A DNA stretch of 64,000 nt, taken from Candidatus Bipolaricaulota bacterium (GTDB lineage Bacteria > Bipolaricaulota > Bipolaricaulia > UBA7950 > UBA9294). The position numbers were made by a program, and so were the translations under genes. The stretch lies in the NCBI GenBank assembly GCA_026390345.1, contig JAPLGD010000072.1, positions 1,128 to 65,127 of the forward strand, in the 5' to 3' direction. The notes under the pieces are model-generated. The model was not told the origin of the DNA and made no database searches. It was given only the letters and a program-made list of their open reading frames with translations. This document shows positions 1 through 64,000 of this stretch, in pieces. Positions within the stretch are counted from its first letter, which is position 1, and every line of letters starts with the position of its first letter.

Positions 1-1
1 G

Positions 2-856
2 GCGATGTACGAGGCGGGCAAGCTCGACGTCGATGACAACCCGCCGCTCGAGGACATGGACCGGATCAAGACCGACCCCGTCCTATCCAAGGAGCTGAAG
101 CAGGCGCCGCGGCTGTGCACGTACCGCTACGGACTCAACTCCTCGAAGCCGCCGCTCGACAACATCAACGTCCGCAAGGCACTGGCCTCGTCGGTCGACC
201 GACAGTCGCTGATCGACAACGTCCTGAAGGGGAACCAGCTGCCGGCCCAGACCTGGACCTGCCCCGGCATGTTCGGCTACGTGGACGGCGTGGCCCTCGG
301 GATTGGCTACCCGTTCGACCCCGAGGCAGCAAAGCAGTACCTAGCTGACGCAGGGTACCCGGGCGGCGTGGGCTTCCCTGAAGTCACCATCATGGTGAAC
401 ACGAGCCAGGGCCACCAGAAGATCGCGGAGTTCGTCGCCAAGGGCTGGCAGGACACCCTCGGCATCAAGGTGAACATCACGAACCAGGAGTGGGGCGTGT
501 ACCTCAACACCTGCTCCGTGGACGCGCCGCAGGTCTTCCGCATGGGATGGTGCGCAGACTACCCGGACGCCAACAACTTCATGAACGACGTGTTCCATTC
601 GGGCTCGGGGAACAACTACGAGAAGTACAACAACCCCGCGTACGATGCGCTCGTCGAGAAGGCCGCCGTGTCGACCAACGAGGACGAGCGTCTCGAGCTC
701 TACAAGCAGGCCGAGACCCTGATCTGCGACACGGACGTCGCGTTCATCCCGATCTACTTCTACACGTTCAACCAGCTGACGAAGCCCTACGTGGTTCGCA
801 CGTTCGCTTCGATCGGCGGCGAGTCGTGGAAGAACTGGGACATCCTTGACCATTAG
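2..856 (+). CDS. ABC transporter substrate-binding protein, family 5 (peptide/nickel). The 5' end is truncated by the window edge; only the C-terminal 283 residues are present.
   Basis: ORF 5..856 sits in the same frame as the window start. The C-terminal region has the typical family-5 SBP pattern (GWCADYPDANNF, NPAYDALVEKA). It is followed by two DppB/DppC-like permease genes. Confidence 0.8.
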   Translation, partial: AMYEAGKLDVDDNPPLEDMDRIKTDPVLSKELKQAPRLCTYRYGLNSSKPPLDNINVRKALASSVDRQSLIDNVLKGNQLPAQTWTCPGMFGYVDGVALGIGYPFDPEAAKQYLADAGYPGGVGFPEVTIMVNTSQGHQKIAEFVAKGWQDTLGIKVNITNQEWGVYLNTCSVDAPQVFRMGWCADYPDANNFMNDVFHSGSGNNYEKYNNPAYDALVEKAAVSTNEDERLELYKQAETLICDTDVAFIPIYFYTFNQLTKPYVVRTFASIGGESWKNWDILDH

Positions 857-887
857 GTCGTAGGACCTCACTGGAGCCTCACACTTG

Positions 888-914
888 GGGCGGGGCGGCG
901 CGGCCGCCCCGCCC
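888..914 (+). promoter_or_regulatory. Intercistronic GC-rich stem-loop (12 bp perfect stem gggcggggcggc/gccgccccgccc, 3 nt loop) between the binding-protein and permease genes. It has no U-tract.
   Basis: Palindrome read directly at 888-914. The same architecture recurs after the other two binding-protein genes (14060-14084 and 35903-35932). Confidence 0.5.
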
Positions 915-943
915 TCCGAGTGCCCCCCGAGAGGAGTTCGGAG

Positions 944-1861
944 ATGTTCTCGTTCATCGTGCGGCGAATCCTGTGGACGATCCCCGTCATCCTGATCGTG
1001 TCGAGCATCACGTTTCTGCTGATGCACTCGGTGCCCGGCAGCCCGTTCACTCGAGAGAGAGCCCTGCCGGCGGCAATCCAGAAGAACCTCGAGGCGAAGT
1101 ACCACCTGGATGATCCCTTGTGGAAGCAGTACATCGACTACATGTACGGCTTCCTACGCCTCGACTTCGGGCCGTCGATCGCCTACCGCTCCCGGACCGT
1201 GAACGACATCCTGGCCCAGCAGTGGCCTGTGACGGCGACCCTGGGCGGGGTGGCGTTCCTGTTCGCCGTCGTCATGGGAATCCCGCTCGGCGTTCTCTCG
1301 GCGGTCAAGCAAAACACGCTGATCGACCACGGCTCGATGGTGGTGGCGATGCTTGGCGTTTCCATCCCCGCCATTGCTCTCGGCCCGTTCCTCATCTGGA
1401 TCTTCGCCCTCAAGCTCAAGTGGTTCCCCGTCGCGACCTGGGGGTCGCCGTCGCACATCGTCCTCCCCGCCCTGACTCTCTCGACGGCCTACCTCGCCCG
1501 CTTTGCCCGCATCACCCGTGCGTCGATGCTCCAGGTGGTGCGCGAGGAGTACATCCTCGCGGCGCGAGCCAAGGGCCTGCGGGAAATCGTCGTCAACCTG
1601 CGACACGCCTTCCGCAATGCGTTGATCCCCGTGACAACGATCGCCGGCCCGGCGTTCGCCGATATCGTTACCGGCTCTCTGGTCGTCGAGCAGATCTTCG
1701 CCATTCCGGGGATCGGCAAGTACTACGTCCAGAGCATCGGAAACCGCGACTACCCCGTGATCATGGCGACGACGCTCTTGTTCGCGCTCGTCATCGTCCT
1801 GATGAACCTCTTGGTCGACATCAGCTACGCCATGCTCGACCCGCGGATCCGCTACAGCTAG
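944..1861 (+). CDS. ABC transporter permease, DppB/OppB-like.
   Basis: ORF 920..1861, trimmed to ATG 944 (MFSFIVRRILWTIPV). It has multiple transmembrane segments and the family EAA-like loop (AARAKGLREIVVNLRHAFRNA). Confidence 0.85.
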   Translation: MFSFIVRRILWTIPVILIVSSITFLLMHSVPGSPFTRERALPAAIQKNLEAKYHLDDPLWKQYIDYMYGFLRLDFGPSIAYRSRTVNDILAQQWPVTATLGGVAFLFAVVMGIPLGVLSAVKQNTLIDHGSMVVAMLGVSIPAIALGPFLIWIFALKLKWFPVATWGSPSHIVLPALTLSTAYLARFARITRASMLQVVREEYILAARAKGLREIVVNLRHAFRNALIPVTTIAGPAFADIVTGSLVVEQIFAIPGIGKYYVQSIGNRDYPVIMATTLLFALVIVLMNLLVDISYAMLDPRIRYS

Positions 1862-1880
1862 GCCACGGAAGGGAGACGTT

Positions 1881-2852
1881 ATGGCGTTTCACACCAAGAA
1901 GACGCGGTCGGACGACGAGACCGTGAAAGCACCGCCGAGCCGCAGCCTAACGCGTGACGCGATGCGTCGGCTGATGAAGAACCGCGGCGCCGTGGCCGGC
2001 GGGATCATCCTCCTTCTGCTCATTTTCGCGGCCATCTTTGCGGACTTCGTGGCTCCGTACAGCGCCACCGAGGGGGACATCCTCAACAACTACGCCGCGC
2101 CCACGGCGGCCCACCCCTTCGGGTGCGACTTCATGGGACGCGACGTGCTGTCCCGGCTGCTCTTCGGCGCCCGCATCTCCCTTGCGGCAGGGTTCGTGGG
2201 CGCGATCACCGCGTTCGCGATCGGCGTCACGTTCGGGCTTATCTCGGGGTTCTTCGGCGGGAAGACGGACAACTTCATGATGCGCATCGTCGACATCATG
2301 TACGGGTTCCCCACGCTGCTCCTGATCATCCTCCTGATGGTCTTCTTCAAGTCGAGCTTCTCCGTGTCGGGAGTCGCGGGCGCAGGGTTGCGCGGCGTTC
2401 TCTCGAACCTCGATCGGTCGATGGGCGGCATGTTCTTCATCTTCCTCGGGATCGGCCTCACGTCGTGGCTTGGCATGGCCCGGCTTGTCCGCGGCATGAC
2501 GCTCTCCGTGCGGAACACGGAGTACGTGGAGTCGGCGCGGGCGATCGGCACCTCGCGGACTCGGATTCTCTTCCGCCACATCCTCCCGAACGTCCTCGGG
2601 CCCGCCATCGTCGCCCAGGCGCTTCAGATTCCGGGCTTCATCCAGTACGAGGCCTTCCTGTCGTTCATCGGCCTCGGTGTAAACCCCCCCACGCCGAGCT
2701 GGGGCATGATGCTCTCTCAGGGATACCTGGCGATGCGGTCCCACTTCCACCTCGTTCTCTGGCCGGCGCTTGCCATCTCCATCACCCTGTTTGCCTTCAA
2801 CTTTCTGGGAGACGGAGTCCGCGACGCCTTCGATCCGCGGCAGACGAGGTAG
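1881..2852 (+). CDS. ABC transporter permease, DppC/OppC-like.
   Basis: 323 residues with an N-terminal cytoplasmic tail followed by transmembrane segments, the conserved SARAIGTSRTRILFRHILPN motif, and a C-terminal FNFLGDGVRDAFDPR. Confidence 0.85.
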   Translation: MAFHTKKTRSDDETVKAPPSRSLTRDAMRRLMKNRGAVAGGIILLLLIFAAIFADFVAPYSATEGDILNNYAAPTAAHPFGCDFMGRDVLSRLLFGARISLAAGFVGAITAFAIGVTFGLISGFFGGKTDNFMMRIVDIMYGFPTLLLIILLMVFFKSSFSVSGVAGAGLRGVLSNLDRSMGGMFFIFLGIGLTSWLGMARLVRGMTLSVRNTEYVESARAIGTSRTRILFRHILPNVLGPAIVAQALQIPGFIQYEAFLSFIGLGVNPPTPSWGMMLSQGYLAMRSHFHLVLWPALAISITLFAFNFLGDGVRDAFDPRQTR

Positions 2853-2923
2853 GCAGGCGAAGCGCTCTCGTCGGCTAGGCGGCCCGGTGCGACCTTGGCC
2901 GTGGGCGGCGTCCGGCAGCGCGA

Positions 2924-2952
2924 TTGACGGTTCGCAGCACCTGCGATAGAGT
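2924..2952 (+). promoter_or_regulatory. Sigma-70-like promoter TTGACG-17nt-TAGAGT, about 100 nt upstream of the 3056 operon.
   Basis: Hexamers read at 2924-2929 and 2947-2952 with a 17 nt spacer. This is the only lower-GC intergenic stretch before the coupled six-gene operon. Confidence 0.4.
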
Positions 2953-3055
2953 CGGGGTGCGGCCTTCCGGGGAGCGGTAGTCCGAGTGTCTGGAAGGTTC
3001 CCTCGTCCCCTAGCGGGCGCTCTCTCGGAAGTCCCTCGAAAGGGTCGGGATTCCG

Positions 3056-4759
3056 ATGACGGGACGGCGAAGGCTCAAGGGGTTTGCGGTCTTCTTGGCC
3101 CTCGCCGGGCTTCTCGCCGGTCACACCTCTGTCTGCCTCGCGTCCACCTTCGACGTCGTTGTGGGGCTTGCCGGCCGCGTCGTGCCGGAGCGGCTGGCGC
3201 CGATTCACTTGACGCTCACCGGCCTTCCGAGCGGCGCCGCCCGTCTGCGGGTGACTCAGAACGTCGGGAACGCGTGGCGGGGAGAGACGACGATGTCCTT
3301 CGAGATTCCCCTCGCCGAATCTGATCGCGGTGACTTCGAGGAGATCATCCCCATCTACGACGCCGCCCTTCCCCTCCGCCTCGAGCTTCTGTCTGCGGAC
3401 GAACGGCGCCTCGCGGAGAGAGAGGTCGACCTCCGCTCGCGGAGGGTGGACGCCCCCTTCCCAGTCGGGGTCGGAGCCTTCTCGGCCCCCCTCCCTGGTC
3501 AAGCCGCCTCCCTCTCCTCGGCGGAGCTGCCGAAGAAGTGGTCCGCGTACGACGCCGCGGAGAGCGTCTGGATCGGGCGCACGCGTGGGGGACTCGACGG
3601 CGACCAATGGGACGCCTTGGCACGCTGGGTGTTCTCCGGAGGCTCGCTCGTGGTCTTCACGGGCGCCGACTTCTTCCTCCTCGACGCGCCGCGACTGCGT
3701 GACCTCTTGCCCGTCGCGAATCCAACCCTCACCGAGCGGGGGGATGGAGTGCGGGTCCTGACGGGCGACCTCCGCAGCGGGGCGACGCTCCTCGCGACAA
3801 AGGAGAAGGTTCCCTGGCTGGTCGAGAGGCGCTACGGGGCTGGAAACGTTCTCCTCGTGACGGCGGATGCCTTCACGGTCGATGACGCGGAGCTCGCCGA
3901 GATCCGGAGCCACGTGTCCTCCGCGGGCGCGCTGCAACTCGCCGGGGCCGCCTCCGACCTCCTCGATCAGCAACCGATCGACCACCCCGGTCGATGGGTC
4001 GCCACCCTGTTGACCGTCCTGGCCGTCGTCGCCTTGCCGGCCGTGATCGGGCGGCTCGAAGGACGCAGGTCTGCGGCGCCAGCGCTTTGCGCCGTCTTCG
4101 CCGCCCTTGCTCTCTTCGCGGGGGTCTGCACGGATTCCGCACGGGTTGGAAGCGACCTATACCGGACGAACGCAAGCGTGTCGATCGAGGGCTCCCTCGG
4201 CGTGTCGGTATCGTGTTCCGCCCTGTGCTCGGCCGCACGACAGCCGGTGACGGTCCGTGTAGGTGTGGACGCTGTTCCCTACGAGCCTCTCCCGCGCAGC
4301 TTCGAGTCTGGATCGTACGACATGGCGTATCGCGACGGGGCGGCGCAGATCACGCTCGCACCGGGCGGACGTCGATTCCTCATCGCAGAGAGCGACGCAC
4401 CCGTGCGGCTCCGAGCGCGGCTTGCCGGCGATGAGGAGCTACGGCTGACCAGCCGAGGGTCCCGGATCCTCGCAGACGCGCTTCTCCTCCTCGACGGCGA
4501 GGTCTTCGTCTTGCCGCCGCTCGAACCCGGCGAAGTCACGATCTACCTCGCCAACCCTTCATCTGAGAGCACGCGGTCCTTGGGCCCTGAGGGCGGCTCG
4601 CTCGACCGCCTCCTTGCCGCTGCGGCAGACTCACTCCCGCTTCGCCGGGGAGCGTGGTTGGTGGCGGGGGAGATCACGGAGACGAAGCACGCAGAGAGCG
4701 GAGTCCGGACGCGCGTGAGAGACGTAAGCCTCTACGTCGTGGAGGTAGAGCGTGACTAG
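3056..4759 (+). CDS. Secreted/membrane-anchored hypothetical protein. It has a signal peptide, a soluble domain of about 300 residues, two transmembrane segments, and a C-terminal domain of about 200 residues. It is the first gene of the MoxR-VWA operon.
   Basis: Its N-terminus is MTGRRRLKGFAVFLALAGLLAGHTSVCLAS. It has a central hydrophobic pair (WVATLLTVLAVVALPAVIG, ALCAVFAALALFAGVC). Its stop overlaps the next start (GTGACTAG). I could recognise no catalytic motif. Confidence 0.6.
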   Translation: MTGRRRLKGFAVFLALAGLLAGHTSVCLASTFDVVVGLAGRVVPERLAPIHLTLTGLPSGAARLRVTQNVGNAWRGETTMSFEIPLAESDRGDFEEIIPIYDAALPLRLELLSADERRLAEREVDLRSRRVDAPFPVGVGAFSAPLPGQAASLSSAELPKKWSAYDAAESVWIGRTRGGLDGDQWDALARWVFSGGSLVVFTGADFFLLDAPRLRDLLPVANPTLTERGDGVRVLTGDLRSGATLLATKEKVPWLVERRYGAGNVLLVTADAFTVDDAELAEIRSHVSSAGALQLAGAASDLLDQQPIDHPGRWVATLLTVLAVVALPAVIGRLEGRRSAAPALCAVFAALALFAGVCTDSARVGSDLYRTNASVSIEGSLGVSVSCSALCSAARQPVTVRVGVDAVPYEPLPRSFESGSYDMAYRDGAAQITLAPGGRRFLIAESDAPVRLRARLAGDEELRLTSRGSRILADALLLLDGEVFVLPPLEPGEVTIYLANPSSESTRSLGPEGGSLDRLLAAAADSLPLRRGAWLVAGEITETKHAESGVRTRVRDVSLYVVEVERD

Positions 4760-5393
4760 ATCGTACCCATTGATGGACCGCGACGGCTGGCGCCCGTACT
4801 TCAGTCTCGTTCTCTTCTGCGGCATCGCTCTCACCCTCTCCATCCCGAGTGCCCGTGTCGTTCGGGATCTTGCGTCCGCCTCATTCCTGTCCGTCCTTCC
4901 GACCTTCTTCTACGCGCACGCTCTGTTCATGGGTCTCCTCGGATTGGCGCTCGGCACCGCGAGCGCCGGGCGGGGTGAGCAGGGAGGTCGGATGCTCGTG
5001 TCTCTCGCTCTCCGCGTCCTTCTGGGGCAATTCCTCTGCCTCCCGTACCTCGTCTTCGCCCGCGGCCTCTTCCCCGGCCGCGGGGAAACCTTCGCCCTCA
5101 TTGCGCTCTTCACGACGCTCGTTTCGCTCGCGCTGGCCGTGTTCGGTCGGTGGATCGAACAGCCGCGGCGGTCCGGACCCTCCTCCGGCTTCCTCGCGAA
5201 GTACGCTCTCTTTATTGGCTACTACGCCGCTCCTCTCGCGGGACTTCCGCTCCTGTCGCCCCTGGGAGCGGTGGGGCTCCTTCTCGAGGGCGTCGCACCT
5301 CTCGAGGCGCTCCTCGCGCTCCTCGTCCCCGCCGCCCTTCTCGGGGTCCTGTCTCCGTTCGCGGTCCGGCTGAAAGGGGAGGGTCATGTTTGA
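4752..5393 (+). CDS. Polytopic integral membrane protein, 213 residues, function unknown.
   Basis: GTG start preceded by GGAGG. Five to six hydrophobic helices. It is translationally coupled on both sides. Confidence 0.6.
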   Translation: MTRSYPLMDRDGWRPYFSLVLFCGIALTLSIPSARVVRDLASASFLSVLPTFFYAHALFMGLLGLALGTASAGRGEQGGRMLVSLALRVLLGQFLCLPYLVFARGLFPGRGETFALIALFTTLVSLALAVFGRWIEQPRRSGPSSGFLAKYALFIGYYAAPLAGLPLLSPLGAVGLLLEGVAPLEALLALLVPAALLGVLSPFAVRLKGEGHV

Positions 5394-6861
5394 CCTCGGC
5401 CGTCTGGAGAGACAGGCCGTGAGGCGTTCGAGGACCCTGCACGGTGTGCGGACCGCGGGCATCGCCTTCGCGGCGGCCGTCGCCGCCGTCCTGGTCGCGG
5501 CCGTGGCCGCCAGACTCGGGGCGTTCGCTCCTCGCCTCGACCTGTCCGTGGCGGCGGTCCTCTTCATCGCCGCCGCGGCCATCGCTGGGTTTGTTGTCGG
5601 ACACGCTCCCAGGCCGGACATCGCCCGCCTGCTTCTGTCGATCGATCTCGCCCTCGCTACGGGAGAGCGCCTTTGTTCCCTGCACGAACTTCGCTCGCGC
5701 AGCGGGGCGACTCCCCTCGAGAACCGGATCGCGGCTAGGCTTGCCGAAGCCCCGCCCGCGTGGCGCCGTGTCCTGCGGCTTCGCCGGGCCGATATTCTCC
5801 CGTGGGTAGCCGGCGGCGGCGCGCTGACTCTGGCCGTCCTCCTCGCCCTCACGATCGCGCCACCCGCTCCCACCGCGACGGTGGACTCAAGCCACGAGGT
5901 CCGCGTCTCGAGCGGCCGAAACGCGACCCAAGGATCCTCGAATCCCCTCGAGGCGAAGACCGGCGCCGCCGTTGCGAGCGACCGTGGCCTCAGTCCGAGC
6001 GAGCCCGCCGAGCCCTTCGCCGATACGCTCGCCGAACTCCTCTCGGCGCCTCCCTCGCAGGGGCTTCTCGGCGATCTCGGAGACGAGACGCCCACAGAAG
6101 CAAGCTCGCCCGCTCGGAATTCGCGCCGATCGCTCTCGGAATACCTCTCGCAGCTCCTGAGCCGGGCGCAGGCCGACCGCAACCAGACCTTCGCTTTGAC
6201 CGAGCATGAGAAGGAGTCCCTACAGGACCTTCTGCGGAACGTGCCCGGATCGAGTCTTCGCCAATCTCTGTCGTCGTTGCTCGGAGGCGAGACCGGGGAT
6301 GCCCTGAAGGCACGACTCGAGGAGTCCCAGCGGCTTCTCGAGAACTCAGCACGCGGCGACGAGGGTGAGGCGGGCTCGCAGGCCGGGAGGTCGCCGGGAA
6401 GCCCCGAGGGCGAGGCGAACGGGAGCAACCCCGAATCGATCGGCTGGGTTCCCCTTCCCCCCTCATCCGACGGTGAGACCGAGACCACCGAAGCGAGCGG
6501 ACGCCGGACGGGGGCGGACGCCGGGGAGCCCGAGACGCAGGGCGGGTCCGCTCTTCCACGCAACGAGGAGGGCGGGTCGGCCGTCGGAGCAGAAGGAACT
6601 GGACAGGCACCGGCTGCCCCTCCCGGCCTCGGGTTCGTTCCCGAGGAGCTCCTGGGGAGCGTGGGCTCCGAAGGAGACCTACGTCGGTACTTCACCAAAG
6701 GGACTCCGTTCGAGCCACCCGCCGAGAACCGCGCACCCGTCGCCACTCTTTCCCTCGACTACGAGGCCTTGCGTGCCCTGCTCGAAACACGCGCCCTCAC
6801 CCCCGAGGTCCAAACCATCGTCCGGGCCTACTTCGCCGAGATCACGCGGGGAGGACCATGA
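5386..6861 (+). CDS. Membrane protein with two N-terminal transmembrane helices, a Ser/Glu/Gly/Pro-rich disordered linker of about 250 residues, and a conserved C-terminal domain.
   Basis: ATG 5386 is preceded by GGGGAGGG. The hydrophobic N-terminus is IAFAAAVAAVLVAAVAA ... VAAVLFIAAAAIAGFVV. It has a low-complexity acidic middle and its stop overlaps the MoxR start (ATGA). Confidence 0.55.
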   Translation: MFDLGRLERQAVRRSRTLHGVRTAGIAFAAAVAAVLVAAVAARLGAFAPRLDLSVAAVLFIAAAAIAGFVVGHAPRPDIARLLLSIDLALATGERLCSLHELRSRSGATPLENRIAARLAEAPPAWRRVLRLRRADILPWVAGGGALTLAVLLALTIAPPAPTATVDSSHEVRVSSGRNATQGSSNPLEAKTGAAVASDRGLSPSEPAEPFADTLAELLSAPPSQGLLGDLGDETPTEASSPARNSRRSLSEYLSQLLSRAQADRNQTFALTEHEKESLQDLLRNVPGSSLRQSLSSLLGGETGDALKARLEESQRLLENSARGDEGEAGSQAGRSPGSPEGEANGSNPESIGWVPLPPSSDGETETTEASGRRTGADAGEPETQGGSALPRNEEGGSAVGAEGTGQAPAAPPGLGFVPEELLGSVGSEGDLRRYFTKGTPFEPPAENRAPVATLSLDYEALRALLETRALTPEVQTIVRAYFAEITRGGP

Positions 6862-7841
6862 TCACAGAGTATGACCTCGATCGGACGTACTCCACGCTGG
6901 AGCGCCTTCGCGGGGCGATCGGCACCGCCGTCGTCGGTCAAGGAGCCGTCGTCGAGGCCGCCCTCGTCGCGCTCCTGTGCGGCGGAAACGTCCTTCTGGA
7001 AGGCGTCCCCGGCCTGGGGAAAACTCTCCTTGTCCGCGCCCTGGCGAGCTCCCTCGGGCTTCGGTTCTCGCGCATCCAGTTCACCCCAGACCTTATGCCA
7101 GCCGACATCGTGGGCACGAACGTCCTCTCGGACGACGGCGGGCGGCGCCAGTTCACGTACTCTCCCGGCCCGATCTTCGCCAACATCGTTCTCGCCGACG
7201 AGGTGAACCGTGCGACTCCGAAGACCCAGTCGGCCCTGCTCGAGGCGATGGAAGAGCGGACGGTCACGGTCGGGAAGGCGACGTACCTTCTCGGAACCCC
7301 GTTCCTGGTCCTCGCCACGCAGAATCCGATCGAGATGGAGGGAACGTACCCTCTCCCCGAGGCGCAGCTGGACCGGTTCTTCTTCAAGGTGCCCGTCGGC
7401 TATCCCTCCCTAGAGGACCTGGTCGCCATCACCGAGCGCAACACCGAGGGCGGCGGGGTCGCTCTTCCGGAGCCCGTCGCGTCAGCCGACGATATCCTCT
7501 CCGCCCAAGCCGTCGTCCGTGAGGTCCCCATCGCCCAACCTCTACGGCAGTACGTGGCTCGGTTGGTCTTGGCGACCCATCCTGACAGCGGCCACGCCCC
7601 GAAGGACGTCCAGTCGTTTGTCGAGTATGGCGCGAGCCCTCGGGCAGCCATCGCGACGATTCTCGGCGCGAAGGCGCACGCCCTCCTCGCCGAAGAGCCG
7701 AACGTCCGTAGGGCTGACATCGAGGCCGTGTTTCCCCTAGCCCTCGTTCACCGCGTTATCCTCAGCTTCCGGGGGGAGGCTGAGGGCATCGGCGTGCCCG
7801 CGCTGCTTCGACGCGTGTGGGAGGAGACGTCGGTCCTATGA
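6858..7841 (+). CDS. MoxR-family AAA+ ATPase.
   Basis: Walker A GVPGLGKT, Walker B/sensor LADEVNRATPKTQSALLEAMEE, and the family-typical PIEMEGTYPLPEAQLDRF. 327 residues. Confidence 0.9.
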   Translation: MITEYDLDRTYSTLERLRGAIGTAVVGQGAVVEAALVALLCGGNVLLEGVPGLGKTLLVRALASSLGLRFSRIQFTPDLMPADIVGTNVLSDDGGRRQFTYSPGPIFANIVLADEVNRATPKTQSALLEAMEERTVTVGKATYLLGTPFLVLATQNPIEMEGTYPLPEAQLDRFFFKVPVGYPSLEDLVAITERNTEGGGVALPEPVASADDILSAQAVVREVPIAQPLRQYVARLVLATHPDSGHAPKDVQSFVEYGASPRAAIATILGAKAHALLAEEPNVRRADIEAVFPLALVHRVILSFRGEAEGIGVPALLRRVWEETSVL

Positions 7842-7911
7842 GAACCCCGTTCACCGACGAGGCTCGGCTCCCGGACCTCCGTGCGATTCGTAACGCGGGA
7901 GACGATCTCGC

Positions 7912-9702
7912 GTGATCCTCGCGAGCCCGACGTACCTTTCTCTCCTCGCCCTGACGATCGGCATCGTCCTTCTCTACTTCCTCAGCACGCGCCCCCGGCG
8001 GCACGAGGTCTCCGCCCTCTTCCTGTGGGAGGGGTTCCCGAGCGATCCGCGGACGCGAGCCGCGAGGGTTCGTGTTCGGATCGACGCCTCGCTCCTTCTG
8101 CAGATCCTTGTCCTCGCCGCAGCGGTCCTTGCCCTGGCCGATCCGGCATTCCCGACACGAGCGGCACGCCTGGGCGGTCTGGCCATCGTGCTGGATGGAA
8201 GCGCAAGCCTTCGCGCGATGAGCGCAGACGGGCGGTCGTCCGCCGATCGCTGTCGGTCGGAAGCGTTGGCCCTGCTCGACCGCTTCCCGACAACGCCGGT
8301 CGCCGTCTTCGAACTCACGGCCTCGCCCCGCCTCCTGGCGTCCCTCTCCGCAGACCACGAGCAAGCTCGGCGCGTCGTCGCGATGTGGGAACCCACGTGG
8401 TTCGCGAACGGCACCCGTCAGGACCTGATCGATTTGCTCGGCAGTCAGGGAGGAACGTACGAGCGGATCGTGTTTCTGACGGACGGAGCGCCTGCGGTCT
8501 CTCTTCCCGGTCTCGAGGTGGTCTCGTTCTCGCCCGGCGAGAACCTCGCGCTCACGGCCTTCAGCGTCCGCGAAAACCCGAGTGGATCGGGGTCGATGGG
8601 CTTCGCCCGCGTCCGCAACGACACCTCGTCCGACTACGAAGGCACGCTTCGTGTCAGCGACGGCGCGCGACGAGCCTCGGTTTCCGTCTTCCTCGCGCCC
8701 GGCGAGGAGCAGGTCTTCGTCCTTCCTTTCCCGGCGTCCGTCGGACCGCTGTTCACGGCCACGATCGACGCCGCCGATGCGTTCCCCGCCGACGACTCTC
8801 GCGTGGCAAGTCTCGCCCGTCAGACAGAGTGGCGGATCCGGATCGTGGGCGACGTCGATCGCTACCTGCGGGCCGCCTTGGCCTCGGTCGGCACCGTGCG
8901 CTTTCTCGGGGCGAGCGACCCCACTTCGGCCGACCTCACCGTGGCCTGCGATGTCTCGCTCCCGGAAGACACGCCTGGAAGCATCCTCCTCGTCCACAGC
9001 TCTCTTCCTGGGATCGCCGAAGTCGGCGACGATCGCGACGGGGAGCCAGGGCCGCTCTTCGCCGACGCCCCCGGGGACCCTCTCCTCGCCAGCGTCGATC
9101 CCCTGGACTTCGTCGTCCGCCGCGCCCCCGTGACTCGGCTCCTCGTGGCCGGCGTCACCCTCCTCTCGGCAGGTGGGGAGCCGGTCCTCTGGCGCGCCGA
9201 CCTCCCGGATCGACGCATCGTCGTCCTCGCACCCGATCCGATCCGGACGAACCTGCCGCTTTGCGTCGACTTTCCCATCCTCGTCTGGAACATCATCCAC
9301 TGGCTCTCCCTCGCGAATCCCTCCGCCCCTTCCTCGGCGCCGGTCGCCGGTGAGCCGATCCCGTTCTCTCCCTACGGGACCCCCGAGCGTCTCGAGGATC
9401 CGTCCGATCACGAGATCCCGGTGGACGCCGACACCGTCGGCTTCGTCGCGAGGGCCCCCGGGGTCTACCGACTCACAACGTCGACGGGAACCTACGCCGT
9501 CGCCGTGAACGTGGACTGGAACGAGTCGCCTCGCCCCTCCACCTCGAGCACCGCAGCGCCGGCGCCCGCCGACGGGGCGCGGGCTCGGCTGGATTCCACG
9601 TTCTTCTTCGCGTGGCCGATCGCCGCGGCCCTCGCGCTGGCCTTCCTCGTCCTCGAGTGCGTCGTCTACCAGCGGCCCGGTCTCCCGCGGAGGCGAGCGT
9701 GA
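7912..9702 (+). CDS. BatA-like protein with an N-terminal double-transmembrane domain and a VWA-like domain carrying a putative MIDAS motif (DGSAS).
   Basis: GTG start. N-terminus MILASPTYLSLLALTIGIVLLYFLSTRPRR...ALFLWEGF matches the aerotolerance-regulator N-terminal pattern, followed by LAIVLDGSASL. Confidence 0.7.
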   Translation: MILASPTYLSLLALTIGIVLLYFLSTRPRRHEVSALFLWEGFPSDPRTRAARVRVRIDASLLLQILVLAAAVLALADPAFPTRAARLGGLAIVLDGSASLRAMSADGRSSADRCRSEALALLDRFPTTPVAVFELTASPRLLASLSADHEQARRVVAMWEPTWFANGTRQDLIDLLGSQGGTYERIVFLTDGAPAVSLPGLEVVSFSPGENLALTAFSVRENPSGSGSMGFARVRNDTSSDYEGTLRVSDGARRASVSVFLAPGEEQVFVLPFPASVGPLFTATIDAADAFPADDSRVASLARQTEWRIRIVGDVDRYLRAALASVGTVRFLGASDPTSADLTVACDVSLPEDTPGSILLVHSSLPGIAEVGDDRDGEPGPLFADAPGDPLLASVDPLDFVVRRAPVTRLLVAGVTLLSAGGEPVLWRADLPDRRIVVLAPDPIRTNLPLCVDFPILVWNIIHWLSLANPSAPSSAPVAGEPIPFSPYGTPERLEDPSDHEIPVDADTVGFVARAPGVYRLTTSTGTYAVAVNVDWNESPRPSTSSTAAPAPADGARARLDSTFFFAWPIAAALALAFLVLECVVYQRPGLPRRRA

Positions 9703-12218
9703 TCCGTTTTGCGACGCCGCTCGCCCTTCTGGCGCTCCTCGCACTCGGGTTCCTCGTCGTCGGCGGCCGCAAGCGTCTGCGCGACGTCGCCCTTCCCGCC
9801 CTCGCCGCACTGGCCTTGATTGTGGCCCTGGCAGGCCCCGAGCTGCGCCGCGGCCTGCCCCCGGAGAACGTCATCGTCCTCCTCGATCGCTCTCCGAGCG
9901 TCGTGGCCACTCTCGAAGACGACGAGGTTCAGGATGCCGTGGCCGGCCTCCGCGCCGTGAATCCTGACAGACGGTTCGGGGCGGTCGCTTTCGCCTCTCG
10001 GGCGACGATCACCGATCCCCTCTCCGAGAATCCGAGTCCGCTCTCCGGGCTGCCGGAGGGCGCAAGCCTCGGGGCGCGAACCGACGTCGCGGCGGCCGTA
10101 AACCTTGCCCTCGCGGCGTCGCCCACAGGAGGTGCGAACCAGCTTGTGCTCGCCAGCGACGGCCGGATCACGGACGGTCTCCTTGAGGCCGTCACCGCGG
10201 CTCGTGCCGCGGGTGTGCCGATCTCCACACTTCCCCTCGGCCACACCGCAACGGCCGACACCTCCTTCACCCGCCTCGAGGTTCCCTCCCGAGTGCAGGT
10301 CGCGCGGCCGTTTCAGATCGTCGCGGGCGTCGAGTCTCCGTCGCCCGGAGAGGGAACGCTCCTCCTCTATCGCGACGGGGAGCTCGTCTCATCCACTCCT
10401 GTGTCCTTGAACAGCGGACTCTCCCGGTTTCGGATCGTCGACACGCTCACGGAAACCGGCACCCACACGTACCGCGTCGCGGTCAAGCGCTTGGGCGACC
10501 CGATCCCGGAGAATGACTCTCTCTCGGCCTTCGCGGAGAGCGAGACCCCTCCTCCCCTACTCATCGTCTCGCCCGAGGTTCCCAACACCCTCGCCGCCGT
10601 GCTCGCGGGGGCGCAGCGACCCTACGCGCTAAGCGCCGTCGTCCCCCCGCTCGAGGAGCTCGCCCACTACCGCGAGATCCTGATCACGGGTTTCCCCCTG
10701 GGCGAGCTCTCTCCTGGCGACATCCAGATTCTCCGATCCTTCGTCGCCGACCTCGGCGGAGGTCTCCTCGTCGCCGAGGGTGAAGCGGAGCTCCGCGGGG
10801 TGCGAAGCGGTGGGATCGAGGATCTTCTCCCCGTCTCGTACACGCTTCCTCAGCGAGCGGACCAGGCGAGTCTCGCCGTCGTCTACCTCCTCGACCGCTC
10901 GGCGAGCATGCTCGGGCACGCCGAAGGAGCTGCGAAAATCGACGTTGTGAAGGAGGCCGCGGCCGCCTGCGTCGGCCTCCTCGACCCGCAGGCCCTCGCC
11001 GGGATCATCGCGTTCGATCGGGAGTTCCGCTGGCTGCGACGCGTCGCCCCCGTCCTGGATGGCCGCGAGATCTACGAGTCGCTCCGGACTCTCGAAGCGA
11101 GCGGAGGAACCGACATCTACTACCCGACGGTCGCGGCTCTCGACGCCCTCGAACAGGTCTCGGCGCGAATCAAGCACATCCTTCTTCTCTCCGACGGGAA
11201 GACGGTCGACGAGGCTCGCGACTGGGGCGGACTCTTCGCTCGCTTGGAGGCCCAGTCCGACGTCCGCCTCTCCGCCATCGCCGTCGGCCCTCAGCCGAAC
11301 CTGTCGCTCCTCGACCGCCTGGCAAAGGCCGGTCGAGGAGAGCTCTACGTGGCGGCCGACTTCTCTCTCCTCCCGAAAGTATCGATGGAGGCCACCCAAC
11401 GCTTGTCGGAGAGCCGCTTCGTGACCGAGGAGACTTCCGTGTCTGGACCGCTCGTAGGCGGGGATCTGGGCGAGATCCCCCCACTCCAAGGACGCGCGCT
11501 GACGTACTCGCGGCCGACGGCCGAGGTCCTCCTCGCAGCAGGAACGGACCCGATCCTGGCTCGATGGCGACTCGGCCTGGGTAGGGCCGCCGTCCTGAAC
11601 ACCGATCTCGCAGGGATCTGGTCGCGCGACTGGCTCTCCTGGAGCCGTGCGCCTCTGCTTCTCGAAGCCCTCCTGGGGTGTGTGGAAGCCGGAACTTGGG
11701 TCGACCAGGGTCTTCAACCGTCCGTGGAGGTCGGGGAGTTCGGCATTCGCGTGTCCGTCGAGGCGCGGGAATCGGATGGGAGCTTCGCCGACTTCCTGCG
11801 CCTCGAGGCCGCTCTGCTCCCCGGCGGCACGGCCGCTCCGCTCGCACAGACGAGCGCCGGCCGATACGAGACGACGCTCCCCACACTCGCGGAGGGAGGG
11901 TACGCCCTCCGAGTGGTCGATCAGACACGAGGCCGAGTCGTCCTCCTCCCCTTCTCGGTTCCCTACCCGGAGGAGTACCGACACACGGGCGTCGACAAGG
12001 CAACCCTCCGAACGATCGCCCAGGCCACCGGCGGCCGGTTCCTCGTGGGAGAGCAGGTTCTCCCCGAGTCGCCTAGCGCACTAGCCCAATCCTTCGTTCC
12101 CGTCCACCGCCAAGTCCTGCTCCTTGCCCTCGCTCTCTTTCTTCTCGAACTCGTTCGGCGGAAGCTGCCTCGTCGACTTGCGAAGCCGGCGCCGCGGACG
12201 GGCCGCTCCGCTTCTTGA
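9699..12218 (+). CDS. Tandem VWA-domain protein with a BatA-like double-transmembrane N-terminus and a C-terminal transmembrane anchor.
   Basis: GTG start overlaps the upstream stop (GTGA). N-terminus IRFATPLALLALLALGFLVVGGRKR. Two MIDAS-type motifs (VLLDRSPSV and VYLLDRSASM). The C-terminus has LLLALALFLLELVRRKLPRR. Confidence 0.75.
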   Translation: MIRFATPLALLALLALGFLVVGGRKRLRDVALPALAALALIVALAGPELRRGLPPENVIVLLDRSPSVVATLEDDEVQDAVAGLRAVNPDRRFGAVAFASRATITDPLSENPSPLSGLPEGASLGARTDVAAAVNLALAASPTGGANQLVLASDGRITDGLLEAVTAARAAGVPISTLPLGHTATADTSFTRLEVPSRVQVARPFQIVAGVESPSPGEGTLLLYRDGELVSSTPVSLNSGLSRFRIVDTLTETGTHTYRVAVKRLGDPIPENDSLSAFAESETPPPLLIVSPEVPNTLAAVLAGAQRPYALSAVVPPLEELAHYREILITGFPLGELSPGDIQILRSFVADLGGGLLVAEGEAELRGVRSGGIEDLLPVSYTLPQRADQASLAVVYLLDRSASMLGHAEGAAKIDVVKEAAAACVGLLDPQALAGIIAFDREFRWLRRVAPVLDGREIYESLRTLEASGGTDIYYPTVAALDALEQVSARIKHILLLSDGKTVDEARDWGGLFARLEAQSDVRLSAIAVGPQPNLSLLDRLAKAGRGELYVAADFSLLPKVSMEATQRLSESRFVTEETSVSGPLVGGDLGEIPPLQGRALTYSRPTAEVLLAAGTDPILARWRLGLGRAAVLNTDLAGIWSRDWLSWSRAPLLLEALLGCVEAGTWVDQGLQPSVEVGEFGIRVSVEARESDGSFADFLRLEAALLPGGTAAPLAQTSAGRYETTLPTLAEGGYALRVVDQTRGRVVLLPFSVPYPEEYRHTGVDKATLRTIAQATGGRFLVGEQVLPESPSALAQSFVPVHRQVLLLALALFLLELVRRKLPRRLAKPAPRTGRSAS

Positions 12219-12301
12219 GGGACTCGCGATTCCGAAGTGCGGCCATCGGGCGCGTCGTCTGGCAAAAAAGCAGAACCCAAGTGCGGTGCAGTGCGGTCCA
12301 C

Positions 12302-12330
12302 TTGATTCAGTATCACCACAACTCTACACT
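12302..12330 (+). promoter_or_regulatory. Promoter TTGATT-17nt-TACACT for the second peptide ABC operon.
   Basis: Read at 12302-12307 and 12325-12330 in a locally AT-richer intergenic region. The -10 context TACACTGC is shared with the promoter at 21920. Confidence 0.4.
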
Positions 12331-12433
12331 GCTGTCGAAGTTCCCTCTCGATTGCCATCCCACGGAAGGGGAGGTGACGTTCGCGTTTGGCTTCTCTGGT
12401 AGAGCGGAAGGAACATCTCTAAGGGAGGTTCAG

Positions 12434-14035
12434 ATGGGAAGAAAGGGAAACTGGCTAGTACTTGGGCTCGTGGTGTCCCTGGTCATCGGCATGGCTTCCG
12501 TGGGGTTCGGAGCGACGGACAAGTTGATCTATCTGTTCTACGGCGAGCCTGGTGAGGCTGACCCTGCTACAGCGTACGACATGCGCTCGTCGACACTGAT
12601 CAACAACGTCTATGACCGTCTCCTGACGTACGAAGGGAGCGATGCAACGAAGTTCGCGCCGATGTTGGCCGAGCGCTGGGAAGTGTCGGCCGACGGAAAG
12701 ACGGTCACGTTCCACCTCCGGAAGAACGCGACGTTCCACGACGGCTCGCCCCTGACGGCGGAGGATGTGCGCTACTCGTTCAACCGCGTTCTGACGATGA
12801 ACCAACCGCCGTCCTGGATGCTGTCGCAGATGATGAACCAGGATAGCACCGTGGTCGTTGACCCGTACACCATCGAGGTCCACTTGACGCAGGCGTACGC
12901 CGCTGCCCTGGGCGTGCTGACGCACACCGTCGCGTCGATCGTCAACTCGGCGGTCGTCGAGGCGAACGGCGGCATCGTCGCCGATCAGGAAAACACCTGG
13001 ATGAACCAGAACGAGGGCGGCGCCGGATCTGGACCGTACACGCTGAAGGAATGGATCCCGGCCGAGAGACTCACGTTCGAACGGTATGACGGCTACTGGG
13101 GCGCGAAGGCGCTGACGAAGACGATCGAGTGCCCCATCGTCCCTGAGGTCGGAACTCGCGTCCTCATGCTGCGGGCAGGGGATGCCGACGTCCACGACCA
13201 GTTCCCGGAGACGAACGTCGCTGACCTCGAAGGCGCTCCGAACCTGACGATCCTTACTCCGGCCACGTTCAACATCGACTTCATTGCGTTGGGTTGCCGC
13301 GGCCCGATGGCTGAGAAGGCCGTCCGCCAAGCGGTGTCCTACGCGTTCCCGTACGCCATGGCGCTTGAGTTCGTCTACAACGGACTCGCGATCCGATCCA
13401 CCGGCCCGATTCCGTCGGGGATGTTCGGCTACGTCGACCCTGCGGCCGACGGACGGTACGAGTACAACATCGTCAAGGCGAACCAGCTCCTGGACGCGGC
13501 CGGCTGGACTTGGGTTGCCGGTCAGGGCTACCGTGTGAAGGCCGGCGTAGAGCTTGGAATGGAGGTCTTGGCGCCGATCGGCGAGGAAGTCAAGATGCAG
13601 GAAGCCCTGCTCTGGCAGGACAGCCTCCGGCAGATCGGCTTTAACCTGAAGATCCGAGAGATCGTGTACGCCATGATGTACAGGACCGTCCGCAACCACG
13701 ACACGGACGGCATCATGTCGGGCTGGCTACCGGACTACGCGGACCCGGACAACTACGTTGACGCCATCTGCAACTCAGGAAACGCCAACGCCATCTACGG
13801 GAACCAGTACAACAACCCGGCAATGGATGCCCTGATCTTGCAGGCGAAGTCCGAAATCGACGTGGCGAAGCGTGCCGGCCTGTATCGGCAGATCCAGGAG
13901 ATCTCGTTCCAGGATGCGCCGTACATCTGGGTCTCCCAGCGGTCGAACGTTGTCATCCTCAACAACGCCGTGAAGGGCTTCTACTACAACCCGATCCTTC
14001 CGATCGACTTCGCGACGCTGTACAAGGAAGGCTAG
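12434..14035 (+). CDS. ABC transporter substrate-binding protein, family 5 (peptide), with a Sec signal peptide.
   Basis: RBS AAGGGAGG then ATG 12434. Signal MGRKGNWLVLGLVVSLVIGMASVGFGATD. Family-5 motifs (GSGPYTLKEW, GWLPDYADPDNY). Confidence 0.85.
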   Translation: MGRKGNWLVLGLVVSLVIGMASVGFGATDKLIYLFYGEPGEADPATAYDMRSSTLINNVYDRLLTYEGSDATKFAPMLAERWEVSADGKTVTFHLRKNATFHDGSPLTAEDVRYSFNRVLTMNQPPSWMLSQMMNQDSTVVVDPYTIEVHLTQAYAAALGVLTHTVASIVNSAVVEANGGIVADQENTWMNQNEGGAGSGPYTLKEWIPAERLTFERYDGYWGAKALTKTIECPIVPEVGTRVLMLRAGDADVHDQFPETNVADLEGAPNLTILTPATFNIDFIALGCRGPMAEKAVRQAVSYAFPYAMALEFVYNGLAIRSTGPIPSGMFGYVDPAADGRYEYNIVKANQLLDAAGWTWVAGQGYRVKAGVELGMEVLAPIGEEVKMQEALLWQDSLRQIGFNLKIREIVYAMMYRTVRNHDTDGIMSGWLPDYADPDNYVDAICNSGNANAIYGNQYNNPAMDALILQAKSEIDVAKRAGLYRQIQEISFQDAPYIWVSQRSNVVILNNAVKGFYYNPILPIDFATLYKEG

Positions 14036-14059
14036 GCAAGAAGGGATTTGGACCAACAC

Positions 14060-14084
14060 GGGGCCGGAGTCTCACTCCGGCCCC
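14060..14084 (+). promoter_or_regulatory. Intercistronic stem-loop (10 bp stem ggggccggag/ctccggcccc, loop tctca) followed by tcctttgattcc. It is likely a partial terminator or mRNA stabiliser between the binding-protein and permease genes.
   Basis: Read directly from the sequence. It is positioned like the hairpins at 888 and 35903. Confidence 0.5.
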
Positions 14085-14141
14085 TCCTTTGATTCCACAA
14101 CCGCGGGGCGACCTCGTCCTTCCGCGGAATGAGGAGAAGAC

Positions 14142-15161
14142 ATGAGGCTCAGCACCTACATCCTGCGCCGCGTCGCGATGCTGATTCCTGTCCTGCTCGG
14201 CGTGCTGGTGATCATCTTCGTAATCGCGTACGTCATTCCGGCGGATCCGGCGCGAGCCTGGGCCGGGCCGCGGGCGCGAGCGGAGCAGGTTCAGGTGCTT
14301 GAGGAGCGTTACCACCTGAACGACCCGATCTACACCCAGATCTGGATCTACCTGAAGAACGTGGTTCTCCACTTCGACCTCGGGGTCTCTCCGACGACCG
14401 GGCGCCCGGTGCGAGACGATCTCAAGGCCTTCTTCCCGGCAACCTTTGAGCTGGCGATGTGCGCCTTCTTCCTAGCGATCGCCTTAGGAATTCCCTTGGG
14501 CGTCGTCTCCGCTCTGCGGAGGAATCGCCCGACGGACCACTTCTCCCGCGTCATCGCGCTGACCGGAGTCTCGACGCCGTTGTTTTGGTCGGCGCTCCTG
14601 CTGCAGTTCCTGTTCTACTACAAGCTGGGCTGGCTCCCGGCGATGGGGCGATCGACGATCGACATCACGCGCTACACCGGCTTCGTCCTCATCGACAGCG
14701 TTCTCAACTGGAACTGGACGGCGTTCGGCGATGCGGCGATCCACATGATCCTCCCGGCCGCGACGTTGGCGTTCTACTCGATGGGGTACCTGGTCCGCAT
14801 CACACGCGGCAGCATGCTCGAGGTTCTCGAGGCGGAGTACGTGATCACGGCGAAGGCCAAGGGACTTCCGCGTAAGATCGTCATCTACCGGCACGCGCTG
14901 AAGAACGCAATCATCCCGCCGCTGACCGTGCTCGGTGTCGAATTCGGCTGGTTGCTGGGCGGAACGGTTCTGCTTGAGACGATCTTCGCCTGGCCGGGAA
15001 TGGGGCGGTACGCGGCAGGGTCGATTGTCATGGTCGATCTCCCAGCCGTGGTCGGCTACACGCTGGTCGTCGCCATGATCATGCTCTTGTCGAACCTGGT
15101 CGTCGACATTCTCTACAGCGTCATCGATCCGCGGATCCGTGTGGGAGGGAAGCGCAGATGA
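14142..15161 (+). CDS. ABC transporter permease, DppB-like.
   Basis: 339 residues. Transmembrane pattern and conserved AKAKGLPRKIVIYRHALKNA loop. Confidence 0.85.
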   Translation: MRLSTYILRRVAMLIPVLLGVLVIIFVIAYVIPADPARAWAGPRARAEQVQVLEERYHLNDPIYTQIWIYLKNVVLHFDLGVSPTTGRPVRDDLKAFFPATFELAMCAFFLAIALGIPLGVVSALRRNRPTDHFSRVIALTGVSTPLFWSALLLQFLFYYKLGWLPAMGRSTIDITRYTGFVLIDSVLNWNWTAFGDAAIHMILPAATLAFYSMGYLVRITRGSMLEVLEAEYVITAKAKGLPRKIVIYRHALKNAIIPPLTVLGVEFGWLLGGTVLLETIFAWPGMGRYAAGSIVMVDLPAVVGYTLVVAMIMLLSNLVVDILYSVIDPRIRVGGKRR

Positions 15162-16117
15162 GAATCCCTGGAAGCATGCTCTTCTCGTCCCGCTATCGGC
15201 TGCTCCAGAAACGCCTCCATCCGATCACCAAGGAATGGGGTCTGACCTTCTACGTGCTTCGGCACAGCACGTTGGCCGTCGTCGGAGGGCTCATCGCCCT
15301 TGCATTCATCTTCATCGCCCTCTTCGGAGCCATGCTCGCTCCGTACAATCCGATCAGCGCCAACATCCAGGACCGATTTCAGCCGCCTTCGGCGTCGCAC
15401 CCGCTGGGCACCGACACGATGGGGCGCGACGTCATGAGCCGCATGCTGGCCGGGGCACAGCACAGCATCAAGGCGGGGCTGATCGTTCTCGCGATCGCTG
15501 TTCCCCTCGGCGTTCTCCTCGGGGGGATTGCCGGCTTGTTCGGCGGGTGGATCGATGAGGTCATCATGCGGGTCACCGACATGTTCCTCGCGTTCCCCTC
15601 GCTGGTCCTGGCGATGGCCTTTTCGGCCGCTCTCGGGCCGTCTCTGTTCAACGCGATGATCGCCCTGTCAATCGTCTGGTGGCCGATGTACGCTCGCCTC
15701 GTCCGCGGGCAGGCGCTGGCGGTCAGGGAAACGAGCTACGTCGAAGCCGCCCGGTCGCGGGGAGCCAGCAACTGGCACATCATGTTCAAGCACATCCTGC
15801 CGAACTGCCTGTCGCCGATTCTCGTGACGTTGACGCTCGACATGGGATGGGTCATCACCGCCGCCGCGTCGCTGAGCTTCCTGGGGTTCGGCGCCCAGCC
15901 TCCAATCCCCGAGTGGGGTCGGATGGTCAGCGACGGCCGAATCTACATGCTGCGCGCGTGGTGGATGTCTGTGTTCCCCGGGCTCGGCATCGTGCTCGTG
16001 GTGCTGGGGTTCAACCTTCTGGGGGACGGGATCCGTGACTCGTTAGACCCGAAGCTTCGAAGACTGACGGAGGTGACATGGAAACCCGAGAAGACCTCCT
16101 CGTCGTCGACAGACTGA
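15158..16117 (+). CDS. ABC transporter permease, DppC-like.
   Basis: ATGA overlap with the upstream gene. 319 residues. ARSRGASNWHIMFKHILPN motif. Confidence 0.85.
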   Translation: MRIPGSMLFSSRYRLLQKRLHPITKEWGLTFYVLRHSTLAVVGGLIALAFIFIALFGAMLAPYNPISANIQDRFQPPSASHPLGTDTMGRDVMSRMLAGAQHSIKAGLIVLAIAVPLGVLLGGIAGLFGGWIDEVIMRVTDMFLAFPSLVLAMAFSAALGPSLFNAMIALSIVWWPMYARLVRGQALAVRETSYVEAARSRGASNWHIMFKHILPNCLSPILVTLTLDMGWVITAAASLSFLGFGAQPPIPEWGRMVSDGRIYMLRAWWMSVFPGLGIVLVVLGFNLLGDGIRDSLDPKLRRLTEVTWKPEKTSSSSTD

Positions 16118-17067
16118 AGACGCAGTTCTTCACGTACGGAGGCGTCGTCGAAGCCCTCGATGAGGTTAGCTTCGAGATCCGCCTCGGCGAGATCTTCGGA
16201 CTGGTCGGGGAAAGCGGATGCGGCAAGTCCGTGACGGCGACGTCAATCCTTGGGCTCGTCGCCAAACCAGGCAAGATCGTCTCGGGGCGCGTGCTCTTGG
16301 ACGGGGAGAACCTCGTCGAGAAGAGCGAGCAGGAGATGAACCGCGTCCGAGGCTCTCGCATCGCGATGATCTTCCAGGACCCGACCAGTTCGCTCAATCC
16401 CCTGTTCCGGATCGGGTACCAGGTTGCCGAACCCTACATCTACCACCAGCGCCGCCCGAAGCGACAGGCGTTGAAGGACGCGACCGAGATCCTCGCCAAG
16501 ACTGGACTCCCCGACGCCGTGGAGAAGTCGAGGAACTACCCCCACGAGCTGTCCGGAGGAATGCGCCAGCGGGCAATGATCGCCATGTCGCTGACCTGCG
16601 AGCCGGACCTGTTGATCGCGGACGAGCCCACGACGAACCTCGACGTGACGATCGGGCGCCAGATCCTCGACCTCGTCAAGGACCTGCAGCGCGAGTTCGG
16701 AGCCAGCGTCCTCTGGATCACGCACGACATGGCGGTCGTCGCTCAGATGTGCGACCGCGTCGGGGTGATGTACGCGGGGACCATCGTCGAGAAGACCGAC
16801 GTGAGGACCCTGTTCCGGAATGCGAAGCATCCCTACACGGAACGTCTGCTCCGCGCCATCCCTTCCGCGGTGAAGTCCGCTGACAAGCTGGAGGAGATCC
16901 CAGGCTCCGTTCCGCAACTGATCCATCCACCAACGGGGTGTCGGTTCCATCCGCGCTGCGACCACGTGATGGAGATCTGCAGCCGCGTGAAGCCGGTGGA
17001 ACTAGAGGTCGAGCCGGGTCACATGGTGGCGTGCCACCTGTTCGGCGGGGAAAAGGAAGCGACATGA
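16078..17067 (+). CDS. ABC transporter ATP-binding protein, DppD/OppD-like.
   Basis: Walker A GESGCGKS, signature LSGGMRQR, Walker B LLIADEPTTNLD. C-terminal oligopeptide-ABC extension with conserved Cys (GCRFHPRC). Confidence 0.9.
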   Translation: METREDLLVVDRLKTQFFTYGGVVEALDEVSFEIRLGEIFGLVGESGCGKSVTATSILGLVAKPGKIVSGRVLLDGENLVEKSEQEMNRVRGSRIAMIFQDPTSSLNPLFRIGYQVAEPYIYHQRRPKRQALKDATEILAKTGLPDAVEKSRNYPHELSGGMRQRAMIAMSLTCEPDLLIADEPTTNLDVTIGRQILDLVKDLQREFGASVLWITHDMAVVAQMCDRVGVMYAGTIVEKTDVRTLFRNAKHPYTERLLRAIPSAVKSADKLEEIPGSVPQLIHPPTGCRFHPRCDHVMEICSRVKPVELEVEPGHMVACHLFGGEKEAT

Positions 17068-18029
17068 CGACCGCGCTGTTTGAGTGTCGGAACCTAACGA
17101 AGTTCTTCCCGATCAAGAACCTGTTCCGCGAAACAGGGCGGGTCCACGCGGTGGAGGACGTCAACCTGACGATCCCCGAGGGTGGGACCGTCGGCCTGGT
17201 GGGCGAAAGCGGCTGCGGGAAGACGACGCTGGCGCGGACCATCCTGTTGCTGATTGAGCCCACATCGGGGCAGGTCATCTTCCGCGGCGAGGACATGGCT
17301 TCGCGCTCGAAGCGAGATCTGCGACAGTTCCGTCGCGAGACGGCGATCGTATTCCAGGATCCGTACTCCTCTCTCGATCCGCGAATGCTGATCGCCGATG
17401 TCGTCGGCGAACCGCTCGTGATTCACAAAGTGGCGTTCGGCGAAGACCGCGACGACGTCGTGCTGTCACTCTTGGAGCGGGTCGGGCTGAAGGCGGACCA
17501 CATGTACCGTTACCCGCATGAGTTCAGCGGGGGCCAGCGGCAACGGCTGGCGATCGCCCGTGCGCTAGCGGCAGACCCGAAGTTCATCCTGCTCGATGAG
17601 GCGACGTCGGCGCTCGACGTCTCGGTTCAGGCCAAGATCCTAAACATGCTGAACGGGCTCAAGGCCGATCTGCGGCTGACGTACATGTTCATCTCCCACG
17701 ACTTGAACGTCGTGCGGCACCTGAGCGACCACATCGGGGTGATGTACCTCGGGCGGATGGTCGAATACGGCACGCGAGAGCAGGTGTTCGATACCCCCAC
17801 TCACCCGTACACGCGTGGACTTCTTGCTGCGGCGCCGAGCCTCGATCCCAACGATCGGGACCGGCCGCGTGAGGTCGTCCTGCAAGGCGAGGTGCCCAGC
17901 GCTGTTGAACCGCCGTCGGGGTGCCGCTTCCACCCGCGTTGCCCCAACCGGAAGCCGGAATGCGACCGCGTGCGCCCCGAATTGGTGGACATCGGAGATG
18001 GCCACCTGGTAGCCTGTCTTCCAGGATGA
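17064..18029 (+). CDS. ABC transporter ATP-binding protein, DppF/OppF-like.
   Basis: Trimmed to ATG 17064 (ATGA overlap). Walker A GESGCGKT, signature FSGGQRQR, Walker B LLDEATSALD. Confidence 0.9.
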   Translation: MTTALFECRNLTKFFPIKNLFRETGRVHAVEDVNLTIPEGGTVGLVGESGCGKTTLARTILLLIEPTSGQVIFRGEDMASRSKRDLRQFRRETAIVFQDPYSSLDPRMLIADVVGEPLVIHKVAFGEDRDDVVLSLLERVGLKADHMYRYPHEFSGGQRQRLAIARALAADPKFILLDEATSALDVSVQAKILNMLNGLKADLRLTYMFISHDLNVVRHLSDHIGVMYLGRMVEYGTREQVFDTPTHPYTRGLLAAAPSLDPNDRDRPREVVLQGEVPSAVEPPSGCRFHPRCPNRKPECDRVRPELVDIGDGHLVACLPG

Positions 18030-18220
18030 AGATCGGTAGGCCGAGAAAAGAAGAGCCGGAGATTGCTCCTGGCGCGGAAGACTCCGGCGCCGAGCGGAAG
18101 GCGCCCGAGCTATCGCGCAAGGACATCCTCGCGGTGATCATCGCGATGTTCCAGCTCTTCCTCCCGCTGATCGTCGGTCTAGTGATCGTGGGCGCAGTCG
18201 TGGCGCTGATTCTTCGCTGA
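18026..18220 (+). CDS. Small (64 residue) C-terminally membrane-anchored protein, translationally coupled to the DppF-like ATPase.
   Basis: ATG 18026 overlaps the ATPase stop (ATGA). Charged N-terminal half, then one transmembrane helix ILAVIIAMFQLFLPLIVGLVIVGAVVALIL. Confidence 0.45.
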   Translation: MKIGRPRKEEPEIAPGAEDSGAERKAPELSRKDILAVIIAMFQLFLPLIVGLVIVGAVVALILR

Positions 18221-18253
18221 ACTCAGCGAAGCGAATCTGGAGAAGGAGACGAT

Positions 18254-19435
18254 GTGGGTCAGGCGCTAGCCGCGCTCAAGTCGCATCAGGCTTGTGAGAT
18301 TCTCAAGGAGCTGGGGGTCGACTGCTGGCTCGTCTGGGTCCGCGAGACGATGCAGATGCGTGATCCTAGCCTCGACCTCGTCTTGGGAAGTGACGTCATC
18401 GCTCAGACCGCCCTTCTCTTCACGCGGGAGGGAGAGAGGATTGCTGTCGCCCAGGAGCACGACGCCGCGGGTTTCCCGGACGGCCTATTCGATCGCACGA
18501 TCCCGTATCGAACGGGAATCGCCGAGCCTCTTCGCCGTGAGTTGGCCCGCCTGGATCCGGAACAGATCGCCCTGGACTACAGCGTCGACAACGACGCCGC
18601 AGACGGGCTGAGCGTCGGGATGCTGGAACTGCTTCGGCGGTTCCTTGACGGAACCGACTACTCGTCTCGCTTCGTGTCGGCCGGACCGCTCGTAGAGCAC
18701 CTTCGCGGCAGGAAGCTCCCGGAGGAGGTCGACCGCATTCGCGCCGCAATCTCCATCACGGAACGAATCTTCGACGATCTGCGCGGTTTCCTTCGAGTCG
18801 GCCAGACGGAACGCGAGATTGCGGAGTACGTACGTGCCCGCATCCGAGAGCTCGGCGTGAGCCCGTCGTGGGACCCGTCGTACTGCCCCGCCGTCGACGC
18901 CGGGCCGGACAAGGAGTTCGGCCACGCGGGCCCGACGGGTCTTCGGACGAAGGCTGGGCACCTGCTTCACTTCGACTTCGGGGTGAAGGCGGACGGGTAC
19001 TGCGCTGACCTCCAGCGGATGTACTTCTTCGGGGGTCCCGCCGAAATCCCGGCCGAAGTTCGACGCGCCTTTGACACGGTACGCGGCGCCATCGACGCCG
19101 CGAGCTCGTTTCTCCACCCTGGTCGGGTGGGTCATGAGGTGGACGCCGTGGCCCGCGCACACATCACCGGCGCCGGCTACGAGGAGTACGCGCACGGCCT
19201 CGGCCATCAGATCGGACGGTTCGCACACGACGGGGGGATGCGACTCGCGCCGACGTGGGAGCTGTTCGGCCGTCGCCCCTTCGGAATCGTCGAACAGGGC
19301 AACGTCTTCACCATCGAACCGAACGCCGTGACACGGAACTACGGGCGGGTCAGCCTTGAAGAGGACGTCCTGGTAACCGCCGACGGCTGCCGCTACCTCT
19401 CGACTCCACAACGCGAGCTCATCTGTCTCGAATAG
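18254..19435 (+). CDS. M24-family metallopeptidase (Xaa-Pro aminopeptidase/prolidase type).
   Basis: GTG start after GGAGAAGGAGA. N-terminal creatinase-like domain plus C-terminal pita-bread domain with conserved metal-ligand context (HGLGHQIG, FTIEP). Confidence 0.8.
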   Translation: MGQALAALKSHQACEILKELGVDCWLVWVRETMQMRDPSLDLVLGSDVIAQTALLFTREGERIAVAQEHDAAGFPDGLFDRTIPYRTGIAEPLRRELARLDPEQIALDYSVDNDAADGLSVGMLELLRRFLDGTDYSSRFVSAGPLVEHLRGRKLPEEVDRIRAAISITERIFDDLRGFLRVGQTEREIAEYVRARIRELGVSPSWDPSYCPAVDAGPDKEFGHAGPTGLRTKAGHLLHFDFGVKADGYCADLQRMYFFGGPAEIPAEVRRAFDTVRGAIDAASSFLHPGRVGHEVDAVARAHITGAGYEEYAHGLGHQIGRFAHDGGMRLAPTWELFGRRPFGIVEQGNVFTIEPNAVTRNYGRVSLEEDVLVTADGCRYLSTPQRELICLE

Positions 19436-20528
19436 GCTGGCCGATCTCGATGAGACGATCCTTCGGGAAGCGGCTCAAGACTTCGCACCCCGCGTCGGTG
19501 ATTGCGAGCATGTCCTCAATCCGGATCCCGCCGAGACCGTCCAGGTAGACTCCTGGCTCGGCCGTGCAGACCATGCCGGGTTCGTAGGCCGCCACAGCCG
19601 AGGCGCCCGAAGACGCCGGCGCCTCGTGGATCTCGATCCCGACTCCGTGGCTCAGCCCATGTGTGTACTGCGCACCGTACCCGGCGCGCTCGATCACGTC
19701 ACGCGCCGCCTTGTCGACAGTCGGTCCGGACACGCCTGGGGCAAATGCCGCGAGCCCGGCCAGGTTCGCCTCGAGCACGATGTCGTACACACGGCGCAAC
19801 GTGTCCGGAGCGCGCCCCACCGACACGGTCCGGGTGATGTCGCTCAAGTACCCCTTGTAGCGAGCCCCGATGTCGAACAGGAGCACGTCTCCCGACCGGA
19901 TCTTCTGATCGGCGGGAACGTGATGCGGCAGCGCGCTGTTCGCGCCTGCGGAGACGATCAGGTCGAAGCCGACCGCCTCCGCCCCCCGCTCGCGCATACA
20001 GCGCTCGAGAAGCCACGCAATCTGTCCCTCGGTCATCCCGGGGTGGACAGTGGCCAGCGTCTCCTTCAGCGCCTCTTCCGTGATCTCGGTGGCGCGGCGG
20101 ATCCGCGCGATCTCCTCAGCGTCCTTGACTAGGCGGACGCGGCCCACGGGGTCCTCGTCCACGACCAGCTCACAGACCCTTGCTGCCTCGAGCGCCCGCC
20201 CTGTCAACCACCCGATTCGGCGCGACGCCAGGCCGACCCGCCGGAACCCATGTTGCCTGAGGAGCGCAACGATGGCCTCTTGGTACTCCCAGCCCAAGAT
20301 CTGCCAATCCAAGTGCGGCGCCTCAGCCGACGCCATCCCGATGTTGGTGCGAGACGCGTAGGCGTGGATCGTCTCCGGCGTCACCATTAGGACTCCGAAC
20401 CCGTGATACCCGGTGAGGTAGAACATGGACGCGCGATCCGGATCCGTCGTCTCCAGGTGAACCACGAGGAAGCAGTCCGCATCGAGGGAGCTCATTAGTC
20501 GCGCTTGCCGCGCCGCGTAGTCGATCAT
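19419..20528 (-). CDS. M24-family metallopeptidase (Xaa-Pro dipeptidase/aminopeptidase).
   Basis: Trimmed to ATG at 20528 preceded by GAGAGGAGAAGC. Motifs HGLSHGVGIEIHE, CTAEPGVY, IRIEDM. It converges on the previous peptidase with a 17 nt overlap. Confidence 0.8.
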   Translation of the reverse strand: MIDYAARQARLMSSLDADCFLVVHLETTDPDRASMFYLTGYHGFGVLMVTPETIHAYASRTNIGMASAEAPHLDWQILGWEYQEAIVALLRQHGFRRVGLASRRIGWLTGRALEAARVCELVVDEDPVGRVRLVKDAEEIARIRRATEITEEALKETLATVHPGMTEGQIAWLLERCMRERGAEAVGFDLIVSAGANSALPHHVPADQKIRSGDVLLFDIGARYKGYLSDITRTVSVGRAPDTLRRVYDIVLEANLAGLAAFAPGVSGPTVDKAARDVIERAGYGAQYTHGLSHGVGIEIHEAPASSGASAVAAYEPGMVCTAEPGVYLDGLGGIRIEDMLAITDAGCEVLSRFPKDRLIEIGQPIRDR

Positions 20529-20705
20529 GCTTCTCCTCTCGCAATAGACACGTGAACCCGTCGTCCGATCATGCTTCTGACGGGCTTCCGGGTCCACGTC
20601 CGGCACCGCATGGACGGGCCGTCGGGATCCGTGCTCTCCAGGTTCGCGACGAGGAAGGCGCCGACATCCAGGGCTTCCGGAACGCCGGCTCTCCGACGCG
20701 CGTGG

Positions 20706-21806
20706 TCAGTCATCTTCACGCCCTCTTGCCTGCCGAGCTGGATTCGGCGGCACCTGCCCGGGTACCGAGCGTCCGGGTTCGCTGGCACCGGGTACAAGCG
20801 TCGATCCAAGGAGAAACCCGTCCCTCAATGGATCGTCGGAGTCGATCACGAACTCGTGACGCCCGGTCACGAAGGCGCGGCCCGAGATCTCAGGAACGAC
20901 CGCCGCGTGGTCACCGACCTGGGTCTCCTCGACGAGGCGACCGGTGAGCGTGGTGCCGATCAGGCTCTCGTGAACGAACGGCTCGTCGAGGTCGACCTCG
21001 CCCCGCGCGTAGAGGATCGCTAGACGAGCCGCCGTCCCGGTGCCACATGCGGATCGGTCGATCGCACCCGGCGGGATGACGACGGCGTTGCGGCCGGAGA
21101 CGTCGGGGTTGTCCGAGGGGGCGGTGAACTGAACGTGGGTGATCTCGTCGACCCACGCGAACTCGGGGTGGTGAACGAGAAGCTGCCGCCTCGCCGCCTC
21201 CCGCACGGCAATCCCCACCCGGACAATGTCGGAAGCGGAACTCGGAACGAGCCGCAGGCCGAAGCACTTCGCATCGACCGAGACGTACACGTTGCCACCG
21301 TACGCGACATCGACGTCCACCCTGCCGAAGCCGGGAATGTCGACCGGCGTGTCGAGCGTGAAGACGAACGCAGGGACCGAGCGGAACGAGACCCGCACGG
21401 CTCCTCCATGGTCGATGAGAACCCGAGCCGTGACGAGTCCGCCGGGCGTGTCGAGAACGACGGAAGTCTCTCCCGAGCCTCGAATCAGGCCGGCCTCGAC
21501 CAAGGCCGTGCAGCACCCGATCGTGTCGTGCCCGCACATCGGCAAGTACCCGCCGACCTCGACAAAGACGGCGCCGAAGTCCGCGTCGTGGCGACAGGGT
21601 TCCGTCAGCACGACGGCGGACATGACGCTGTTCCCCCGCGGCTCGTACACGAGGGCGGTGCGAATCCAGTCCATGTGCCTGCGAAGGTACAGAGCGCGCT
21701 CTGCAATGCTGTCGCCGGGAATCGCGGGCAGCCCTGAAAGGATCGTGCGCGTCGGCTCACCGCCGGTATGGGTGTCGATCGCTACGATGCGCTGTGTGTG
21801 AGCCAC
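20706..21806 (-). CDS. Proline racemase-family enzyme, Cys/Cys type (4-hydroxyproline epimerase or proline racemase).
   Basis: N-terminus VAIDTHTGGEPTR. First catalytic Cys in MCGHDTIG, second in DRSACGTGTAA. There is an apparent C-terminal extension of about 30 residues beyond the family end (DPLRDGFLLG). Confidence 0.8.
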   Translation of the reverse strand: MAHTQRIVAIDTHTGGEPTRTILSGLPAIPGDSIAERALYLRRHMDWIRTALVYEPRGNSVMSAVVLTEPCRHDADFGAVFVEVGGYLPMCGHDTIGCCTALVEAGLIRGSGETSVVLDTPGGLVTARVLIDHGGAVRVSFRSVPAFVFTLDTPVDIPGFGRVDVDVAYGGNVYVSVDAKCFGLRLVPSSASDIVRVGIAVREAARRQLLVHHPEFAWVDEITHVQFTAPSDNPDVSGRNAVVIPPGAIDRSACGTGTAARLAILYARGEVDLDEPFVHESLIGTTLTGRLVEETQVGDHAAVVPEISGRAFVTGRHEFVIDSDDPLRDGFLLGSTLVPGASEPGRSVPGQVPPNPARQARGREDD

Positions 21807-21896
21807 GGTCTCCCTTTCACTGTTCCGATCGCGCTGACGAGACGGTAGAAGCGGCGCTCCGCCTTGTCAAGCATCTCGCCGGAACGAGCGTGCAGT

Positions 21897-21925
21897 TTGT
21901 CGGTATACGCCGTTTCACCTACACT
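21897..21925 (+). promoter_or_regulatory. Promoter TTGTCG-17nt-TACACT placed 8 nt upstream of the regulator ATG. This gives a leaderless or near-leaderless transcript.
   Basis: Hexamers at 21897-21902 and 21920-21925. The start codon at 21934 has no RBS upstream. Confidence 0.4.
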
Positions 21926-21933
21926 GCATCAAC

Positions 21934-22536
21934 ATGGAACCCGTAGGGCAGCTCATTCGCGACCTCCGTGCGGAGAAAGGATGGACGTTGAAGGAACTCG
22001 CATCGAAGTGCGAGCTCTCAACCAGCTTTCTCTCGCAGGTCGAGCGCGGCCTCTCCTCGGTGTCGATCACGTCTCTCCACGTCATCTGCCAGGCTCTCGG
22101 GATGACGCTGGGCGAGTTCTTCCACCAGCTCGGAGACGGTGTCGGGCAGCCCGAGACCGAAGGGCGAACGCTCGAGGTCATGAAGGCGAAAGACCAGCGG
22201 GCGATTAACCTGTCGGAGGCATCCATCAAGTACCGCTTTCTCAGCCGTGAGTTTCCCGGTCGGCAGTTCGAGATCATGCTCGGGGAAATCCCGTCGGGCT
22301 ACTTCTATCCGCCGTTCTCCCACGAAGGCGAGGAGTTCGGCTACGTCCTCGAAGGCCAACTGCGACTCACGATCGGCGACGATACCTACACCCTTGGCCC
22401 CGGAGACAGCTACCACTTTGCGGCGTCGACGCCCCATGGATACCAGGCGGAGGGCGACGCAGCCGTGCGGATCCTGTGGGTTCAGACCCTGAAGTACTTC
22501 CAGACCCGCGATGGCATCCCGGCCCAGCAGGAGTGA
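21934..22536 (+). CDS. XRE-family HTH transcriptional regulator with a C-terminal cupin domain.
   Basis: N-terminus LRAEKGWTLKELASKCELSTSFLSQVERG (HTH_XRE). C-terminal cupin (FSHEGEEFGYVLEGQL). It is a paralog of the regulator at 43039..44115. Confidence 0.8.
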   Translation: MEPVGQLIRDLRAEKGWTLKELASKCELSTSFLSQVERGLSSVSITSLHVICQALGMTLGEFFHQLGDGVGQPETEGRTLEVMKAKDQRAINLSEASIKYRFLSREFPGRQFEIMLGEIPSGYFYPPFSHEGEEFGYVLEGQLRLTIGDDTYTLGPGDSYHFAASTPHGYQAEGDAAVRILWVQTLKYFQTRDGIPAQQE

Positions 22537-23533
22537 CCCGTCGAAGCTTGCGGAGAGCTCGGCGGGCGGGCGCCTTCTCTACCTGTCAAGCCAGGACGTA
22601 GAGAGGGTCGGACTCACGGAATCCGAGGTCGTGGCGGAGATCGCTTCGCTGTTCGTAGAGAAGGCCGCCGGACGAGTCGAGGCGCCACCCAAGCTCGGAG
22701 TTCATCCAACAAGGGACTCATTCCTGCACGCGATGCCAGCGCACGTTCCGGGCCGTCGCGCGACGGGGATGAAGTGGATCGGCGCATTCCCTGAGAATCG
22801 AACCCACGGGGTCCCACAGATCAGCGGGGTCATCGTGATCAACGACGACGACACCGGTCTTCCTCTCGCCATCCTCGACGCGCGCTGGGTGACGGCGAAG
22901 CGAACCGCCGCCGCGTCCGCCCTCGCAGCGAGGCACTTGGCGCGCCCGGACGCATCCAAGGTGGGGATTCTCGGCTGCGGGGTGCAGGGCCGGAGCCATC
23001 TCGTGGCCCTGTGCGCCGAGTTCCGTATCGAGGAGGTCGTCGCGTACGATCCATCCGAGGAGGCGCGAACGCTCTACGCGGAGGAGATGCGCGAGCACAC
23101 GGGCGTACGCGTTTGCCCCTCGGCCGTGCCGCGCGACGCGGTGGAGGGGCGCGACGTGGTCGTGACCGCGGGGCCGATCGCGCGAACTCCCTATGCGACC
23201 ATCGAGGCCGGCTGGCTCCCGGAGGGTGCGTTCGCCGCGGCCGTCGACTACGCGTCCGCCTGGAGCGCTGGCGCACTCGCAACATTCGACCGGATCTACA
23301 CCGACGACATCCCGCAACTCGAGGCCCAACAACGGGAAGGCTACTTCCCTGACCTCCCCGCGCCTTACGCTGACCTGGGCCAGGTTGTGGTCGGCGCAAA
23401 GCGGGGCAGGACGACCGGGAAGGACCGGATCATGGCCTGCCTCCTCGGCCTCGCGGCCGAAGATGTCGTCGTCGGCCGCCTCGTCGCCGAGCGGGCTGTC
23501 GCGAAGGGAATCGGTACCTGGCTTCCGCTGTAG
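22511..23533 (+). CDS. Ornithine cyclodeaminase/mu-crystallin family NAD(P)-dependent enzyme, likely a delta1-pyrroline-2-carboxylate (or P5C) reductase.
   Basis: OCD-family pattern LYLSSQDVERVGL...GAFPENR...GILGCGVQGRSHL (Rossmann). It sits next to a Cys/Thr proline-racemase-family dehydratase. Confidence 0.7.
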   Translation: MASRPSRSDPSKLAESSAGGRLLYLSSQDVERVGLTESEVVAEIASLFVEKAAGRVEAPPKLGVHPTRDSFLHAMPAHVPGRRATGMKWIGAFPENRTHGVPQISGVIVINDDDTGLPLAILDARWVTAKRTAAASALAARHLARPDASKVGILGCGVQGRSHLVALCAEFRIEEVVAYDPSEEARTLYAEEMREHTGVRVCPSAVPRDAVEGRDVVVTAGPIARTPYATIEAGWLPEGAFAAAVDYASAWSAGALATFDRIYTDDIPQLEAQQREGYFPDLPAPYADLGQVVVGAKRGRTTGKDRIMACLLGLAAEDVVVGRLVAERAVAKGIGTWLPL

Positions 23534-23553
23534 GAGAGGCCGCGAGGAGGACT

Positions 23554-24615
23554 GTGAACGTGGAGCGAACGCTCGGAGAGCGAAGTCAGACGACGGAATG
23601 GCGCTCGCGCGAGGGGTGGCAAGCGTTTCGAACGGTCGACCTCCATGCAGCGGGCGAGCCGTTGCGCATCGTGACCGAGGGCTTTCCTGAGCTCCGCGGC
23701 GCGACGATGCTTGAGCGCCGACAGGATGCTCGAGCGCGCTGCGACGGGCTGCGGCGGATTCTCATGTGGGAGCCCCGCGGCCACGCCGACATGTATGGGT
23801 GTCTCGTCACTCCTCCTGCGACCGACGACGCGGACTTCGGCGTTCTCTTCATGCACAACGAGGGGTGGAGCACCATGTGCGGTCACGGCGTGATCGCCGT
23901 GACGACGGCGGCCATCGAGCTCGGATGGGTCGCCGCACAAGAACCTGAGACGACGGTGCGAATCGACGCCCCGGCGGGCCGAATCACGGCGGTGGCGCAC
24001 CTCGAGGTTGGACACGTCCGCGCGGTCCGGTTCCGCAACGTCCCGTCGTTCGTGCTCGCCTTGGATCAGGCGGTCGACGTTCCCGGGATCGGGCGCGTTC
24101 GATACGACCTCGCGTTCGGCGGTGCGTTCTACGCGTACGTGGACGCCGCGGACGTGGGACTCCGGTGCGCCCCCGAGGAGGTCGAGGCGTTGATCGTCGC
24201 AGGCCGCGCCATCAAGCACGCCGTCGTGGCTCAGCGCTCGATTCCGCATCCCCTCGACCCCGACCTAGGCTTCCTCTACGGCGTGATCCTCATCGCGCCG
24301 CCGCTCTCGGACGAAGCGGACAGCCGAAACGTCTGCGTCTTCGCGGACGGCGAGGTCGACCGAAGCCCGACCGGCACCGGGGTAAGCGGCCGGCTGGCGC
24401 TGCACTACGCGCGCGGCGAATTGGAGCTGGGACAGCCATTGGTAATCGAGAGCATCCTCGGCACTCGCTTCACAGGCCGCGTCGCGGAGGAGACGACGTG
24501 TGGCGCGTTCGCGGCCGTGGTCCCGGAGGTCGAGGGCACGGCACACATCACCGGCTACCACACGTTCGTCGTCGATCCCGACGACCCGCTCCGGGCGGGG
24601 TTTCTCGTGCGGTAG
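23554..24615 (+). CDS. Proline racemase-family enzyme, Cys/Thr type, predicted trans-3-hydroxy-L-proline dehydratase.
   Basis: DLHAAGEPLRIVTEG. First catalytic Cys in MCGHGVIA. The second catalytic position is Thr (DRSPTGTGVS), the hallmark of characterised T3LHyp dehydratases. Confidence 0.75.
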   Translation: MNVERTLGERSQTTEWRSREGWQAFRTVDLHAAGEPLRIVTEGFPELRGATMLERRQDARARCDGLRRILMWEPRGHADMYGCLVTPPATDDADFGVLFMHNEGWSTMCGHGVIAVTTAAIELGWVAAQEPETTVRIDAPAGRITAVAHLEVGHVRAVRFRNVPSFVLALDQAVDVPGIGRVRYDLAFGGAFYAYVDAADVGLRCAPEEVEALIVAGRAIKHAVVAQRSIPHPLDPDLGFLYGVILIAPPLSDEADSRNVCVFADGEVDRSPTGTGVSGRLALHYARGELELGQPLVIESILGTRFTGRVAEETTCGAFAAVVPEVEGTAHITGYHTFVVDPDDPLRAGFLVR

Positions 24616-24644
24616 CCCGGCGAGGCTCTTCCTCCGCTAGCACG

Positions 24645-27011
24645 CTACGCCTCGCTGTGCGCGGTGCGGGCGATGACCTCCTCCTGCAACGCCCGGTCGA
24701 GGGCGTGGAAGTAGTCGCTGTACCCGGCCACTCGAACGATCAGGTCTCGGTACTCCTCCGGGTTCTCCTGCGCACGCCTCAACGTGGCGGTATCGACGAC
24801 GTTGAATTGGATGTGGTGGCCATCGTACCGGAAGTACGTCCTCACGATCGCCGCCACCTTCCGCAGCCCCTCCTCGTCCTTGAGGACGTCAGGAAGGAAT
24901 CGCTGGTTGAGGAGAGTGCCCCCCGTGCGGACGTGGTCGATCTTCCCCACGGAGCGAATGACGGCCGTCGGTCCGTGCGTGTCGGCCCCCTGCGTCGGCG
25001 AGATCCCGTCGGACAGTGGAATCCCGGCGCGGCGGCCGTTCGGTGTGGCACCGACCTTCTCACCAAAGAAGACGTGGACCGTGGTCGGCAGGAGGTTGAC
25101 GCGGTGCGCGCCGCCCTTCGTGTTCGGCCGCCCGTCGATGGCATCGAAGTACGCGTCGAAGATCCGCCGCGCGATGTCGTCGGCGCGGTCGTCGTCGTTG
25201 CCGAAGAACGGGGTCTCGTGCACGAGCAGGTTACGCTCGGCGTCGTGCCCCGCGAAGTCAGCCGCGAGGACTCGAAGCAGGCGGTCCATCGAGAAAGACT
25301 TGCGCACGAACACGTGCTCGCGGATCGCCGAGAGGGAGTCGGTCGCTGTCCCCATCCCGACCCCCTGGATGTACGTCGACTTGTACCGCGGACCCGAGCC
25401 GTTGTAGTCCTGGCCCTTCTCGATGCAGTCGTCGACGAGCACCGAGATGAACGGAGCGGGCATGTGCTCGGCGAAGATTCGCTCAATGCGACCGTTGCCC
25501 TCGACCTTGACGTCCACGAAGTGGCGAAGCTGCTTCTCGAACGCGTCGAAGACCTGCTCGAAGCTCTCGAACGTGCGCGGGTCGCCCGTGCTCGGCCCGA
25601 TCCGACGGCCGCTATTTGGGTCGACGCCGTCGTGGAGCGCCAGCTCGAGGAGCTTCGGCCAGTTCATGTAGCCGGTCAGAATGCAGCTCTCCTTGCCGAA
25701 CGCGCTGATCTCGACGCAGCCGCTCGGCCCGCCGGAGCGGGCGTCACGTAGGCTCTTTCCGACGCGCAGGAACTCCTGCACGATCGCGTCCGTGTTGAAG
25801 ATCGACGGCTGGCCGAACCCCTTCCGAATCACCTCGAGGGTCCGGAGCAGGAATCGGTCAGGGCTCTTCTTTGAGAGCTGCACGCACGATCCGGTGTACG
25901 GGAGCCGCATCTCCTCGATCACGTCAAGCACGAGGTAGGACAGCTCGTTGACGGCGTCGGCTCCGTCCGGGGTCACGCCTCCGACGTTGATCAGGGTGAA
26001 GTCGTTGTACGTCGCGCTCTGCTCTTCCGTCACGCCGACCTTCGGGGGTGCTGGTTGGTTCGAGAACTTCACCCAGAAGCACTCGAGCAGCTCCTTCGCG
26101 CCGTCCCGGGTCAGCCGGCCTGCGTCGACGTCCCGCCGGTAGAACGGGTACAGGTTCACGTCGAGACGTCCCGGGTTGTAGGAGTCCCACTCGTTCAGCT
26201 CGGTGACGACGCCCAAGTGGACGAACCAGTACATCTGCAACGCCTCGCGGAACGTCCGCGGAGCGTGGGCCGGTACCCACGAGCAGATCTCGGCAATCTC
26301 GAGCAGCTCGGCGCGGCGCGCTGGGGTCTTCGCCTCGCCTGCCATGCGCCGCGCGAGATCGGCGTACCGCCCGACAAGTCGGATGAGCGCGTCGCAGACG
26401 ATTTCCATCGCGTCGAGTTCGTCGACCCGCGCCGCGCGGTCCGCAACGTCGGAGGTTCGGAAGCGGTCCCGTGCTTCGGCAATCCGTGCCTTGAAGTCGA
26501 GGAAGCCATGGCGATAGATCTTGTCGTCGAGGATTGCGTGGCCTGGCGCCCGCTGCTCCATGAACTCCGTGAACACCCCCGCGTCGAACGCCGCGTGCCA
26601 GTCTTCGGACATCGCCGCGAACACCCGCTCGCGGAGGCTCTTTCCTTTCCAGAAGGGGATGATCCTCGACTCGTACAGCGTCTTCGTCGCGTCATCCACG
26701 AGGAACGGCGTCTTCCGGCGGGTCGAGAGGACCCGAAGATCCTCGAGCGAGTGGCAGCACAATTCGGGGTATGTCGACGTCGCGCGGGGCCGCGGGCCCC
26801 TCTCGCCAACGATCAGCTCGTCGTCCCCGATGTAGATCGTTTCGTTCTCGAGGATGTAGCGGAATCCCCGTGCGCGATGGACAGGAACGGACTCGCGTAG
26901 GGTCGCACTCTCGCGCTCGAAGCGCGTCAGGAGTTCCGCGCGTTCGCCGCTCACGCTCGGGCGGGTCGTCACGCATTCGGTTCGCAACCGCTCCACTCTC
27001 TCGTTCATCAT
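24645..27011 (-). CDS. Glycyl radical enzyme of the dehydratase/eliminase class, most similar in architecture to trans-4-hydroxy-L-proline dehydratase (HypD).
   Basis: 788 residues. C-terminal glycyl radical motif IVRVAGYSDYF. Active-site Cys loop GCVE (GGPSGCVEISAFG) as in HypD, CutC and glycerol dehydratase. PFL-like fold length. Confidence 0.85.
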   Translation of the reverse strand: MMNERVERLRTECVTTRPSVSGERAELLTRFERESATLRESVPVHRARGFRYILENETIYIGDDELIVGERGPRPRATSTYPELCCHSLEDLRVLSTRRKTPFLVDDATKTLYESRIIPFWKGKSLRERVFAAMSEDWHAAFDAGVFTEFMEQRAPGHAILDDKIYRHGFLDFKARIAEARDRFRTSDVADRAARVDELDAMEIVCDALIRLVGRYADLARRMAGEAKTPARRAELLEIAEICSWVPAHAPRTFREALQMYWFVHLGVVTELNEWDSYNPGRLDVNLYPFYRRDVDAGRLTRDGAKELLECFWVKFSNQPAPPKVGVTEEQSATYNDFTLINVGGVTPDGADAVNELSYLVLDVIEEMRLPYTGSCVQLSKKSPDRFLLRTLEVIRKGFGQPSIFNTDAIVQEFLRVGKSLRDARSGGPSGCVEISAFGKESCILTGYMNWPKLLELALHDGVDPNSGRRIGPSTGDPRTFESFEQVFDAFEKQLRHFVDVKVEGNGRIERIFAEHMPAPFISVLVDDCIEKGQDYNGSGPRYKSTYIQGVGMGTATDSLSAIREHVFVRKSFSMDRLLRVLAADFAGHDAERNLLVHETPFFGNDDDRADDIARRIFDAYFDAIDGRPNTKGGAHRVNLLPTTVHVFFGEKVGATPNGRRAGIPLSDGISPTQGADTHGPTAVIRSVGKIDHVRTGGTLLNQRFLPDVLKDEEGLRKVAAIVRTYFRYDGHHIQFNVVDTATLRRAQENPEEYRDLIVRVAGYSDYFHALDRALQEEVIARTAHSEA

Positions 27012-27012
27012 C

Positions 27013-27957
27013 CTATCCCCCTATCGTTACCGGCAAGCTCGTCGCAGCACGAACGGCCGCGACTGCGTCCTCGATCGTCTCTGGGTCGGATGGAAGCACG
27101 CCGGGAAGCTCATAGCGTCTCCCCAAGTGTGCGAACTTCCGCTCCCCCGCGGCGTGGTACGGGAGGATTTGCACGGCCTCCACGCCAGGAAGTCGCGAGA
27201 CGAACCGCCCGAGTTCCCTCAGGTCCCGCTCCGAATCGTTCACACCGGTGATCAACGGATACCGGATCCAGACGCGCTTCCCATCCTCCGACAGGCAGCG
27301 GAGGTTCGCGAGAATCGTCGCGTTCGAGACGCCCGTCCACCGACGGTGCCGCTCGTCATCGAGCAGCTTGATGTCGTACAGGAAGAGATCGGTGTGGGCC
27401 GCCACCGCAGCAAGGGCTGGCTCGGCGGCGAAACCGCATGTGTCGACCGCCGTGTGGATCCTGCGCTCCTGGCACGCCTGAAGAAGCTCCGCGGCAAACT
27501 CTGGTTGCGCGAGCGGCTCGCCCCCCGACAGCGTGACGCCTCCCCGCGACTGATCGTAGAAGAGCACGTCGCGGTCGATTTCGGAGAGGAGGTCGTCAAT
27601 CGTGCGCGTCGAGCCGACGATTGATCGTGCTCGAGGGACGCACGCTGCGACACAGGCGCCGCAGGCCGTGCAACGGGTCCGGTCGGTCTCGGGCTTTGCG
27701 GCGGTCGACGCACGGGCGATTGCCCCATGGGGGCACGCCGAGACGCACGCCCCGCAGGCGACGCACCGCTCGCCCCAGAAGAGGAGCTCCGGCCCTCGCT
27801 CCTGGCTCTCCGGGTTGTGGCACCACGCACAGCGCAGGGGACAGCCTTTCAGGAAGACCGTGGTGCGTACGCCCGGGCCGTCGTGGATGGCAAAGCGCTT
27901 GAGGTCGAAGATGGTCCCGGTTCTCGACGCCGTTACAGTGGCACTGCACGTTCTCAT
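27013..27957 (-). CDS. Glycyl radical enzyme activating enzyme (radical SAM, with additional ferredoxin-like Cys clusters).
   Basis: Trimmed to ATG 27957 (MRTCS...GTIFDLKRFAIHDGPGVRTTVFLKGCPLRCAWCHNPES). CxxxCxxC motif plus CVACGACVSACPHG and CTACGACVAAC inserts. The 120-codon upstream extension of the ORF is out-of-context read-through and was rejected. Confidence 0.85.
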   Translation of the reverse strand: MRTCSATVTASRTGTIFDLKRFAIHDGPGVRTTVFLKGCPLRCAWCHNPESQERGPELLFWGERCVACGACVSACPHGAIARASTAAKPETDRTRCTACGACVAACVPRARSIVGSTRTIDDLLSEIDRDVLFYDQSRGGVTLSGGEPLAQPEFAAELLQACQERRIHTAVDTCGFAAEPALAAVAAHTDLFLYDIKLLDDERHRRWTGVSNATILANLRCLSEDGKRVWIRYPLITGVNDSERDLRELGRFVSRLPGVEAVQILPYHAAGERKFAHLGRRYELPGVLPSDPETIEDAVAAVRAATSLPVTIGG

Positions 27958-28049
27958 GCCCTCGTCCCCTTCGATCCGTGCTCGCCGATCCGCAGAGAAA
28001 CGATACGTCGAGATCCGAACGGATGCAAGGGCATGCGCCGGCTCTTGTA

Positions 28050-28063
28050 GTGTCACTGAACAC
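28050..28063 (-). promoter_or_regulatory. Operator-like element GTGTTCAgTGACAC inside the hyuB/activase intergenic gap. It shares the GTTCA and GTGACAC half-sites with the regulator promoter at 44136-44190.
   Basis: Motif read on the minus strand at 28050-28063 (plus strand gtgtcactgaacac). A 145 nt gap is unusual inside an otherwise overlap-coupled operon. Confidence 0.3.
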
Positions 28064-28102
28064 GAGGATTCAAGGGGCGGGATCGCCCTAGGCTGGCGCA
28101 GT

Positions 28103-29932
28103 CTAGGGCGTCGCCTTGGGAACCCTAGGCTTGGCTTTGGAAGCCTTGGGGTTCTCCTTGGAAGCCGTAGGGCTCCCCTCGGAACCCGCAGGGTTCCCTT
28201 TGGCCCGACGACGTTCGGTCGCACGGGCGTCGACGGCAAGGGCAAGGGGGTCTCCCGCGAGCACGACGCCGTAGACGCAGTCCGCTGCCTCACGGGACAC
28301 GTACCCGTTCTCGACATCGGCTCGGACCGCCTCCGGGGGACGCGTCATCGGATCGCCATAGCCGCCGCCCGTGCCCGTGATGAAGCGAACCAGGGTTCCG
28401 GCGGGCATGACTTCTCCGGACAAACGTCCGCGCCGGTCGATCCGGCCGTCGGGGTAGTAGACCTCAACACCGTTCGTGGACCCGTCGTGGCCGCCCGCGA
28501 ACCCCCACGGCGGGTACAGGTGGCGGCCGAAGCTCGCGGTCACCGACGCGCGTGAGTTCCGGATGCGGTAGTCCTTGACGATGCCGAGGCCGCCGCGCCG
28601 TGCCCCATGCCCGGCGTCCGCAGCGTGGAGCGCGAACTGTTCCACGAGAAGCGGGTAGCGCGTCTCGGCGACCTCGGCGGAGAGGATGTACGTCTCGCCG
28701 TCGTTCGTACAAACGAGGGCGCTCTCCCCGTCCTTTCCCGCGGCCGCGCCCCACCCCCCCGCGTTGGGCTCGACGGAGAAGAACCACTCCCCCGTCTCGT
28801 CGGAAATCCCGCTGACGGTGGTCCCGCAGACCGAGAGGAAGTGGCCGGCGGGGATCCGGTCTGGAAGCGCCGCCGCAAGCGCTCTCCAGATGACGTCCCC
28901 GGAGTAGGCGTCCGACTCCCAGTAGGTGCTGATCGGGGCCGGGCGTTTCGGATTGAACACCGTGTCCTCGGGCACCACGATCCGAAGGGGAGCGAAGAAG
29001 CCCTCGTTCGGCGCCGCGTGGGGCGAAAGCACGCTCTGGTACGCGAACTTCACCGTGCTGATCAGAACCGAAAGCGGGCAATTGATCGGCCCGGCGCACG
29101 TCTTGCCGGTCCCCGTGAAGTCGACGACGAACTCGTCGTCGCTGAGGGTGACGCGGACGTGCACGGGGACCGGATCACCTCCGAGGCCGTCGTCGTCAAT
29201 GAACTCCTCGGCTTCGTAGACGCCGTGAGGCAGAGACCGGAGCTCCGCAAGGGCGTGGCGCCGACCCTGGTCGATCGAGATCTCGATGGCCTCGAGCACC
29301 GCCTCGACGCCGAACTTGCCGCACAACTCGGCCACGCGCCGGGCCGCGACGTGGAGCGACGCCGCCTGAGCGCGCATGTCGCCGAGGGTCAGCTCGGGAG
29401 CTCGCACGTTGCGGGCCACCATCTCAACGATGTCCTCGACCTCCTCGCCGGCGGAGACGAGGCGGACAACGGGAAACTGGATCCCTTCCTGATAGATGTC
29501 GGTGGCGCTCGGGGACCAGCTCCCGGGGTCCTTGCCACCGACGTCGTTCCAGTGTGCCTTGCTCGCCGCGAACAGGACCAACTCGCCGTTGAAGAAGACG
29601 GGCGCGACGAGAACAACATCGTTCTGATGCGTGGCGCCGCCCATGTACGGATCGTTGGTCATGAACACATCGCCGGGCCGAATGCGCCCGCGGAACTTGG
29701 CGAGCACGTCGCGGACGGCGTCGGTCAGAACCCCAATGAACGGCGGGATGCCGTTCGCCTGGGCGACCATGCGGCCCGCGCGATCGACCACGGCGCACCC
29801 GTAGTCGAGGACCTCGTAGATGACGGAGCTCTTTGCGGTGCGTCCGAGCGCCACAAACATCTGCTCCGCCGCAGAGACGAGCGCCCGCTTGATGACTTCG
29901 ACGGTGAACAGATCGACGGAGCGCGCGGTCAT
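28103..29932 (-). CDS. Hydantoinase B/oxoprolinase family protein (HyuB-like subunit) with a Lys/Pro-rich C-terminal tail.
   Basis: Trimmed to the ATG overlapping the hyuA stop (ATGA). N-terminus MTARSVDLFTVEVIKRALVSAAEQMFVALGRTAKSSVIYEVLDYGCAVVD. The 489-codon upstream extension of the ORF was rejected. The tail is KGNPAGSEGSPTASKENPKASKAKPRVPKATP. Confidence 0.85.
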   Translation of the reverse strand: MTARSVDLFTVEVIKRALVSAAEQMFVALGRTAKSSVIYEVLDYGCAVVDRAGRMVAQANGIPPFIGVLTDAVRDVLAKFRGRIRPGDVFMTNDPYMGGATHQNDVVLVAPVFFNGELVLFAASKAHWNDVGGKDPGSWSPSATDIYQEGIQFPVVRLVSAGEEVEDIVEMVARNVRAPELTLGDMRAQAASLHVAARRVAELCGKFGVEAVLEAIEISIDQGRRHALAELRSLPHGVYEAEEFIDDDGLGGDPVPVHVRVTLSDDEFVVDFTGTGKTCAGPINCPLSVLISTVKFAYQSVLSPHAAPNEGFFAPLRIVVPEDTVFNPKRPAPISTYWESDAYSGDVIWRALAAALPDRIPAGHFLSVCGTTVSGISDETGEWFFSVEPNAGGWGAAAGKDGESALVCTNDGETYILSAEVAETRYPLLVEQFALHAADAGHGARRGGLGIVKDYRIRNSRASVTASFGRHLYPPWGFAGGHDGSTNGVEVYYPDGRIDRRGRLSGEVMPAGTLVRFITGTGGGYGDPMTRPPEAVRADVENGYVSREAADCVYGVVLAGDPLALAVDARATERRRAKGNPAGSEGSPTASKENPKASKAKPRVPKATP

Positions 29933-31977
29933 GGGGTGGCCTCCTCGACGAGGATCAGGTTGCCGAACCGGTCTCGCCGCACCGTCTGTCCCGGCAGAAC
30001 GACCGTCGTCGACGCCGGCTCCTCGATGACGGCGGGGCCCTCGATCGCACGATCGACAGGAATCCGGTCCCGTTCGAAGACGCGCGCGCTCACCCATCCA
30101 AGGCCCTCGTACTGCACCCGACGGTCCTTCTTCCGCGCCGCGGAGAGCGAGGTCGACCCGGCGTCGACCTCGCGCAGCGACGGCTTGCGCACCGTTCCCC
30201 AAGCGGCCACGTGGTAGTTGACGACCTCGACGGGATCGGCGAGCCGGAACGCGTACGCGCGCTCGTGCAGGGCGTGGAACCGCTCGAGGAGGCGGTCGAG
30301 GTCGTCGTCCTCGAGGATCGGAGTGAGGACGGCGTGCTCCTGCCCTGCGTACCGCAGATCCACGTACTGCTGCGCCCAGGCTCGCTCGACGACCACGCGT
30401 TCCTCGGCAAAGCTGCGCAGCGCCTCGGAGGTCAGATCGCCGATCTCGGAGCGCACGTGCTCCCACGTCGCAGGGTTGCACGGCGTCACGCGGGTCCGGA
30501 CGAAGTCCTGGCGCAAGTCGGTGAGGAGCATTCCCCACGCGGAGAACTGGCCCGGCGCGGCGGGGATGAGGATCGTGCCGACGTGGAGCTGCCGCGCGAG
30601 CGACGACGCGTGGAGTCCACCAGCGCCGCCGTAGGCGACCAAGGCGAAGTCGCGCGGGTCGTGTCCGCGCTCTACGGTGACACGCTCCAGCGCGGCCTGC
30701 ATGTTGGCGTTCACCAGGCGCAGAATTCCCATCGCCGCGTCGTCCTCGCCGAGACCGACCCGTTCGCCGAGTGACGCGACCGCGCGGCGGGCGCTCTCGC
30801 CGTTCAGCGTCATTCGCCCAGCCAGGAAGTAGTCGGCATCGAGTCGGCCGGCCAGGAGGTTCGCGTCCGTCACCGTGGGCAGGGTCCCCCCGCGGCCATA
30901 GCACGCAGGCCCGGGACTTGCCCCCGCGCTCCGCGGTCCGACGTGGAGCCCGCCTCCCTCGTCGAGCCACGCGATCGATCCCCCGCCGGCACCGACTTCG
31001 ACGATGTCGACGACGGGGATGCGAAGCGGATACCCGGCCCACGTCTGCGACCGCTCGAGGTGGTAGTCGGTCCGGATCGCAACCTCCCCGGACTCGATCA
31101 CGCTCACCTTGGCCGTGGTCCCCCCCATGTCGAACGCGATGCAGTTCTCCAAGCCCGCCTGCCGCGCCACGGCGGCCGCTCCGATGATTCCGCCGACCGG
31201 CCCCGACTCGACGAGGTGGATCGGCAGCCGCCGCGACCGGCCGAAGCTGCTCGTTCCCCCGTTCGACTGCATCGTCAGCATCGAGCCTCGCAGACCGCGA
31301 GCCTCGAGCTGCTCGGCCAACGAAGCGAGGTAGGCGTCCGCCACGGGGCGCACGTAGGCGTTGAGGACGGTGGTGTTCGTGCGCTCGTACTCCCGCCACT
31401 CGCGCGTCAGCTCGTGGGACGCCGACACCGGAATCCCCGGGCAGGCTTCCTCGAGAAGGCGCTTCGCGCGCGCCTCGTGCTCGACGTGCGCGTAGGCGTG
31501 GAGGAAGCAGACGGCGATCGCCTCAACGTCGCTGCGTTGGCACGCGGTGGCGACTTCGAGCACGTCCTCTTCGGAGAGCGGCTCGAGAACCTCGCCCTTC
31601 CACGTGACGCGCTCGCGGACCTCGAACCGCAGGGCCCGAGGTACGAACGGCGTGGGCTTGCGGTAGAGGAGGTTGTACATGTCCGTGCGGTTCGCGCGCT
31701 GGATCTCGAGGACGTCGCGAAAGCCCCGCGTGGTGACGAGGGCGACGCGGCACCCCGTCCGCTCGGTAAGCGCGTTGATGACCACGGTGGTCCCGTGGAC
31801 GAACTGGGAGACGTCGGCAAGATCCACGTTCCCTTGGGCAATCGCATCGAGGACGCCGTCGGCGAAGTTGCCGGGCGTCGTCAGCGTCTTTCCGAGGTCA
31901 AGCGCACCGGTTGACTCGTCCAGGGCGACCAGGTCGGTGAACGTGCCCCCGATGTCGACGGCGAGCCTCCGGCTCAC
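29929..31977 (-). CDS. Hydantoinase A/oxoprolinase family protein (HyuA-like subunit).
   Basis: N-terminus MSRRLAVDIGGTFTDLVALDE (ASKHA-fold glycine-rich motif). 682 residues. Its start overlaps the upstream ABC ATPase stop (ATGA). Confidence 0.85.
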   Translation of the reverse strand: MSRRLAVDIGGTFTDLVALDESTGALDLGKTLTTPGNFADGVLDAIAQGNVDLADVSQFVHGTTVVINALTERTGCRVALVTTRGFRDVLEIQRANRTDMYNLLYRKPTPFVPRALRFEVRERVTWKGEVLEPLSEEDVLEVATACQRSDVEAIAVCFLHAYAHVEHEARAKRLLEEACPGIPVSASHELTREWREYERTNTTVLNAYVRPVADAYLASLAEQLEARGLRGSMLTMQSNGGTSSFGRSRRLPIHLVESGPVGGIIGAAAVARQAGLENCIAFDMGGTTAKVSVIESGEVAIRTDYHLERSQTWAGYPLRIPVVDIVEVGAGGGSIAWLDEGGGLHVGPRSAGASPGPACYGRGGTLPTVTDANLLAGRLDADYFLAGRMTLNGESARRAVASLGERVGLGEDDAAMGILRLVNANMQAALERVTVERGHDPRDFALVAYGGAGGLHASSLARQLHVGTILIPAAPGQFSAWGMLLTDLRQDFVRTRVTPCNPATWEHVRSEIGDLTSEALRSFAEERVVVERAWAQQYVDLRYAGQEHAVLTPILEDDDLDRLLERFHALHERAYAFRLADPVEVVNYHVAAWGTVRKPSLREVDAGSTSLSAARKKDRRVQYEGLGWVSARVFERDRIPVDRAIEGPAVIEEPASTTVVLPGQTVRRDRFGNLILVEEATP

Positions 31978-32954
31978 GATGTCCGCTCCTGGGATCCGGG
32001 GTATAGGTGGCAGCGAACCACGTGCCCCGCCGCGACCTCCACCGTGGCTGGGTCGATCTTGTCACAGACGTCGAGCCGGCTCGGACAGCGCGAGTGGAAG
32101 CTGCATCCGGGAGGGATGTTCACCGGGCTCGGGATCTCGCCCCGCGAGATCCCCTTCGCCGGCTTCAGGCTCTCCTCCTCGTCCGAGACCACCGGGATCG
32201 ACGAGAGGAGCATCTTCGTGTACGGATGCAGCGGCATCTGGAAGAACTCGGCCGTGTTCGCGATCTCGCTCAGCTTCCCGAGGTACATGATCGCGACGCG
32301 CGACGCGACGTTTCGCATCAGCGACATGTCATGGGTGATGAACAGGTACGTGAGCCCCATCTCCTTCTGGAGTCCGAGGAGGAGGTTGATGATCTTCGCC
32401 TGGACCGAGACGTCGAGCGCCGACGTTGGCTCATCCAGAACGACGAACGAGGGGTCGGTGGCCAGAGCACGGGCGATGGCCACCATCTGCTTCTCCCCGC
32501 CGCCGATCGACTGCGGGTGCTTGTAGAGATACTCGGCCGGCGGAAGCTCCACACGCTCGAGGAGCGCGCTGATCCGCGCCACCTGCTCGCGCCCCGAGGC
32601 CAGGTGATGGACGGCGAGCGGTGTCGCCAGGATCTGCTTGATGGTCCGCTTCGGGTTGAGCGACGAGCCGGGGTCCTGGAACACGATCCGGATCTCGCGC
32701 TTCAGCTCCTTGCTGCGCTTTGCCGCCGTGGCGCCGATCGACTGCCCATGGAACAGAATGTCGCCCGTTGTGGGAGCGTAGATCCCGACCACGCACTGCG
32801 CCGTCGTCGTTTTCCCCGACCCCGATTCGCCCACGAGGCCGAGGGTGTCGCCGGGCGCCATCCGAAAGTCGATGTCGTCAACGGCGCGCACCGTGCCCCG
32901 CTTGGTGGGAAAGAACTTCGTCAGTCCGCGAGCTTCGAGGATGGGTTCGGTCAT
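31974..32954 (-). CDS. ABC transporter ATP-binding protein, OppF/DppF-like.
   Basis: Trimmed to MTEPILEARGLTKFF. Walker A GESGSGKTT, signature IGGGEKQM variant, Walker B VVLDEPTSALD. Confidence 0.85.
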   Translation of the reverse strand: MTEPILEARGLTKFFPTKRGTVRAVDDIDFRMAPGDTLGLVGESGSGKTTTAQCVVGIYAPTTGDILFHGQSIGATAAKRSKELKREIRIVFQDPGSSLNPKRTIKQILATPLAVHHLASGREQVARISALLERVELPPAEYLYKHPQSIGGGEKQMVAIARALATDPSFVVLDEPTSALDVSVQAKIINLLLGLQKEMGLTYLFITHDMSLMRNVASRVAIMYLGKLSEIANTAEFFQMPLHPYTKMLLSSIPVVSDEEESLKPAKGISRGEIPSPVNIPPGCSFHSRCPSRLDVCDKIDPATVEVAAGHVVRCHLYPGSQERTS

Positions 32955-33952
32955 GACGGGGACCTCCGGTACAGGTAGCAGGCCGCACGCTGGTCGGCTC
33001 CGACGTCCGACATCGGCGGCGCCTCGACCGAGCATTCAGGCATTCGATGGGGACAGCGGGGATGGAATCGGCACCCCGGTGGGGGTTCCAAGTAGTTCGG
33101 GATGCGACCCGGGATCCCCTCGCTGACGCCACGCCCCGTGAGTCGGGGCACGCTCGCCATCAACCCCTGCGTGTACGGGTGCTTCGGCGACGCGAGCAGC
33201 TGCCGCGTGGGTCCGGTCTCCACGATCGAGCCGGCGTACATGATGTAGATGCGCTGCGTCAGGTCGCGGACCACGCCCATCGAGTGCGTGATCATGAGGA
33301 CGGACGAGCCCTTCTGGTCGACGAGCCGATCGAGCTTGCGAAGAATCTGATCCTGGATCGTGACGTCGAGGTTGGTGGTCGGCTCGTCGGCGAGAAGGAG
33401 TCGCGCGGTCGTCGACAAGGCCTCCGCAATGCAAACGCGCTGGCGCATTCCCCCCGACAACTGGATCGGGTAGTTCGACATGATGCGCTCCGGATCCGGC
33501 ATCCCGGTCTCCTCGAGCGCCTGGATGCAGCGCGCTTCGATCTCTCGGCGCGACAGAACCCTCCCTTCCGGCGTGCGCATCGAGTCGCGAACGATGTCGC
33601 GAAGCTGTGAGCCGACTGTGAACACCGGGTTGAGCGACTGGAGCGGGTCCTGGAAGATGGCGGTCAACTCCTCCCGGCGCAACACGTGGAGCGCGCGGCG
33701 GTGCATCCTTAGCACGTCGCGTCCGCGGTAGAGGATCTCGCCGCTGGTCACTATCGCAGGAGGGATCGGCAACACGCGCAGCACCGATTTCACGGTCGTC
33801 GTCTTCCCGCACCCGGTTTCCCCGACCAGTCCGACTCGCTCGCCCTCGGCGACCCAGAGAGTGACGCCGGCCAGGACGCGCAGGTGGCCCTCGAAGATGC
33901 GAAAACCGACGTGGAGGTCCCGAATCTCGAGCAAAAGCGATGCGTTGGGCAT
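32951..33952 (-). CDS. ABC transporter ATP-binding protein, OppD/DppD-like.
   Basis: Trimmed to MPNASLLLEIRDL (333 residues). Walker A GETGCGKTT, signature LSGGMRQR, Walker B LLLADEPTTNLD. The 287-codon N-terminal extension of the ORF was rejected. Confidence 0.85.
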   Translation of the reverse strand: MPNASLLLEIRDLHVGFRIFEGHLRVLAGVTLWVAEGERVGLVGETGCGKTTTVKSVLRVLPIPPAIVTSGEILYRGRDVLRMHRRALHVLRREELTAIFQDPLQSLNPVFTVGSQLRDIVRDSMRTPEGRVLSRREIEARCIQALEETGMPDPERIMSNYPIQLSGGMRQRVCIAEALSTTARLLLADEPTTNLDVTIQDQILRKLDRLVDQKGSSVLMITHSMGVVRDLTQRIYIMYAGSIVETGPTRQLLASPKHPYTQGLMASVPRLTGRGVSEGIPGRIPNYLEPPPGCRFHPRCPHRMPECSVEAPPMSDVGADQRAACYLYRRSPS

Positions 33953-34848
33953 CAGACGTCCTCCACGGCGAAGACGTCGCGCAGTCCGTCTCCGATGAGG
34001 TTGAAGGCGAGGATGACGATCACGATGGCGAGCGCGGGGAAGATCGTCGACCACCACTCCGCCGGGAGGCGCTTCGCCCCCTCGGCGACCATGGTTCCGA
34101 GCGCGGGCTTGGGCGGCTGGACGCCGAGGCCGACGAAGCTGAGCGTCGACTCGATGAGAATGACGAGCCCCATGTCGAGCGTCATCTTCGTCATGATCGG
34201 AGCGAAGCAGTTGGGAAGGATTTCGCGGAACAGGATGTGGAACTGGCTCGCCCCGGTGAGCTCCGCCTCCTTCACGAAGTACTCGTTCCGAAGGGACGAC
34301 GCGAGCGAGAATACGAGACGCGAGTACCACGGCCACCAGACGAGGGCGATCGCCATCATCTGGTTGATCAGGTTCGGAGTCAGCATTGCCGTGATGGCAA
34401 GGGCCAGAACCAGCGGTGGCACCGCGAGGAAGACGTCGGTCACCCTCATGATCACGACCTCGACCCACGTTCCGCGGCGGTAGCCGGCAATGAGGCCGAG
34501 GATGACTCCGGGAGCCACTCCGAGGCCGAGCACGACGGCGCCGATCATGAGCGAGAAGCGGTACCCGAACAGGGTCCGGCTGAAAATGTCGCGGCCGATC
34601 CGGTCGGTCCCGAAGAAGTGTTGCGCGCTCGGTGCCTGGCTCGCATCGCGGAAGTTCGTGTACGCCTTGGCGTGCCCGGGGTACGGAGCGATGTACGGAG
34701 CGAAGATGGCCACGAACAAGACGAGGACGAGGATGACCAACCCCAAGACAGACAGCGGGTTGCGCGAGTACTTGTACCAGCCGTGGGCGAGGTTGCGCCG
34801 CCGCTGGCGCCAAGCGGCAAGGAGGTCGGCCTTCGTCGATTCACGCAT
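33952..34848 (-). CDS. ABC transporter permease, OppC/DppC-like.
   Basis: 298 residues with a transmembrane pattern and a C-terminal FNLIGDGLRDVFAVEDV. Its stop overlaps the ATPase start. Confidence 0.85.
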   Translation of the reverse strand: MRESTKADLLAAWRQRRRNLAHGWYKYSRNPLSVLGLVILVLVLFVAIFAPYIAPYPGHAKAYTNFRDASQAPSAQHFFGTDRIGRDIFSRTLFGYRFSLMIGAVVLGLGVAPGVILGLIAGYRRGTWVEVVIMRVTDVFLAVPPLVLALAITAMLTPNLINQMMAIALVWWPWYSRLVFSLASSLRNEYFVKEAELTGASQFHILFREILPNCFAPIMTKMTLDMGLVILIESTLSFVGLGVQPPKPALGTMVAEGAKRLPAEWWSTIFPALAIVIVILAFNLIGDGLRDVFAVEDV

Positions 34849-34851
34849 CGC

Positions 34852-35871
34852 CTACGCACCTCCCTGTCGAAGCCGAACGGTCGGATCGAGAAACATGATG
34901 ATGATGTCGACGATCAGGTTGACCAGAGCGAACGTGATCCCGATGACGAGGACCACAGCAACGATCGCGTTCAGGTCCTTGTTGAGCATCGCCGTCATGG
35001 CGTAGCGGGAGAACCCCGGCCACATGTACACAGTCTCCACGAGAAACGCGTTCGACATCAGGAACGCAAAGTCGAGGCCCATGACCGTGACCGTCGGGAT
35101 GATCGACGGGCGGAGCAAGTACTTGAACAGGATGCGCGAGGTGCGGATCCCGTGGACCTTGTGCAGGGTGATGTAGTCCTTCTGCATCGTTTCAACGATC
35201 GACGTTCGCGTGATGCGCCCTTCCTGAGCGATGTGAATCACGGCAAGGCTGAACGCGGGGAGGAGGAGGTGCTTGAGCGCTGTCACCGTCACGTCCAGGC
35301 GTCCGGCGAGGAGCCCATCGACCATCATGAACCCCGTTCGCACCGGGGGCGGCTGCATCATGATCGGGATCCTGCCGATCCCCGGAGCCAGCTTGAGCAC
35401 CTGGCTGAACACGAAGAGAAGCAGGATGGCGACCACGAACGAGGGGGTCGCGATCCCGAGGTAGGAGACGAGCCGAGAGACCCCATCGAACCACGAGTTG
35501 CGGAAATACCCGGCAAGCACTCCGGTGACCTGTCCAACCACGAAGGAGATCAACGTAGCGAACAGGATCAGTTCCAGCGTGGCCGGGATGTACTGCGCCA
35601 GATCGCTAGCCACCGATCGCCGCGTGTAGGACGATACGCCGAGGTCTCCGTGCAGCAGGGATCGGAGCCAGTAGTAGTACTGGACGGGAAACGAATCGTT
35701 CAGGTGCATCTGCTCCCGCACCCGCTCCACCTGTTCCTGCGACGCCAGAAGACCGAGCGCCTGGCGTGCGGGGTCGCCGGGGACGACGCGAGCAATGAAG
35801 AAGATCAGGAGGGAGAGCCCAAACAGGACGAACACCGACTGCAGGAGCCTGAGACCGATGTACTTGGCCAT
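34852..35871 (-). CDS. ABC transporter permease, OppB/DppB-like.
   Basis: 339 residues, N-terminus MAKYIGLRLLQSVFVLFGLSLLIFFIARVVPGDP, typical of family-5-associated permeases. Confidence 0.85.
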   Translation of the reverse strand: MAKYIGLRLLQSVFVLFGLSLLIFFIARVVPGDPARQALGLLASQEQVERVREQMHLNDSFPVQYYYWLRSLLHGDLGVSSYTRRSVASDLAQYIPATLELILFATLISFVVGQVTGVLAGYFRNSWFDGVSRLVSYLGIATPSFVVAILLLFVFSQVLKLAPGIGRIPIMMQPPPVRTGFMMVDGLLAGRLDVTVTALKHLLLPAFSLAVIHIAQEGRITRTSIVETMQKDYITLHKVHGIRTSRILFKYLLRPSIIPTVTVMGLDFAFLMSNAFLVETVYMWPGFSRYAMTAMLNKDLNAIVAVVLVIGITFALVNLIVDIIIMFLDPTVRLRQGGA

Positions 35872-35902
35872 GCTGTCCTTGCGCTCGGTTTCGAGCGACG
35901 AA

Positions 35903-35932
35903 GGAGGGCGAGACCCGGAGGTCTCGCCCTCC
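35903..35932 (-). promoter_or_regulatory. Intercistronic stem-loop (12 bp perfect stem ggagggcgagac/gtctcgccctcc, 6 nt loop) between the binding-protein and permease genes of the minus-strand operon.
   Basis: Palindrome read at 35903-35932. It is the third instance of a hairpin after a binding-protein gene in this window. Confidence 0.5.
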
Positions 35933-35941
35933 CGTTACGGG

Positions 35942-37522
35942 CTATCTGCCCATCGCCTCTTTCGCCTTCATGTTGATCCGCCACATGTGCATGTTCTCGC
36001 TCGGACCAATGAAGACGATGGTCTCCTGCGGCCCGACGATGTACGCCTGGCGGGCGAACAGGGTCGGCTTCTGATACGGATAGAACGCCAGCGCGTGCGA
36101 CGCGATCAGCGGCTGCACCTGCTCGTAGAGCGCGAGGCGCTTCGCTGAGTCGGGCTCCGCCCGCGTCGCGTCGAGAATCCGGATGATCTCGGGGTCGTCA
36201 AAGAACCAGTGAGCCTCGAAGATCCATCCGAGTCCCTTCGGCGCGAACATCGCGTACGTGTAGTAATCGTGCGTCGGCGCGGACTGTGGGCCGAACAGGA
36301 AGATCGTCATGTTCGGCGTCGTCTCGGGAGATGAGCACTCCGCGGAGTACTGCGGCCACGGGGGTCCGGTGACCTCCACCGTCACGCCGAGTTGCGCCAT
36401 GTCCGCCTGCAGTTGAAGCCCAACCTCTTCCTCGAACCCCAAGCCTCCGCAGAAGTGGAAGCTGACCTTGACGTTCTTCAGGTCCTTCGCGTACTTGGAG
36501 AGCGCCAACTCCTGGCGCGCCCGCTCGAGGTTCTGCTTGCGCGGCTGCGGGTCAATGGCCACGTACCCCGGCATGTTCGGCAGCAGGATGCCGGTTTCGC
36601 CGTTCCCGAACTGCATCCACGGGCCGACGATGCCCTCGTAGTCAAACGCGTAGAGGATCGCCTTGCGGAAGTGCTCGTCGTCGGTCGGCGGCACCTTGGA
36701 GTTCATCCACACCGTGACGTTCTGCGCCCAGACGCTCGAGAACGCGAGCGTCGAATCCTTCTTGATCTCCCCGAGCTGCGGCAGGGTCCAGCCGCCGTTG
36801 ATCTCGAGGTCGAGTCCGCCGCTCTTCAGGAGGGTCATCAGGGTCGTGTAGTCGGTCTCCATGATGAAGACCAACTGCTCGATCGGAACCTCGTCCGGTC
36901 CCCAGCCCGCGTTCGACCACCCCTCGAAGTAGTCCACGAACCGCACGGCGTCGAGGCGCTGGCCCGGGATGTGGCCGGTCATCCGATACGGACCGGTCCC
37001 GGCGTCGTGCGTCGTCAACCAGTCTTCGCCGTAGTCACCGAACTCTCCGTAGTTGCCAGCTTTGACGTTCGCAAGCACAACGGCCTTCTCCACCGGGAAG
37101 AACAGCACCAGGAGGTCCGGGAAGATGGCGCTCGGTTTGTCGAGAACGAAGTCGACAGTGTACCGGTCGACGACGGCCGCGGTAACCTTCCCCAGCGGGC
37201 CCGAGTTGCCCCGCCCCATCGCGATGAACCGCGTCATCGAGAACGCGACGTCCTCCGCCGTGAGCTCATTGCCCGAATGGAACTTCACTCCCTGCCGGAG
37301 CACGAACCTCCAGCGGGTGAAGTCTCCCCCGACCGGTTCCCAGCTCGTCGCCAGATGAGCCCGAACTCCGCCCTCCGGGGCGGGGTAGACGAGCGGGCTG
37401 TACAGGTTGTACATCGTCTCCGTGTCATACCAGTCCGACGCGGTGGCCGGGTCCGCCGTAATGACGGGGTACCCATTGATGACGGCCACGTTGTCCGTGG
37501 CGCCCAGCCTCGGAATCCTCAC
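35942..37522 (-). CDS. ABC transporter substrate-binding protein, family 5 (peptide), with no recognisable signal peptide as encoded.
   Basis: 526 residues with family-5 SBP motifs (ITADPATASDWYDTETMYN, MPGYVAIDPQ). The GTG start at 37522 is preceded by gagagaggtga. None of the three upstream frames encodes a hydrophobic signal region. Confidence 0.7.
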   Translation of the reverse strand: MRIPRLGATDNVAVINGYPVITADPATASDWYDTETMYNLYSPLVYPAPEGGVRAHLATSWEPVGGDFTRWRFVLRQGVKFHSGNELTAEDVAFSMTRFIAMGRGNSGPLGKVTAAVVDRYTVDFVLDKPSAIFPDLLVLFFPVEKAVVLANVKAGNYGEFGDYGEDWLTTHDAGTGPYRMTGHIPGQRLDAVRFVDYFEGWSNAGWGPDEVPIEQLVFIMETDYTTLMTLLKSGGLDLEINGGWTLPQLGEIKKDSTLAFSSVWAQNVTVWMNSKVPPTDDEHFRKAILYAFDYEGIVGPWMQFGNGETGILLPNMPGYVAIDPQPRKQNLERARQELALSKYAKDLKNVKVSFHFCGGLGFEEEVGLQLQADMAQLGVTVEVTGPPWPQYSAECSSPETTPNMTIFLFGPQSAPTHDYYTYAMFAPKGLGWIFEAHWFFDDPEIIRILDATRAEPDSAKRLALYEQVQPLIASHALAFYPYQKPTLFARQAYIVGPQETIVFIGPSENMHMWRINMKAKEAMGR

Positions 37523-37649
37523 GCTGCATCACCTCTCTCCGCTTCTTTCAGCCACGCACATGCCTCCTTCGGGTTCACCTCTGCTGCCGGTTCCACCTCC
37601 TCGTTCGATCCATCTCCGCGGCCGCGGCGGCTGTCGCCGCCGCGCCTCC

Positions 37650-38762
37650 TCAGTCAACGATCAAGAGCTCGTGAGTCACGGTCGTCATCGGCACGCCTCC
37701 CGACTCCGAGACCACGACGACGTCCTCGATGCGAACCCCGAAGCGTCCCGAGAGGTACACGCCCGGCTCGACGGAGAAGGCCATCCCGGGCTCGAGCAAC
37801 GTCTTGTTCCCCGCGACGATGTACGGGGGTTCGTGGATATCGAGGCCGATGCCGTGTCCCGTGCGGTGGATGAAGCGATCGCCCAATCCGGACGACGTCA
37901 GGAAGTCGCGCGCCACGCGGTCGATCTCCTCGGCCGGCACGCCTGGGCGCACGGCGTCCACGGCACGCTGCTGCGCTTCGCGAACCGCGTCGTAAACCGT
38001 TCGGACCTCGTTCGACGGCTCGCCGCATATGACGGTCCGGCTGATGTCCGAACGGTAGCCGCCCGTGCGGCACCCGTAGTCAAGAATGACCACATCGCCG
38101 CTTGCGATCCGCCGCCCCCCCGCCCGGTAGTGCGGCAGCGCCGCCGCCGGCCCCGATGCGACCAACGGGCTGAATGCCGTGTTGTCAGCCCCCGCGCTCC
38201 GCATCGCGTCCACCAGAACCGCGGCGATCTCGAGCTCCGTGCGTCCGACAAACGGCGTCTCGATGACCCTCCGGAACGCCTCGTCGGCGATCGCACCGGC
38301 TCGACGCAGGAGCTCCACTTCCTGGGCATCCTTTCTCATCCGGAGCTTGGCGAGGACCGGCGTCGCGCTCGAGAACGCGTGCTGGGGCAGCGCCTTCTGG
38401 CACGCGAGAAGGAACTCCGCCCAGAGAGACTCCTCGACCAGGACCGGTCCCGGCGATCGCGCGACATCCTTCAGTGCCGCCGCGAGGGCATCGTGAGAGC
38501 CCTCGTGGTCCGCCCACACGAAGTGCTTCGCGAACCCGGTGTCGGCCCGCACCTGCTCCGCGTAGAGTTCCGGGACCACGAAGGCCGGTTCGCCCTCCCG
38601 CGGAACCAGAACCACCAAGAGGCGCTCGCCCGGCTCGTCGGTGAACCCCGTCAGGTAGCGCATCGACGAGGACAGACCGACGATCAAGAGGCTTGCGGGG
38701 CTCTCCCCCAACTCACGTTGCACGGCGGACAGCCGCTCACCGTACGGCTTCACGTTGGTCAT
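37650..38762 (-). CDS. M24-family metallopeptidase (Xaa-Pro dipeptidase/aminopeptidase), third copy in the window.
   Basis: 370 residues. Motifs RTGHGIGLDIHEPPYI, FSVEPGVY, VRIEDVVVV. Its start overlaps the upstream stop. Confidence 0.8.
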   Translation of the reverse strand: MTNVKPYGERLSAVQRELGESPASLLIVGLSSSMRYLTGFTDEPGERLLVVLVPREGEPAFVVPELYAEQVRADTGFAKHFVWADHEGSHDALAAALKDVARSPGPVLVEESLWAEFLLACQKALPQHAFSSATPVLAKLRMRKDAQEVELLRRAGAIADEAFRRVIETPFVGRTELEIAAVLVDAMRSAGADNTAFSPLVASGPAAALPHYRAGGRRIASGDVVILDYGCRTGGYRSDISRTVICGEPSNEVRTVYDAVREAQQRAVDAVRPGVPAEEIDRVARDFLTSSGLGDRFIHRTGHGIGLDIHEPPYIVAGNKTLLEPGMAFSVEPGVYLSGRFGVRIEDVVVVSESGGVPMTTVTHELLIVD

Positions 38763-39247
38763 CTTGTCGACTTGCCTCCTCGGTCCGCACGACGCGGAGC
38801 GTCACTCTCCTGAACCCGCGTTACATGGATCGTTTCGATGCCGTGTTGCCAGATTCGAACGCCGATCTCGGCGATTTTCGGCCACTGATCCTGTGACACG
38901 CGCGCGAAGACGTTGACCGGTAGGTTGCCGCGGTGGTCGCGGACGACTTCGGCGCCGTAGTACACAGAGAGCGCCTCGCTGGCACCCTCGGCCTTCTCCC
39001 ACTCGCGCCAGTAGATGACGTCCCCGGTATTCACGGTCGATGTGTCGTTCTCGCGCGGCGGCGCGGAACGCCCGAGCGCGACCGGGAAGTAGACCTCGCG
39101 CCCGCACCAACGCGTGTGGTAGGCCGTTGCCTCGAGCGGCAGGGCCGAGATAACCGCAGCGATCGTCCGTGGCGCGAGGTCGGGTAGAACATCGGCGACG
39201 AGCACTCCGCCGCGCTCGAACTCCAGCCGAATGCGCTCGACCGTCAC
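38759..39247 (-). CDS. Small (162 residue) conserved hypothetical protein embedded between hyuB and the M24 peptidase.
   Basis: ORF with 4-nt overlaps on both sides. No recognisable catalytic motif. It has an ordinary (non-artefactual) amino-acid composition. Confidence 0.5.
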   Translation of the reverse strand: MTVERIRLEFERGGVLVADVLPDLAPRTIAAVISALPLEATAYHTRWCGREVYFPVALGRSAPPRENDTSTVNTGDVIYWREWEKAEGASEALSVYYGAEVVRDHRGNLPVNVFARVSQDQWPKIAEIGVRIWQHGIETIHVTRVQESDAPRRADRGGKSTR

Positions 39248-41004
39248 CGCTTGTCACCCGCCTTGCCGAGCTTCTTCCGCAGGGTCGTCGTGGCGGTTCG
39301 ATCGACGGCAAGTGTGTCCGGGTCCAAGACTACGCCGTAGTCGGAGCGCGCCGCCTCCAAGGAGACGTAGCCGTTGGCCACGTCGGCGGCGACCAAGGCT
39401 GGATCGCGGTCGAGCGGGTTTCCGTATCCGCCGCCACCGCCGCCCTGGAAGCTCACGACCTCTCCCTTCGCGAGCGGCAGGTTCGAGATCTTCCTCCACC
39501 GCTCTTCTCGCCCATCGTTGCGGCGGACAACCGTGATGTTCGTCTTGCCTGGCTGCCCGCCGAAGACACCCCACGGCGGCGTGTAGAGAACCCGATCGGC
39601 CGTCACCGTCATCCCGGCGTCGGAGCCAAGCCGGTACTCGCGGCGGACCCCAAGCCCGCCACGGAACTTCCCGGCGCCGCCGGAGTCCTGAATCAGCTCG
39701 AATCGGTCAACCCGCCACGGGTACCGGATCTCGGCCACTTCGGCGGGGACGTTGTACGTGTCGCCGAGCGTCATCGAGAACAGCGCCGACTCCCCGTCTT
39801 CGTTCGGCTTCCCGCCGTATCCGCCGGCATCGGCCTCGGCGCAGACGTAGTACTTCTTCGTCTTCGGGTCGGTCCCGTAAAGGAAGTTGGCCATCGAGTC
39901 GCCGAAGTACCCGCCGCGCACCTGGTCCGGGATCGCCGGAGCAAGCGCCTTCAAGAACAGGTCCGGAATCGTCGACGAGGGCGTCGGCCACATCGCGCAC
40001 GCGGCCGGGAACTTCGGCTTCAGAAAGCTGCCGTCCGGGATGACGATCCGCAACGCGCGGAAGAACCCCTCGTTGCTCGGCAGGTGGGGGGTGGTCACGA
40101 TCTTGAACGCGTAGCGGGTCGCCGAGATCGTCGACGGCTCGGGCGTGTTCATCGGCCCCCGGCTCTGCGGCCCGGTCCCCGTGTAGTCGGCGATCATCTC
40201 GTCGTCGTTCACGGTGATTGTCAGCTTCAGGACGAGCTTCTCGTCGAGCGGCGCGTCGTCGTTCCCGTCGCCGTCGAGAATGGCGTCCGCCGTGTAGACG
40301 CCGTTCGGGATTCGCCGCACCGCGGCGCGCGCGAGTCGCTCGCCCTGGGCCAGCATCTCCGCGAGGGCGGCCATCGTGGTCTTGACGCCGAACCGGTCGA
40401 TCACCTCGGAGAAGCGCTGGCTCCCCTTGCGTACCGCCGCCACCATGGCTCGGACATCTCCGAGCACGGCGTCGGGGACCCGCGTGTTGGCGCGGATCAA
40501 GCGGAACACGTCGTCGTTGTTCTTCCCTTCGATCAAGAGCTTGACGGGCGGCAGCCGAAAGCCCTCCTGAAAGACCTCCACGGTGTCGCTGTACCAGCCG
40601 CCCGGATAGATGCCTCCCATGTCCACGGTGTGTCCGCGGAACGCGGCCCACCCGAGGATCTCTCCGTCGTGGAACGCCGGGCAGAGGGCAACCAGATCCG
40701 GGCAGTGCGTGCCCCCGCCGTTGTACGGGTCGTTGCACAGGATGACGTCTCCGGGGCGCAGGTTCGCGCGGCCGATCGTCTCGTAGGTTGACTGCACGGC
40801 GTAGCCCAGGTTCGCGAGGAAGATGGGGAGTCCCGGCGTCTCGGCGATCAGGTTCGCGTCGCCGTCGAGGATTCCGCAGCTGAAGTCAACAACCTCGTAA
40901 AGGATCGGGGAGTACGCGGCGTGTTCGACGGTTCGCCGGATGTCGCGGCTCGCCGCGATCAGCCGGTTGCGAATGACTTCCAGGGTTACGGGATCGATCT
41001 TCAT
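39244..41004 (-). CDS. Hydantoinase B/oxoprolinase family protein (HyuB-like), second copy.
   Basis: N-terminus MKIDPVTLEVIRNRLIAASRDIRRTVEHAAYSPILYEVVDFSCGILD. 586 residues with a basic C-terminal tail RKKLGKAGDKR. Confidence 0.85.
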   Translation of the reverse strand: MKIDPVTLEVIRNRLIAASRDIRRTVEHAAYSPILYEVVDFSCGILDGDANLIAETPGLPIFLANLGYAVQSTYETIGRANLRPGDVILCNDPYNGGGTHCPDLVALCPAFHDGEILGWAAFRGHTVDMGGIYPGGWYSDTVEVFQEGFRLPPVKLLIEGKNNDDVFRLIRANTRVPDAVLGDVRAMVAAVRKGSQRFSEVIDRFGVKTTMAALAEMLAQGERLARAAVRRIPNGVYTADAILDGDGNDDAPLDEKLVLKLTITVNDDEMIADYTGTGPQSRGPMNTPEPSTISATRYAFKIVTTPHLPSNEGFFRALRIVIPDGSFLKPKFPAACAMWPTPSSTIPDLFLKALAPAIPDQVRGGYFGDSMANFLYGTDPKTKKYYVCAEADAGGYGGKPNEDGESALFSMTLGDTYNVPAEVAEIRYPWRVDRFELIQDSGGAGKFRGGLGVRREYRLGSDAGMTVTADRVLYTPPWGVFGGQPGKTNITVVRRNDGREERWRKISNLPLAKGEVVSFQGGGGGGYGNPLDRDPALVAADVANGYVSLEAARSDYGVVLDPDTLAVDRTATTTLRKKLGKAGDKR

Positions 41005-43046
41005 CGCTCCTCCTCGTGGATCGAGACAATCAGGGTTCCGTAGTCATCGACGCGGCAGACTTGCTTCGGCTCGACCGTCGTGGTCGCTGTGACCTCCTCG
41101 ATCAGCGCCGGGCCGTCGATGACGTTCTGGGCGAGGAGCCGCTCGCGACGGTAGATCGTGAACGGCTGATGGCGGCCGCTTCCGACGTACACGGGACGCT
41201 CTCCCATGCGGGCGTCGGCAGGCGGCGTCTTCGAACCCGTCTGGATCTTCTCCAGCACCGGCTTGTTGACGCTCCCGATCCCGATCACCTTGAGCGAGAC
41301 GATCTCCTTCTCCTCCTCGGGGGCGTTGTGGCCGTACACCCGGAGATGCATCTCGTCGAACGCCGCCGCCAGGCCACGCTTCGCCGTCTCGGTGACGGGG
41401 CACGTAGCGCCGACCGCAAGCGTGTGCTCCTGGCCGATGTAGCGCAGATCCAGTTGGTACGACATCGTGATCTGCTTCTTGTCGATGTTCTCCTTCCTGA
41501 ACACCTCGCGGATCTTCTCCTCGAGCGAGGCGAAGGTGCCGTTGAGCTCGCCGATGTCGGCGGAGCGCAACGGAGCGATGTAGGTTTGGCCGAGGTCGTG
41601 GCGCAGGTCGGCCATGAGCATGCCCCACGCCGAGAAGACGCCGGAGTACGGCGGGACGATCACGGTCGGGATGTGCAGGTCCTTGGCAATCGCCGCCGCG
41701 TGGATCGGGCCCGCCCCGCCGAACGCGACCATCGCGAACTCGCGCGGGTCGTAGCCTCGCTTCACGGTCATCGACTGCAGAAGACCGGACATGTTCGTGT
41801 TGACGATCTTGACAATTCCCAACGCGGCCTCATCGACGGAGAGGTCGAAGTGATCGGCCACCTTCTTGATCGCGTCGTGCGCGTGGACCTTCGAGATCTT
41901 CATTTCCCCGCCGAGGAAGTAGTCCGGATCCAGAATCCCGAGCTGCAGGTTAGCGTCCGTGACCGTCGGCTCGGTGCCTCCGCGCAGGTAACACGCCGGT
42001 CCCGGCACGGCGCCCGCACTCTGGGGACCGACGTGCATGGCGCCCGCTTCGTCAATCCAGGCGATCGACCCTCCTCCTGCTCCGATCTCGCGCAGGTCCA
42101 CGACGGGAAGCAGGATCGGTCGGCCCTCCACCACGTACTGCTCGGCCGTTTCGGGGAGCCCGCCGGTGATGATCGACGTCTTCGCCGTGGTCCCGCCCAT
42201 GTCATACGAGATCACGTTGGCGAACCCGGCGAACTTCGCAAGTTGGGCGGCTCCGATGGCTCCGCCCGCCGGACCGGACTCCACCATGGCGATCGGCATG
42301 TCACGGGCCACCGACGCCGCCATCACGCCGCCGTTCGACTGCATGATCTGCAGGATCTGGGTGAAGCCGCGCTTCCGAAGATCGTCCTCGAGCTGGTTCA
42401 GGTATAGCCGAACGACTGGCATCACGTAGGCGTTCTGCGTCGCCGTGCTCGTTCGTTCGAACTCGTAGTAGCGTCGAGTGATGAGGTGGGACAAGGACAC
42501 CGTGACCCCGGGAAGCCGCCGGCCGAGGAACTCGCCGATCGCCGTCTCGTGCTCCGGGTTGGCATACGCGTTGAGCAGGCACACGGCCACGGACTCCACC
42601 TTCTCCCGGACAAGAACGTCGATGAGGCTGTCCAGGTCTTCCTCGCGCAGCGGCTCCACGACGCGCCCCTCCGCATCGATCCGCTCGCGCACCTCGAGTC
42701 GAAGGCGTCTCGGCACGAGCGGGCGCGGCTTCGCATAGAGCGCGTCGTACATCTCCGTCCGGTTCGAGCGGCCGATCTCGAGTACATCGCGGAAGCCTTG
42801 AGTCGTGATGAGGGCCGTCTTCGCGCCCTTCCCCTCGATTAGGGCGTTGATAACGACCGTTGTGCCGTGCGACAGGAACGAGGCATCCCGCAGAGGAACG
42901 TTCCACTTCTCGATGCACTCGATGGTCCCGATCGCGGGATTGTGGGGCGTGGAAGAGACCTTGCTGAGCCTGATCTTCCCTGTTTTCTCGTCGAGGAGTA
43001 CACCGTCGGTGAACGTCCCCCCCACGTCCGTGCTGAGCCTATACAT
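41001..43046 (-). CDS. Hydantoinase A/oxoprolinase family protein (HyuA-like), second copy.
   Basis: Trimmed to ATG 43046 (AGGAGG 6 nt upstream; MYRLSTDVGGTFTDGVLLDEKTGK). 681 residues. Confidence 0.85.
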   Translation of the reverse strand: MYRLSTDVGGTFTDGVLLDEKTGKIRLSKVSSTPHNPAIGTIECIEKWNVPLRDASFLSHGTTVVINALIEGKGAKTALITTQGFRDVLEIGRSNRTEMYDALYAKPRPLVPRRLRLEVRERIDAEGRVVEPLREEDLDSLIDVLVREKVESVAVCLLNAYANPEHETAIGEFLGRRLPGVTVSLSHLITRRYYEFERTSTATQNAYVMPVVRLYLNQLEDDLRKRGFTQILQIMQSNGGVMAASVARDMPIAMVESGPAGGAIGAAQLAKFAGFANVISYDMGGTTAKTSIITGGLPETAEQYVVEGRPILLPVVDLREIGAGGGSIAWIDEAGAMHVGPQSAGAVPGPACYLRGGTEPTVTDANLQLGILDPDYFLGGEMKISKVHAHDAIKKVADHFDLSVDEAALGIVKIVNTNMSGLLQSMTVKRGYDPREFAMVAFGGAGPIHAAAIAKDLHIPTVIVPPYSGVFSAWGMLMADLRHDLGQTYIAPLRSADIGELNGTFASLEEKIREVFRKENIDKKQITMSYQLDLRYIGQEHTLAVGATCPVTETAKRGLAAAFDEMHLRVYGHNAPEEEKEIVSLKVIGIGSVNKPVLEKIQTGSKTPPADARMGERPVYVGSGRHQPFTIYRRERLLAQNVIDGPALIEEVTATTTVEPKQVCRVDDYGTLIVSIHEEER

Positions 43047-44115
43047 TGCTTCCTCCTGATGGTCGAGGTTTCGGATGACCGACCCCGGTCGTCCCCTGCA
43101 GAGAGTTCTCCGTAGCCGCCTGCCACGCCCGCTCCGTCTCGATCGACCCGGGGGCCGATCGAGCCAGGAGCAGCTTGGCTCCCCCGTTCTGCGTCGTCGC
43201 ACAACCTCGGTGACTGAGAGCCGGGAGGTGGTAGCAGTCACCGGATCCGAGGGCGTAGCCCTCTTCTCCGATCGTCAGTTGAATGCGCCCCTCGAGGACG
43301 AATCCGAACTCCTCCCCTTCGTACGCTCCCAGCTCCTGTGAAAAGCCGGATGGGATCTCCGCCACGAGTACCTCCAGCGACCCCGCAGGGAGCGTGCCGC
43401 TCAAGAAGCGGTACGTAACCGTGCTGTCCGAAAGCTTCACGTGATCCGCGCCATCGTCGCCCCCTAGAAGGGGAACCCGCATCTCCTGGGCTCCCGGAAG
43501 GTCGGGGAGTTCGGCGCCCAGAAGCGCGATCGCCTTGGCGTAGCGCGCCGTCTGCACCCACAGCACCTTCGCCGCGGACTCGGCCGCCGCACATCGGTGG
43601 GACGTCGCGGCAAGCAGGTGGTAGCTGTCCCCAACTCCGAGGTGGTGCTCCGCCTCGCCGATCGTCAGGTCGATGGCCCCGTCTAGGACGTAGCCGAACT
43701 CCTCCCCCTCGTGAACGTGGGATTCGTGCGAGCTTCCTTGCGTCATCTCGCCGATCAGCACTTCGAAGCGCCGGCCGGGGAACTCGGCGCTCAAGAAGCG
43801 ATACTTGATGGACGTATCGGACAGGCTGACGTACGAGCGGTTGTCTCCCTTCGTGATCGCCGCGGGGCGCGGATCAGCGAGGAACGCCTTCCCGGGGCCG
43901 TTCGACATCACGAGCATGTCAGCCAAGGCAACATCCAACGCTTCACAGATGGCGCGCAGGGACGGAATGGAGAACGACGACAGTCCACGCTCGATCTGAG
44001 ATAGAAAACCCACCGAGAGACCGCATTGCTCCGAGAGCAAGCGGAGGGTCAACCCACGTTGACGCCGTAGGTATCGTAGTTTGCGCCCAACTTCCTGGAG
44101 GCGTTCAGTCTCCAT
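43039..44115 (-). CDS. XRE-family HTH transcriptional regulator with two C-terminal cupin domains.
   Basis: N-terminus LRRQRGLTLRLLSEQCGLSVGFLSQIERG. Two cupin repeats (HVHEGEEFGYVLDG and YEGEEFGFVLEG). It is a paralog of the regulator at 21934..22536. Confidence 0.8.
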   Translation of the reverse strand: METERLQEVGRKLRYLRRQRGLTLRLLSEQCGLSVGFLSQIERGLSSFSIPSLRAICEALDVALADMLVMSNGPGKAFLADPRPAAITKGDNRSYVSLSDTSIKYRFLSAEFPGRRFEVLIGEMTQGSSHESHVHEGEEFGYVLDGAIDLTIGEAEHHLGVGDSYHLLAATSHRCAAAESAAKVLWVQTARYAKAIALLGAELPDLPGAQEMRVPLLGGDDGADHVKLSDSTVTYRFLSGTLPAGSLEVLVAEIPSGFSQELGAYEGEEFGFVLEGRIQLTIGEEGYALGSGDCYHLPALSHRGCATTQNGGAKLLLARSAPGSIETERAWQAATENSLQGTTGVGHPKPRPSGGSNV

Positions 44116-44121
44116 GAAGCC

Positions 44122-44150
44122 ATTCTAGACGGAGTGTGAACACGGGTCAA
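44122..44150 (-). promoter_or_regulatory. Promoter (minus strand) TTGACC-17nt-TAGAAT ending 6 nt before the regulator ATG. The mRNA is leaderless or near-leaderless.
   Basis: Reverse complement of 44145-44150 (ggtcaa) and 44122-44127 (attcta) with a 17 nt spacer. There is no RBS before the ATG at 44115. Confidence 0.45.
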
Positions 44151-44190
44151 GCCATAGTGAACACCGTTCACTGAAAGTGATCCGTGTCAC
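44136..44190 (-). promoter_or_regulatory. Cluster of operator-like inverted repeats. One GTGAAC half-site lies in the promoter spacer. GTGAACaccGTTCAC (44157-44171) and GTGAtccgtGTCAC (44177-44190) lie just upstream of the -35.
   Basis: Repeats read directly. The classic arrangement for an autoregulated HTH repressor. Confidence 0.45.
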
Positions 44191-44312
44191 GGCGAAACCT
44201 ACCTTCCCAGCGACGGCAACACAGTTCAGAACTGAGAAAGACTGCTACGCGGCAGTTCGACGCCTACTCGGCCGCGTTCGTGGGGAGGGGGTGCTTCTGC
44301 TAGTCCTTCCGC

Positions 44313-44879
44313 CTACCCCGCCGCAATGGGCTCGCCGCCGACTCGGTAGTAGTGGTCATCCAAGGCGTAGAGAATCGGATCGAAGGTGCGAAGGTCGGGA
44401 AGCGCGGAGCTCAACTCCTTCTCGGGGGAGGCACCCGTGCGGAAGAGATCCTCGCGAAGGTGGGCCTCCAGAACCTCGGCGACGAAGAAGTGCCGGTGCT
44501 GAACGGTTCCGTCCTGGAGGACGCGGCACTCGAGGTTGGCGGGGCAATCGTCGATGAGCGGCACCGGAAGGACATCGCCAGGCCGCCATGCGACAAGCCG
44601 CGACTTGTCGACGTCACGACCGGACACGTGGCCAAAGTGGTCAACCAAGGCAAGCTGCGCGGTCGTGGGAAGGTTGATGCTGAACTCGCGGCGATCTCGG
44701 AGGCCGCGTGTCGTGAAGTGGCCTTCATGGAGCGACACTGCGACCAGCGCTGGGCGGATCCCCATGATCGCACAATCGCCAACCGTGGCGAAATTGGCGC
44801 GGCCGTCGACCATCGCCCCGACAAGGACGATCGACACAGGGTAGAGAAGTGGAACCGGACCCAATCGCTTCTTGTTCAT
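44313..44879 (-). CDS. Flavin reductase-like protein (FMN-binding split-barrel family).
   Basis: 188 residues. Pattern VSIVLVGAMVDGRANFATVGDCAIMG...VAVSLH is typical of flavin reductase domain proteins. Confidence 0.6.
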   Translation of the reverse strand: MNKKRLGPVPLLYPVSIVLVGAMVDGRANFATVGDCAIMGIRPALVAVSLHEGHFTTRGLRDRREFSINLPTTAQLALVDHFGHVSGRDVDKSRLVAWRPGDVLPVPLIDDCPANLECRVLQDGTVQHRHFFVAEVLEAHLREDLFRTGASPEKELSSALPDLRTFDPILYALDDHYYRVGGEPIAAG

Positions 44880-45058
44880 CGTATTCGATCACCTGGGCGG
44901 AGGCCCGGTCGAGAGCGTAGCAGGCGGCGCGTCTCGGCAGCGTCCCCTGGTTCAAAGGCGGGGAGCGCGCTAGACTGTCGCTTCGTGCGCGCACCGGGCG
45001 CGCTGGATTGCTCATCCTAGGAGGTTCCGGAGATGGGGCAGTAGGGCGGGACAAGGAC

Positions 45059-46756
45059 ATGGAGAACACGACGACCGACTTCGTCCGCGAGATTGTGCGA
45101 GAGGACTTGCGCCTGGGGAAGAACAACGGCAAGGTCCAAACCCGATGGCCGCCGGAGCCGAACGGATATATCCACGTCGGCCACGCGAAGGGCTTTCTGC
45201 TCGCGTACGGGATCGCCCAGGAGTTCGGCGGGACGTTCAACCTCCGCTTCGATGACACGAACCCCGCGAAAGAGGAACAGGAGTTCGTGGACGGGATCAT
45301 CGCCGACATGCGATGGCTCGGTGTCGACTGGCAGAACGTCTTCTTCGCCTCCGACTACTTCGAGCAGCTGTACGAGTGGGCGGAGGTGATGATTCGAGCC
45401 GGGAAGGCCTACGTCTGCGACCTCTTGTCGGACGAGGTGAGCGCGTACCGCGGCACGGCGATCGAAAAGGACGGGCAGGTGATCACGCCTCCCGGGAAGG
45501 ACAGCCCGTATCGCAACCGCTCCCCGGAGGAGAGCCTCGACCTGTTTCATCGGATGCGGGCGGGCGAGTTCCCCGACGGGGCGAGGACGCTCCGCGCGAA
45601 GATCGACATGGCCCACCCGAACCTGAACATGCGCGACCCTGTCATGTATCGGATCCTCCGCGCGACGCACCACCGACAGGGCGACGCCTGGTGCATCTAC
45701 CCGACCTACGACTGGGCGCACGGACAGTCGGACGCCATCGAAGGGGTCACGCACTCGACGTGCGACCTGGGGTTCGAGAACCATCGTCCTCTCTACGACT
45801 GGTTCCTCGACCAGCTCCCGGTCCGCACGCGTCCGCGCCAGATCGAGTACGGTCGACTCAACCTGGGCCACACCGTGATGAGCAAGCGGTGGCTACGGCA
45901 GCTCGTGGAAGGCGGACACGTGAACGACTGGGACGATCCGCGACTGCCGACCCTCCGGGGAATGCGCCGTCGTGGCTACACACCGGAAGGAATCTGCGCG
46001 TTCGTCCGCGCGACGGGAGTCACGAAGTCCCAGGGGATCGTCGACGCGGCGCTCCTTGAACACTTTCAGAGGCAGGACCTGAACCTCACGTCTCCGCGCG
46101 TGATGGCGGTGCTCGACCCGGTGCGTCTCGTCGTCACCAACTACCCCGAGGGAAAGGTTGAGTGGCTCGACGCGGTGAATAACCCCGAGGCCCCGGCGGC
46201 GGGGACGCGGAAGGTCCCGTTCTCGCGCGAGCTTCTCATCGAGCGGGAGGACTTCCTCGAGAACCCGCCGAGCAAGTTCTTCCGGCTTGCGCCGGGGCGC
46301 GAAGTTCGGCTGCGCTACGCCTACTTCGTCCGCTGCGTGGACGTCGTCAAAGACGCGCGCGGGAAGATCATCGAAATCCGGTGCACATACGACCCCGCGA
46401 CGCGAGGGGGCGACGCCCCGGACGGAAGGAAGGTGAAGGCCACCCTCCACTGGGTGTCGGCGCCCCACGCCGTCGACCTCGAGGCGCGCCTCTACGACCA
46501 CCTCTTCATCAAGGAGGACCCGACGGACGTCGAAGGCGAGAAGACGTGGCTTGACAACCTGAATCCGGACTCGCTCGTGGTCTTCCCCGGCAAGGGCGAG
46601 CCGAGTTTGCGGGATGCGAGGCCATCCGACCGCTTCCAGTTCGAGCGGAAGGGGTACTTCTGCGTCGACCCCGACTCGTCGAAGGGCACGCTCGTGTTCA
46701 ACCGAACCGTGGGGCTTCGCGACACCTGGGCGAAGGCTCAGGCGTCGCAAGAGTAG
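45059..46756 (+). CDS. glnS: Glutaminyl-tRNA synthetase.
   Basis: Class I HIGH motif [14 protein letters not shown], GlnRS-specific NLRFDDTNP, and KMSKS variant VMSKR. The N-terminal half is collinear with GlnRS ([22 protein letters not shown]). Confidence 0.9.
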
Positions 46757-46874
46757 TTCGCCCCTTCGAGATAGTGGATGAGCAGGCGCTCGCCTCGGGC
46801 GAGCGCCTGCCCGTTGTTGCGCCGACTCGCCAACCTCGTGTAGGATCTCCTCCCGAAGACCGGGGGGGATTCGG

Positions 46875-56511: not shown

Positions 56512-57075
56512 ATGAGAGCGTTCTTCTCTCTGCCCGTTGACGGGGCACTTCGCATGCAGATCGGTCGAGTCGCGGAGCGGCTGCGCCGCGAGACGACCAT
56601 GCCGGCCTCGTGGGTCCGACCCGACAACTACCACGTCACGCTTCGCTTTCTCGGGGAGATCGACCCGGACCTCACCGTGCCCCTCGAGAAGGCCGCGCGC
56701 GGGATCGCCCGGGGATTCGCTCCGTTCACGCTCCGCGTCGACACGCTCGGCGCATTTCCGTCGATCGACCGCGCGAGGGTCTTGTGGGTCGGCGCGACGG
56801 CGGATCAGGCGTTTGGCGATTTTGCCGGGGCTCTCGAGCAACAGCTTCACGGGCTGGGATTCGCGCCCGAGCGCTCCGAGGCCATCGCCCACGTCACGAT
56901 GGCGCGACTCAAGGGACGCCCCGACGCCCGCCTCCCTCGCGTTTTCGAGGCGCTCGGCCCCTTCCCGCCTCACTCGCTTCGCATCGATCGTCTTGTCCTC
57001 ATGGAGAGCCGTCTCTCCCCGCACGGGCCAACGTACGATCCGCTCTTCTCCGTCCCGCTTCGCACGGAGGAGTAG
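56512..57075 (+). CDS. thpR: RNA 2',3'-cyclic phosphodiesterase (2H phosphoesterase, LigT/ThpR).
   Basis: Two H-x-T-x motifs (YHVTLRFLGE and AHVTMARLKG). 187 residues. RBS AAGGGGGAG. Confidence 0.8.
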   Translation: MRAFFSLPVDGALRMQIGRVAERLRRETTMPASWVRPDNYHVTLRFLGEIDPDLTVPLEKAARGIARGFAPFTLRVDTLGAFPSIDRARVLWVGATADQAFGDFAGALEQQLHGLGFAPERSEAIAHVTMARLKGRPDARLPRVFEALGPFPPHSLRIDRLVLMESRLSPHGPTYDPLFSVPLRTEE

Positions 57076-57085
57076 GGGAGCGCCG

Positions 57086-57508
57086 ATGCCCTTCGTCTAC
57101 CTCGATCACACCGCCGACCTGGCCATTCGAGCGTGGGGATCGAGCATCGGCGAGGCATTCGCCCAAGCGGCCCTCGCCATGTTCTCGAAGATGATCCGAA
57201 CCGACCGGGTCCGGCCCATGATCGCGCGTGAGTACACGCTCCAGGCCAACTCGCTCAGAGAGCTTCTCGTCGCGTGGTTGGCCGCGCTCCTCGTGCCGAA
57301 GGACGTTGAGGACCTCGTCTTCTCCCGCTTCGACGTCGATGTGCACACGACAGAGCTCGGGTTTGAGCTTTGCGGCCGAGCACTCGGCGAGCCGCTCGAC
57401 GCCGGGCACCACGAGCCGAGCGGCGAGGTGAAGGGGATCACCTACCTCGGTCTCGACGTCCGCGAGGAAACCGGAGTGTGGTACGCTGAGTTCGTTGCCG
57501 ACGTCTGA
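57086..57508 (+). CDS. Archease (RtcB activator/chaperone).
   Basis: N-terminus MPFVYLDHTADLAIRAWG, the archease signature. 140 residues. It is located directly upstream of rtcB. Confidence 0.85.
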   Translation: MPFVYLDHTADLAIRAWGSSIGEAFAQAALAMFSKMIRTDRVRPMIAREYTLQANSLRELLVAWLAALLVPKDVEDLVFSRFDVDVHTTELGFELCGRALGEPLDAGHHEPSGEVKGITYLGLDVREETGVWYAEFVADV

Positions 57509-57553
57509 AAGGCTCGTTGACGCCGTGTCGACGCGGAGCGACGGCGTCGTGAC

Positions 57554-59026
57554 ATGGAGGACCCGATGCGCATCTTCGACCACATGGAACGGGTGGGCGA
57601 CGTCGAGTGGGTCCTGGCCCCGCACGACGGGATGCTCGTCGCCGGGCGGATCTACGCTGACGCTGTAACCATCGATCAGCTCCGCCGCGAGGCCGACGAC
57701 CCGAAGGGCTGGAGCGCGGTTCGCCAACTGAAGAACGTGGCGAGCCTCCCCGGGATCGTCGCGCCGGCCCTTGCCCTCCCCGACGTCCACCCCGGGTACG
57801 GCTTCCCGATCGGCGGGGTCGGAGCCTTCGACTTGGACGACGGAGTCGTCGTGGTCGGAGGGGTCGGGTTCGACATCAACTGCGGGGTCCGTCTCTTGCG
57901 CACTCCCCTGCGCCGAGGCGATGTCGCGCCCGCCATCGACCGTATTGCGGCCGACCTCTACCAGGCAGTCCCTGCGGGGCTCGGATCGAAGGGCGCTCTT
58001 CGCCTCTCGATCAAGGAGATCGACCGTGTGCTCCGAGAGGGGGCTCCGTACGTCGTCCGGCTCGGAAGTGGTATCGAGAGCGACCTCGAGTACACCGAGG
58101 AGAAGGGACAAGCGGAGGGCGCGGAGCCGGATGCCGTGAGTGCCCTCGCCAAACAGCGGCAATTCCAGCAGGTGGGCACTCTCGGCTCGGGCAACCACTA
58201 CCTCGAAGTGCAGGCGGTCGACGAGATTCTCGAGCCAAGAGCGGCCCGGGCGTTCGGGCTGGCCGCCGACCAGGTGGTCGTCTCCATCCATACCGGTTCG
58301 CGCGCGCTCGGGCATCAGATCGGCCAGGACTACTTGAGGGAGATGGCGTTTGCCTCCGAGAAGTACGGCATTCGAATCCCCGACCAAGAGATGGTGTGCG
58401 CCCCGGCCCGCAGTCCGGAGGGGCAGCGATACCTCGCGGCGGTGGCCTGCGGAGCGAACTGCGCGTTCGCCAATCGCCAGGCGATCACGCACCTGGTGAG
58501 AACCTCGCTCGCGCGCAGCTGTGGAATCGACCCGGAGACGATCCAGACCGTCTACGACATCGGCCACAACCACGTTCGAATCGAGGAGCACGAGGTCGGC
58601 GGCGTCCTGCGCCGCCTGCTCGTCCACCGGAAGGGGGCGACGCGCGCGTTCGGCCCCGGCCGGGGCGACGTCCCAGCCGCCTACCGCGAGTTCGGCCACC
58701 CGACCCTCGTCGGCGGAACGATGGGAACGTCGTCGTACGTCATGCACGGAACGTCGGCCGGCATGGAACTCGCTTTCGGCAGCGGGATTCACGGGGCAGG
58801 ACGTGCGCTCTCGCGCAACCAAGCGATCAAACGGTTCCGCAGCGACGAAATCCTGTCCGACCTCACAGCGAAGGGGATTCGCCTCCTGGCGCACGACAAG
58901 CGAGGCATCGCCGAGGAGGCGCCGGGAGCCTACAAGGACGTCGACAGCGTCGTACGCGCCGCCGAGGCCGCCGGAATCAACGTCCCCGTCGCGCGGCTCC
59001 GGCCGCTGGCCGTCATCAAAGGCTAG
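57554..59026 (+). CDS. rtcB: RNA-splicing ligase RtcB (3'-phosphate/5'-hydroxyl RNA ligase).
   Basis: GFDINCGVRLL, GSGNHYLEVQ, HNHV and metal-binding His/Cys pattern. About 490 residues. An alternative start at ATG 57566 (GGAGGA upstream) is possible. Confidence 0.85.
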   Translation: MEDPMRIFDHMERVGDVEWVLAPHDGMLVAGRIYADAVTIDQLRREADDPKGWSAVRQLKNVASLPGIVAPALALPDVHPGYGFPIGGVGAFDLDDGVVVVGGVGFDINCGVRLLRTPLRRGDVAPAIDRIAADLYQAVPAGLGSKGALRLSIKEIDRVLREGAPYVVRLGSGIESDLEYTEEKGQAEGAEPDAVSALAKQRQFQQVGTLGSGNHYLEVQAVDEILEPRAARAFGLAADQVVVSIHTGSRALGHQIGQDYLREMAFASEKYGIRIPDQEMVCAPARSPEGQRYLAAVACGANCAFANRQAITHLVRTSLARSCGIDPETIQTVYDIGHNHVRIEEHEVGGVLRRLLVHRKGATRAFGPGRGDVPAAYREFGHPTLVGGTMGTSSYVMHGTSAGMELAFGSGIHGAGRALSRNQAIKRFRSDEILSDLTAKGIRLLAHDKRGIAEEAPGAYKDVDSVVRAAEAAGINVPVARLRPLAVIKG

Positions 59027-60348
59027 ATCGAGAGATCCGCGGAGTCTCCGACTGCACGGCGCGGAAACGCCTGGCTGTGGCGAACGATGGCACGCGCCAG
59101 CTTGTCCGGGTCGTGCTTGACCGTCGTCTTGCCGACCCAGTCTGCCAGCCCGATCAGATCCTCTCGCACAACGGTGAGGCCATACGGGTTCGGTGTGGGA
59201 AGGTCGTCGACGACGGGTTCCGCCTCCTCGTCGCGGTACCCGGCAAGCAGCAGATCGGTCGGACGAGCGGAGTTGACGAAGAGGAGGTCGAAGCACCGGA
59301 CGTCGACGTACGGCTCGAGCGCGCGAAGGTGGTCCGAGAGCGTGTACCCCGTCGTCTCTCCCGGCTGGGTCATCAGATTCGCGACGAGGATCTTCTCCGC
59401 CGAGGACTCCTCGATCGCCCGCGCGATGCCCTCGACGAGGAGATTCGGAATGAGGCTCGTGAAGAGGCTCCCCGGGCCGAGGATGATGAGGTCCGCGTCC
59501 GCGATTGCCTCCAGCACCTTCGCGTACGCGGGAGCGGGCGAGGGGGTGAGGAAGATCGCCTCGATCCTACGGCCGTCCGCGCCGATCGCGCTCTCTCCCT
59601 CCAGGATCCCGCCACCCTCCATCCGCGCGGCAAGCCGTGTCTTGGCGAGCGTCGCCGGCAGCACGCGCCCTCGAATGCTCAGGAACTGACTCATCGCCTC
59701 AATGGCGCGGTCGAAGCCGCCCGTCGCCTGCTCGAGACCCGCCAGGACGAGGTTCCCGAGCGAGTGTCCGGCCAGCTCTCCGGGTGAAGCGAAGCGGTGC
59801 TGGAAGTAGTCCGAGAAGTGGGACTCGTCCTCGGCCAGGGCAAGCAGGCAGTTGCGCACATCGCCGGGCGGAAGAACGTCGATCTCCTCGCGCAGTCTCC
59901 CGGAACTCCCTCCGTCGTCCATGACCGTCACGACGGCCGTGAGGTTCGCCGTCACTTGCTTGATCCCGCGGAGCAAGGTCGACAGCCCGGTGCCCCCTCC
60001 AATCGCCACGACGTGCGGCGCGCGCTCCAGGATCCGAGTGCGGTAGATGAGCTCGGACGTCTTCTCGCGGGCCCGCGGGGCCACCCCCCGCGCGACGGAC
60101 CGCACGAGGCGCACGATCGCGTAGCCGAACACGCCGAGCCCCACGACGAGGAGAACGCCCATGGCGATGTACCGCTCCGTCGCGCGAAGTGGAACTGCGT
60201 GGTAGAGCATCCGGACGAGCTCAACGCCGAGGGCGTAGAGCACGGCCGTCGCCACGACCGCCATCGAAGCGAACGCGAGCAGCACCCAGCGTTTGACTCC
60301 CATCCCGGGGTAGAGCCATCGAAAGATGCCCCGCGAGAACCAGCTCAC
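59023..60348 (-). CDS. YvcK/CofD-like (UPF0052, gluconeogenesis-factor family) protein with an N-terminal membrane-anchoring extension of about 110 residues.
   Basis: Core motif VVAIGGGTGLSTLLRGIK...VVTVMDDGGSSGRLR. The N-terminus has three hydrophobic helices. Its start overlaps the dnaE stop. Confidence 0.75.
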   Translation of the reverse strand: MSWFSRGIFRWLYPGMGVKRWVLLAFASMAVVATAVLYALGVELVRMLYHAVPLRATERYIAMGVLLVVGLGVFGYAIVRLVRSVARGVAPRAREKTSELIYRTRILERAPHVVAIGGGTGLSTLLRGIKQVTANLTAVVTVMDDGGSSGRLREEIDVLPPGDVRNCLLALAEDESHFSDYFQHRFASPGELAGHSLGNLVLAGLEQATGGFDRAIEAMSQFLSIRGRVLPATLAKTRLAARMEGGGILEGESAIGADGRRIEAIFLTPSPAPAYAKVLEAIADADLIILGPGSLFTSLIPNLLVEGIARAIEESSAEKILVANLMTQPGETTGYTLSDHLRALEPYVDVRCFDLLFVNSARPTDLLLAGYRDEEAEPVVDDLPTPNPYGLTVVREDLIGLADWVGKTTVKHDPDKLARAIVRHSQAFPRRAVGDSADLSI

Positions 60349-63300
60349 GCCGCGCCTCCCTCCGAGAGGGACACACCGAGCACCCCGGCGAGCGCCACGA
60401 GCGCCGACTGGAGAGCAGGGCTCGGGGCCACGCCGAGGGTTTCGCCGGCCGACACCTCGACGGCCCCCGTCGTGTCCGTCAGCTGGAGAACGACCGGCGT
60501 CGGCCCCGGATGGCGACTGAGGACGTCGCGCAGCTGGGCGAGGGCGATGGAATCGACGCGCGCGCCGTCAAGGACGAGCGTCATCCGTAGCGGCCGGCGG
60601 CCGGCGACCTCCTCGAGGGGGAAGAGGTCCTGCACGACGAGGTTCACCTGCCCGTTGCGCCGGCCCACCTCCACGACGGCACCGATCAGCCGATCCTCGG
60701 ACAGGAGCGCCGCGCACCCATCCAACGCCCGGGGAAAGACCGTGGCCTCCACATCGGTGACCCCGTCCTCGATCGTCACGAACGCCATCTGCTCTCCGCG
60801 TCGCGTGTCGATGCGGCGCAGGCGCTTCACCCGCCCACCGATCGTCGCCGTCTCGCCCTCCGACATCGCCATGACGTCACGGATCGAGCGGCAGTAGGTC
60901 TGGAGAAGGTCAGAGTACGCCTCGAGGGGGTGTGCCGTGACGTACAGGCCGAGGAGCTCCTTCTCGAACGCAAGCAGGTCGGCGCGGTCGAACTCCTCCT
61001 CGCGGATCGCCGGGTCGGCGCGGACCTCGTCCAGGCTGGCGAAGATCGACTGCTGCCCCGTCAGCCGCTCGCGCCGCGCCACCTGGGTCATCTCGAGGCC
61101 TTCGGGGAGGTGCCGCAGGAGGCCGCGTCGGGTCGCGCCGGGCCGGTCGAACGCCCCGGACTTGACCAACGCCTCAAGGGTCTCGCGGTCGAGGCCTTCC
61201 ACGTCGACGCGGCGGCACACGTCGAAGAACGAAGCGTACGGCCCGCTCTTGCGTGCGGCCAGGATGGCTCGGATCGCGTTCTCTCCCACGTACTTGATCG
61301 CTCCGAGGCCGAACCGGATTCGTCCCTCCCCGACCGGCGAGAACTCCCGATGGCTCTCGTTGATGTCGGGAGGCAGAACCTCGATTCCCATGTCGCGGCA
61401 CGCGCCGATGTACTCGGCAACCTTGTCGGCGTCCCCCTGCACGCTGGTGAGCAGGCTGGCCATGAAGTGCGTCGGGTGATGAGCCTTGAGGTACGCCGTC
61501 CAATACGAGATGAACGCGTACGCGGTGGCGTGCGACTTGTTGAACCCGTAGCGTGAGAACTTCTCCATGTCGTCGAACGTCGTCGCCGCCAGCTCCTGCG
61601 ACAGCCCGTGCGCCCGGCACCCGTCGATGAACTTCTCGCGGAGGCCGGCCATGATCTCCTTCTTCTTCTTCCCCATCGCCTTTCGCAGCGTGTCGGCCTG
61701 GGCGAGCGTGAAACCCGCCAGCTTCTGCGTCATCAGCATCAGCTGGTCCTGGTAGATCGGAAGCCCGAACGTCTCCTCCAGGATCCCGCGAATGCTCGGG
61801 TGAGCGTACGTGACGGCCTTCCGGCCAGAGCGGCGCTCCACGTACTCGTCCGCTATCCCGCTCTCGAGAGGGCCGGGGCGGTACAGGGCAAGCAGGGCGA
61901 TCAGGTCCTCGAACCGATTGGGCTGCACTCGGCGGATGAGGCCTGTCATTCCGGAGCCCTCCAGCTGGAAGATCCCGTCCGTGTTCCCCTCGCGCAGGAC
62001 GGCGAACGTCGCGTCGTCATCGAGGGGAATGGACTCGAGCTTGACTTCAATCCCCGCCTGCATCGACAGGGAGGCCAGCGCATCCGTGATCAAGGTCAGG
62101 TTGCGAAGGCCGAGGAAGTCGATCTTCAGAAGACCGATCGCCTCGATGTCGGTCATGTCGAACTGCGTGACGTACTCGTTCTCCGCCACGCGGAGGAGCG
62201 GCGCGTACTTCGCTAGCTCGTCGGGCGCAATCACGACGCCCGCGGCGTGCGTCGAGATGTTTCGAGTGAGGTCCTCGAGCCGCAGACCGATGTCGATGAC
62301 GCGGCGGACACTCTCGCTTTCCTCATACAGCGTTCTCAGCTCAACCACGCCGTCGACCGCGGCCTGCAGCTTCGACCCAAACGGGATGAGCTTGGCGATC
62401 CGGTCGGCTTCGCCGTACGGAAGTCCCAGGACACGTCCGACGTCGCGCACGACGCTCCGCGCGGCCATCCGGTCGTACGTCGCGATCTGGGCGATCCGCT
62501 CCCACCATCGCTCGCCCCCGTACTTCGCGCGGACGTAGTCGATGACCCGATCCCGCCCGCGGATGCAGAAATCGATGTCGAAGTCCGGCATGCTGACGCG
62601 ATCGGGGTTCAGGAACCGCTCGAAGATCAGGTTGTAGCGGAGCGGATCGACGCCGGTGATCCCGAGCGCATACGATACGAGGCTTCCCGCCGCGGATCCT
62701 CGTCCCGGCCCGACGGCGATCCCTTGGCTCTTCGAAAACCGCACGAAGTCCCAGACGATCAGGAAGTACGTGCTGTACGACATCTTCGCGATGACGCCAA
62801 GTTCGTACTCGAGACGGTCTCGGACCACCGGGGTAATCTCGCCGTACCGCTCGCCCGCGCCGGCGTACGCCAGATCCCGCAGGTAGGCATCCGTGTCGGT
62901 GGCTCCGTCCGGAAGGGGAAACGGAGGAATCAAGATGCGGTTGAAGTCAAGCTCCACCCGGCAGCGCTCCGCGATCGCGCGGGTGTTGTCGATGGCTTCC
63001 GGCACGTCGGCAAACAGCTTCTCCATCTCCTCGCTGCTCCGGAAGTGGTAGCCGTCGCCGTCGAACGTCCGGTGCTCCGGGTCGGAGAGCGTCCGGTTGG
63101 CCCGGATGTTGATGAGCACCTCGTGGGCCAGCTTGTCGTCCGGATCGAGGTAGTGAACGTCGCTTGTCGCGACGAGCGGCAGGTTCAGTCGGCGGGCGAG
63201 GTCGATCAGACGACGACGGAGCTGCGCGTCGCGCTCCGTGCCGTGGTTCTGGATCTCGATGTAGAAGCGATCCGGCCCGAAGAGCTTTGCGTACGCCGAG

Positions 63301-63788
63301 GCAACCTGATCCGCTTCGCGCTCTTTCCCGGCAGAGAGCAGCCGCGGGATCTCGCCCGACTCGCACGCCGACAGGGCGATCAGGCCCTCGGCATGGGCTG
63401 CCAGGAGCTCCTTGTCCGCGCGGGGTCGGTAGTAGAAGCCTTCGGTGTGCGCCGCGCTCACGATCTGCACAAGGTTGCGGAACCCTACGTCGTTCTCGGC
63501 GAGCAGAACGAGGTGGAAGTACCGGCCGCCCTCACCCCCGGTGCGGTCGCGGCGGTCGCCGGGGGCCACGTAGACCTCGCAGCCGAGCACGGGGTGAACC
63601 CCGCGGTCCTTGGCCTCCCGGTAGAACTTCACGGCTCCACTCAGCACGCCGTGGTCGGTGAGCGCGAGCGCGCCCATGCCGCTCGTGGAGGCCCGCTCGA
63701 TCAGGTCGGGAAGGCGACACGACGAGTCGAGTACGCTGTACTCGGAGTGCACGTGGAGATGGACGAATCGGCTCGGCAACGGGCTCAC
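60345..63788 (-). CDS. dnaE: DNA polymerase III alpha subunit.
   Basis: PHP domain N-terminus FVHLHVHSEYSVLDS. 1147 residues. Polymerase core motifs (GRGSAAGSLVSYALGIT, PDFDIDF). Confidence 0.95.
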   Translation of the reverse strand: MSPLPSRFVHLHVHSEYSVLDSSCRLPDLIERASTSGMGALALTDHGVLSGAVKFYREAKDRGVHPVLGCEVYVAPGDRRDRTGGEGGRYFHLVLLAENDVGFRNLVQIVSAAHTEGFYYRPRADKELLAAHAEGLIALSACESGEIPRLLSAGKEREADQVASAYAKLFGPDRFYIEIQNHGTERDAQLRRRLIDLARRLNLPLVATSDVHYLDPDDKLAHEVLINIRANRTLSDPEHRTFDGDGYHFRSSEEMEKLFADVPEAIDNTRAIAERCRVELDFNRILIPPFPLPDGATDTDAYLRDLAYAGAGERYGEITPVVRDRLEYELGVIAKMSYSTYFLIVWDFVRFSKSQGIAVGPGRGSAAGSLVSYALGITGVDPLRYNLIFERFLNPDRVSMPDFDIDFCIRGRDRVIDYVRAKYGGERWWERIAQIATYDRMAARSVVRDVGRVLGLPYGEADRIAKLIPFGSKLQAAVDGVVELRTLYEESESVRRVIDIGLRLEDLTRNISTHAAGVVIAPDELAKYAPLLRVAENEYVTQFDMTDIEAIGLLKIDFLGLRNLTLITDALASLSMQAGIEVKLESIPLDDDATFAVLREGNTDGIFQLEGSGMTGLIRRVQPNRFEDLIALLALYRPGPLESGIADEYVERRSGRKAVTYAHPSIRGILEETFGLPIYQDQLMLMTQKLAGFTLAQADTLRKAMGKKKKEIMAGLREKFIDGCRAHGLSQELAATTFDDMEKFSRYGFNKSHATAYAFISYWTAYLKAHHPTHFMASLLTSVQGDADKVAEYIGACRDMGIEVLPPDINESHREFSPVGEGRIRFGLGAIKYVGENAIRAILAARKSGPYASFFDVCRRVDVEGLDRETLEALVKSGAFDRPGATRRGLLRHLPEGLEMTQVARRERLTGQQSIFASLDEVRADPAIREEEFDRADLLAFEKELLGLYVTAHPLEAYSDLLQTYCRSIRDVMAMSEGETATIGGRVKRLRRIDTRRGEQMAFVTIEDGVTDVEATVFPRALDGCAALLSEDRLIGAVVEVGRRNGQVNLVVQDLFPLEEVAGRRPLRMTLVLDGARVDSIALAQLRDVLSRHPGPTPVVLQLTDTTGAVEVSAGETLGVAPSPALQSALVALAGVLGVSLSEGGAA

Positions 63789-64000
63789 TCCCCCACGAAG
63801 ATCACTTTTTCCTCACCCGGCTTGATGAGACCCAGCTCCTCCCGCGCTTTGTCCTCCAGCACTTTCGCGCTGGAGGCCGACGCCAACTCGGCCCGTAGCC
63901 GCTTCTGCTCCGCGGTCGCCTCTACGGTGGCCTTCTCGAGGCGAACAAGGTCGTGCCGCAGATGGAGGATACCGAGCCCACGACTGAGGAAGGTCCCGAG
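63785..64000 (-). CDS. Septum formation initiator family protein (FtsB/DivIC-like). Only the C-terminal part is present because the 5' end lies beyond the window edge.
   Basis: The reverse-strand translation ends ...LEDKAREELGLIKPGEEKVIFVGE. Its stop overlaps the dnaE GTG (GTGA). Confidence 0.5.
   Translation of the reverse strand, partial: LGTFLSRGLGILHLRHDLVRLEKATVEATAEQKRLRAELASASSAKVLEDKAREELGLIKPGEEKVIFVGE

Follow-up and report, generated by a model that had tools for sequence, protein, structure and literature searches.

A Candidatus Bipolaricaulota MoxR/VWA membrane-protein operon in a lineage that has deleted its DUF58 gene

Operons encoding MoxR ATPases of the MRP subfamily normally carry DUF58, VWA and TPR genes (PMC11834572, PMC12067865, both quoting the subfamily scheme of Snider and Houry for MoxR neighbourhoods). 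A 64-kb stretch of Candidatus Bipolaricaulota DNA, hereafter the window, contains a moxR gene with VWA genes and three genes for uncharacterised membrane proteins, and the original prediction was that this may be a distinct MoxR module that does without DUF58. Is it such a module, or did it once have a DUF58 gene? MoxR ATPase / VWA membrane-protein operons of this type are widespread but poorly understood, and the locus is the form found in Candidatus Bipolaricaulota. Taking our best explanation as a whole, we consider it likely that the operon belongs to the MRP subfamily and is of the MoxR-DUF58-BatA-VWA kind.

The open reading frames of the window give six intact genes in 3056-12218, all on the + strand and downstream of a conserved promoter-like site. 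They encode P1 (3056-4759, 567 aa), P2 (4752-5393, 213 aa), P3 (5386-6861, 491 aa), MoxR (6858-7841, 327 aa), the BatA-type VWA protein P5 (7912-9702, 596 aa), and the double-VWA protein P6 (9699-12218, 839 aa counted from the GTG at 9699). The gene junctions read GTGACTAG, an 8-nt overlap ATGTTTGA, ATGA, and GTGA, as the original prediction had them; its statement that overlaps chain all six genes fails between moxR and batA, which are separated by a 70-nt gap. A single sigma-70-like promoter had also been predicted, and the site (TTGACG-17 nt-TAGAGT, 2924-2952, + strand) is indeed the sole sigma-70-like match on the + strand in 2600-12600, where shuffled sequences average 0.2 sites. Both hexamers are invariant across six loci of the clade that we call A below, the overall identity of their upstream regions being 80%. 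The leader that follows (about 100 nt) had no match in Rfam, and it folds no more stably than shuffled sequences do (z = 0.37).

In Pfam searches, MoxR matched AAA_3 (E = 1.9e-61) and AAA_lid_2 (E = 1.6e-14). The AAA_3-type core, AAA_lid_2, Walker A and B, sensor 1, Arg finger, and sensor 2 are all present; the motifs GVPGLGKT (Walker A), LADE (Walker B), ATQN (sensor 1), DRF, and GASPR are intact at positions 49, 110, 153, 172, and 258, respectively. The best solved relative is the Cytophaga structure 2R44 (E = 3.5e-73). Judged by sequence, the protein would be a cytoplasmic MRP-type AAA+ ATPase. Its neighbourhood has VWA genes and no TPR gene; DUF58 is absent in the window and present in 24 related loci. 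A MoxR-vWA-beta-propeller ternary conflict system was considered and rejected: there is no beta-propeller gene, and the bpMoxR profile reached E = 2e-9 compared to 2e-61 for AAA_3. Among known defence systems, PADLOC returned generic P-loop matches only (E of at least 1e-3).

The product types and membrane topologies first proposed are borne out by hydropathy, and a DxSxS MIDAS motif was found in all three VWA domains; the domains and hydropathy likewise uphold an envelope-associated MoxR/VWA gene set. P5 belongs to the BatA family (PF07584, 40.9 bits against a cut-off of 25.9). Its VWA_2 match is weak (E = 2e-4, 22.5 bits, under the cut-off of 27), and its orthologues are on record with VWA_2. 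The N-terminal double-TM domain of BatA is followed by a VWA domain (MIDAS motif DGSAS at 95), another outside stretch, and finally a TM anchor at the C-terminus; hydropathy predicts TM segments at 2-20, 57-75, and 563-581. The loop carries eight K+R and the tail four, and this basic character places the VWA domain outside. Both the layout and the positive-inside topology agree with BB0173, a BatA-VWA protein whose VWA domain was experimentally mapped to the periplasm (PMC5700661). P6 has an N-terminal TM hairpin, continues with two VWA domains (DRSPS at 63, DRSAS at 399), and ends in a C-terminal TM anchor whose tail is basic; here too, the basic loop and tail place both VWA domains outside. 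Pfam recognises two VWA_2 stretches, VWA_3, and VWA_CoxE in this protein, and hhalign shows homology between its N-terminal half and P5 (93%, P5 55-363 against P6 24-347).

The three proteins encoded upstream of moxR had been described as lacking assignable domains. No family matched them above its curated cut-off; however, P1 may be remotely DUF4350-like. It scored 23.1 bits (E = 1e-4) against DUF4350 (PF14258), below the gathering cut-off of 30.4, and three distant P1 orthologues matched the same region of the profile, also below threshold (16.5-17 bits, E = 0.007-0.011). Hydropathy and an AF2 model (pLDDT about 85 for residues 30-300) predict an N-terminal signal/anchor, an outside beta-sandwich, a GATase1-like domain, a TM hairpin (314-332 and 340-358 by hydropathy), and an outside beta-rich C-domain. 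The model resembles GATase1-like/GIFT folds (2gk3, 3soz, 5fms); the Foldseek matches in the PDB were STM3548 (2gk3), STM1381 (3soz), and the IFT52 N-domain, at E = 1e-4 to 2e-3. P1 may thus be, at best, a remote relative of DUF4350.

P2 and P3 matched no known family and no solved structure. P2 is predicted to be a polytopic membrane protein with about five TM segments, and neither it nor its distant orthologues had a match in Pfam or NCBIfam. The N-terminal part of P3 comprises, according to alignments, a TM hairpin (24-42, 53-71), a conserved cytoplasmic three-helix domain at about 72-136, and a third TM segment (137-155); beyond it, a four-helix region (242-326) is set between two disordered linkers, and a conserved C-terminal motif follows at about 430-491. 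Both linkers are acidic by charge counts. In the AF2 model of P3, residues 1-160 and 242-326 have a pLDDT above 90, and the linkers one below 50. No Pfam match was found in 32 P3-family members and no PDB sequence match for P3, and the fold search gave nothing significant (best E = 1.9). DUF4129, SpoIIM (DUF95), and RDD were not matched at E <= 1 by the window proteins or the distant P2 orthologues, nor at E <= 0.01 by the 32 P3-family members. The P3 family itself comprises 165 representative clusters at E <= 1e-3, and its distant members, at about 20% identity, retain the gene order of the module. P2 is flanked by P1 and P3 in all related loci. As predicted, the three upstream proteins are real, conserved, and uncharacterised, and their order is kept in every related locus with enough flank.

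None of the six proteins had a Pfam match to DUF58 (PF01882) at E <= 1 or to TPR, which agrees with the original prediction. A lineage-specific DUF58 HMM searched against the six-frame translation of the whole window gave a best E of 1.6, tblastn with the DUF58 protein of a related lineage found nothing in the window, and the window holds no second MoxR or VWA gene. TPR, SH3, and BatD were found neither in the six proteins by Pfam nor among the called genes of related loci; a Bacteroides-type Bat operon (batA-E) is ruled out because TPR/SH3 (BatB/C/E) and BatD proteins are missing.

What the operon has lost becomes apparent from its relatives. P1 is 100% identical to a protein encoded on a 67-kb contig of a Candidatus Bipolaricaulota MAG, and the genomes matched are Bipolaricaulota MAGs, of which a few carry the label Thermotogota. 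The genes and their order recur in 24 related loci, where moxR and batA directly flank a DUF58 gene; in orthologous clusters from sister lineages the MoxR proteins are 58-82% identical, and DUF58 has 287-292 aa. This DUF58 protein has no TM segment, carries a DxSxS motif, is highly conserved (its 120 best matches are 55-95% identical and about 292 aa long), and is translationally coupled on both sides. The ancestral operon thus comprised seven co-oriented, mostly overlapping genes, for P1, P2, P3, MoxR, a soluble DUF58 protein of 292 aa, a BatA-type VWA protein, and a double-VWA protein; the trio P1-P3 belongs to this conserved seven-gene module. The loci without DUF58 that group with the window (clade A: the window, L001, L005, which is the same contig as L023, L006, L008, L013, and L046) form a clade with 100% bootstrap support in the concatenation and 91-100% for each gene, all trees being neighbour-joining. 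Absence of DUF58 is restricted to a nested clade, which points to a secondary deletion; the gene was deleted in the window's lineage, leaving a spacer of 70-115 nt.

In the window this spacer (7842-7911, + strand, 70 nt) lies at the exact site of the 879-nt DUF58 gene of related loci and retains the GGGAG ribosome-binding site that serves the P5 gene. The window and L001 share the length of 70 nt; the remaining clade-A loci have a spacer of 115 nt, and L010/L048 one of 61 nt. About 25 nt at its start resemble DUF58 codons 2-9 (z up to 3.6 against internal gene positions; z = 1-4.7 over the window and L006). The signal was not significant in L005, L008, L013, and L010; a DUF58 remnant at the start of the spacer is possible, and the resemblance is suggestive only. 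The L010/L048 lineage probably lost DUF58 independently, as judged from the trees: the two DUF58-less clades were joined in 0/100 replicates of the six-gene concatenation and in at most 30/100 for any single gene, with P1 or P2 alone giving a single loss 17-30% support.

Compared to known systems, the operon combines features of several. The Bat, or MRP MoxR, operons of Bacteroidota and spirochaetes encode MoxR, DUF58, BatA, BatB, and the TPR/SH3 proteins BatC-E. The present operon shares with them an MRP-type MoxR closest in solved structure to Cytophaga 2R44, a BatA protein that, like BB0173, has an N-terminal double-TM domain, then a VWA domain with a MIDAS motif, and a TM segment at its C-terminus, a second VWA membrane protein next to it, and, in the ancestral form, DUF58 directly after moxR. 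Unlike them, it has no TPR, SH3, or BatD protein, MoxR is its fourth gene and not its first, P1-P3 precede MoxR, the second VWA protein has two VWA domains, and the window is without DUF58.

The mycobacterial and actinobacterial cluster Rv3689-Rv3695 encodes a membrane protein, DUF4350 (Rv3691), MoxR2 (Rv3692), DUF58 (Rv3693), a SpoIIM-like protein (Rv3694c), and RDD (Rv3695) (PMC8191103). In that cluster, an exported protein of DUF4350 type and further membrane proteins are encoded upstream of MoxR-DUF58; the membrane proteins encoded upstream here include P1, with its sub-threshold DUF4350 similarity and GATase1-like fold. We presume that the actinobacterial cluster also includes a DUF4129 protein. 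On the other hand, P1 stays under the DUF4350 cut-off and is extended by beta-sandwich domains and a TM hairpin; at E <= 1, neither P2 nor P3 matches SpoIIM/DUF95, RDD, or DUF4129; and the actinobacterial cluster is without the BatA and double-VWA pair. The original prediction was to be given up if an upstream protein scored as DUF58 and the cluster matched this actinobacterial arrangement. Because no upstream protein scores as DUF58, that did not come about as worded; because P1 may be a remote DUF4350 relative and the ancestral cluster has MoxR-DUF58, it partly did in spirit.

Membrane integrity and cell morphology in Rhizobium leguminosarum depend on the MRP MoxR of the RL3499-RL3502 operon (PMC3893208). 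That operon, like the present one, is tied to the cell envelope and not to a metalloenzyme, which makes a functional analogy plausible. The MoxR hexamers of NorQ/NorD, RavA/ViaA, and CbbQ/CbbO work with a VWA/MIDAS partner and serve as a template for the MoxR-DUF58 step proposed below; however, they belong to other MoxR subfamilies, and their VWA partner is soluble and in MoxR's own compartment, whereas the window's operon retains only VWA domains with a predicted location outside the membrane. To our knowledge, RL3499-RL3502 has no relatives of P1-P3.

We propose that P1, P2, P3, P5, and P6 form a complex in the cytoplasmic membrane whose large domains (three MIDAS-bearing VWA domains, the GATase1-like domain, and the acidic P3 ectodomain) would face outward, and that a cytoplasmic MoxR hexamer may assemble or remodel it using ATP. 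The role of DUF58 is described as unknown, and in the docking model for MoxR-VWA pairs the VWA domain plugs the ring pore (PMC12067865 and PMC9976466, respectively). By analogy with NorD/NorQ and ViaA/RavA, the soluble, VWA-like DUF58 protein (DxSxS) of the relatives could be a cytoplasmic adaptor on the MoxR ring. In the window's clade, with the adaptor missing from the operon, MoxR would either engage the cytoplasmic faces of the complex directly, the conserved P3 domain (72-136) and the basic BatA loop (21-56) being candidates for contact, or use a DUF58 protein encoded elsewhere.

The latter is the strongest of the alternatives, one that we regard as possible and clearly less probable than our preferred explanation: DUF58 would be supplied in trans by another MoxR-DUF58 pair or a stand-alone gene, and the mechanism would be that of the relatives. 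The DNA in view is 64 kb of the genome, the DUF58 family is very large (1653 matches among the candidates scored), and an unchanged mechanism fits the purifying selection on all six remaining genes. Against it, neither a DUF58 gene nor another MoxR or VWA gene besides those of the operon occurs in the window, and a low-power search among named Bipolaricaulota proteins saw no second class of DUF58. The tight conservation and two-sided coupling of the module's own DUF58 in the relatives also argue for a dedicated partner.

That the operon is decaying, the loss of DUF58 being a first reductive step after which the rest no longer works as a MoxR system, appears unlikely. Further losses do occur: in L044/L045, also of clade A, the equivalent of window positions 5734-12297, from mid-P3 through MoxR, BatA, and the double-VWA gene, is replaced by about 1.5 kb of unrelated DNA, so that the module may be on its way out of the group. 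L028 carries a fusion of MoxR, at codon 59, to the C-terminal tail of BatA, and at positions where conservation among DUF58-bearing loci is at least 90%, the clade-B MoxR differs by about 25 substitutions. However, the six ORFs are intact in seven independent clade-A assemblies, the MoxR catalytic motifs are preserved, and the promoter hexamers do not vary. Within the DUF58-less clade the dN/dS values for all six genes are 0.11-0.37 (MoxR 0.11-0.14, P2 0.18-0.30), matching a DUF58-bearing pair and not above DUF58-bearing loci. By these measures, the remaining six genes are intact and under purifying selection.

The reading from which we started, that this MoxR/VWA envelope module is a class of its own in which DUF58 was never used, is now very improbable; no DUF58 or TPR is recognisable in cis and the upstream trio matches no family above cut-off, but the 24 related loci, some only about 20% identical in P3, have the seven-gene module with DUF58, and the DUF58-less loci are nested among them. 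An assembly or binning artefact can be dismissed for practical purposes: the data are metagenome assemblies and L018 has a run of Ns inside DUF58, yet the same junction recurs in independent NCBI, JGI, and Logan assemblies, with homologous spacers whose length is 115 nt except in the window and L001, where it is 70 nt. With the deletion of DUF58 from an otherwise intact operon, the window's lineage offers a natural DUF58 knock-out.

We mapped the six proteins encoded at 3056-12218 of the window (three upstream membrane proteins, P1, P2, and P3; a MoxR ATPase; the BatA-type VWA protein P5; and the double-VWA protein P6), together with one DUF58 protein, onto all fetched related loci (13 genome loci, 28 metagenome loci, and several contigs from an exact protein look-up). 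The six genes, whose co-occurrence was a point to check in the original prediction, keep the order P1-P2-P3-MoxR-...-BatA-double VWA in every related locus with enough flanking sequence. In 24 loci, a gene of 287-292 aa with a Pfam match to DUF58 is located exactly between moxR and batA, and abuts or overlaps both. Its product has no transmembrane (TM) segment and contains the DxSxS motif; its best 120 database matches are ~292-300 aa long, show 55-95% identity to the query, and are apparently orthologues. At the same site, the window and locus L001 have a 70-nt spacer, L005 (same contig as L023), L006, L008, L013, and L046 a 115-nt spacer, and L010 and L048 a 61-nt spacer. No DUF58 gene was found across the whole 64-kb window. 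P1 shows 100% identity to a hypothetical protein encoded on a 67-kb contig of a Candidatus Bipolaricaulota MAG. The relatives of P3 in the genome collection are all from Bipolaricaulota MAGs, a few of which carry a Thermotogota label from the submitters, and our literature search found no paper linking MoxR with this phylum.

The moxR-spacer-batA junction recurs in independent assemblies (NCBI, JGI, and Logan), and an assembly artefact as the cause of the DUF58 gap is therefore ruled out. An apparent internal deletion of DUF58 in L018 is a run of N and not a pseudogene. L049 (LZCG01000185.1, 1440-11121) contains the full seven-gene module with each gene split into several frames; a low-quality assembly is the likelier cause of these broken frames, rather than a pseudogenised operon.

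Neighbour-joining trees with bootstrap were calculated from the concatenation and from each gene alone. The DUF58-less group to which the window belongs (clade A) is a single clade, with bootstrap support of 100% in the concatenation and 91-100% for the individual genes, and is nested among DUF58-bearing lineages. The loss of DUF58 is a derived, lineage-specific deletion from a conserved seven-gene module. The original prediction of a MoxR/VWA operon lacking DUF58, possibly a distinct envelope-associated module, thus stands as regards the absence of DUF58 in cis; as a separate class it does not, given the DUF58 gene in 24 related loci and the nested position of the loss. Two independent losses are favoured, though not proven: clade A and clade B (L010 and L048) group together in 0/100 replicates of the six-gene concatenation and in at most 30/100 for any single gene, whereas a two-gene tree of P1 and P2 with fewer sequences supports their union at 76%.

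The clade-A spacers are homologous to one another. In an anchored test, the window and L006 have spacers whose first ~25 nt are similar to DUF58 codons 2-9 (z up to 3.6-4.7); in the remaining loci this resemblance is weak or missing, and a gapped alignment of the spacer against the whole DUF58 gene with cheap gaps did not score above shuffles. Because the anchored z-scores are modest and the gapped alignment behaves like the shuffles, the start of the spacer is only suggestive of a DUF58 remnant.

In clade A, MoxR has dN/dS values of 0.11-0.14 and the other five genes have values of 0.17-0.37, the same as in a DUF58-bearing pair; the remaining six genes are still in use. The MoxR of clade A has about four fixed changes (I25V, T35A/V, P294L, and N303S). 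The MoxR of clade B (L010 5744-6724 and L048 540-1520) has ~25 substitutions at sites with a conservation of 90% or more across 22 DUF58-bearing sequences, including V50A beside Walker A, E129Q, and Y143I; these could reflect relaxed or altered constraint, or merely a long branch. Positions changed in both DUF58-less clades are scattered (E116 and P202 in P3; A71, I149, and L301 in P6), and with one clade-B sequence compared there was no convincing signal of compensatory or convergent substitutions after the loss of DUF58.

Further losses are found within the module. L044 and L045 fall within clade A in the P1 tree; in both, ~1.5 kb of unrelated DNA (L045 6349-7843) replaces the equivalent of window 5734-12297, with loss of the remaining part of P3 together with moxR, batA, and the double-VWA gene; P1, P2, and the gene for the downstream peptide-binding protein are retained. 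In L028, a member of a DUF58-bearing group, a 75-aa ORF (7470-7697) consists of MoxR residues 1-59, reaching as far as the Walker A region, fused to ~16 residues from the C-terminal end of BatA; the remaining MoxR, DUF58, and BatA are deleted. The two homology blocks of this fusion share ~33 nt, and because of this overlap both short-repeat recombination and a chimeric assembly are possible origins. From the losses in L044/L045 and L028, the module is not untouchable.

The operon comprises six ORFs on the same strand (567, 213, 491, 327, 596, and 839 aa), whose junctions along the gene order are GTGACTAG, ATGTTTGA, ATGA, and GTGA, with a 70-nt gap separating the fourth (moxR) and fifth (batA) genes. 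TTGACG-17-TAGAGT at 2924-2952 is the sole sigma-70-like match on the plus strand in 10 kb (shuffle mean 0.2), and both promoter-like hexamers are unchanged across six related loci. The ORFs, their overlaps, and this single match agree with the chained genes, junctions, and promoter site described originally. The ~100-nt leader from the promoter-like site to the P1 start (2958-3055) is strongly conserved in clade-A loci, among which CGCTCTCTCGGAAGTCCCTCGAAAGGGTCGGGATTCCG is almost invariant; no Rfam family matched it when it was examined as a possible conserved RNA element, and its predicted fold does not exceed those of shuffled sequences in stability (z = 0.37). A 490-aa ORF in another frame overlapping P5 (7881-9353) is arginine- and proline-rich, like spurious ORFs in DNA of ~68% GC, and was rejected as a GC-rich artefact because the P5 frame is the one conserved in all loci.

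Peptide/oligopeptide ABC transporter genes enclose the module in the window's clade, with OppC-type permease genes upstream (920-2852) and SBP_bac_5 binding protein and permease genes downstream (~12440-16117). L002 has IS-type transposase genes upstream and mscL downstream; because these flanks differ from those in the window's clade, the position of the module is not fixed.

Pfam searches identify the fourth protein as a MoxR ATPase (AAA_3, E = 1.9e-61, plus AAA_lid_2) with all catalytic motifs intact; its closest solved structure is the Cytophaga MoxR 2R44 (E = 3.5e-73). P5 matches BatA (40.9 bits against a cut-off of 25.9) and, weakly, VWA_2, and P6 contains two VWA domains; no DUF58 or TPR match was found among the six proteins. 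These matches bear out the original domain assignments, including the missing DUF58 and TPR. The DxSxS motif is present in all three VWA domains of P5 and P6. In hhalign comparisons, P5 is related to the N-terminal half of P6, the sole related pair; no relationship was detected for P1 with P5, P1 with P6, P3 with P1, or P2 with P3. None of the six genes has a paralogue in the whole 64-kb window. By the positive-inside rule, the VWA domains of P5 and P6 are predicted to face outward, as probably do the P1 domains and most of P3; MoxR and DUF58 are presumably cytoplasmic. The layout of P5 matches that of Borrelia BB0173, a BatA-VWA protein whose VWA domain was experimentally mapped to the periplasm (PMC5700661).

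P1, P2, and P3 are part of the module. Among 1.84 billion representatives, the P3 profile matched 165 representative clusters (E <= 1e-3). Three distant members with ~20% identity likewise follow a P1-like and then a P2-like gene; two of the three loci extend to downstream MoxR, DUF58, BatA, and double-VWA genes, and the third contig stops inside the gene following P3. In the distant seven-gene locus L021, a 104-aa nucleotidyltransferase gene (Polbeta/NTP_transf_2) and a 36-aa ORF (11560-11981) are inserted between the P3-like gene and moxR; the insertion looks like a toxin-antitoxin-type element.

None of the three upstream proteins had a match above the Pfam cut-offs, and NCBIfam added none, as expected from the original claim that they have no assignable domains. 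Residues 30-300 of P1 gave a confident AF2 model, whose fold matches GATase1-like/GIFT structures (STM3548, STM1381, and the IFT52 N-domain; E = 1e-4 to 2e-3). Sub-threshold DUF4350 matches fall in a common region of P1 and three distant orthologues. On the basis of this fold and the repeated matches, P1 appears to be an exported protein remotely related to DUF4350 that also has a TM hairpin and additional beta-sandwich domains. About five TM segments are predicted for P2, a polytopic membrane protein with no family match in Pfam or NCBIfam, distant orthologues included. In the N-terminal unit of P3, which is modelled with very high confidence, a conserved cytoplasmic three-helix domain lies between a TM hairpin and a third TM segment. 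After this unit, two linkers, the first of them acidic and disordered, flank a confidently modelled four-helix region, and a conserved motif occupies the C-terminus. No Pfam family was found in 32 P3 members, P3 had no fold match in the PDB, and sequence-profile searches of the PDB with the P1 and P3 families returned zero matches.

Among known systems, the MRP-subfamily MoxR-DUF58-BatA-VWA ("Bat-like") operon is the closest. Unlike that operon, the window's module lacks TPR, SH3, and BatD proteins, has moxR in fourth instead of first place, has three extra membrane proteins ahead of MoxR, and ends with a protein bearing two VWA domains. The location of P1 upstream of MoxR-DUF58 resembles the mycobacterial Rv3691-Rv3693 arrangement (annotation table in PMC8191103); neither P2 nor P3 matches SpoIIM, RDD, or DUF4129. 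The locus fits neither a MoxR-vWA-beta-propeller conflict system nor any PADLOC defence system.

Gene content and order, conservation, selection, and the predicted TM segments are shown by the analysis; how the parts work together is a proposal. In other MoxR systems, a VWA protein of the same compartment docks on and plugs the ATPase ring (PMC9976466). Given this precedent, the soluble, MIDAS-bearing DUF58 would be the obvious candidate for the docking role in the ancestral module. The operon of the window's clade encodes no cytoplasmic VWA-like partner. Here, MoxR may engage the membrane proteins directly at their cytoplasmic faces, or DUF58 may be supplied by a gene elsewhere in the genome. 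For direct binding, the best-conserved candidate face would be residues 72-136 of P3, whose gene lies directly upstream of moxR and overlaps it by ATGA. We regard as rather unlikely the fuller reading that P1-P3 form an undescribed obligatory membrane sub-complex of an MRP-type MoxR subclass in which DUF58 is dispensable and MoxR is coupled directly, most plausibly via the three-helix domain of P3. Dispensability is argued from two probably independent deletions and continued purifying selection on the rest; one lead that fits direct P3-MoxR coupling is E116 of P3: its conservation reaches 90% or more among loci with DUF58, and both lineages without DUF58 have another residue there. Analogies with the Rhizobium RL3499 operon, which affects membrane integrity and morphology (PMC3893208), and with Bat operons, which affect stress tolerance (PMC11834572), would favour assembly or maintenance of an envelope structure as the task of the system, rather than the insertion of a cofactor into a cytoplasmic enzyme.

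Operons that combine an MRP-type MoxR with DUF58 and BatA/VWA proteins are present in many phyla and influence stress tolerance, envelope integrity, and virulence; their substrate and the role of DUF58 are not known (PMC12067865, PMC11834572). The organisms studied here are uncultured and all functional statements are inferred; the practical value is modest. What is new is a conserved seven-gene form with three membrane components outside all family libraries, which enlarges the parts list. The DUF58-less clades provide a natural experiment in which DUF58 was cleanly removed, probably twice, and the ATPase and membrane proteins were kept under selection. Should these genomes truly lack DUF58, a cytoplasmic MoxR would operate without a VWA partner in its own compartment, which would contradict the current rule of MoxR-VWA pairing and imply another route of coupling.

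Follow-up and report, generated by a model that had tools for sequence, protein, structure and literature searches.

A probable locus for oxygen-free use of proline and hydroxyproline peptides in Candidatus Bipolaricaulota, with a conserved HyuAB–DUF3830 cassette

The window, a stretch of 64,000 nucleotides from a metagenome-assembled genome (MAG) of Candidatus Bipolaricaulota, an uncultured anaerobe, contains two peptide-type importers, three M24 peptidases, two XRE-cupin regulators, and a set of enzymes related to proline and hydroxyproline (Hyp) metabolism (Table 1). Its DUF3830 protein is 100% identical to a protein of a Bipolaricaulota MAG, and its HypD shows 94% identity in Ca. Bipolaricaulis loci; members of this phylum have been described as anaerobic fermenters of peptides and amino acids (PMC6092417). 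The genes listed in an initial annotation of the window were all recovered in place, and the annotation is partly confirmed in its observations and partly supported in its interpretation. Both family-5 ABC systems are complete (12434–18029, + strand; 37522–31974, − strand), each with a binding protein, two permeases, and two oligo_HPY ATPases. On the minus strand, the run between 44115 and 24645 comprises 14 genes rather than the 16 originally counted, and the 4-nt overlaps ascribed to the whole run occur at six of its 13 junctions, the others consisting of one 8-nt overlap, one 1-nt overlap, and gaps of 127, 70, 3, 145, and 1 nt. The junctions 31974/31977 and 27957/28103, which had been singled out for mapping operon boundaries, are correctly placed, and terminator-like and promoter-like matches in the region are no more numerous than in shuffled sequences. 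The region had also been called an island; since its GC content (0.62–0.70) is the same as that of the flanks and tRNA genes are absent from the window, no discrete or mobile island is marked, and "mosaic" is the better description of the locus, with relatives combining its three modules (A, B, and C) in differing orders.

Table 1. Genes and candidate regulatory sites of the locus (positions in the window).
Feature	Position	Strand	Evidence or remark
Family-5 solute-binding protein A, with signal peptide	12434..14035	+	Pfam SBP_bac_5 4e-90
Two permeases, ABC system A	14142-15161, 15158-16117	+	BPD_transp_1 with BPD_transp_1_N or OppC_N
Two ATPases, ABC system A	16078-17067, 17064-18029	+	ABC_tran + oligo_HPY
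Small conserved ORF, 64 aa, C-terminal membrane helix	18026..18220	+	Absent from the initial annotation
M24 metallopeptidase a, divergent, without Creatinase_N	18254..19435	+	Peptidase_M24 6e-40; NCBIfam matches weak
M24 metallopeptidase b, prolidase-like	19419..20528	-	Peptidase_M24 7e-67 + Creatinase_N
Cys/Cys proline-racemase-family (PRAC) epimerase	20706..21806	-	Pro_racemase 4e-111; MCGHD...DRSACGTG
XRE-cupin regulator A, 200 aa	21934..22536	+	HTH_3 + Cupin_2; 46% identity to regulator B
OCD/mu-crystallin-family reductase	22511..23533	+	OCD_Mu_crystall 1e-56
Cys/Thr PRAC protein	23554..24615	+	MCGHG...DRSPTGTG; 6r76 3.3e-130; human 7qpo 1.3e-93
HypD, trans-4-hydroxy-L-proline dehydratase (glycyl radical enzyme)	24645..27011	-	NCBIfam NF043068, 6vxc match
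Radical SAM glycyl-radical activating enzyme	27013..27957	-	TIGR02494 357 bits (cutoff 174, passed)
HyuA1 (31977-29929) + HyuB1 (29932-28103)	28103..31977	-	Hydantoinase_A, Hydantoinase_B; ATP-dependent lactamase/hydantoinase family; no DUF3830 partner
Two ATPases, ABC system B	33952-32951, 32954-31974	-	ABC_tran + oligo_HPY
Two permeases, ABC system B	35871-34852, 34848-33952	-	BPD_transp_1
Family-5 solute-binding protein B	35942..37522	-	SBP_bac_5 5.5e-51
M24 metallopeptidase c, prolidase-like	37650..38762	-	Creatinase_N + Peptidase_M24
DUF3830, cyclophilin-like fold	38759..39247	-	Pfam DUF3830; gene missed in the initial annotation
HyuA2 (43046-41001) + HyuB2 (41004-39244), ATP-dependent lactamase/hydantoinase family	39244..43046	-	Pfam
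XRE regulator B, two cupin domains, 358 aa	43039..44115	-	HTH_3 + 2x Cupin_2
Promoter-like TTGACC-17-TAGAAT, immediately upstream of regulator B	44122..44150	-	Single consensus match; region count not above shuffles
Candidate palindromic operator GTGAAC-N3-GTTCAC, upstream of regulator B	44157..44171	.	Unique in window

The glycyl radical enzyme of module A is strongly predicted to be a true trans-4-hydroxy-L-proline dehydratase (HypD), scoring 1167 bits on the NF043068 equivalog (cutoff 1100). It is the one enzyme of the locus that reaches its NCBIfam equivalog cutoff, matches Clostridioides difficile HypD (6vxc) at 4e-299 with 54% identity, and keeps 15 of the 15 catalytic and Hyp-binding active-site residues named in PMC7077986. 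Its activase, which is encoded 1 nt upstream and adjoins HypD in most related loci, scores 353 bits on the HypD-activase equivalog, under the cutoff of 425. The neighborhood comparison across genomes suggested with the initial annotation reveals that HypD lies beside a Cys/Thr protein, often together with an OCD gene, in several phyla, with examples in Bipolaricaulota, Aminicenantes, Gemmatimonadota, and Desulfosarcina.

Module C opens with importer A, whose binding protein begins with MGRKGNWLVLGLVVSLVIGMASVGFG and whose genes are followed by the 64-aa ORF, kept at the same position in the related loci L058 (80%), L016 (77%), L070, and L146. The Cys/Thr protein scores 431 bits on the NCBIfam trans-3-Hyp dehydratase model (cutoff 540), and it matches characterized enzymes over its full length, namely 6r76, which we take to be the Thermococcus litoralis trans-3-Hyp dehydratase, and 7qpo, the human enzyme. 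The OCD protein, which remains far below every NCBIfam cutoff, has the Δ1-pyrroline-2-carboxylate (Pyr2C) reductase 6t3e as its closest solved relative (2.8e-43) and is probably a reductase of this type. The best match of both proteins to the trans-3-Hyp dehydratase and Pyr2C reductase of T. litoralis (LhpH/LhpI) is well supported by these homologies. Aligned to TlProR (6j7c), the Cys/Cys protein shows a Ser in site 1 and a His in site 4; following the rules of PMC4364671, in which Phe at site 1 is restricted to racemases and His is specific to Hyp epimerases, its specificity residues are well supported as hydroxyproline-epimerase-like (HypE-like). A Cys/Thr, OCD, and Cys/Cys trio is likewise found in the T. 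litoralis cluster, and "PFL-like" genes were noted beside clusters of this kind as early as 2014 (PMC4141209); neighborhoods of trans-3-Hyp dehydratases with OCD genes, ABC transporters, and peptidases have also been described (PMC4113996).

All three M24 proteins, two in module C and one in module B, keep the five metal ligands and score far below the NCBIfam equivalog cutoffs. M24 b starts at the ATG at 20528, which is preceded by a ribosome-binding site, and the closest solved relatives of M24 c are the Thermococcus/Pyrococcus prolidases (4rgz, 5e-84).

In module B, the two HyuAB pairs are paralogous (39% identity between the B subunits and 46% between the A subunits). On the NCBIfam caprolactamase models, whose cutoff is 1000, the HyuA2/HyuB2 pair scores 556 and 285 bits and the HyuA1/HyuB1 pair 510 and 262 bits; structure matches of the second pair include 7hk5 (7e-94) and 6yra (3.5e-74). 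The DUF3830 protein has 40 residues that are invariant over 34 sequences, and its predicted structure (pLDDT 90) matches the fold of 3kop and of the Pictet-Spenglerases KslB/McbB. The few solved relatives of binding protein B are all distant and include AgaA (6hlx, 1e-18). In the assembly, binding protein B lacks the signal/anchor segment: compared with L084, which is 97% identical, 60 nt are cleanly deleted in frame; thus, importer B may not work in the window. Regulator B is indeed a paralog of regulator A, with a second cupin domain, and the palindrome upstream of it occurs once in the window against 0.03 occurrences expected by chance; the same palindrome lies about 42–56 nt upstream of the regulator-B homolog in at least 21 related loci.

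The two-cupin XRE regulator, HyuA, HyuB, DUF3830, M24 peptidase, and ABC importer form a unit that is conserved across both bacteria and archaea. A scan seeded on DUF3830 alone gave 43 scored loci, each 10 kb or longer; counts from this set overstate independence because several loci are near-duplicates (L116/L118, L132/L135, L148/L150, and L081/L082). HyuA and HyuB adjoin DUF3830 in 41 of the 43, a binding protein is present in 36 and an M24 gene in 31, a regulator of type B heads the cassette in 24, and a second HyuAB pair follows the ATPases in nine. HypD and its activase stand beside the cassette in 17 loci, in at least four differing gene arrangements, and this link is drawn largely from related lineages; the other 26 have no HypD within reach. 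Neighbors of such HypD-less cassettes include an M19 dipeptidase, proline dehydrogenase, a Cys/Cys PRAC protein, and an AcnX protein whose sole NCBIfam match is cis-3-Hyp dehydratase. The same cassette was found in a Hadesarchaea contig, and in Chloroflexi, the HyuA–HyuB–DUF3830 trio occurs with neither M24 nor HypD nearby, beside sugar genes and an amidohydrolase. While the locus consists mostly of known kinds of enzymes, its newly noticed part is this conserved module, in which HyuAB, a predicted ATP-dependent ring-opening enzyme, has DUF3830 as its unstudied small partner protein.

Taken together, we propose that this is probably a chromosomal catabolic locus for the uptake of small Pro/Hyp peptides or peptide-like compounds, the release of imino acids, and the use of hydroxyproline without O2. 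In module C, for which the steps are inferred from homology to characterized Thermococcus enzymes and from conserved neighborhoods, importer A would take up Xaa-Pro/Xaa-Hyp peptides, the two M24 peptidases would split them, the Cys/Cys epimerase would interconvert D and L epimers of hydroxyproline, and the Cys/Thr dehydratase and OCD reductase would convert trans-3-hydroxy-L-proline through pyrroline-2-carboxylate to L-proline, with regulator A in the same module. In module A, HypD and its activase would dehydrate trans-4-hydroxy-L-proline to pyrroline-5-carboxylate. Hydroxyprolines would thereby be channeled into central metabolism in the absence of oxygen; the window carries no genes for the further use of pyrroline-5-carboxylate and proline. 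Module B, a self-contained cassette with its own candidate operator, which is here followed by the second HyuAB pair, would import a compound with a stable cyclic amide, open the ring at the cost of ATP, split the product by the dipeptidase, and thereby provide modules A and C with (hydroxy)proline. Our best guess for its substrate is a Pro/Hyp-containing cyclic dipeptide, a pyroglutamyl-type dipeptide, or a similar lactam.

The core of the initial reading, i.e., an anaerobic route for proline/hydroxyproline peptides in which 4-Hyp and 3-Hyp each have an enzyme, is supported by the strong HypD match, by the resemblance to LhpH/LhpI, and by the proximity of HypD to the Cys/Thr protein in several phyla. 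A collagen-type source is over-specific, given that Hyp-rich glycoproteins of plants and algae could just as plausibly supply Hyp in the habitats of Bipolaricaulota. Likewise, PyrK-like and DHO_dh genes at 46875–48553 fit the proposed class 1B DHODH, but this class lends no support to strict anaerobiosis, as it occurs in aerotolerant Firmicutes too.

The initial annotation took 5-oxoproline as the HyuAB substrate, and both pairs could be 5-oxoprolinases that open free 5-oxoproline from N-terminal pyroglutamyl peptides to yield glutamate. The Pfam family names (hydantoinase/oxoprolinase) point in this direction, as does the closest solved relative of HyuB2, a fused protein of 1288 residues that belongs to the eukaryotic oxoprolinase/N-methylhydantoinase type, and peptide breakdown commonly yields 5-oxoproline. 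However, neither pair is matched by a 5-oxoprolinase model, the only named matches being caprolactamase subunits at a quarter to half of the cutoff; no pyroglutamyl peptidase is encoded in the locus; and HyuAB and DUF3830 are tied to a dipeptide-type importer and a dipeptidase and recur beside enzymes of hydroxyproline, not glutamate. Caprolactamase itself has no 5-oxoprolinase activity, and its authors warn that many "oxoprolinase" annotations probably denote lactamases or cyclic dipeptide hydrolases (PMC6061476), all of which makes a 5-oxoprolinase role quite improbable. Alternatively, module B might act on a cyclic amide of another kind (for example, a hydantoin, an opine-type lactam, or a dihydropyrimidine-like compound), and its proximity to HypD would then reflect the common descent of a few lineages rather than a joint pathway. 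The many loci with HypD out of reach, the Chloroflexi trio, an NCS1 (hydantoin/allantoin-type) permease inside one cassette, a thiohydantoin-desulfurase-like gene beside another, and the distant relationship of binding protein B to AgaA, an agropinic-acid binder, are in keeping with such a role. Nevertheless, the HypDs beside the cassette are only 54–94% identical to that of the window, which, together with the multiple gene orders, argues for repeated selection of the linkage; HypD-less loci carry other proline/hydroxyproline enzymes or dipeptidases, and the M24 gene so often found within the cassette is prolidase-like. Unrelated neighboring modules are thus considered unlikely.

For module C, the question is whether the Cys/Thr, OCD, and Cys/Cys proteins serve general proline, D-proline, or pipecolate/lysine metabolism instead of 3-Hyp, with the Cys/Cys protein as a proline racemase. 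The T. litoralis OCD enzyme reduces piperideine-2-carboxylate as well, and its cluster has been proposed to function also in D-proline and lysine metabolism (PMC4141209); moreover, the Cys/Cys protein has proline racemases both as its closest solved relative (7pb3, 1e-86) and as its top NCBIfam model. Against this, the Cys/Thr pair is, within its superfamily, so far tied to trans-3-Hyp dehydration (PMC4141209, PMC4113996) and is here embedded in a full-length match to the characterized dehydratases, the Cys/Cys protein has the epimerase-specific His without the racemase-restricted Phe, and the window encodes neither D-proline reductase nor proline dehydrogenase. We give general proline or lysine metabolism little credence.

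Analogous to the HypD of C. difficile and gut anaerobes (6vxc/6vxe), the window enzyme belongs to the same family by equivalog, retains every Hyp-binding residue as well as the Gly and Cys-Val-Glu loops, and is adjoined by a dedicated activase. Contrary to those systems, no pyrroline-5-carboxylate reductase gene neighbors it, it has a 3-Hyp module on one side and an ATP-dependent lactamase/importer cassette on the other, and its host belongs to an uncultured, high-GC environmental phylum. The trio of Cys/Thr dehydratase, OCD-family Pyr2C reductase, and Cys/Cys epimerase is shared with T. litoralis, whose LhpH, LhpI, and TlProR are the best or near-best solved relatives of the window proteins. 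Unlike the T. litoralis cluster, the window has no proline dehydrogenase genes, and sites 1, 4, and 5 of the Cys/Cys protein are Ser, His, and Ile instead of the Phe, Leu, and Trp of TlProR; in the close relative L058, the trio is reduced by the absence of an OCD gene.

Agropinic-acid catabolism on the Agrobacterium Ti plasmid employs a family-5 binding-protein importer and a HyuA/HyuB-like lactamase, and the window resembles it in pairing a family-5 ABC importer with a HyuAB-type enzyme for the presumed opening of an imported lactam. The relationship of binding protein B to AgaA, presumably the agropinic-acid (lactam opine) binding protein, is distant only, and that system, which acts on a sugar-amino-acid opine, is not known to include a DUF3830 protein, an M24 peptidase, or enzymes of hydroxyproline. 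Caprolactamase CapAB of Pseudomonas jessenii (6yra), N-methylhydantoinase, and eukaryotic 5-oxoprolinase share the two-subunit A/B architecture of the window HyuAB with full-length matches, and by eye, the motifs VVD, TH.PD, and GH appear to keep the CapB metal-site residues D41, H99, D101, and H124 (PMC8453981); the chemistry expected from such ATP-dependent lactamases is the use of ATP to open a cyclic amide that would otherwise be stable. In contrast to these characterized systems, the window HyuAB scores far below every curated cutoff and represents a subfamily with a constant third partner, DUF3830, which none of them has, and its genes share a predicted operon with those of a dipeptidase and a dipeptide-type importer.

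At about 66% GC, the window yields raw ORF lists full of spurious frames. Frames were chosen by third-position GC, starts were set from start codons and ribosome-binding sites, and the gene products were scanned against Pfam and NCBIfam; 26 genes lie within 12434-44115 (see the table). The initial annotation described this locus as an island for the use of Pro/Hyp peptides, and its gene inventory is borne out by the domain scans, with all listed items present; both junctions that it quoted (31974/31977 and 27957/28103) are correct. However, the long minus-strand run, for which 16 genes with uniform 4-nt overlaps had been claimed, comprises 14 genes, and overlaps of 4 nt occur at only six of its 13 junctions; at the others, genes overlap by 8 nt (once) or 1 nt (once) or are separated by 127, 70, 3, 145, and 1 nt. 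The DUF3830 gene and the small membrane ORF were absent from the earlier list. Its product has 64 amino acids and a membrane helix at the C-terminus; the ORF shares a 4-nt overlap with the stop codon of importer A's second ATPase and is kept at the same position in four related loci from other genomes or metagenomes (L058, L016, L070, and L146). A scan for promoters and terminators that might mark operon boundaries gave match counts no higher than those of shuffles.

Features of the locus and its surroundings in the window
Feature	Coordinates	Strand	Remark
Third family-5 ABC system	2-2852	+	cut by window edge
MoxR-type AAA ATPase, BatA-like protein, large VWA-domain protein	6477-12218	+	directly upstream of locus
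9-mer CTACACTGC, first region	12320-12335		upstream of binding protein A
Binding protein A	12434-14035	+	signal peptide present
Importer A: two permeases, then two ATPases		+	after binding protein A
Small conserved membrane ORF	18026-18220	+	
M24a	18254-19435	+	
M24b	20528-19419	-	
Cys/Cys proline-racemase-family gene	21806-20706	-	
9-mer CTACACTGC, second region	21807-21933		upstream of regulator A
XRE-cupin regulator A	21934-22536	+	
OCD-family gene	22511-23533	+	
Cys/Thr proline-racemase-family gene	23554-24615	+	
Minus-strand run, 14 genes	44115 down to 24645	-	
Run order, first part: XRE-2cupin regulator B, HyuA2, HyuB2, DUF3830, M24c		-	
Run order, second part: binding protein B, two permeases, two ATPases, HyuA1, HyuB1, activase, glycyl radical enzyme		-	
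Radical-SAM activase	27013-27957	-	adjacent to glycyl radical enzyme
60-nt in-frame deletion	37460-37530	-	start of binding protein B
Palindrome GTGAAC-N3-GTTCAC	44157-44171		upstream of regulator B
Flavin-reductase-like gene	44313-44879	-	between GlnRS and regulator B
Very large ORF, ~1670 aa	52081-57096	-	

A mobile island finds no support: the sequence shows no compositional shift and no tRNA, and the scanned ORFs contain no integrase-like domain. Several features of the surroundings are recorded here in their own right. The third family-5 ABC system shows the end of a binding protein and two permeases, after which no ATPase genes follow. The MoxR, BatA, and VWA genes resemble the set found in aerotolerance operons. 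The very large ORF carries beta-helix repeats, several PKD domains, and a caspase-like Peptidase_C14 domain. The flavin-reductase-like gene lies on the same strand as the genes downstream of regulator B and has the same neighbors in the related locus L084.

The glycyl radical enzyme passes the NCBIfam equivalog model NF043068 (1167.1 bits, cutoff 1100), the second-best NCBIfam model reaching 657 bits, and it matches the structure of C. difficile HypD (6vxc) at 4e-299. The related hydroxyproline-acting enzymes HpyG, HpzG, and HplG (named as in PMC13450708) score less than half as high as HypD against it. All 15 positions checked in the alignment, which include Gly765, Cys434-Val-Glu436, His160, Asp278, Ser334, Asp339, Phe340, Tyr450, and Thr645 (C. 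difficile numbering), are identical to 6vxc; the residues essential or Hyp-binding in HypD are those listed in a structural study (PMC7077986). [quoted passage not shown] The adjacent radical-SAM activase passes TIGR02494 (357 bits, cutoff 174) and stays below the cutoff of the HypD-specific activase model (353 bits, cutoff 425); by these scores it is assigned to the glycyl-radical activase subfamily. On the basis of this strong homology, HypD and its activase would convert trans-4-L-Hyp to pyrroline-5-carboxylate. Enzymes for the further use of pyrroline-5-carboxylate and proline are not encoded in the window.

In the Cys/Thr protein, a candidate trans-3-Hyp dehydratase of the proline-racemase family, the catalytic pair is present in the motifs MCGHG and DRSPTGTG. 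It matches 6r76, which we take to be the trans-3-Hyp dehydratase of T. litoralis, at 3.3e-130 over residues 14-353, and the human trans-3-Hyp dehydratase (7qpo) at 1.3e-93, and remains below the NCBIfam equivalog cutoffs (NF045511, 431 versus 540; NF047722, 234 versus 550). The OCD-family gene is located 20 nt upstream; the best solved relative of its product is the Pyr2C reductase 6t3e (2.8e-43), with an archaeal alanine dehydrogenase nearly as close (4.5e-39), and the protein reaches no NCBIfam cutoff. In L058, whose HypD is 94% identical, the region at ~13430-13510 between the Cys/Thr gene and regulator A is without an OCD-family gene. The Cys/Cys protein, a member of the same family as the Cys/Thr protein, retains its Cys/Cys pair and was aligned to TlProR for the application of published discrimination sites, according to which racemases have Phe at sites 1 and 5, whereas hydroxyproline epimerases have a non-Phe residue at site 1, His at site 4 (reported to be specific), and Cys or Tyr at site 5 (PMC4364671). 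Site 1 (Ser) and site 4 (His) are epimerase-like, and site 5 (Ile) fits neither type; scores are under the NCBIfam cutoffs for both the proline racemase (350 versus 556) and the epimerase (318 versus 376). On balance, though not conclusively, the protein resembles hydroxyproline epimerases more than proline racemases. Homology and conserved context suggest that the Cys/Thr protein dehydrates trans-3-L-Hyp, that the OCD protein then reduces the product to proline, and that the Cys/Cys enzyme epimerizes D/L hydroxyprolines. This 3-Hyp module is of a known kind, since the T. litoralis cluster already unites Cys/Thr, OCD, and Cys/Cys family members (PMC4141209) and t3Hyp dehydratase neighborhoods with OCD genes, ABC transporters, and peptidases were described in 2014 (PMC4113996). 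The authors of the T. litoralis work also noted 'PFL' genes beside such clusters, before HypD was known (PMC4141209).

Judging by homology and by the conserved gene neighborhood, the substrates of these enzymes may be supplied by dipeptide-type import followed by cleavage of Xaa-Pro and Xaa-Hyp by the M24 peptidases. M24a, M24b, and M24c share an invariant set of five metal ligands (Asp, Asp, His, Glu, and Glu), and all three proteins fall below the NCBIfam equivalog cutoffs. M24a is divergent; the Creatinase/prolidase N-domain is found in M24b and M24c and not in M24a, and M24c is nearest to the prolidases of Thermococcus and Pyrococcus. Both family-5 ABC systems are complete: each has five genes, for a binding protein, a pair of permeases, and a pair of ATPases that carry the oligo_HPY tail. 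However, the signal peptide that binding protein A carries has no equivalent in binding protein B, which starts with VRIPRLGATDN in this assembly, whereas the 97%-identical L084 homologue reads MRIPRLLGVAVALSAFTVGLLCFIGLGATDN. In a DNA alignment with L084, 60 nt are cleanly missing in frame, and with them the hydrophobic signal/anchor segment LGVAVALSAFTVGLLCFIGL; either export has truly been lost or the assembly is in error. Since the segment is missing here, importer B is complete by gene content and not by export signal. The solved relatives of binding protein B are too distant to point to a ligand.

Two HyuAB pairs are encoded in the locus; they are paralogous, with 39% and 46% identity. 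In NCBIfam they match nothing beyond subunits of caprolactamase and of acetophenone carboxylase, with every score far under its cutoff; among solved structures, their relatives are caprolactamase and a fused protein of the N-methylhydantoinase type. When the alignment is judged by eye, both HyuB proteins have equivalents of the metal-site residues found essential in CapB (PMC8453981). DUF3830, encoded directly after HyuB2, belongs to a small family with 444 cluster representatives at E ≤ 0.001 among 1.84 billion. The subfamily found here has 40 invariant positions across 34 sequences, many of them polar or aromatic. The AlphaFold model of the protein is confident (pLDDT 90) and matches 3kop, a cyclophilin-like structure of unknown function (2e-10), as well as the substrate-binding domain of the bacterial Pictet-Spenglerases KslB and McbB. 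Literature searches found no paper on DUF3830 and no relevant link between hydroxyproline and hydantoinase-family enzymes.

The arrangement of these genes was compared by searching 79 HypD-seeded genome loci with the window proteins. The full gene order recurs in the close relatives L016 and L058 (the latter without the OCD gene) and partly in L070. In other Bipolaricaulota (L002, L004, L005, L008, and L017), a cassette of regulator B, HyuA2, HyuB2, DUF3830, M24c, and importer B lies directly beside HypD, and the second HyuAB pair is absent. The Cys/Thr gene, often with the OCD gene, adjoins HypD in loci labeled Aminicenantes, Gemmatimonadota, and Desulfosarcina. Because the combinations vary among relatives, the locus is a mosaic of modules and not a fixed island; in place of the island first described, neighborhood comparison gives three modules, namely HypD with its activase, the cassette, and the genes for importer A, M24a and M24b, the Cys/Cys protein, regulator A, the OCD protein, and the Cys/Thr protein.

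Whether the cassette and HypD are linked was tested independently by a metagenome scan seeded on DUF3830 alone, with neighbors scored by tblastn. It returned 43 loci of at least 10 kb (GC 0.44 to 0.67), including a few near-duplicates. HyuA and HyuB are found near DUF3830 in 41 of the 43, binding protein B in 36, M24c in 31, the XRE-2cupin regulator in 24, HypD with its activase in 17, and a second HyuAB pair in nine. HypD, at 54 to 94% identity to the window protein, is found in at least four placements: upstream, on either the same or the opposite strand; downstream of the ATPases; and directly after DUF3830. The cassette is also present in a Hadesarchaea contig, and in Chloroflexi the HyuA-HyuB-DUF3830 trio occurs alone. 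Further neighbors in individual loci point to proline or hydroxyproline. In L120, which is without HypD, an AcnX (aconitase X) gene at 17860-20034 follows the cassette ATPases, and its sole NCBIfam match, below cutoff, is cis-3-hydroxy-L-proline dehydratase. L098 contains at 17310-20427 a second, divergent DUF3830 (47% identity), followed by an M19 membrane dipeptidase and another HyuA, which looks like a variant cassette with a different dipeptidase. A Thermus-type proline dehydrogenase, an aldo-keto reductase, and a Cys/Cys proline-racemase-family protein lie between the trio and HypD in L090, and a DAO-type flavoenzyme lies near the cassette in L131. Between DUF3830 and M24, five loci (L116, L104, L105, L118, and L008) carry an additional gene or a gap of equal size. 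The additional gene of the two loci that were scanned (L116, 10440-12404; L104, 5823-7784) encodes an aldehyde:ferredoxin oxidoreductase, which might produce glutamate by oxidizing glutamate semialdehyde, the HypD product in its open form.

The cassette also appears to have its own control. The perfect palindrome lies 42-56 nt upstream of regulator B, occurs nowhere else in the window, and overlaps a promoter-like TTGACC-17-TAGAAT; in at least 21 related loci it stands upstream of the regulator-B homologue at an unchanged distance. Its uniqueness and its conserved offset make a good case that the cassette is regulated autonomously, as a unit of its own, and the palindrome is probably the operator of the XRE-2cupin regulator. 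GTGTTCAC alone is enriched in the window, with six matches against 1.2 expected, four of the six inside genes. An operator common to all intergenic regions was sought by 9-mer sharing, which gave only short, uninformative matches, and no shared operator was found by this approach for the other promoters of the locus. The 9-mer CTACACTGC, within which lies a TACACT -10-like box, occurs upstream of regulator A and of binding protein A; before regulator A it stands ~12 nt from the ATG, suggesting a near-leaderless transcript.

The recurrence of the cassette beside hydroxyproline enzymes raises the question of its substrate. The suggestion of the initial annotation, that HyuAB acts on 5-oxoproline, finds no specific support, as NCBIfam gives no 5-oxoprolinase assignment for either pair; moreover, the authors of the caprolactamase study suggested that many 'oxoprolinase' annotations are probably lactamases or cyclic dipeptide hydrolases (PMC6061476). 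DUF3830 as a cyclophilin-type prolyl isomerase is speculation: the fold is cyclophilin-like, but proven isomerases match only at E ~1e-3 with a TM of ~0.5. Genomic context suggests instead that the cassette imports and opens a stable cyclic amide to yield proline or hydroxyproline. As to the compound, we raise, as a possibility that is less likely than not, that HyuA, HyuB, and DUF3830 together form a hitherto uncharacterized ATP-dependent hydrolase of Pro/Hyp cyclic dipeptides (2,5-diketopiperazines) or of a closely related Hyp-bearing lactam. Two loci point elsewhere, one with an NCS1 permease inside the cassette and another with an adjacent thiohydantoin-desulfurase-like gene.

Members of the HyuAB family are believed to phosphorylate the lactam as its iminol tautomer (PMC8453981), so that the substrate needs an N-H. 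In cyclo(Xaa-Pro/Hyp), only the Pro-CO-NH-Xaa amide has an N-H, and its cleavage would leave Xaa-Pro or Xaa-Hyp; a Pro/Hyp cyclic dipeptide is preferred because these are the substrates of the prolidase-type M24 encoded alongside. Such cyclic dipeptides are very stable and widespread. In the proposed route, the importer would bring in the ring compound, the enzyme would phosphorylate its sole N-H-bearing amide and hydrolyze it to the linear dipeptide, the M24 prolidase of the same operon would cut this dipeptide, and HypD and the 3-Hyp enzymes would use the hydroxyproline thus freed. If true, cleavage of Pro/Hyp cyclic dipeptides would be the first function for DUF3830, the first genetic basis for the microbial breakdown of these compounds, and an unrecognized supply route into anaerobic hydroxyproline metabolism.

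An exact-match look-up of the HypD sequence gave no record, and the organism was recognized by its relatives: the DUF3830 protein has a 100% identical counterpart in a Candidatus Bipolaricaulota MAG, and loci of Ca. Bipolaricaulis sp. encode a glycyl radical enzyme at 94% identity. To our knowledge, HypD-based anaerobic use of hydroxyproline has been studied almost only in gut Firmicutes and Bacteroidetes. The presence of HypD in a deep-branching, largely uncultured environmental phylum, together with a 3-Hyp route and peptide uptake, widens its ecological reach and suggests that, in digesters, sediments, and subsurface habitats, proteins rich in Hyp do serve as a substrate. The one closed genome of the phylum has been read as that of an anaerobic fermenter of peptides and amino acids, in a paper that makes no mention of proline or glycyl radical enzymes (PMC6092417), and our literature search found no report of hydroxyproline metabolism in Bipolaricaulota. 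The tight, conserved association of HyuA, HyuB, DUF3830, dipeptidase, importer, regulator, and operator, recurring beside hydroxyproline enzymes, offers a concrete biochemical target, namely the stable cyclic amide that would feed into hydroxyproline metabolism. Neither HypD nor the 3-Hyp pathway is of a new kind, nor is their occurrence alongside peptidases and transporters; what is new is their union in one locus of an uncultured environmental phylum, and a conserved HyuAB-DUF3830 cassette with its own candidate operator that is repeatedly linked to hydroxyproline enzymes.

Follow-up and report, generated by a model that had tools for sequence, protein, structure and literature searches.

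Two paralogous regulators of the XRE-cupin type, here termed R1 and R2, are likely to control a gene cluster for the catabolism of hydroxyproline and peptides, and in this reading both are encoded by leaderless genes, recognize palindromes of their own and act by repression. The proposal is deduced from a stretch of 64,000 nucleotides, in the following called the window (WIN), and from related loci, which are designated by L numbers. The homologues of the proteins encoded in the window derive from metagenome-assembled Bipolaricaulota genomes. R1 (21934..22536, forward strand) codes for an XRE helix-turn-helix (HTH) regulator of 200 amino acids with one cupin and leads the gene group R1-OCD/mu-crystallin-proline racemase family. 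Divergently from R1 runs a proline racemase family gene (20706..21806, reverse strand) with a GTG start at 21806. Its own promoter (21842..21870, reverse strand) consists of TTGACA (21870-21865), a spacer of 17 nt and TACCGT (21847-21842), both hexamers being kept in L174 and L175, and is followed by a leader with the Shine-Dalgarno sequence GGGAGA and then the GTG. R2 (43039..44115, reverse strand) codes for an XRE HTH regulator of 358 amino acids with two cupins, and its stop codon overlaps the start of hyuA2 (ATGTATAG). The gene order R2-hyuA2-hyuB2-DUF3830-M24 is conserved across related loci, and R2 would head an operon R2-hyuA2-hyuB2-DUF3830-prolidase which possibly continues into the Opp transporter genes.

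Two further genes of the cluster are of particular relevance. A glycyl radical enzyme activase (27013..27957, reverse strand) scored 357 against a cut-off of 174 for the subfamily TIGR02494, and the gene at 24645..27011 (reverse strand) was assigned to trans-4-hydroxy-L-proline dehydratase (HypD) by NCBIfam NF043068, with 1167 bits across its entire length (residues 3-786) against a curated cut-off of 1100; in both cases Pfam agrees. Since the glycyl radical enzyme passes the HypD cut-off, the connection of the cluster to hydroxyproline or proline, which the initial annotation had raised as a question, is a reasonable one.

Both regulators show the domain composition of the XRE-cupin family, an HTH together with a C-terminal cupin. 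HTH_3 (PF01381) was detected above the gathering score at residues 8-62 of R1 (E = 1e-10) and residues 13-65 of R2 (E = 9.6e-11), and Cupin_2 (PF07883) was found once in R1 (residues 119-183, 73 bits) and in two stretches in R2 (83 bits). The two proteins share 46% identity across 192 amino acids (E = 2e-56). A structure model of R2 places the HTH at residues 1-60 and two beta-barrel regions, the cupins, at residues 103-189 and 225-320; with a mean pLDDT of 65 and a pTM of 0.58 this model supports the three-domain layout only. Among the 120 homologues listed, the two-cupin architecture of R2 occurred in Bipolaricaulota-like assemblies only. The first cupin of R2 retains the metal-binding motif G-X5-HXH-X3-E-X6-G. 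R1 is not an orthologue of PuuR, since it reached 62.6 bits with the respective equivalog model (NCBIfam NF007408) at a cut-off of 211. All R1 orthologues (61-91% identity) share the same start methionine, and the N-terminus ME[STG]ER of R2 is conserved among its orthologues.

The regions directly upstream of both genes support the anatomy of leaderless genes, each gene following immediately on a putative promoter of the sigma-70 type. For R2, a -35 hexamer TTGACC (44150-44145, reverse strand) is separated by 17 nt from the -10 hexamer TAGAAT (44122..44127, reverse strand), which ends 6 nt before the ATG at 44115. This promoter, including the GTGAAC in its spacer (44136-44141), is present as initially described; it was recovered by a promoter scan with 10 of 12 positions, and the scan returned no other promoter within 43900-45100. 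Because an in-frame stop codon lies inside the -10 hexamer, no earlier start of R2 is possible. For R1, the candidate -35 TTGTCG (21897..21902, forward strand) corresponds to TTGATG, TTGATA or TTGATC in the orthologues, the spacing is 17 nt in every close orthologue, and the candidate -10 TACACT (21920..21925, forward strand) ends 8 nt before the ATG at 21934. Neither a purine-rich Shine-Dalgarno sequence nor an in-frame start farther upstream was found for R1. With 8 of 12 consensus positions the R1 hexamers are weak and did not pass the promoter scan, so that the support for this promoter comes from conservation and not from the single sequence: TA[CT]ACT is located 6-10 nt 5' of the ATG in WIN, L174, L175, L161, L164, L167 and L171-173. 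An alternative start of R1 farther downstream, a TTG at 21988 with GGAGAAAGGA before it, was rejected; it would delete helix 1 of the HTH, and conservation at the protein level includes the N-terminal 18 residues.

The layout extends far beyond the window. All 14 R2 orthologues (54-97% identity) keep TTGACn-17/18-TAnnnT at 5 to 9 nt from the ATG, 11 of them at exactly 6 nt, and 20 of 22 one-cupin regulators of the R1 type share the arrangement of TTG, -10 and ATG with a -35/-10 pair 5-10 nt from the start codon. Taken together, 34 of 36 regulators combine an AUG start, a promoter at a fixed distance and the absence of a Shine-Dalgarno sequence, a usable one being found in none of the R2 orthologues and R1-type regulators compared. 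A Shine-Dalgarno sequence is clear in about 30 of 45 genes of the window, and R1 and R2 instead have TAnnnT 6-8 nt upstream. On both strands of the 64 kb the pattern TTGnnn-16..18-TAnnnT-5..9-ATG occurs three times, compared to 0.1 in shuffled sequences, and R1 and R2 account for two of these occurrences. The initial claim that both regulators carry a -10 hexamer 6-8 nt before the ATG and no ribosome-binding site was thus confirmed at its coordinates, and from this distance transcription is predicted to begin at the start codon or no more than about 2 nt away from it. The regulator, as first cistron, would lack both leader and Shine-Dalgarno sequence, and the downstream cistrons would have normal ones. 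R1- and R2-type genes were often truncated or extended by gene callers, as is expected for a start without a Shine-Dalgarno sequence.

It appears very improbable that the regulators are not leaderless, i.e., that the main transcripts start upstream or read through and the hexamers are operator sequence only. No predicted terminator separates R2 from the flavin reductase gene upstream of it, which makes leadered read-through transcripts possible, and translation starts free of a Shine-Dalgarno sequence do occur on leadered mRNAs in bacteria. However, the maintenance of TTGAC-17/18-TAnnnT at 5-9 nt from the ATG across deep divergence in nearly all of the regulators is the signature of a fusion of promoter and start codon, the pattern exceeds its expected frequency in the window about 30-fold, and the sequence 5' of the R2 palindrome described below is unconserved.

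The palindrome GTGAAC-N3-GTTCAC is a real and conserved putative operator of R2. Its perfect copy, site A (44157..44171), is positioned at -56 to -42 from the ATG, and the exact motif is found once in the window as compared to 0.01 expected from shuffles. Each R2 locus carries one such site at that position; in 12 of 14 loci it deviates by no more than two mismatches, and the clade of L083 and L170 shows a variant half-site. The conservation in the alignment of R2 promoters ends just 5' of site A. At up to two mismatches the first 24 loci contain only two other matches, both intragenic (L005 5469 and L084 1640), and at up to one mismatch no match outside R2 promoters was detected in a further 213 kb of related loci. 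The recurrence of the motif, proposed earlier as a check, was hence observed at the R2 promoters with few matches elsewhere in the window and the related loci. The extra matches with up to two mismatches in the window, six versus 2.35 expected, are a marginal excess and were treated as chance: those at 4265, 35327 and 51969 are intragenic, and the one-mismatch copy at 7840 coincides with a stop codon and has no promoter close by. No further R2 sites were found in the other gaps of the long cluster on the reverse strand, between prolidase and binding protein and between binding protein and permease, only GC-rich hairpins.

An imperfect copy of site A, site B (44136..44150, reverse strand; TTGACCcgtGTTCAC), combines the -35 hexamer, which it thereby overlaps, with a GTTCAC half-site inside the spacer, and it matches at 10 of 12 positions. 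Its TTGAC is invariant; 11 of 14 orthologues have GTTCAC without change, L086 has GTTCAG, and L083 and L170 have TTCAC variants. Sites A and B constitute a direct repeat of 21 bp and are 21 bp apart in 12 of 14 orthologues. Farther upstream follows an inverted repeat (44177..44190; GTGAcacggaTCAC), the proximal arm of which, GATCAC, lies 5 nt from site A. The inverted repeats annotated initially at 44157-44171 and 44177-44190 both exist, and the latter (GTGAtccgtGTCAC) is confined to close relatives, being kept as GTGAC-N4-GTCAC only in WIN, L001 and L081; distant R2 orthologues have a lone GTTCA[CTG] half-site 2-9 nt 5' of site A. A third half-site in codons 3-5 (CTGAAC at +8..+13; CTTCATggagaCTGAAC at 44103-44119) is kept in 9 of 14 orthologues and was rejected, since Glu-Arg persists in orthologues without the DNA motif (L084, L088) and a constraint at the protein level is the simpler explanation.

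The conserved palindrome together with the weaker copy over the -35 fits the autoregulation of R2 which had been suggested earlier, and R2 probably represses its own operon R2-hyuA-hyuB-DUF3830-prolidase. A palindrome beside the regulator's own gene and a small local regulon are both recognizable for R2 at the level of sequence. An R2 dimer would most likely occupy site A and probably bind, in a cooperative manner, also the weaker TTGACC-N3-GTTCAC (-35..-21), which is 21 bp and thus two helical turns away. Occupation of site B would block the -35 and repress the operon, and a small molecule bound to the cupins of R2 would relieve the repression.

A different function for the same two sites has to be weighed here, namely that R2 is a dual autogenous activator and repressor, with site A recruiting RNA polymerase and site B switching the operon off at high R2 levels. 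The arrangement, in which a strong palindrome farther upstream is accompanied by a weaker one over the -35 and the predicted leaderless regulator gene comes first, corresponds to that of the C proteins, XRE-type regulators of restriction-modification systems with leaderless mRNA (PMC2632904). Moreover, the HTH of R2 matches C.BclI in the PDB (E = 3e-6). We nevertheless consider a dual role improbable: the R2 hexamers are near consensus and conserved, so that activation seems unnecessary, and the centre of site A near -49 is not a usual position for activator sites. C-dependent promoters have no recognizable -10 and -35 elements and need activation (PMC2632904), and all characterized XRE-cupin factors are repressors (PMC7901475). 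Repression by R2 thus remains the preferred reading. Like C.PvuII, C.AhdI and C.BclI (PMC2632904), R2 would be an XRE-type HTH autoregulator that is first in its operon, leaderless and served by two adjacent palindromes, and the strong distal and weak proximal sites are recognizable in the sequence of its promoter region. C proteins, in contrast, are single-domain proteins of about 80-100 amino acids without a sensor which activate promoters without good -10 and -35 elements and serve as timing devices in type II restriction-modification systems. With its 358 amino acids, two cupin sensors, near-consensus promoter and metabolic context R2 does not belong to this class, and a domain search yielded no restriction-modification genes near R2.

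A second putative target lies in the gap of 145 nt (27958-28102) between hyuB and the activase gene, which looks to contain a regulated internal promoter of activase and HypD. The candidate promoter (28000..28028, reverse strand) consists of TTGCAT (28028-28023), 17 nt and TATCGT (28005-28000), with a predicted start near 27993, a leader of 36 nt and the Shine-Dalgarno sequence GAAGGGGA. Its -35 agrees poorly with the consensus (3 of 6), and hexamers and spacing are identical in WIN, L174 and L175, with diverged flanks in L175. Upstream of it lies the candidate operator O1 (28045..28061; GTTCAGTGACACTACAA on the reverse strand), which includes the element GTGTTCAgTGACAC at 28050-28063; O1 is conserved in L174 and L175, and equivalent palindromes are found upstream of the activase in L005, L167, L168, L173 and L176. 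The second candidate operator, O2 (27933..27949; GTGCAGTGCCACTGTAA on the reverse strand), is located in codons 3-8 of the activase gene, 112 bp from O1, and is the sole exact CAGTnnnACTG in the window. At up to one mismatch, TNCAGTNNNACTGNA has exactly two matches in the window, 112 bp apart on either side of the activase start. The initial annotation had related the element at 28050-28063 to the repeats of R2; element and gap are real, but the element belongs to another class of sites, TnCAGT-N3-ACTGnA.

In all eight genomes the activase gene carries a counterpart of O2 at its 5' end, and the encoded peptides differ (TCSATV, TCSVTV, AYSGTV, YSNTE, FNTTV, LSICE). In a genome with roughly 85% G or C at third codon positions, O2 imposes codons that end in A or T. 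The scoring matrix for this motif was built partly from the sites which it scores; O2-type sites emerged as matches outside the matrix-building set in five genomes and then in three further ones. Relative to the predicted start, O1 lies at about -60 and O2 at about +53, and this arrangement of two operators bracketing the promoter, one of them intragenic, recurs in eight genomes with distances between upstream copy and partner of 100, 103, 112 (four genomes), 122 and 132 bp. The helical phase is shared weakly and amounts to about 0.6 turns, not to a whole number of them, with fractional turns of 0.52-0.81 and a p of about 0.03-0.04 by our own estimate from five distinct values. A looser pattern, GTTCAG-N5-CTGAAC with up to two mismatches, was found 13 times in 365 kb where about 14 are expected; as it is unenriched and uninformative alone, it was replaced by position-specific and cross-genome evidence. 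The internal regulated promoter for activase and glycyl radical enzyme proposed earlier has thereby gained a conserved promoter with flanking palindromes in eight genomes.

RNA-based explanations were dropped, since neither the hyuB-activase gap (z = -1.31) nor the region upstream of R2 (z = +1.65) folds better than shuffled sequences. An Rfam search of the whole window gave no family over threshold, so that neither the gap nor the promoters contain a riboswitch or leader RNA of a known kind. A 12-bp hairpin (28084..28110, reverse strand; CGCCCTAGACTG-cgc-CAGCCTAGGGCG) spans the stop codon of hyuB1, with no U run after it; it is conserved in L174, not in L175. A reading of the 28050-28063 element as a palindrome that arose by chance, or as an RNA hairpin or terminator remnant, without regulatory role is strongly disfavoured, and we give it hardly any weight. 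In its favour, short palindromes with imperfections occur frequently, O1 itself has an imperfect right arm in the window (CTACAA), and the folding and Rfam results for the gap can be counted on this side as well. Yet O1 is kept in L174 and L175 despite diverging flanks, equivalent sites with a partner in the first activase codons exist in eight genomes, and the same bases (T, CAGT) are kept and do not covary, which points to protein binding on DNA.

The promoter of R1 itself differs from what was expected. While the GTGAAC/GTTCAC operators proposed for both regulators stand for R2, they do not for R1, at whose promoter no such palindrome exists and only GTTTCAC lies beside the -10; a repeat finder returned none, and no inverted partner of TTTCAC lies at a spacing of N3 or N4. 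What is conserved is a block over the -10 (21913..21929; TTTCACCTACACTGCAT), identical in WIN, L174, L175 and L164 with a diverged neighbouring spacer. It is a weak match to TnCAGT-N3-ACTGnA, with a matrix score of 9.5 versus about 21 for O1 and O2, and could possibly serve as a low-affinity auto-operator. For R1, the local evidence thus comprises one weak site covering its -10 as well as strong sites at a distance of 5.4 kb. No strong site of the TnCAGT class was found at the close R1 orthologues without a nearby HypD gene (L161-166).

The internal promoter of activase and HypD is probably under an R1-type regulator. Such a regulator is encoded within 1-6 kb of activase and HypD in all eight genomes, a TnCAGT-class motif adjoins the R1 orthologues in L167 and L171, and in L092 the motif covers the -10 of a regulator which directly heads a regulator-activase-HypD operon. 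Given the weak match at the R1 promoter and the lack of a strong site in L161-166, it is the gene neighbourhood from which the assignment of R1 to O1 and O2 is drawn. Less certainly than for R2, R1 would use the same 4-3-4 site geometry with a different half-site, TnCAGT-N3-ACTGnA. O1 and O2 would bracket the internal promoter and allow repression by two cooperating operators, possibly with a DNA loop, and a weak copy of the motif would overlap the -10 of R1 itself.

The main competing assignment is that O1 and O2 are bound by another factor, be it R2 with a second specificity, an XRE-cupin paralogue or an unrelated regulator, and that R1 controls only its own operon. Besides the weak R1 promoter match and the sites missing from the R1 orthologues of L161-166, this is favoured by some R2 promoters with good matches to the second motif over site A (e.g., L168 9934, score 20). 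Furthermore, the recognition helices differ little, STSFLSQVERG in R1 versus SVGFLSQIERG in R2, so that two distinct specificities are not readily explained by them; an analysis of covariation between recognition helix and operator was uninformative because the helices are too alike. We judge the involvement of another factor unlikely, though clearly less so than the alternatives discussed above: the R1 type is the only regulator near activase and HypD in all eight genomes, R2 is absent from several of them, the R2-type motif never occurs at the activase, and the TnCAGT-class motif lies beside R1 orthologues and over the regulator promoter of L092.

An assignment of O1 and O2 to R1 would give an arrangement known from the gal operon of E. 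coli. There, GalR, a member of the LacI family, acts from the operators OE at -60.5 and OI at +53.5, and HU is needed for looping. Like these, O1 and O2 lie at about -60 and +53, 112 bp apart, and the downstream operator is inside the first structural gene; unlike in gal, looping at O1 and O2 is deduced from geometry and a weakly conserved helical phase. Another parallel is offered by cI of phage lambda, an HTH repressor which is translated from a leaderless mRNA when transcribed from PRM, binds adjacent operators cooperatively and regulates itself positively at low concentration. Common to cI and the regulators described here are the HTH class, the predicted leaderless mRNA and the putative self-regulation via adjacent operators, whereas cI controls the switch between lysis and lysogeny of a phage, carries another C-terminal domain and shows positive autoregulation at low concentration.

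The most similar systems described so far are the XRE-cupin factors of Pseudomonas (ErfA, PsdR and PauR among others; Trouillon et al., 2021, PMC7901475) and PuuR of E. coli, which have the same N-terminal XRE HTH and C-terminal cupin. XRE-cupin factors are local repressors that act on palindromes near their own genes (PMC7901475), and XRE regulators are commonly autoregulated (PMC12565409). As in Pseudomonas, the genes of R1 and R2 lie beside genes for catabolism and transport of small molecules and peptides, and the single cluster of R2-type sites per locus resembles the local regulons of one or few promoters described there; PsdR, moreover, also controls dipeptide uptake and a dipeptidase (PMC7901475). 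Different from the Pseudomonas factors are the two cupins of R2, the affiliation to an uncultured phylum and the targets, which would include the glycyl radical enzyme HypD. Leaderless transcription is not mentioned for the Pseudomonas XRE-cupin factors in PMC7901475, and literature searches returned neither leaderless genes in the Bipolaricaulota phylum nor a described regulator for HypD. On present sequence evidence the system can be regarded as a modest extension of known ones, in which XRE-cupin local repressors and leaderless XRE autoregulators appear in a new clade, with a two-cupin variant in addition.

A more far-reaching model, which we put forward tentatively and hold to be somewhat doubtful as a whole, comprises the entire XRE-cupin family of the Bipolaricaulota. 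According to this model, nearly every member would be leaderless, and one site geometry (4 bp, N3, 4 bp) would be combined with diverged half-sites, GAAC versus CAGT. The regulators would form a two-tier circuit: R2 would repress the operon for lactamase, prolidase and peptide uptake, and R1 would shut off activase and HypD via a gal-like loop between O1 (-60) and O2 (+53), with O2 in codons 3-8 at the cost of rare codons.

Overall, the findings describe a well-supported but fairly ordinary bacterial switch which seems to control genes for the breakdown of hydroxyproline and peptides. They provide promoter and operator predictions with base precision for genes of an uncultured phylum, including that of the abundant anaerobic enzyme HypD, and suggest a two-operator arrangement with one operator inside coding sequence. 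For the annotation of related genomes, the pattern TTGnnn-17-TAnnnT-6..8-ATG may be used as a rule to correct gene calls which cut off the DNA-binding domain or lengthen the gene. If the two-tier circuit holds true, the glycyl radical enzyme hydroxyproline dehydratase would for the first time have a specific model of its regulation.

For the assignment of genes in the window, which has a G+C content of about 66%, third-position G+C was combined with Pfam or NCBIfam searches. Homologs of the encoded proteins come from metagenome-assembled genomes of Candidatus Bipolaricaulota (Acetothermia/OP1), and the glycyl radical enzyme activase is 100% identical to database protein P0221 of one NCBI assembly. 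The region 18254-44879 looks like a pathway for the anaerobic use of collagen peptides and hydroxyproline. It encodes trans-4-hydroxy-L-proline dehydratase (HypD) and its activase, two proline racemase family proteins, an OCD/mu-crystallin reductase, three M24 prolidase-like peptidases, an Opp transporter and a DUF3830 protein. The glycyl radical enzyme scored above the curated NCBIfam cut-off for HypD (1167 vs 1100 bits). One proline racemase family gene scored best as trans-3-hydroxyproline dehydratase, below the cut-off, and the best NCBIfam matches of two hyuA/hyuB pairs were caprolactamase subunits, far below the cut-off.

The first gene of the cluster on the minus strand, which extends from 44115 to 24645, is that of the two-cupin XRE helix-turn-helix regulator R2 (43039..44115). 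It is followed by hyuA2, hyuB2, the genes of a DUF3830 protein and an M24 prolidase, those of a solute-binding protein and an OppBCDF transporter, hyuA1, hyuB1 and, after a gap of 145 nt, the activase (27013..27957) and the glycyl radical enzyme (24645..27011). The R2 stop overlaps the hyuA2 start, and the conserved gene order is R2-hyuA2-hyuB2-DUF3830-M24 followed by the binding-protein and Opp genes. The one-cupin XRE regulator R1 (21934..22536) lies on the plus strand together with genes of OCD/mu-crystallin and proline racemase family proteins, and genes of a second member of the proline racemase family and of an M24 peptidase diverge from R1. R1 and R2 are paralogs (46% identity over 192 aa, E = 2e-56). 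HyuB1 has an additional Lys- and Pro-rich C-terminal tail of about 30 aa, AKGNPAGSEGSPTASKENPKASKAKPRVPKATP (28084-28200, minus strand), whose DNA is full of inverted repeats; a 12-bp hairpin, present in the related locus L174 and absent in L175, spans the stop codon.

An anatomical and comparative test makes it very probable that transcription of both regulators starts from promoters fused to their start codons. As the initial annotation had described, the sequence reads TTGTCG, 17 nt, TACACT, 8 nt, ATG for R1 and TTGACC, 17 nt, TAGAAT, 6 nt, ATG for R2. No in-frame start precedes either ATG, and the in-frame upstream stop of R2 is the TAG inside its -10 hexamer. Since about 30 of the 45 genes in the window have a clear Shine-Dalgarno sequence, the host organism employs such sequences; R1 and R2 lack them and have TAnnnT 6-8 nt upstream in their place. 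The relaxed pattern TTGnnn-16..18-TAnnnT-5..9-ATG gave three matches on both strands of the window versus 0.1 in shuffled sequence, two of them being R1 and R2 and the third a minus-strand ATG at 56400 that may be a start. All 14 R2 orthologs (54-97% protein identity) carry TTGACn, a spacer of 17-18 nt, TAnnnT, 5-9 nt and ATG, with exactly 6 nt between -10 and ATG in 11 of them. TTGnnn-16..18-TAnnnT-6..10-ATG without a usable Shine-Dalgarno sequence was found in 20 of 22 R1-type regulators. This recurrent architecture supports the proposal that both mRNAs would be leaderless. Several regulator gene calls are faulty, as expected for starts without a Shine-Dalgarno sequence: some were cut at an internal MTLR or lack the DNA-binding domain, and one was lengthened to an upstream TTG (409 aa). 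No terminator was predicted ahead of R2, so read-through from upstream is possible.

The third candidate leaderless start (56365-56402, minus strand) consists of TTGTGG, 16 nt, TACAAT, 6 nt and the ATG at 56400, which opens a frame of 1439 aa with beta-helix, PKD and caspase (Peptidase_C14) domains. This frame is nested in a longer stop-to-stop frame (52081..57096), so the true start may be 56400.

When the sequences ahead of the R2 orthologs are aligned, the conserved part starts sharply at a palindrome and runs to the ATG, with no conservation farther upstream. The putative operator site A (44157-44171; -56 to -42 relative to the ATG) is GTGAAC-N3-GTTCAC, and the putative site B (44136-44150; -35 to -21) is its imperfect copy TTGACn-N3-GTTCAC, which takes in the -35 hexamer. 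They are 21 bp apart in 12 of the 14 orthologs; in the L083/L170 clade the half-site is a matching variant, TTCAC or GTGAAG. The GTGAAC within the R2 spacer and the inverted repeats at 44157-44171 and 44177-44190 are present as initially described; the latter repeat is confined to the closest relatives, other genomes having a lone GTTCA-type half-site there. The exact motif is expected 0.01 times per window. With at most one mismatch it occurred only at R2 promoters in 213 kb of further related loci, and with at most two mismatches the first 24 loci scanned contained two other matches, both intragenic. At the sequence level the R2 motif is specific. The initial annotation had placed GTGAAC/GTTCAC operators at both promoters; the R1 promoter has no such palindrome, only GTTTCAC beside its -10. 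Apart from this claim the observation was accurate, and its interpretation is partly supported.

A one-mismatch R2 palindrome at 7840-7854, GAGAACCCCGTTCAC, lies on the stop codon of a gene ending at 7841, with no promoter-like sequence nearby, and was judged a chance match. Another palindrome-like sequence, CTTCATggagaCTGAAC, extends across the R2 start codon (44103-44119). The nTGAAC at +8 to +13 of R2, found in 9 of 14 orthologs, probably results incidentally from conservation of the N-terminal peptide ME[ST]ER, because the Glu-Arg residues remain where the DNA motif is gone. In locus L169 (8841-12796; CP070725.1, a 1.73-Mb contig) the cluster appears degraded, with gene calls for a HypD fragment of 385 aa and a hyuA of 522 aa directly followed by ribosomal protein genes; the R2 promoter is nevertheless intact, as are its two operator sites and the leaderless arrangement.

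By its sequence, the R2 locus matches what is usual for an autoregulator of the XRE family, in which autoregulation is common (PMC12565409). The XRE-cupin factors act as local repressors and bind palindromes adjoining the genes that encode them (PMC7901475). The C proteins of restriction-modification systems are arranged alike, with a leaderless gene in first place, a strong site at the distal position and a weak one that covers the -35 (PMC2632904). Because the R2 promoter is near consensus, unlike those of C proteins, simple autorepression would be the favored mode for R2.

The element GTGTTCAgTGACAC at 28050-28063, in the gap of exactly 145 nt, had been taken as related to the R2 operator and as part of an internal regulated promoter for activase and HypD. 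The promoter is supported by what follows; the relation is not, as the element differs from the R2 operator and represents a second operator class. A near-identical core, AGTGACACT, came to light in a survey of R1 ortholog loci and occurs at three places in two other genomes. One copy precedes R1 in L171, and two are in L167, one ahead of R1 over the -35 of the divergent gene and one in the R1-OCD spacer; in L171 this spacer has AGTGTGACT, a close variant. The activase is also preceded by nTnCAGT-N3-ACTGnAn palindromes in L005, L167, L168 and L173, and in L092 one covers the -10 of the regulator directly heading a regulator-activase-HypD operon. A scoring matrix made from the upstream sites gave new matches, outside the training set, at the beginning of the activase coding sequence in all five genomes of the initial set. 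New matches scoring at least 14.4 in about 365 kb numbered nine (five at the activase, three at R2 promoters, one upstream of a binding-protein gene adjoining an R1 ortholog), with none at other coding positions.

In the window the putative operators O1 (28045-28061) and O2 (27933-27949, activase codons 3-8) are the only two matches to TNCAGTNNNACTGNA with at most one mismatch and lie 112 bp apart. Three additional genomes (L174, L175, L176) have the same pair, and L175 retains O1, TTGCAT-17-TATCGT and O2 despite diverged flanks. The peptide over O2 changes (TCSATV, TCSVTV, AYSGTV, YSNTE, FNTTV, LSICE) while the palindrome is retained, and O2 forces AGT, ACT and GTA codons in a genome whose third positions are roughly 85% G or C, which places the constraint on the DNA and not on the protein. 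Assuming a start site 7 nt past the -10, O1 and O2 lie at about -60 and +53, respectively. The spacings in eight genomes (100, 103, 112 in four, 122 and 132 bp) are similar in helical phase, a hint that the two sites may cooperate or form a loop. Operators paired in eight genomes and hexamers kept in L175 thus argue for the predicted internal regulated promoter.

The chance that this second class belongs to R1-type regulators seems even or slightly better. An R1-type one-cupin regulator lies 1-6 kb from activase and HypD in all eight genomes, which does not hold for R2, and the motif adjoins R1 orthologs in L167 and L171 and lies on the regulator's own promoter in L092. The assignment is weakened by the R1 promoter itself, where only the weak match TTTCACCTACACTGCAT is found (score 9.5 vs about 21 for O1 and O2; a block strictly conserved in the window, L174, L175 and L164), by R1 orthologs in genomes without adjacent HypD, at which no strong site was found, and by the near-identical recognition helices of R1 and R2. 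In L168 (9934-9959) and L082 (1892-1917), where a single intergenic region separates R2 from a divergent R1-like gene, a second-class match, GTTCACTGATACTGAAC (score 20), covers the left arm of R2 site A, which hints that the R1-type regulator would cross-regulate the R2 operon. The first 90 or so residues of database protein P0005 (ENA contig of 1602 nt) match R1 and the remainder R2, to which it is 81% identical overall; it is a chimera of the two paralogs that arose in assembly or else a real recombinant. A second operon of binding-protein, Opp and M24 genes (start 12434) is preceded by a promoter-like block, TTGATTcagtatcaccacaactcTACACTgctgtcgaag (12302-12340, plus strand), which L164 retains with hardly any change between diverged flanks. 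This block shares the -10 context CTACACTGC with the R1 promoter and has a weak second-class match at 12305 (score 13.4). It may belong to the R1 regulon.

R1 and R2 show both structural features which define the XRE-cupin family and resemble its characterized members in sequence terms; R1 as a PuuR ortholog was rejected (62.6 bits vs a cut-off of 211). Literature searches returned no described HypD regulator and nothing on leaderless genes in Bipolaricaulota. Lambda cI is a textbook leaderless, autoregulated XRE-type repressor. C proteins provide a further leaderless autoregulated precedent (PMC2632904). Expectations are not overturned, such repressors being textbook cases already, and the mechanism beyond sequence conservation is one we infer. 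The new details would be leaderless expression as a near-universal rule for Bipolaricaulota XRE-cupin regulators, half-sites specific to the paralog on a common 4-3-4 geometry and a putative operator pair around the activase-HypD promoter, one inside codons, together with the two-cupin architecture, one architectural variant found in this clade only among the homologs listed.

Follow-up and report, generated by a model that had tools for sequence, protein, structure and literature searches.

Organisation of the locus

The window, by which we mean the whole 64-kb stretch of DNA that was analysed, comes from an uncultured anaerobe of Candidatus Bipolaricaulota. A sequence-only reading had proposed that two adjacent genes at 22511–24615 form a dehydratase/reductase module. 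Both open reading frames are present, and their matches to PF02423 and PF05544 have E-values far beyond chance (Table 1). They are preceded by a regulator gene whose 3′ end overlaps the start of the OCD-family gene by 26 nt. The OCD-family and dehydratase genes are separated by a gap of 20 nt, which contains a ribosome binding site and no terminator; the sequence AGGAGG is located 5 nt ahead of the GTG start of the dehydratase gene. The order regulator–OCD–Cys/Thr PRAC is preserved in six related loci (L083, L085, L086, L089, L094 and L003). We infer that the three genes are co-transcribed.

Table 1 Features at the locus, in window coordinates
Feature	Coordinates	Strand	Length	Assignment and supporting match
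Cys/Cys PRAC paralog	20706..21806	-	366 aa	Divergently transcribed; PF05544 E 4e-111
Promoter-like element	21897..21925	+		TTGTCG-N17-TACACT, including the invariant TTTCACCTACACT block; ends 8 nt before the regulator ATG
XRE-HTH + cupin regulator gene	21934..22536	+		First of the three-gene unit; HTH_3 and Cupin_2
OCD-family gene	22511..23533	+	340 aa	Predicted Pyr2C reductase; PF02423 OCD_Mu_crystall E 1e-56, 192.7 bits
Cys/Thr PRAC gene	23554..24615	+	353 aa	Predicted t3Hyp dehydratase; PF05544 Pro_racemase E 7.6e-114, 380.6 bits, residues 28-350
HypD, glycyl radical trans-4-hydroxy-L-proline dehydratase	24645..27011	-		NF043068 1167 bits, cut-off 1100 passed
HypD-activating radical SAM enzyme	27013..27957	-	314 aa	TIGR02494 357 bits, cut-off passed

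Aligning the orthologous upstream regions revealed a block shared unchanged by the window and six related loci, with flanks that vary. The element containing this block is promoter-like, and the transcript is possibly leaderless. A generic sigma-70 scan of 21700–24800 called no promoter; the element is missed because only eight of the 12 consensus positions match. The terminator scan of the same region picked up a single terminator-like hairpin, lying within the 3′-terminal part of the dehydratase gene, a count that is not above chance.

The PRAC-family enzymes

The 23554–24615 protein contains the motifs STMCGHG and VDRSPTGTG. Alignment with HMMER and MAFFT places Cys109 and Thr273 in the same columns as Cys104/Thr273 of human L3HYPDH and Cys104/Thr268 of the Thermococcus litoralis dehydratase; proline racemases have Cys/Cys in these columns. 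As a check, the residue numbers were compared with those in the literature (PMC9309405, PMC4364671). The sequence-only reading had assigned Cys to the first catalytic position and Thr to the second, and this is borne out, with Thr273 sitting exactly at the second catalytic position. Other residues specific to dehydratase active sites (Tyr81, Tyr193, Tyr242-Gly243 and Thr275) are also present. In the ligand site, Met108, Tyr193 and Thr275 are equivalent to Met103, Tyr188 and Thr270 of the T. litoralis enzyme, and Tyr81 and Tyr242-Gly243 to human Tyr76 and Tyr241-Gly242. The Tyr81 and Tyr242-Gly243 sites differ in the racemases and in the Cys/Cys paralog of the window.

The best solved relative is the T. 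litoralis T3LHyp dehydratase (6r76; 437 bits, 53.7% identity), followed by human L3HYPDH (7qpo; 317 bits, 49.5% identity), whereas identity to proline racemases is 38–41%. The top NCBIfam model, NF045511 (T3LHyp dehydratase), gives 431 bits against a cut-off of 540, a score 86 bits above that of the ProR model; NF047722 gives 234 bits and also misses its cut-off (550). We examined the 80 closest metagenomic relatives (58–79% identity). The motif is readable in 69 of these, every one of which is Thr-type and none Cys/Cys. Their neighbours include OCD-family genes (12 loci), HypD (9–10), DAO (7), AcnX (7) and oligopeptide ABC transporters (7). Four close relatives (L092, L093, L095 and L098) adjoin HypD without any OCD gene, so the reductase gene is not an obligatory neighbour of the dehydratase gene.

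The paralog contains the motifs MCGHD and DRSACGTG with catalytic Cys91/Cys254, confirming the Cys/Cys state noted earlier. It reaches no NCBIfam equivalog cut-off. At the published discriminating sites it is HypE-like at site 1 (Ser63) and site 4 (His224), and atypical at site 5 (Ile244). The protein is of the epimerase/racemase type, probably a hydroxyproline 2-epimerase. It is plausible that it feeds HypD with trans-4-L-Hyp made from cis-4-D-Hyp.

The OCD-family protein

By sequence, profile and fold the best solved relative of the OCD-family protein is the T. litoralis Pyr2C reductase (6t3e). The AF2 model has a pLDDT of 90 and matches 6t3e with a Foldseek E of 1e-33 and a TM of 0.83–0.87; residues 1–17 show low conservation and are disordered in the model. 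The carboxylate-binding tetrad Arg55/Lys88/Arg131/Asp318 is invariant in the family alignment, as is the NAD site, comprising GCGVQG155-160 and the NAD-specifying Asp180. The residues of a genuine ornithine cyclodeaminase are absent. His73, Ala248 and Ser252 occupy the positions of E56, D228 and K232 in P. putida OCD (mapping from PMC4141209) and those of R52, D219 and K223 in archaeal alanine dehydrogenase (AlaDH). The GTHIN motif is replaced by GAFAA, like SbnB.

We did not name the protein by homology alone, since the T. litoralis Pyr2C reductase comes first with AlaDH and SbnB almost tied. The protein is around 32% identical to each of the T. litoralis enzyme (TlLhpI, 31.8%), archaeal AlaDH and SbnB, and the profile scores of 6t3e (238 bits) and 1omo (232 bits) are a near tie. 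All of the named Pyr2C reductase models score below cut-off: NF045512 (LhpI) 79 bits against 400, PRK07340 105 against 266 and PRK06141 102 against 322. With just 79–105 bits on these bacterial models, the protein appears to represent a further, uncharacterised OCD lineage. Its role as Pyr2C reductase is a prediction that leans mainly on gene context and less on homology.

In a neighbour-joining tree the protein forms a clade with those of L083, L085, L086, L089, L003 and L094. All OCD genes of this clade are directly upstream of a PRAC-family gene, which is Cys/Thr in six; that of L003 is cut off by the contig end and the motif is unreadable there. The OCD gene of L088 (57% identity) likewise immediately precedes a Cys/Thr PRAC gene, yet it branches inside the sister family, the rest of which, as sampled (48–56% identity), has no PRAC linkage. 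We had expected linkage throughout the OCD subfamily. This was refuted, as 78 of 80 genome loci with OCD-family homologs (all but L003 and L088) lack any PRAC gene within 10 kb, and linkage is seen in the clade of the window and in L088. The wider OCD family is therefore not dedicated to the t3Hyp pathway. Recurrent neighbours in the sister family are Liv-type amino-acid ABC transporters (12–18 of 80 loci) and EamA exporters (13 of 80), and a DAO-family FAD oxidoreductase is directly downstream in 12 of 80. The sister family may be Pyr2C reductases as well, since the DAO neighbour is compatible with Pyr2C formation from D-proline.

Proposed pathway

With the genes and their residues assigned, we consider it likely that 21934–24615 is a three-gene operon, made up of the XRE-cupin regulator, the OCD reductase and the Cys/Thr dehydratase, for salvage of trans-3-hydroxy-L-proline (t3Hyp), an amino acid of collagen, to L-proline. 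Cys109 of the dehydratase would abstract the alpha-proton of t3Hyp. Because Thr273, unlike the second Cys that it replaces, could not reprotonate from the opposite face, the 3-hydroxyl would be eliminated. The resulting enamine would tautomerise to delta1-pyrroline-2-carboxylate (Pyr2C), which the OCD-family enzyme would then reduce to L-proline, probably with NADH. The two refuting conditions set by the sequence-only reading were checked on the residues, and neither applied. The proposal of a dehydratase/reductase module is supported and the pair is kept in relatives.

HypD and the proposed peptide-use island

The HypD gene is convergent with the Cys/Thr gene, the gap being 29 nt. The encoded protein scores 997 bits against the solved HypD 6vxc, compared with 404 for 7vua, 458 for 8id1 and 424 for 8iof; HplG, HpyG and HpzG (404–458 bits; HplG 404) were therefore ruled out as its identity. 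The activase gives 353 bits on the HypD activase model, which is below the cut-off of 425. Its start was set to the Met at 27957 using the 314-aa ortholog in L083; the raw reading frame extends to 28317. A hydantoinase/oxoprolinase A/B pair also flanks HypD.

The t3Hyp unit, HypD, its activase and the Cys/Cys paralog are located in an island of around 30 kb (about 12–44 kb), together with three oligopeptide ABC systems and three M24 Xaa-Pro peptidases. This content suggests that the island serves the use of collagen-type peptides. It would allow both kinds of peptide-derived hydroxyproline isomer to be funnelled to proline under anoxic conditions.

Searches for a P5C reductase gene (proC) or an alternative reductase came back empty, both across the 64-kb window and in the OCD-less HypD/PRAC loci L092 and L098. 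Cys/Thr dehydratase genes repeatedly adjoin hypD, and in L098 activase, hypD and the Cys/Thr gene make up a three-gene operon. One rather doubtful idea is that the OCD clade of the window is a cyclic-ketimine reductase lineage serving both dehydratases, reducing Pyr2C from the Cys/Thr enzyme and P5C from HypD. If true, such a dual reductase would explain HypD without proC here, and also the recurrent joining of hypD with Cys/Thr dehydratase genes into single loci in anaerobes.

Alternative assignments

The public NCBI annotation of the 23554–24615 protein is merely ‘proline racemase family protein’ and the dehydratase equivalog cut-off is missed; some members of the PRAC family are moreover promiscuous (PMC4113996). 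It could thus be asked whether the protein is a proline racemase or hydroxyproline 2-epimerase and no dehydratase. We judge this very improbable. The two-base racemase mechanism requires a second Cys where this protein has Thr, the nearest characterised homolog (54% identity) is a dehydratase, and the characterised Cys/Thr enzymes cited here are all dehydratases (PMC4141209, PMC3958920, PMC9309405). Hardly more credible is that the OCD-family protein is a true ornithine cyclodeaminase or an archaeal-type AlaDH, whose production of proline or alanine would have nothing to do with the gene next to it. NCBI does label it ‘ornithine cyclodeaminase family protein’, and the AlaDH model TIGR02371 is its highest-scoring NCBIfam model; however, that score is 166 bits against a cut-off of 409, the OCD model PRK07589 reaches only 90 bits (cut-off 350), and P. 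putida OCD scores just 122 bits on the family profile compared with 238 for 6t3e. The replacement of both the OCD and AlaDH triads by His73/Ala248/Ser252 (PMC4141209) also argues against this assignment.

A more serious alternative, though still unlikely, accepts the dehydratase and regards the OCD-family protein as a ketimine or amino-acid dehydrogenase of wider or other specificity, with Pyr2C at most one of its substrates. Such an enzyme might reduce the ketimines that DAO-type oxidases form from D-amino acids, or use pipecolate or opine-like substrates. This would be consistent with the protein being equidistant from AlaDH and SbnB, with the Liv-type ABC, DAO-family and EamA rather than PRAC neighbours of the sister family, and with the promiscuity of the T. 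litoralis enzyme itself (PMC4141209), which has AlaDH, N-methyl-Ala dehydrogenase and Pip2C activities besides. Against it, the clade of the window has the Cys/Thr dehydratase gene directly downstream throughout, along with the same regulator, and the DAO neighbour fits Pyr2C formation from D-proline.

Comparison with known systems

The pathway from t3Hyp to L-proline has been described before in bacteria, archaea and humans; it was established in 2012–2014 and its understanding is unchanged by our analysis. Reports of t3Hyp dehydratases paired with OCD-type Pyr2C reductases go back to 2014, so the present assignment is an annotation refinement and no new kind of system. The generic public annotations of both proteins are upgraded to a specific two-step pathway. 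The uncharacterised OCD lineage, the recurrence of Cys/Thr genes beside HypD and a 64-kb window without P5C reductase are mildly new. In the open-access literature we found no paper treating 3-hydroxyproline jointly with the glycyl-radical hydroxyproline dehydratase and none on Bipolaricaulota and hydroxyproline. For this uncultured lineage, the locus suggests a compact island through which collagen-type peptides would be used anaerobically, with 3- and 4-hydroxyproline both handled. If borne out by assay, the reductase would be another sequence-divergent OCD lineage among the Pyr2C reductases and would help to annotate its sister family, a large and widespread group without an assigned function.

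A genome-neighbourhood survey of the proline racemase superfamily assayed 16 OCD-superfamily Pyr2C reductases; in four divergent OCD clusters, its experiments proved this activity for proteins encoded next to t3Hyp dehydratases (PMC4113996). The activity has also been proven in A. brasilense (PMC3958920) and T. litoralis (PMC4141209). The cluster of T. litoralis encodes the T3LHyp dehydratase TlLhpH (6R76/6R77), the OCD-type Pyr2C reductase TlLhpI (6T3E) and TlProR (Cys/Cys, 6J7C) (Watanabe 2014/2015; PMC4141209, PMC4364671). In the window, too, the Cys/Thr dehydratase, the OCD/CRYM-family reductase and the Cys/Cys paralog are clustered; for each protein the T. litoralis counterpart is the best or near-best solved relative, and the active-site residues of the dehydratase are identical to those of TlLhpH. 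The reductases differ, being only around 32% identical and of separate OCD lineages: the triad-equivalent residues are His/Ala/Ser in the window and Leu/Val/Ala in TlLhpI, and GTHIN has become GAFAA in the window. Where the T. litoralis cluster has L-proline dehydrogenases, the island has the glycyl radical enzyme HypD together with prolidases and transporters for peptides.

The LhpH/LhpI pair of Azospirillum brasilense (PMC3958920) and the pairs with OCD or MLD2-type reductases (PMC4113996) show the same two-step pathway and neighbourhood logic, whereas the OCD-family protein described here appears to fall outside the named bacterial reductase families and its host is an uncultured anaerobe. 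In humans L3HYPDH (C14orf149; 7QPO) is paired with mu-crystallin/ketimine reductase. Its Cys104/Thr273 correspond to Cys109/Thr273, and its Asp74, Tyr76, Tyr192, Tyr241 and Arg270 are all conserved in the window dehydratase; a regulatory disulphide partner, Cys137, has been described for the human enzyme (PMC9309405). The human L3HYPDH and mu-crystallin genes are unlinked, unlike the pair in the window. The clostridial hypD–activase–proC locus, which couples HypD with P5C reductase (PMC6219649), shares with the window HypD, its activase and the anaerobic conversion of hydroxyproline to proline. In place of proC, HypD is flanked here by the t3Hyp dehydratase/OCD unit.

Gene arrangement

An OCD-family reductase paired with a proline-racemase-family (PRAC) dehydratase had been proposed to convert trans-3-hydroxy-L-proline (t3Hyp, T3LHyp) via delta1-pyrroline-2-carboxylate (Pyr2C) to L-proline. 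Both co-oriented ORFs are present and Pfam matches confirm their families. The motifs were also read as described, MCGHG/DRSPTGTG in the Cys/Thr enzyme and MCGHD/DRSACGTG in the second PRAC protein (the Cys/Cys paralog). The genes of the pair are 20 nt apart, with AGGAGG 5 nt upstream of the GTG start of the Cys/Thr gene and no terminator-like hairpin found between them. A strongly conserved promoter-like block (21897-21925, TTG(A/T)-N17-TTTCACCTACACT) precedes the XRE-cupin regulator gene, with 8 nt between its end and the ATG, and recurs in six related loci (L003, L083, L085, L086, L087 and L089); it suggests a promoter and a leaderless or near-leaderless transcript. The NCBI model of the OCD protein has 294 aa, the conserved N-terminal 46 residues being cut away.

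[quoted passage not shown] It scored 997 bits to the solved HypD 6vxc and 404-458 bits to HplG, HpyG and HpzG. The raw ORFs of the activase (27013-28317) and of the adjoining hydantoinase B (28103-31399) are over-extended upstream; translation more probably begins at 27957 and 29932, respectively.

Features of the window and of two related loci
Feature	Position	Strand	Remarks
Cys/Cys paralog (Pro_racemase)	20706-21806	-	divergently transcribed
XRE-HTH/cupin regulator	21934-22536		immediately 5' of OCD gene; 3' end overlaps OCD start
OCD-family protein	22511-23533	+	340 aa; OCD_Mu_crystall PF02423, 192.7 bits, E 1e-56
Cys/Thr enzyme	23554-24615	+	353 aa; Pro_racemase PF05544, 380.6 bits, E 7.6e-114
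HypD	24645-27011	-	convergent on the pair; passes HypD equivalog
HypD activase	27013-27957		next after HypD
Hydantoinase/oxoprolinase B+A pair	28103-31977	-	best NCBIfam caprolactamase, far under cut-off
Hydantoinase/oxoprolinase B+A pair	39244-43241	-	best NCBIfam caprolactamase, far under cut-off
1647-aa protein	52081-57024	-	right-handed beta-helix/NosD repeats, at least 3 PKD domains, C-terminal caspase (Peptidase_C14)
HypD-replacing gene sets	L085:13017-20345; L086:5018-11946

The Cys/Thr enzyme

The best solved relatives are the T. litoralis T3LHyp dehydratase (6r76/6r77, 437.7 bits, E 3e-130) and then human L3HYPDH (7qpo, 317 bits), with proline racemases at 280 bits or less. Dehydration of T3LHyp by the T. 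litoralis enzyme OCC_00387 has been shown (Km 0.29 mM, PMC4141209). The window protein is 53.7% identical to the archaeal dehydratase and 49.5% identical to the human one, compared with 38-41% for racemases. For residue mapping, solved sequences were rebuilt from HMMER alignments and the chain-to-native numbering offsets verified. Cys109 and Thr273 share columns with human Cys104/Thr273 and T. litoralis Cys104/Thr268, so Thr does occupy the second catalytic position; the same columns hold Cys/Cys in proline racemases and in the window's other paralog. Residues beyond the catalytic pair that are common to both characterised dehydratases are also kept. The counterparts of T. litoralis Met103, Tyr188 and Thr270 are Met108, Tyr193 and Thr275, and those of human Asp74, Tyr76, Tyr241 and Arg270 are Asp79, Tyr81, Tyr242 and Arg270; Gly243 falls at ‘site 4’ among the published ligand sites.

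Among the NCBIfam models the T3LHyp dehydratase equivalog NF045511 ranks first, 86 bits over the ProR and 131 bits over the HypE model. Its score of 431 bits is below the 540 cut-off, hence the generic NCBI name ‘proline racemase family protein’ (MCX6094617.1, Candidatus Bipolaricaulota). Among the 80 closest metagenomic relatives (58-79% identity) all 69 with a readable motif are Thr-type and none is Cys/Cys. Hydroxyproline genes recur beside them: OCD_Mu_crystall (12 loci), HypD (9-10), DAO (7), aconitase X, a cis-3-Hyp dehydratase (7), oligopeptide ABC transporters (7), XRE-cupin regulators (6), M24 peptidases (5) and aldehyde dehydrogenases (5). The enzyme is very probably a t3Hyp dehydratase.

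The OCD-family protein

Homology is far less decisive here. A single-sequence PDB search gave 6t3e (the T. litoralis Pyr2C reductase TlLhpI) 152 bits, Archaeoglobus alanine dehydrogenase 138 and SbnB 126, the protein being around 32% identical to each; a 28-sequence family profile gave 238, 232 and 201 bits, with P. putida ornithine cyclodeaminase at 122. The AlphaFold model (pLDDT 90.2, residues 1-17 disordered) matched 6t3e first (E 1e-33), then 1omo (the archaeal alanine dehydrogenase, AfAlaDH) and SbnB. No NCBIfam model reached cut-off, and named Pyr2C reductase families scored 79-105 bits. The carboxylate-binding tetrad of TlLhpI (Arg39, Lys67, Arg110, Asp303) is present as Arg55, Lys88, Arg131 and Asp318. 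This tetrad, the dinucleotide motif GCGVQG155-160 and Asp180, the counterpart of the NAD-specifying Asp159, are invariant across the family alignment; Asp180 suggests that NADH would be the likely cofactor. An unusual feature is the replacement of the family-wide GTHIN motif by GAFAA, as in SbnB. The sequence-only reading had set genuine ornithine cyclodeaminase residues against a reductase, and these are absent. The three residues credited with ornithine cyclisation are Glu56, Asp228 and Lys232 in P. putida, with Arg52, Asp219 and Lys223 in AfAlaDH and Leu52, Val224 and Ala228 in TlLhpI (PMC4141209). The OCD protein has His73, Ala248 and Ser252, which rules out a genuine cyclodeaminase and an AfAlaDH-type enzyme alike.

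It is gene context more than homology that decides the reductase question. The window genes recur exactly and in unchanged order on two Logan contigs, and NCBI has a 100% identical protein, encoded by a Candidatus Bipolaricaulota MAG. In relatives with a 54-81% identical OCD protein (L083, L085, L086, L088, L089, L094) the Cys/Thr gene (STMCGHG...VDRSPTGTG) always lies directly 3' on the same strand, and the same XRE-cupin regulator usually precedes the pair; the contig of L003 ends before its PRAC gene is complete. No PRAC gene occurs within 10 kb in 78 of 80 genome loci with OCD-family homologs, the exceptions being L003 and L088. In a neighbour-joining tree the window protein forms one clade with those of L083, L085, L086, L089, L003 and L094, sister to a large PRAC-unlinked family; the L088 protein adjoins a Cys/Thr gene yet branches within that sister family. 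A separate group unites TlLhpI with three OCD genes linked to Cys/Thr genes (L110, L119, L137). At least two OCD lineages therefore partner this dehydratase clade, which matches the published spread of Pyr2C reductase activity over four divergent OCD-superfamily clusters, found through gene-neighbourhood signal (PMC4113996; also PMC3958920). We consider the OCD protein probably a Pyr2C reductase; that its clade reduces both Pyr2C and P5C, the product of HypD, seems improbable.

The sister family (48-56% identity) is a large, widespread OCD/mu-crystallin subfamily (L004-L082, homolog at about 10001-10990 in most) with no characterised member. It carries EGAFAslVDFDSYW instead of GTHINAVGxDxxGK. 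Hosts include Anaerolineae, Acidobacteriota, Desulfobacterales, Aminicenantes and Thorarchaeota. The genes that repeatedly lie nearby encode Liv-type ABC transporters, EamA exporters and, immediately 3', a DAO-family oxidoreductase. L088 excepted, no PRAC neighbour was seen in this subfamily.

The Cys/Cys paralog

Cys91 and Cys254 bear out the Cys/Cys assignment. At the three sites reported to tell proline racemase from hydroxyproline epimerase (PMC4364671) the paralog has Ser63 at site 1 (HypE Ser or Val; ProR Phe), the HypE-specific His224 at site 4 and Ile244 at site 5 (ProR Phe; HypE Cys or Tyr). It has DRSACGTG where the family has DRSPCGTG, and Asn-Ser-Val for the usual His-x-Asp (PRGNSVMS vs PRGHxDM(F/Y)), with loss of the conserved His and salt-bridge Asp. 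The C-terminal tail comprises 30 Pro/Gly/Arg-rich residues. This atypical variant recurs in L083 and L085. Judged from the residues at these sites an epimerase role is plausible, and such an enzyme might feed HypD from cis-4-D-Hyp. L085 has a PRAC1-type gene alongside a separate epimerase-like gene, thus the role of the paralog may differ.

The island and its relatives

HypD with its activase, both PRAC paralogs and the OCD gene lie in an island (about 12 to 44 kb) that also encodes oligopeptide ABC systems and M24 Xaa-Pro-type peptidases (three of each), XRE-cupin regulators and hydantoinase/oxoprolinase A/B pairs (two of each) and one DUF3830 protein. One hydantoinase pair shares a minus-strand gene string with HypD-activase and a peptide ABC system, an arrangement kept in L083; the other adjoins an M24 peptidase and a DUF3830/cyclophilin-like gene (38759-39247).

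L083, from another Bipolaricaulis MAG, shows full synteny with the window. In L085 and L086 the regulator-OCD-dehydratase unit is kept and HypD is replaced by a cis-4-D-hydroxyproline route: Cys/Cys epimerase, ferredoxin and flavoprotein subunits, DAO, DHDPS-like deaminase and aldehyde:ferredoxin oxidoreductase. This set looks like an oxygen-independent form of the route to 2-oxoglutarate. The 3-Hyp unit is therefore a portable module on differing 4-Hyp routes. About 10 of 80 metagenome loci (L090-L095, L098, L107, L121, L132) have a close relative of the Cys/Thr gene beside the gene for glycyl-radical HypD. L098:4798-9032 is a tight activase-hypD-PRAC operon of three genes; in L092, L093 and L095 regulator-PRAC faces hypD-activase, with no OCD or P5C reductase (proC) gene nearby.

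Comparison with known systems

Clostridial hypD loci usually have proC (PMC6219649), whereas no proC gene was found across the whole 64-kb window, though P5C is the HypD product. Modestly new are the recurrence of Cys/Thr dehydratase genes beside glycyl-radical HypD in anaerobes, the absence of proC from the island, and a likely reductase whose OCD lineage is apparently uncharacterised and has altered motifs in the active site. We found no discussion of the dehydratase-HypD juxtaposition in the searchable literature. For mammals, bacteria and archaea the literature already describes the path from t3Hyp through Pyr2C to L-proline, the Cys/Thr signature and the partnership with an OCD-family reductase. 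Even the trio of enzyme types is the same in the T. litoralis cluster, and the window pair is another instance of this known pathway, in an uncultured phylum.
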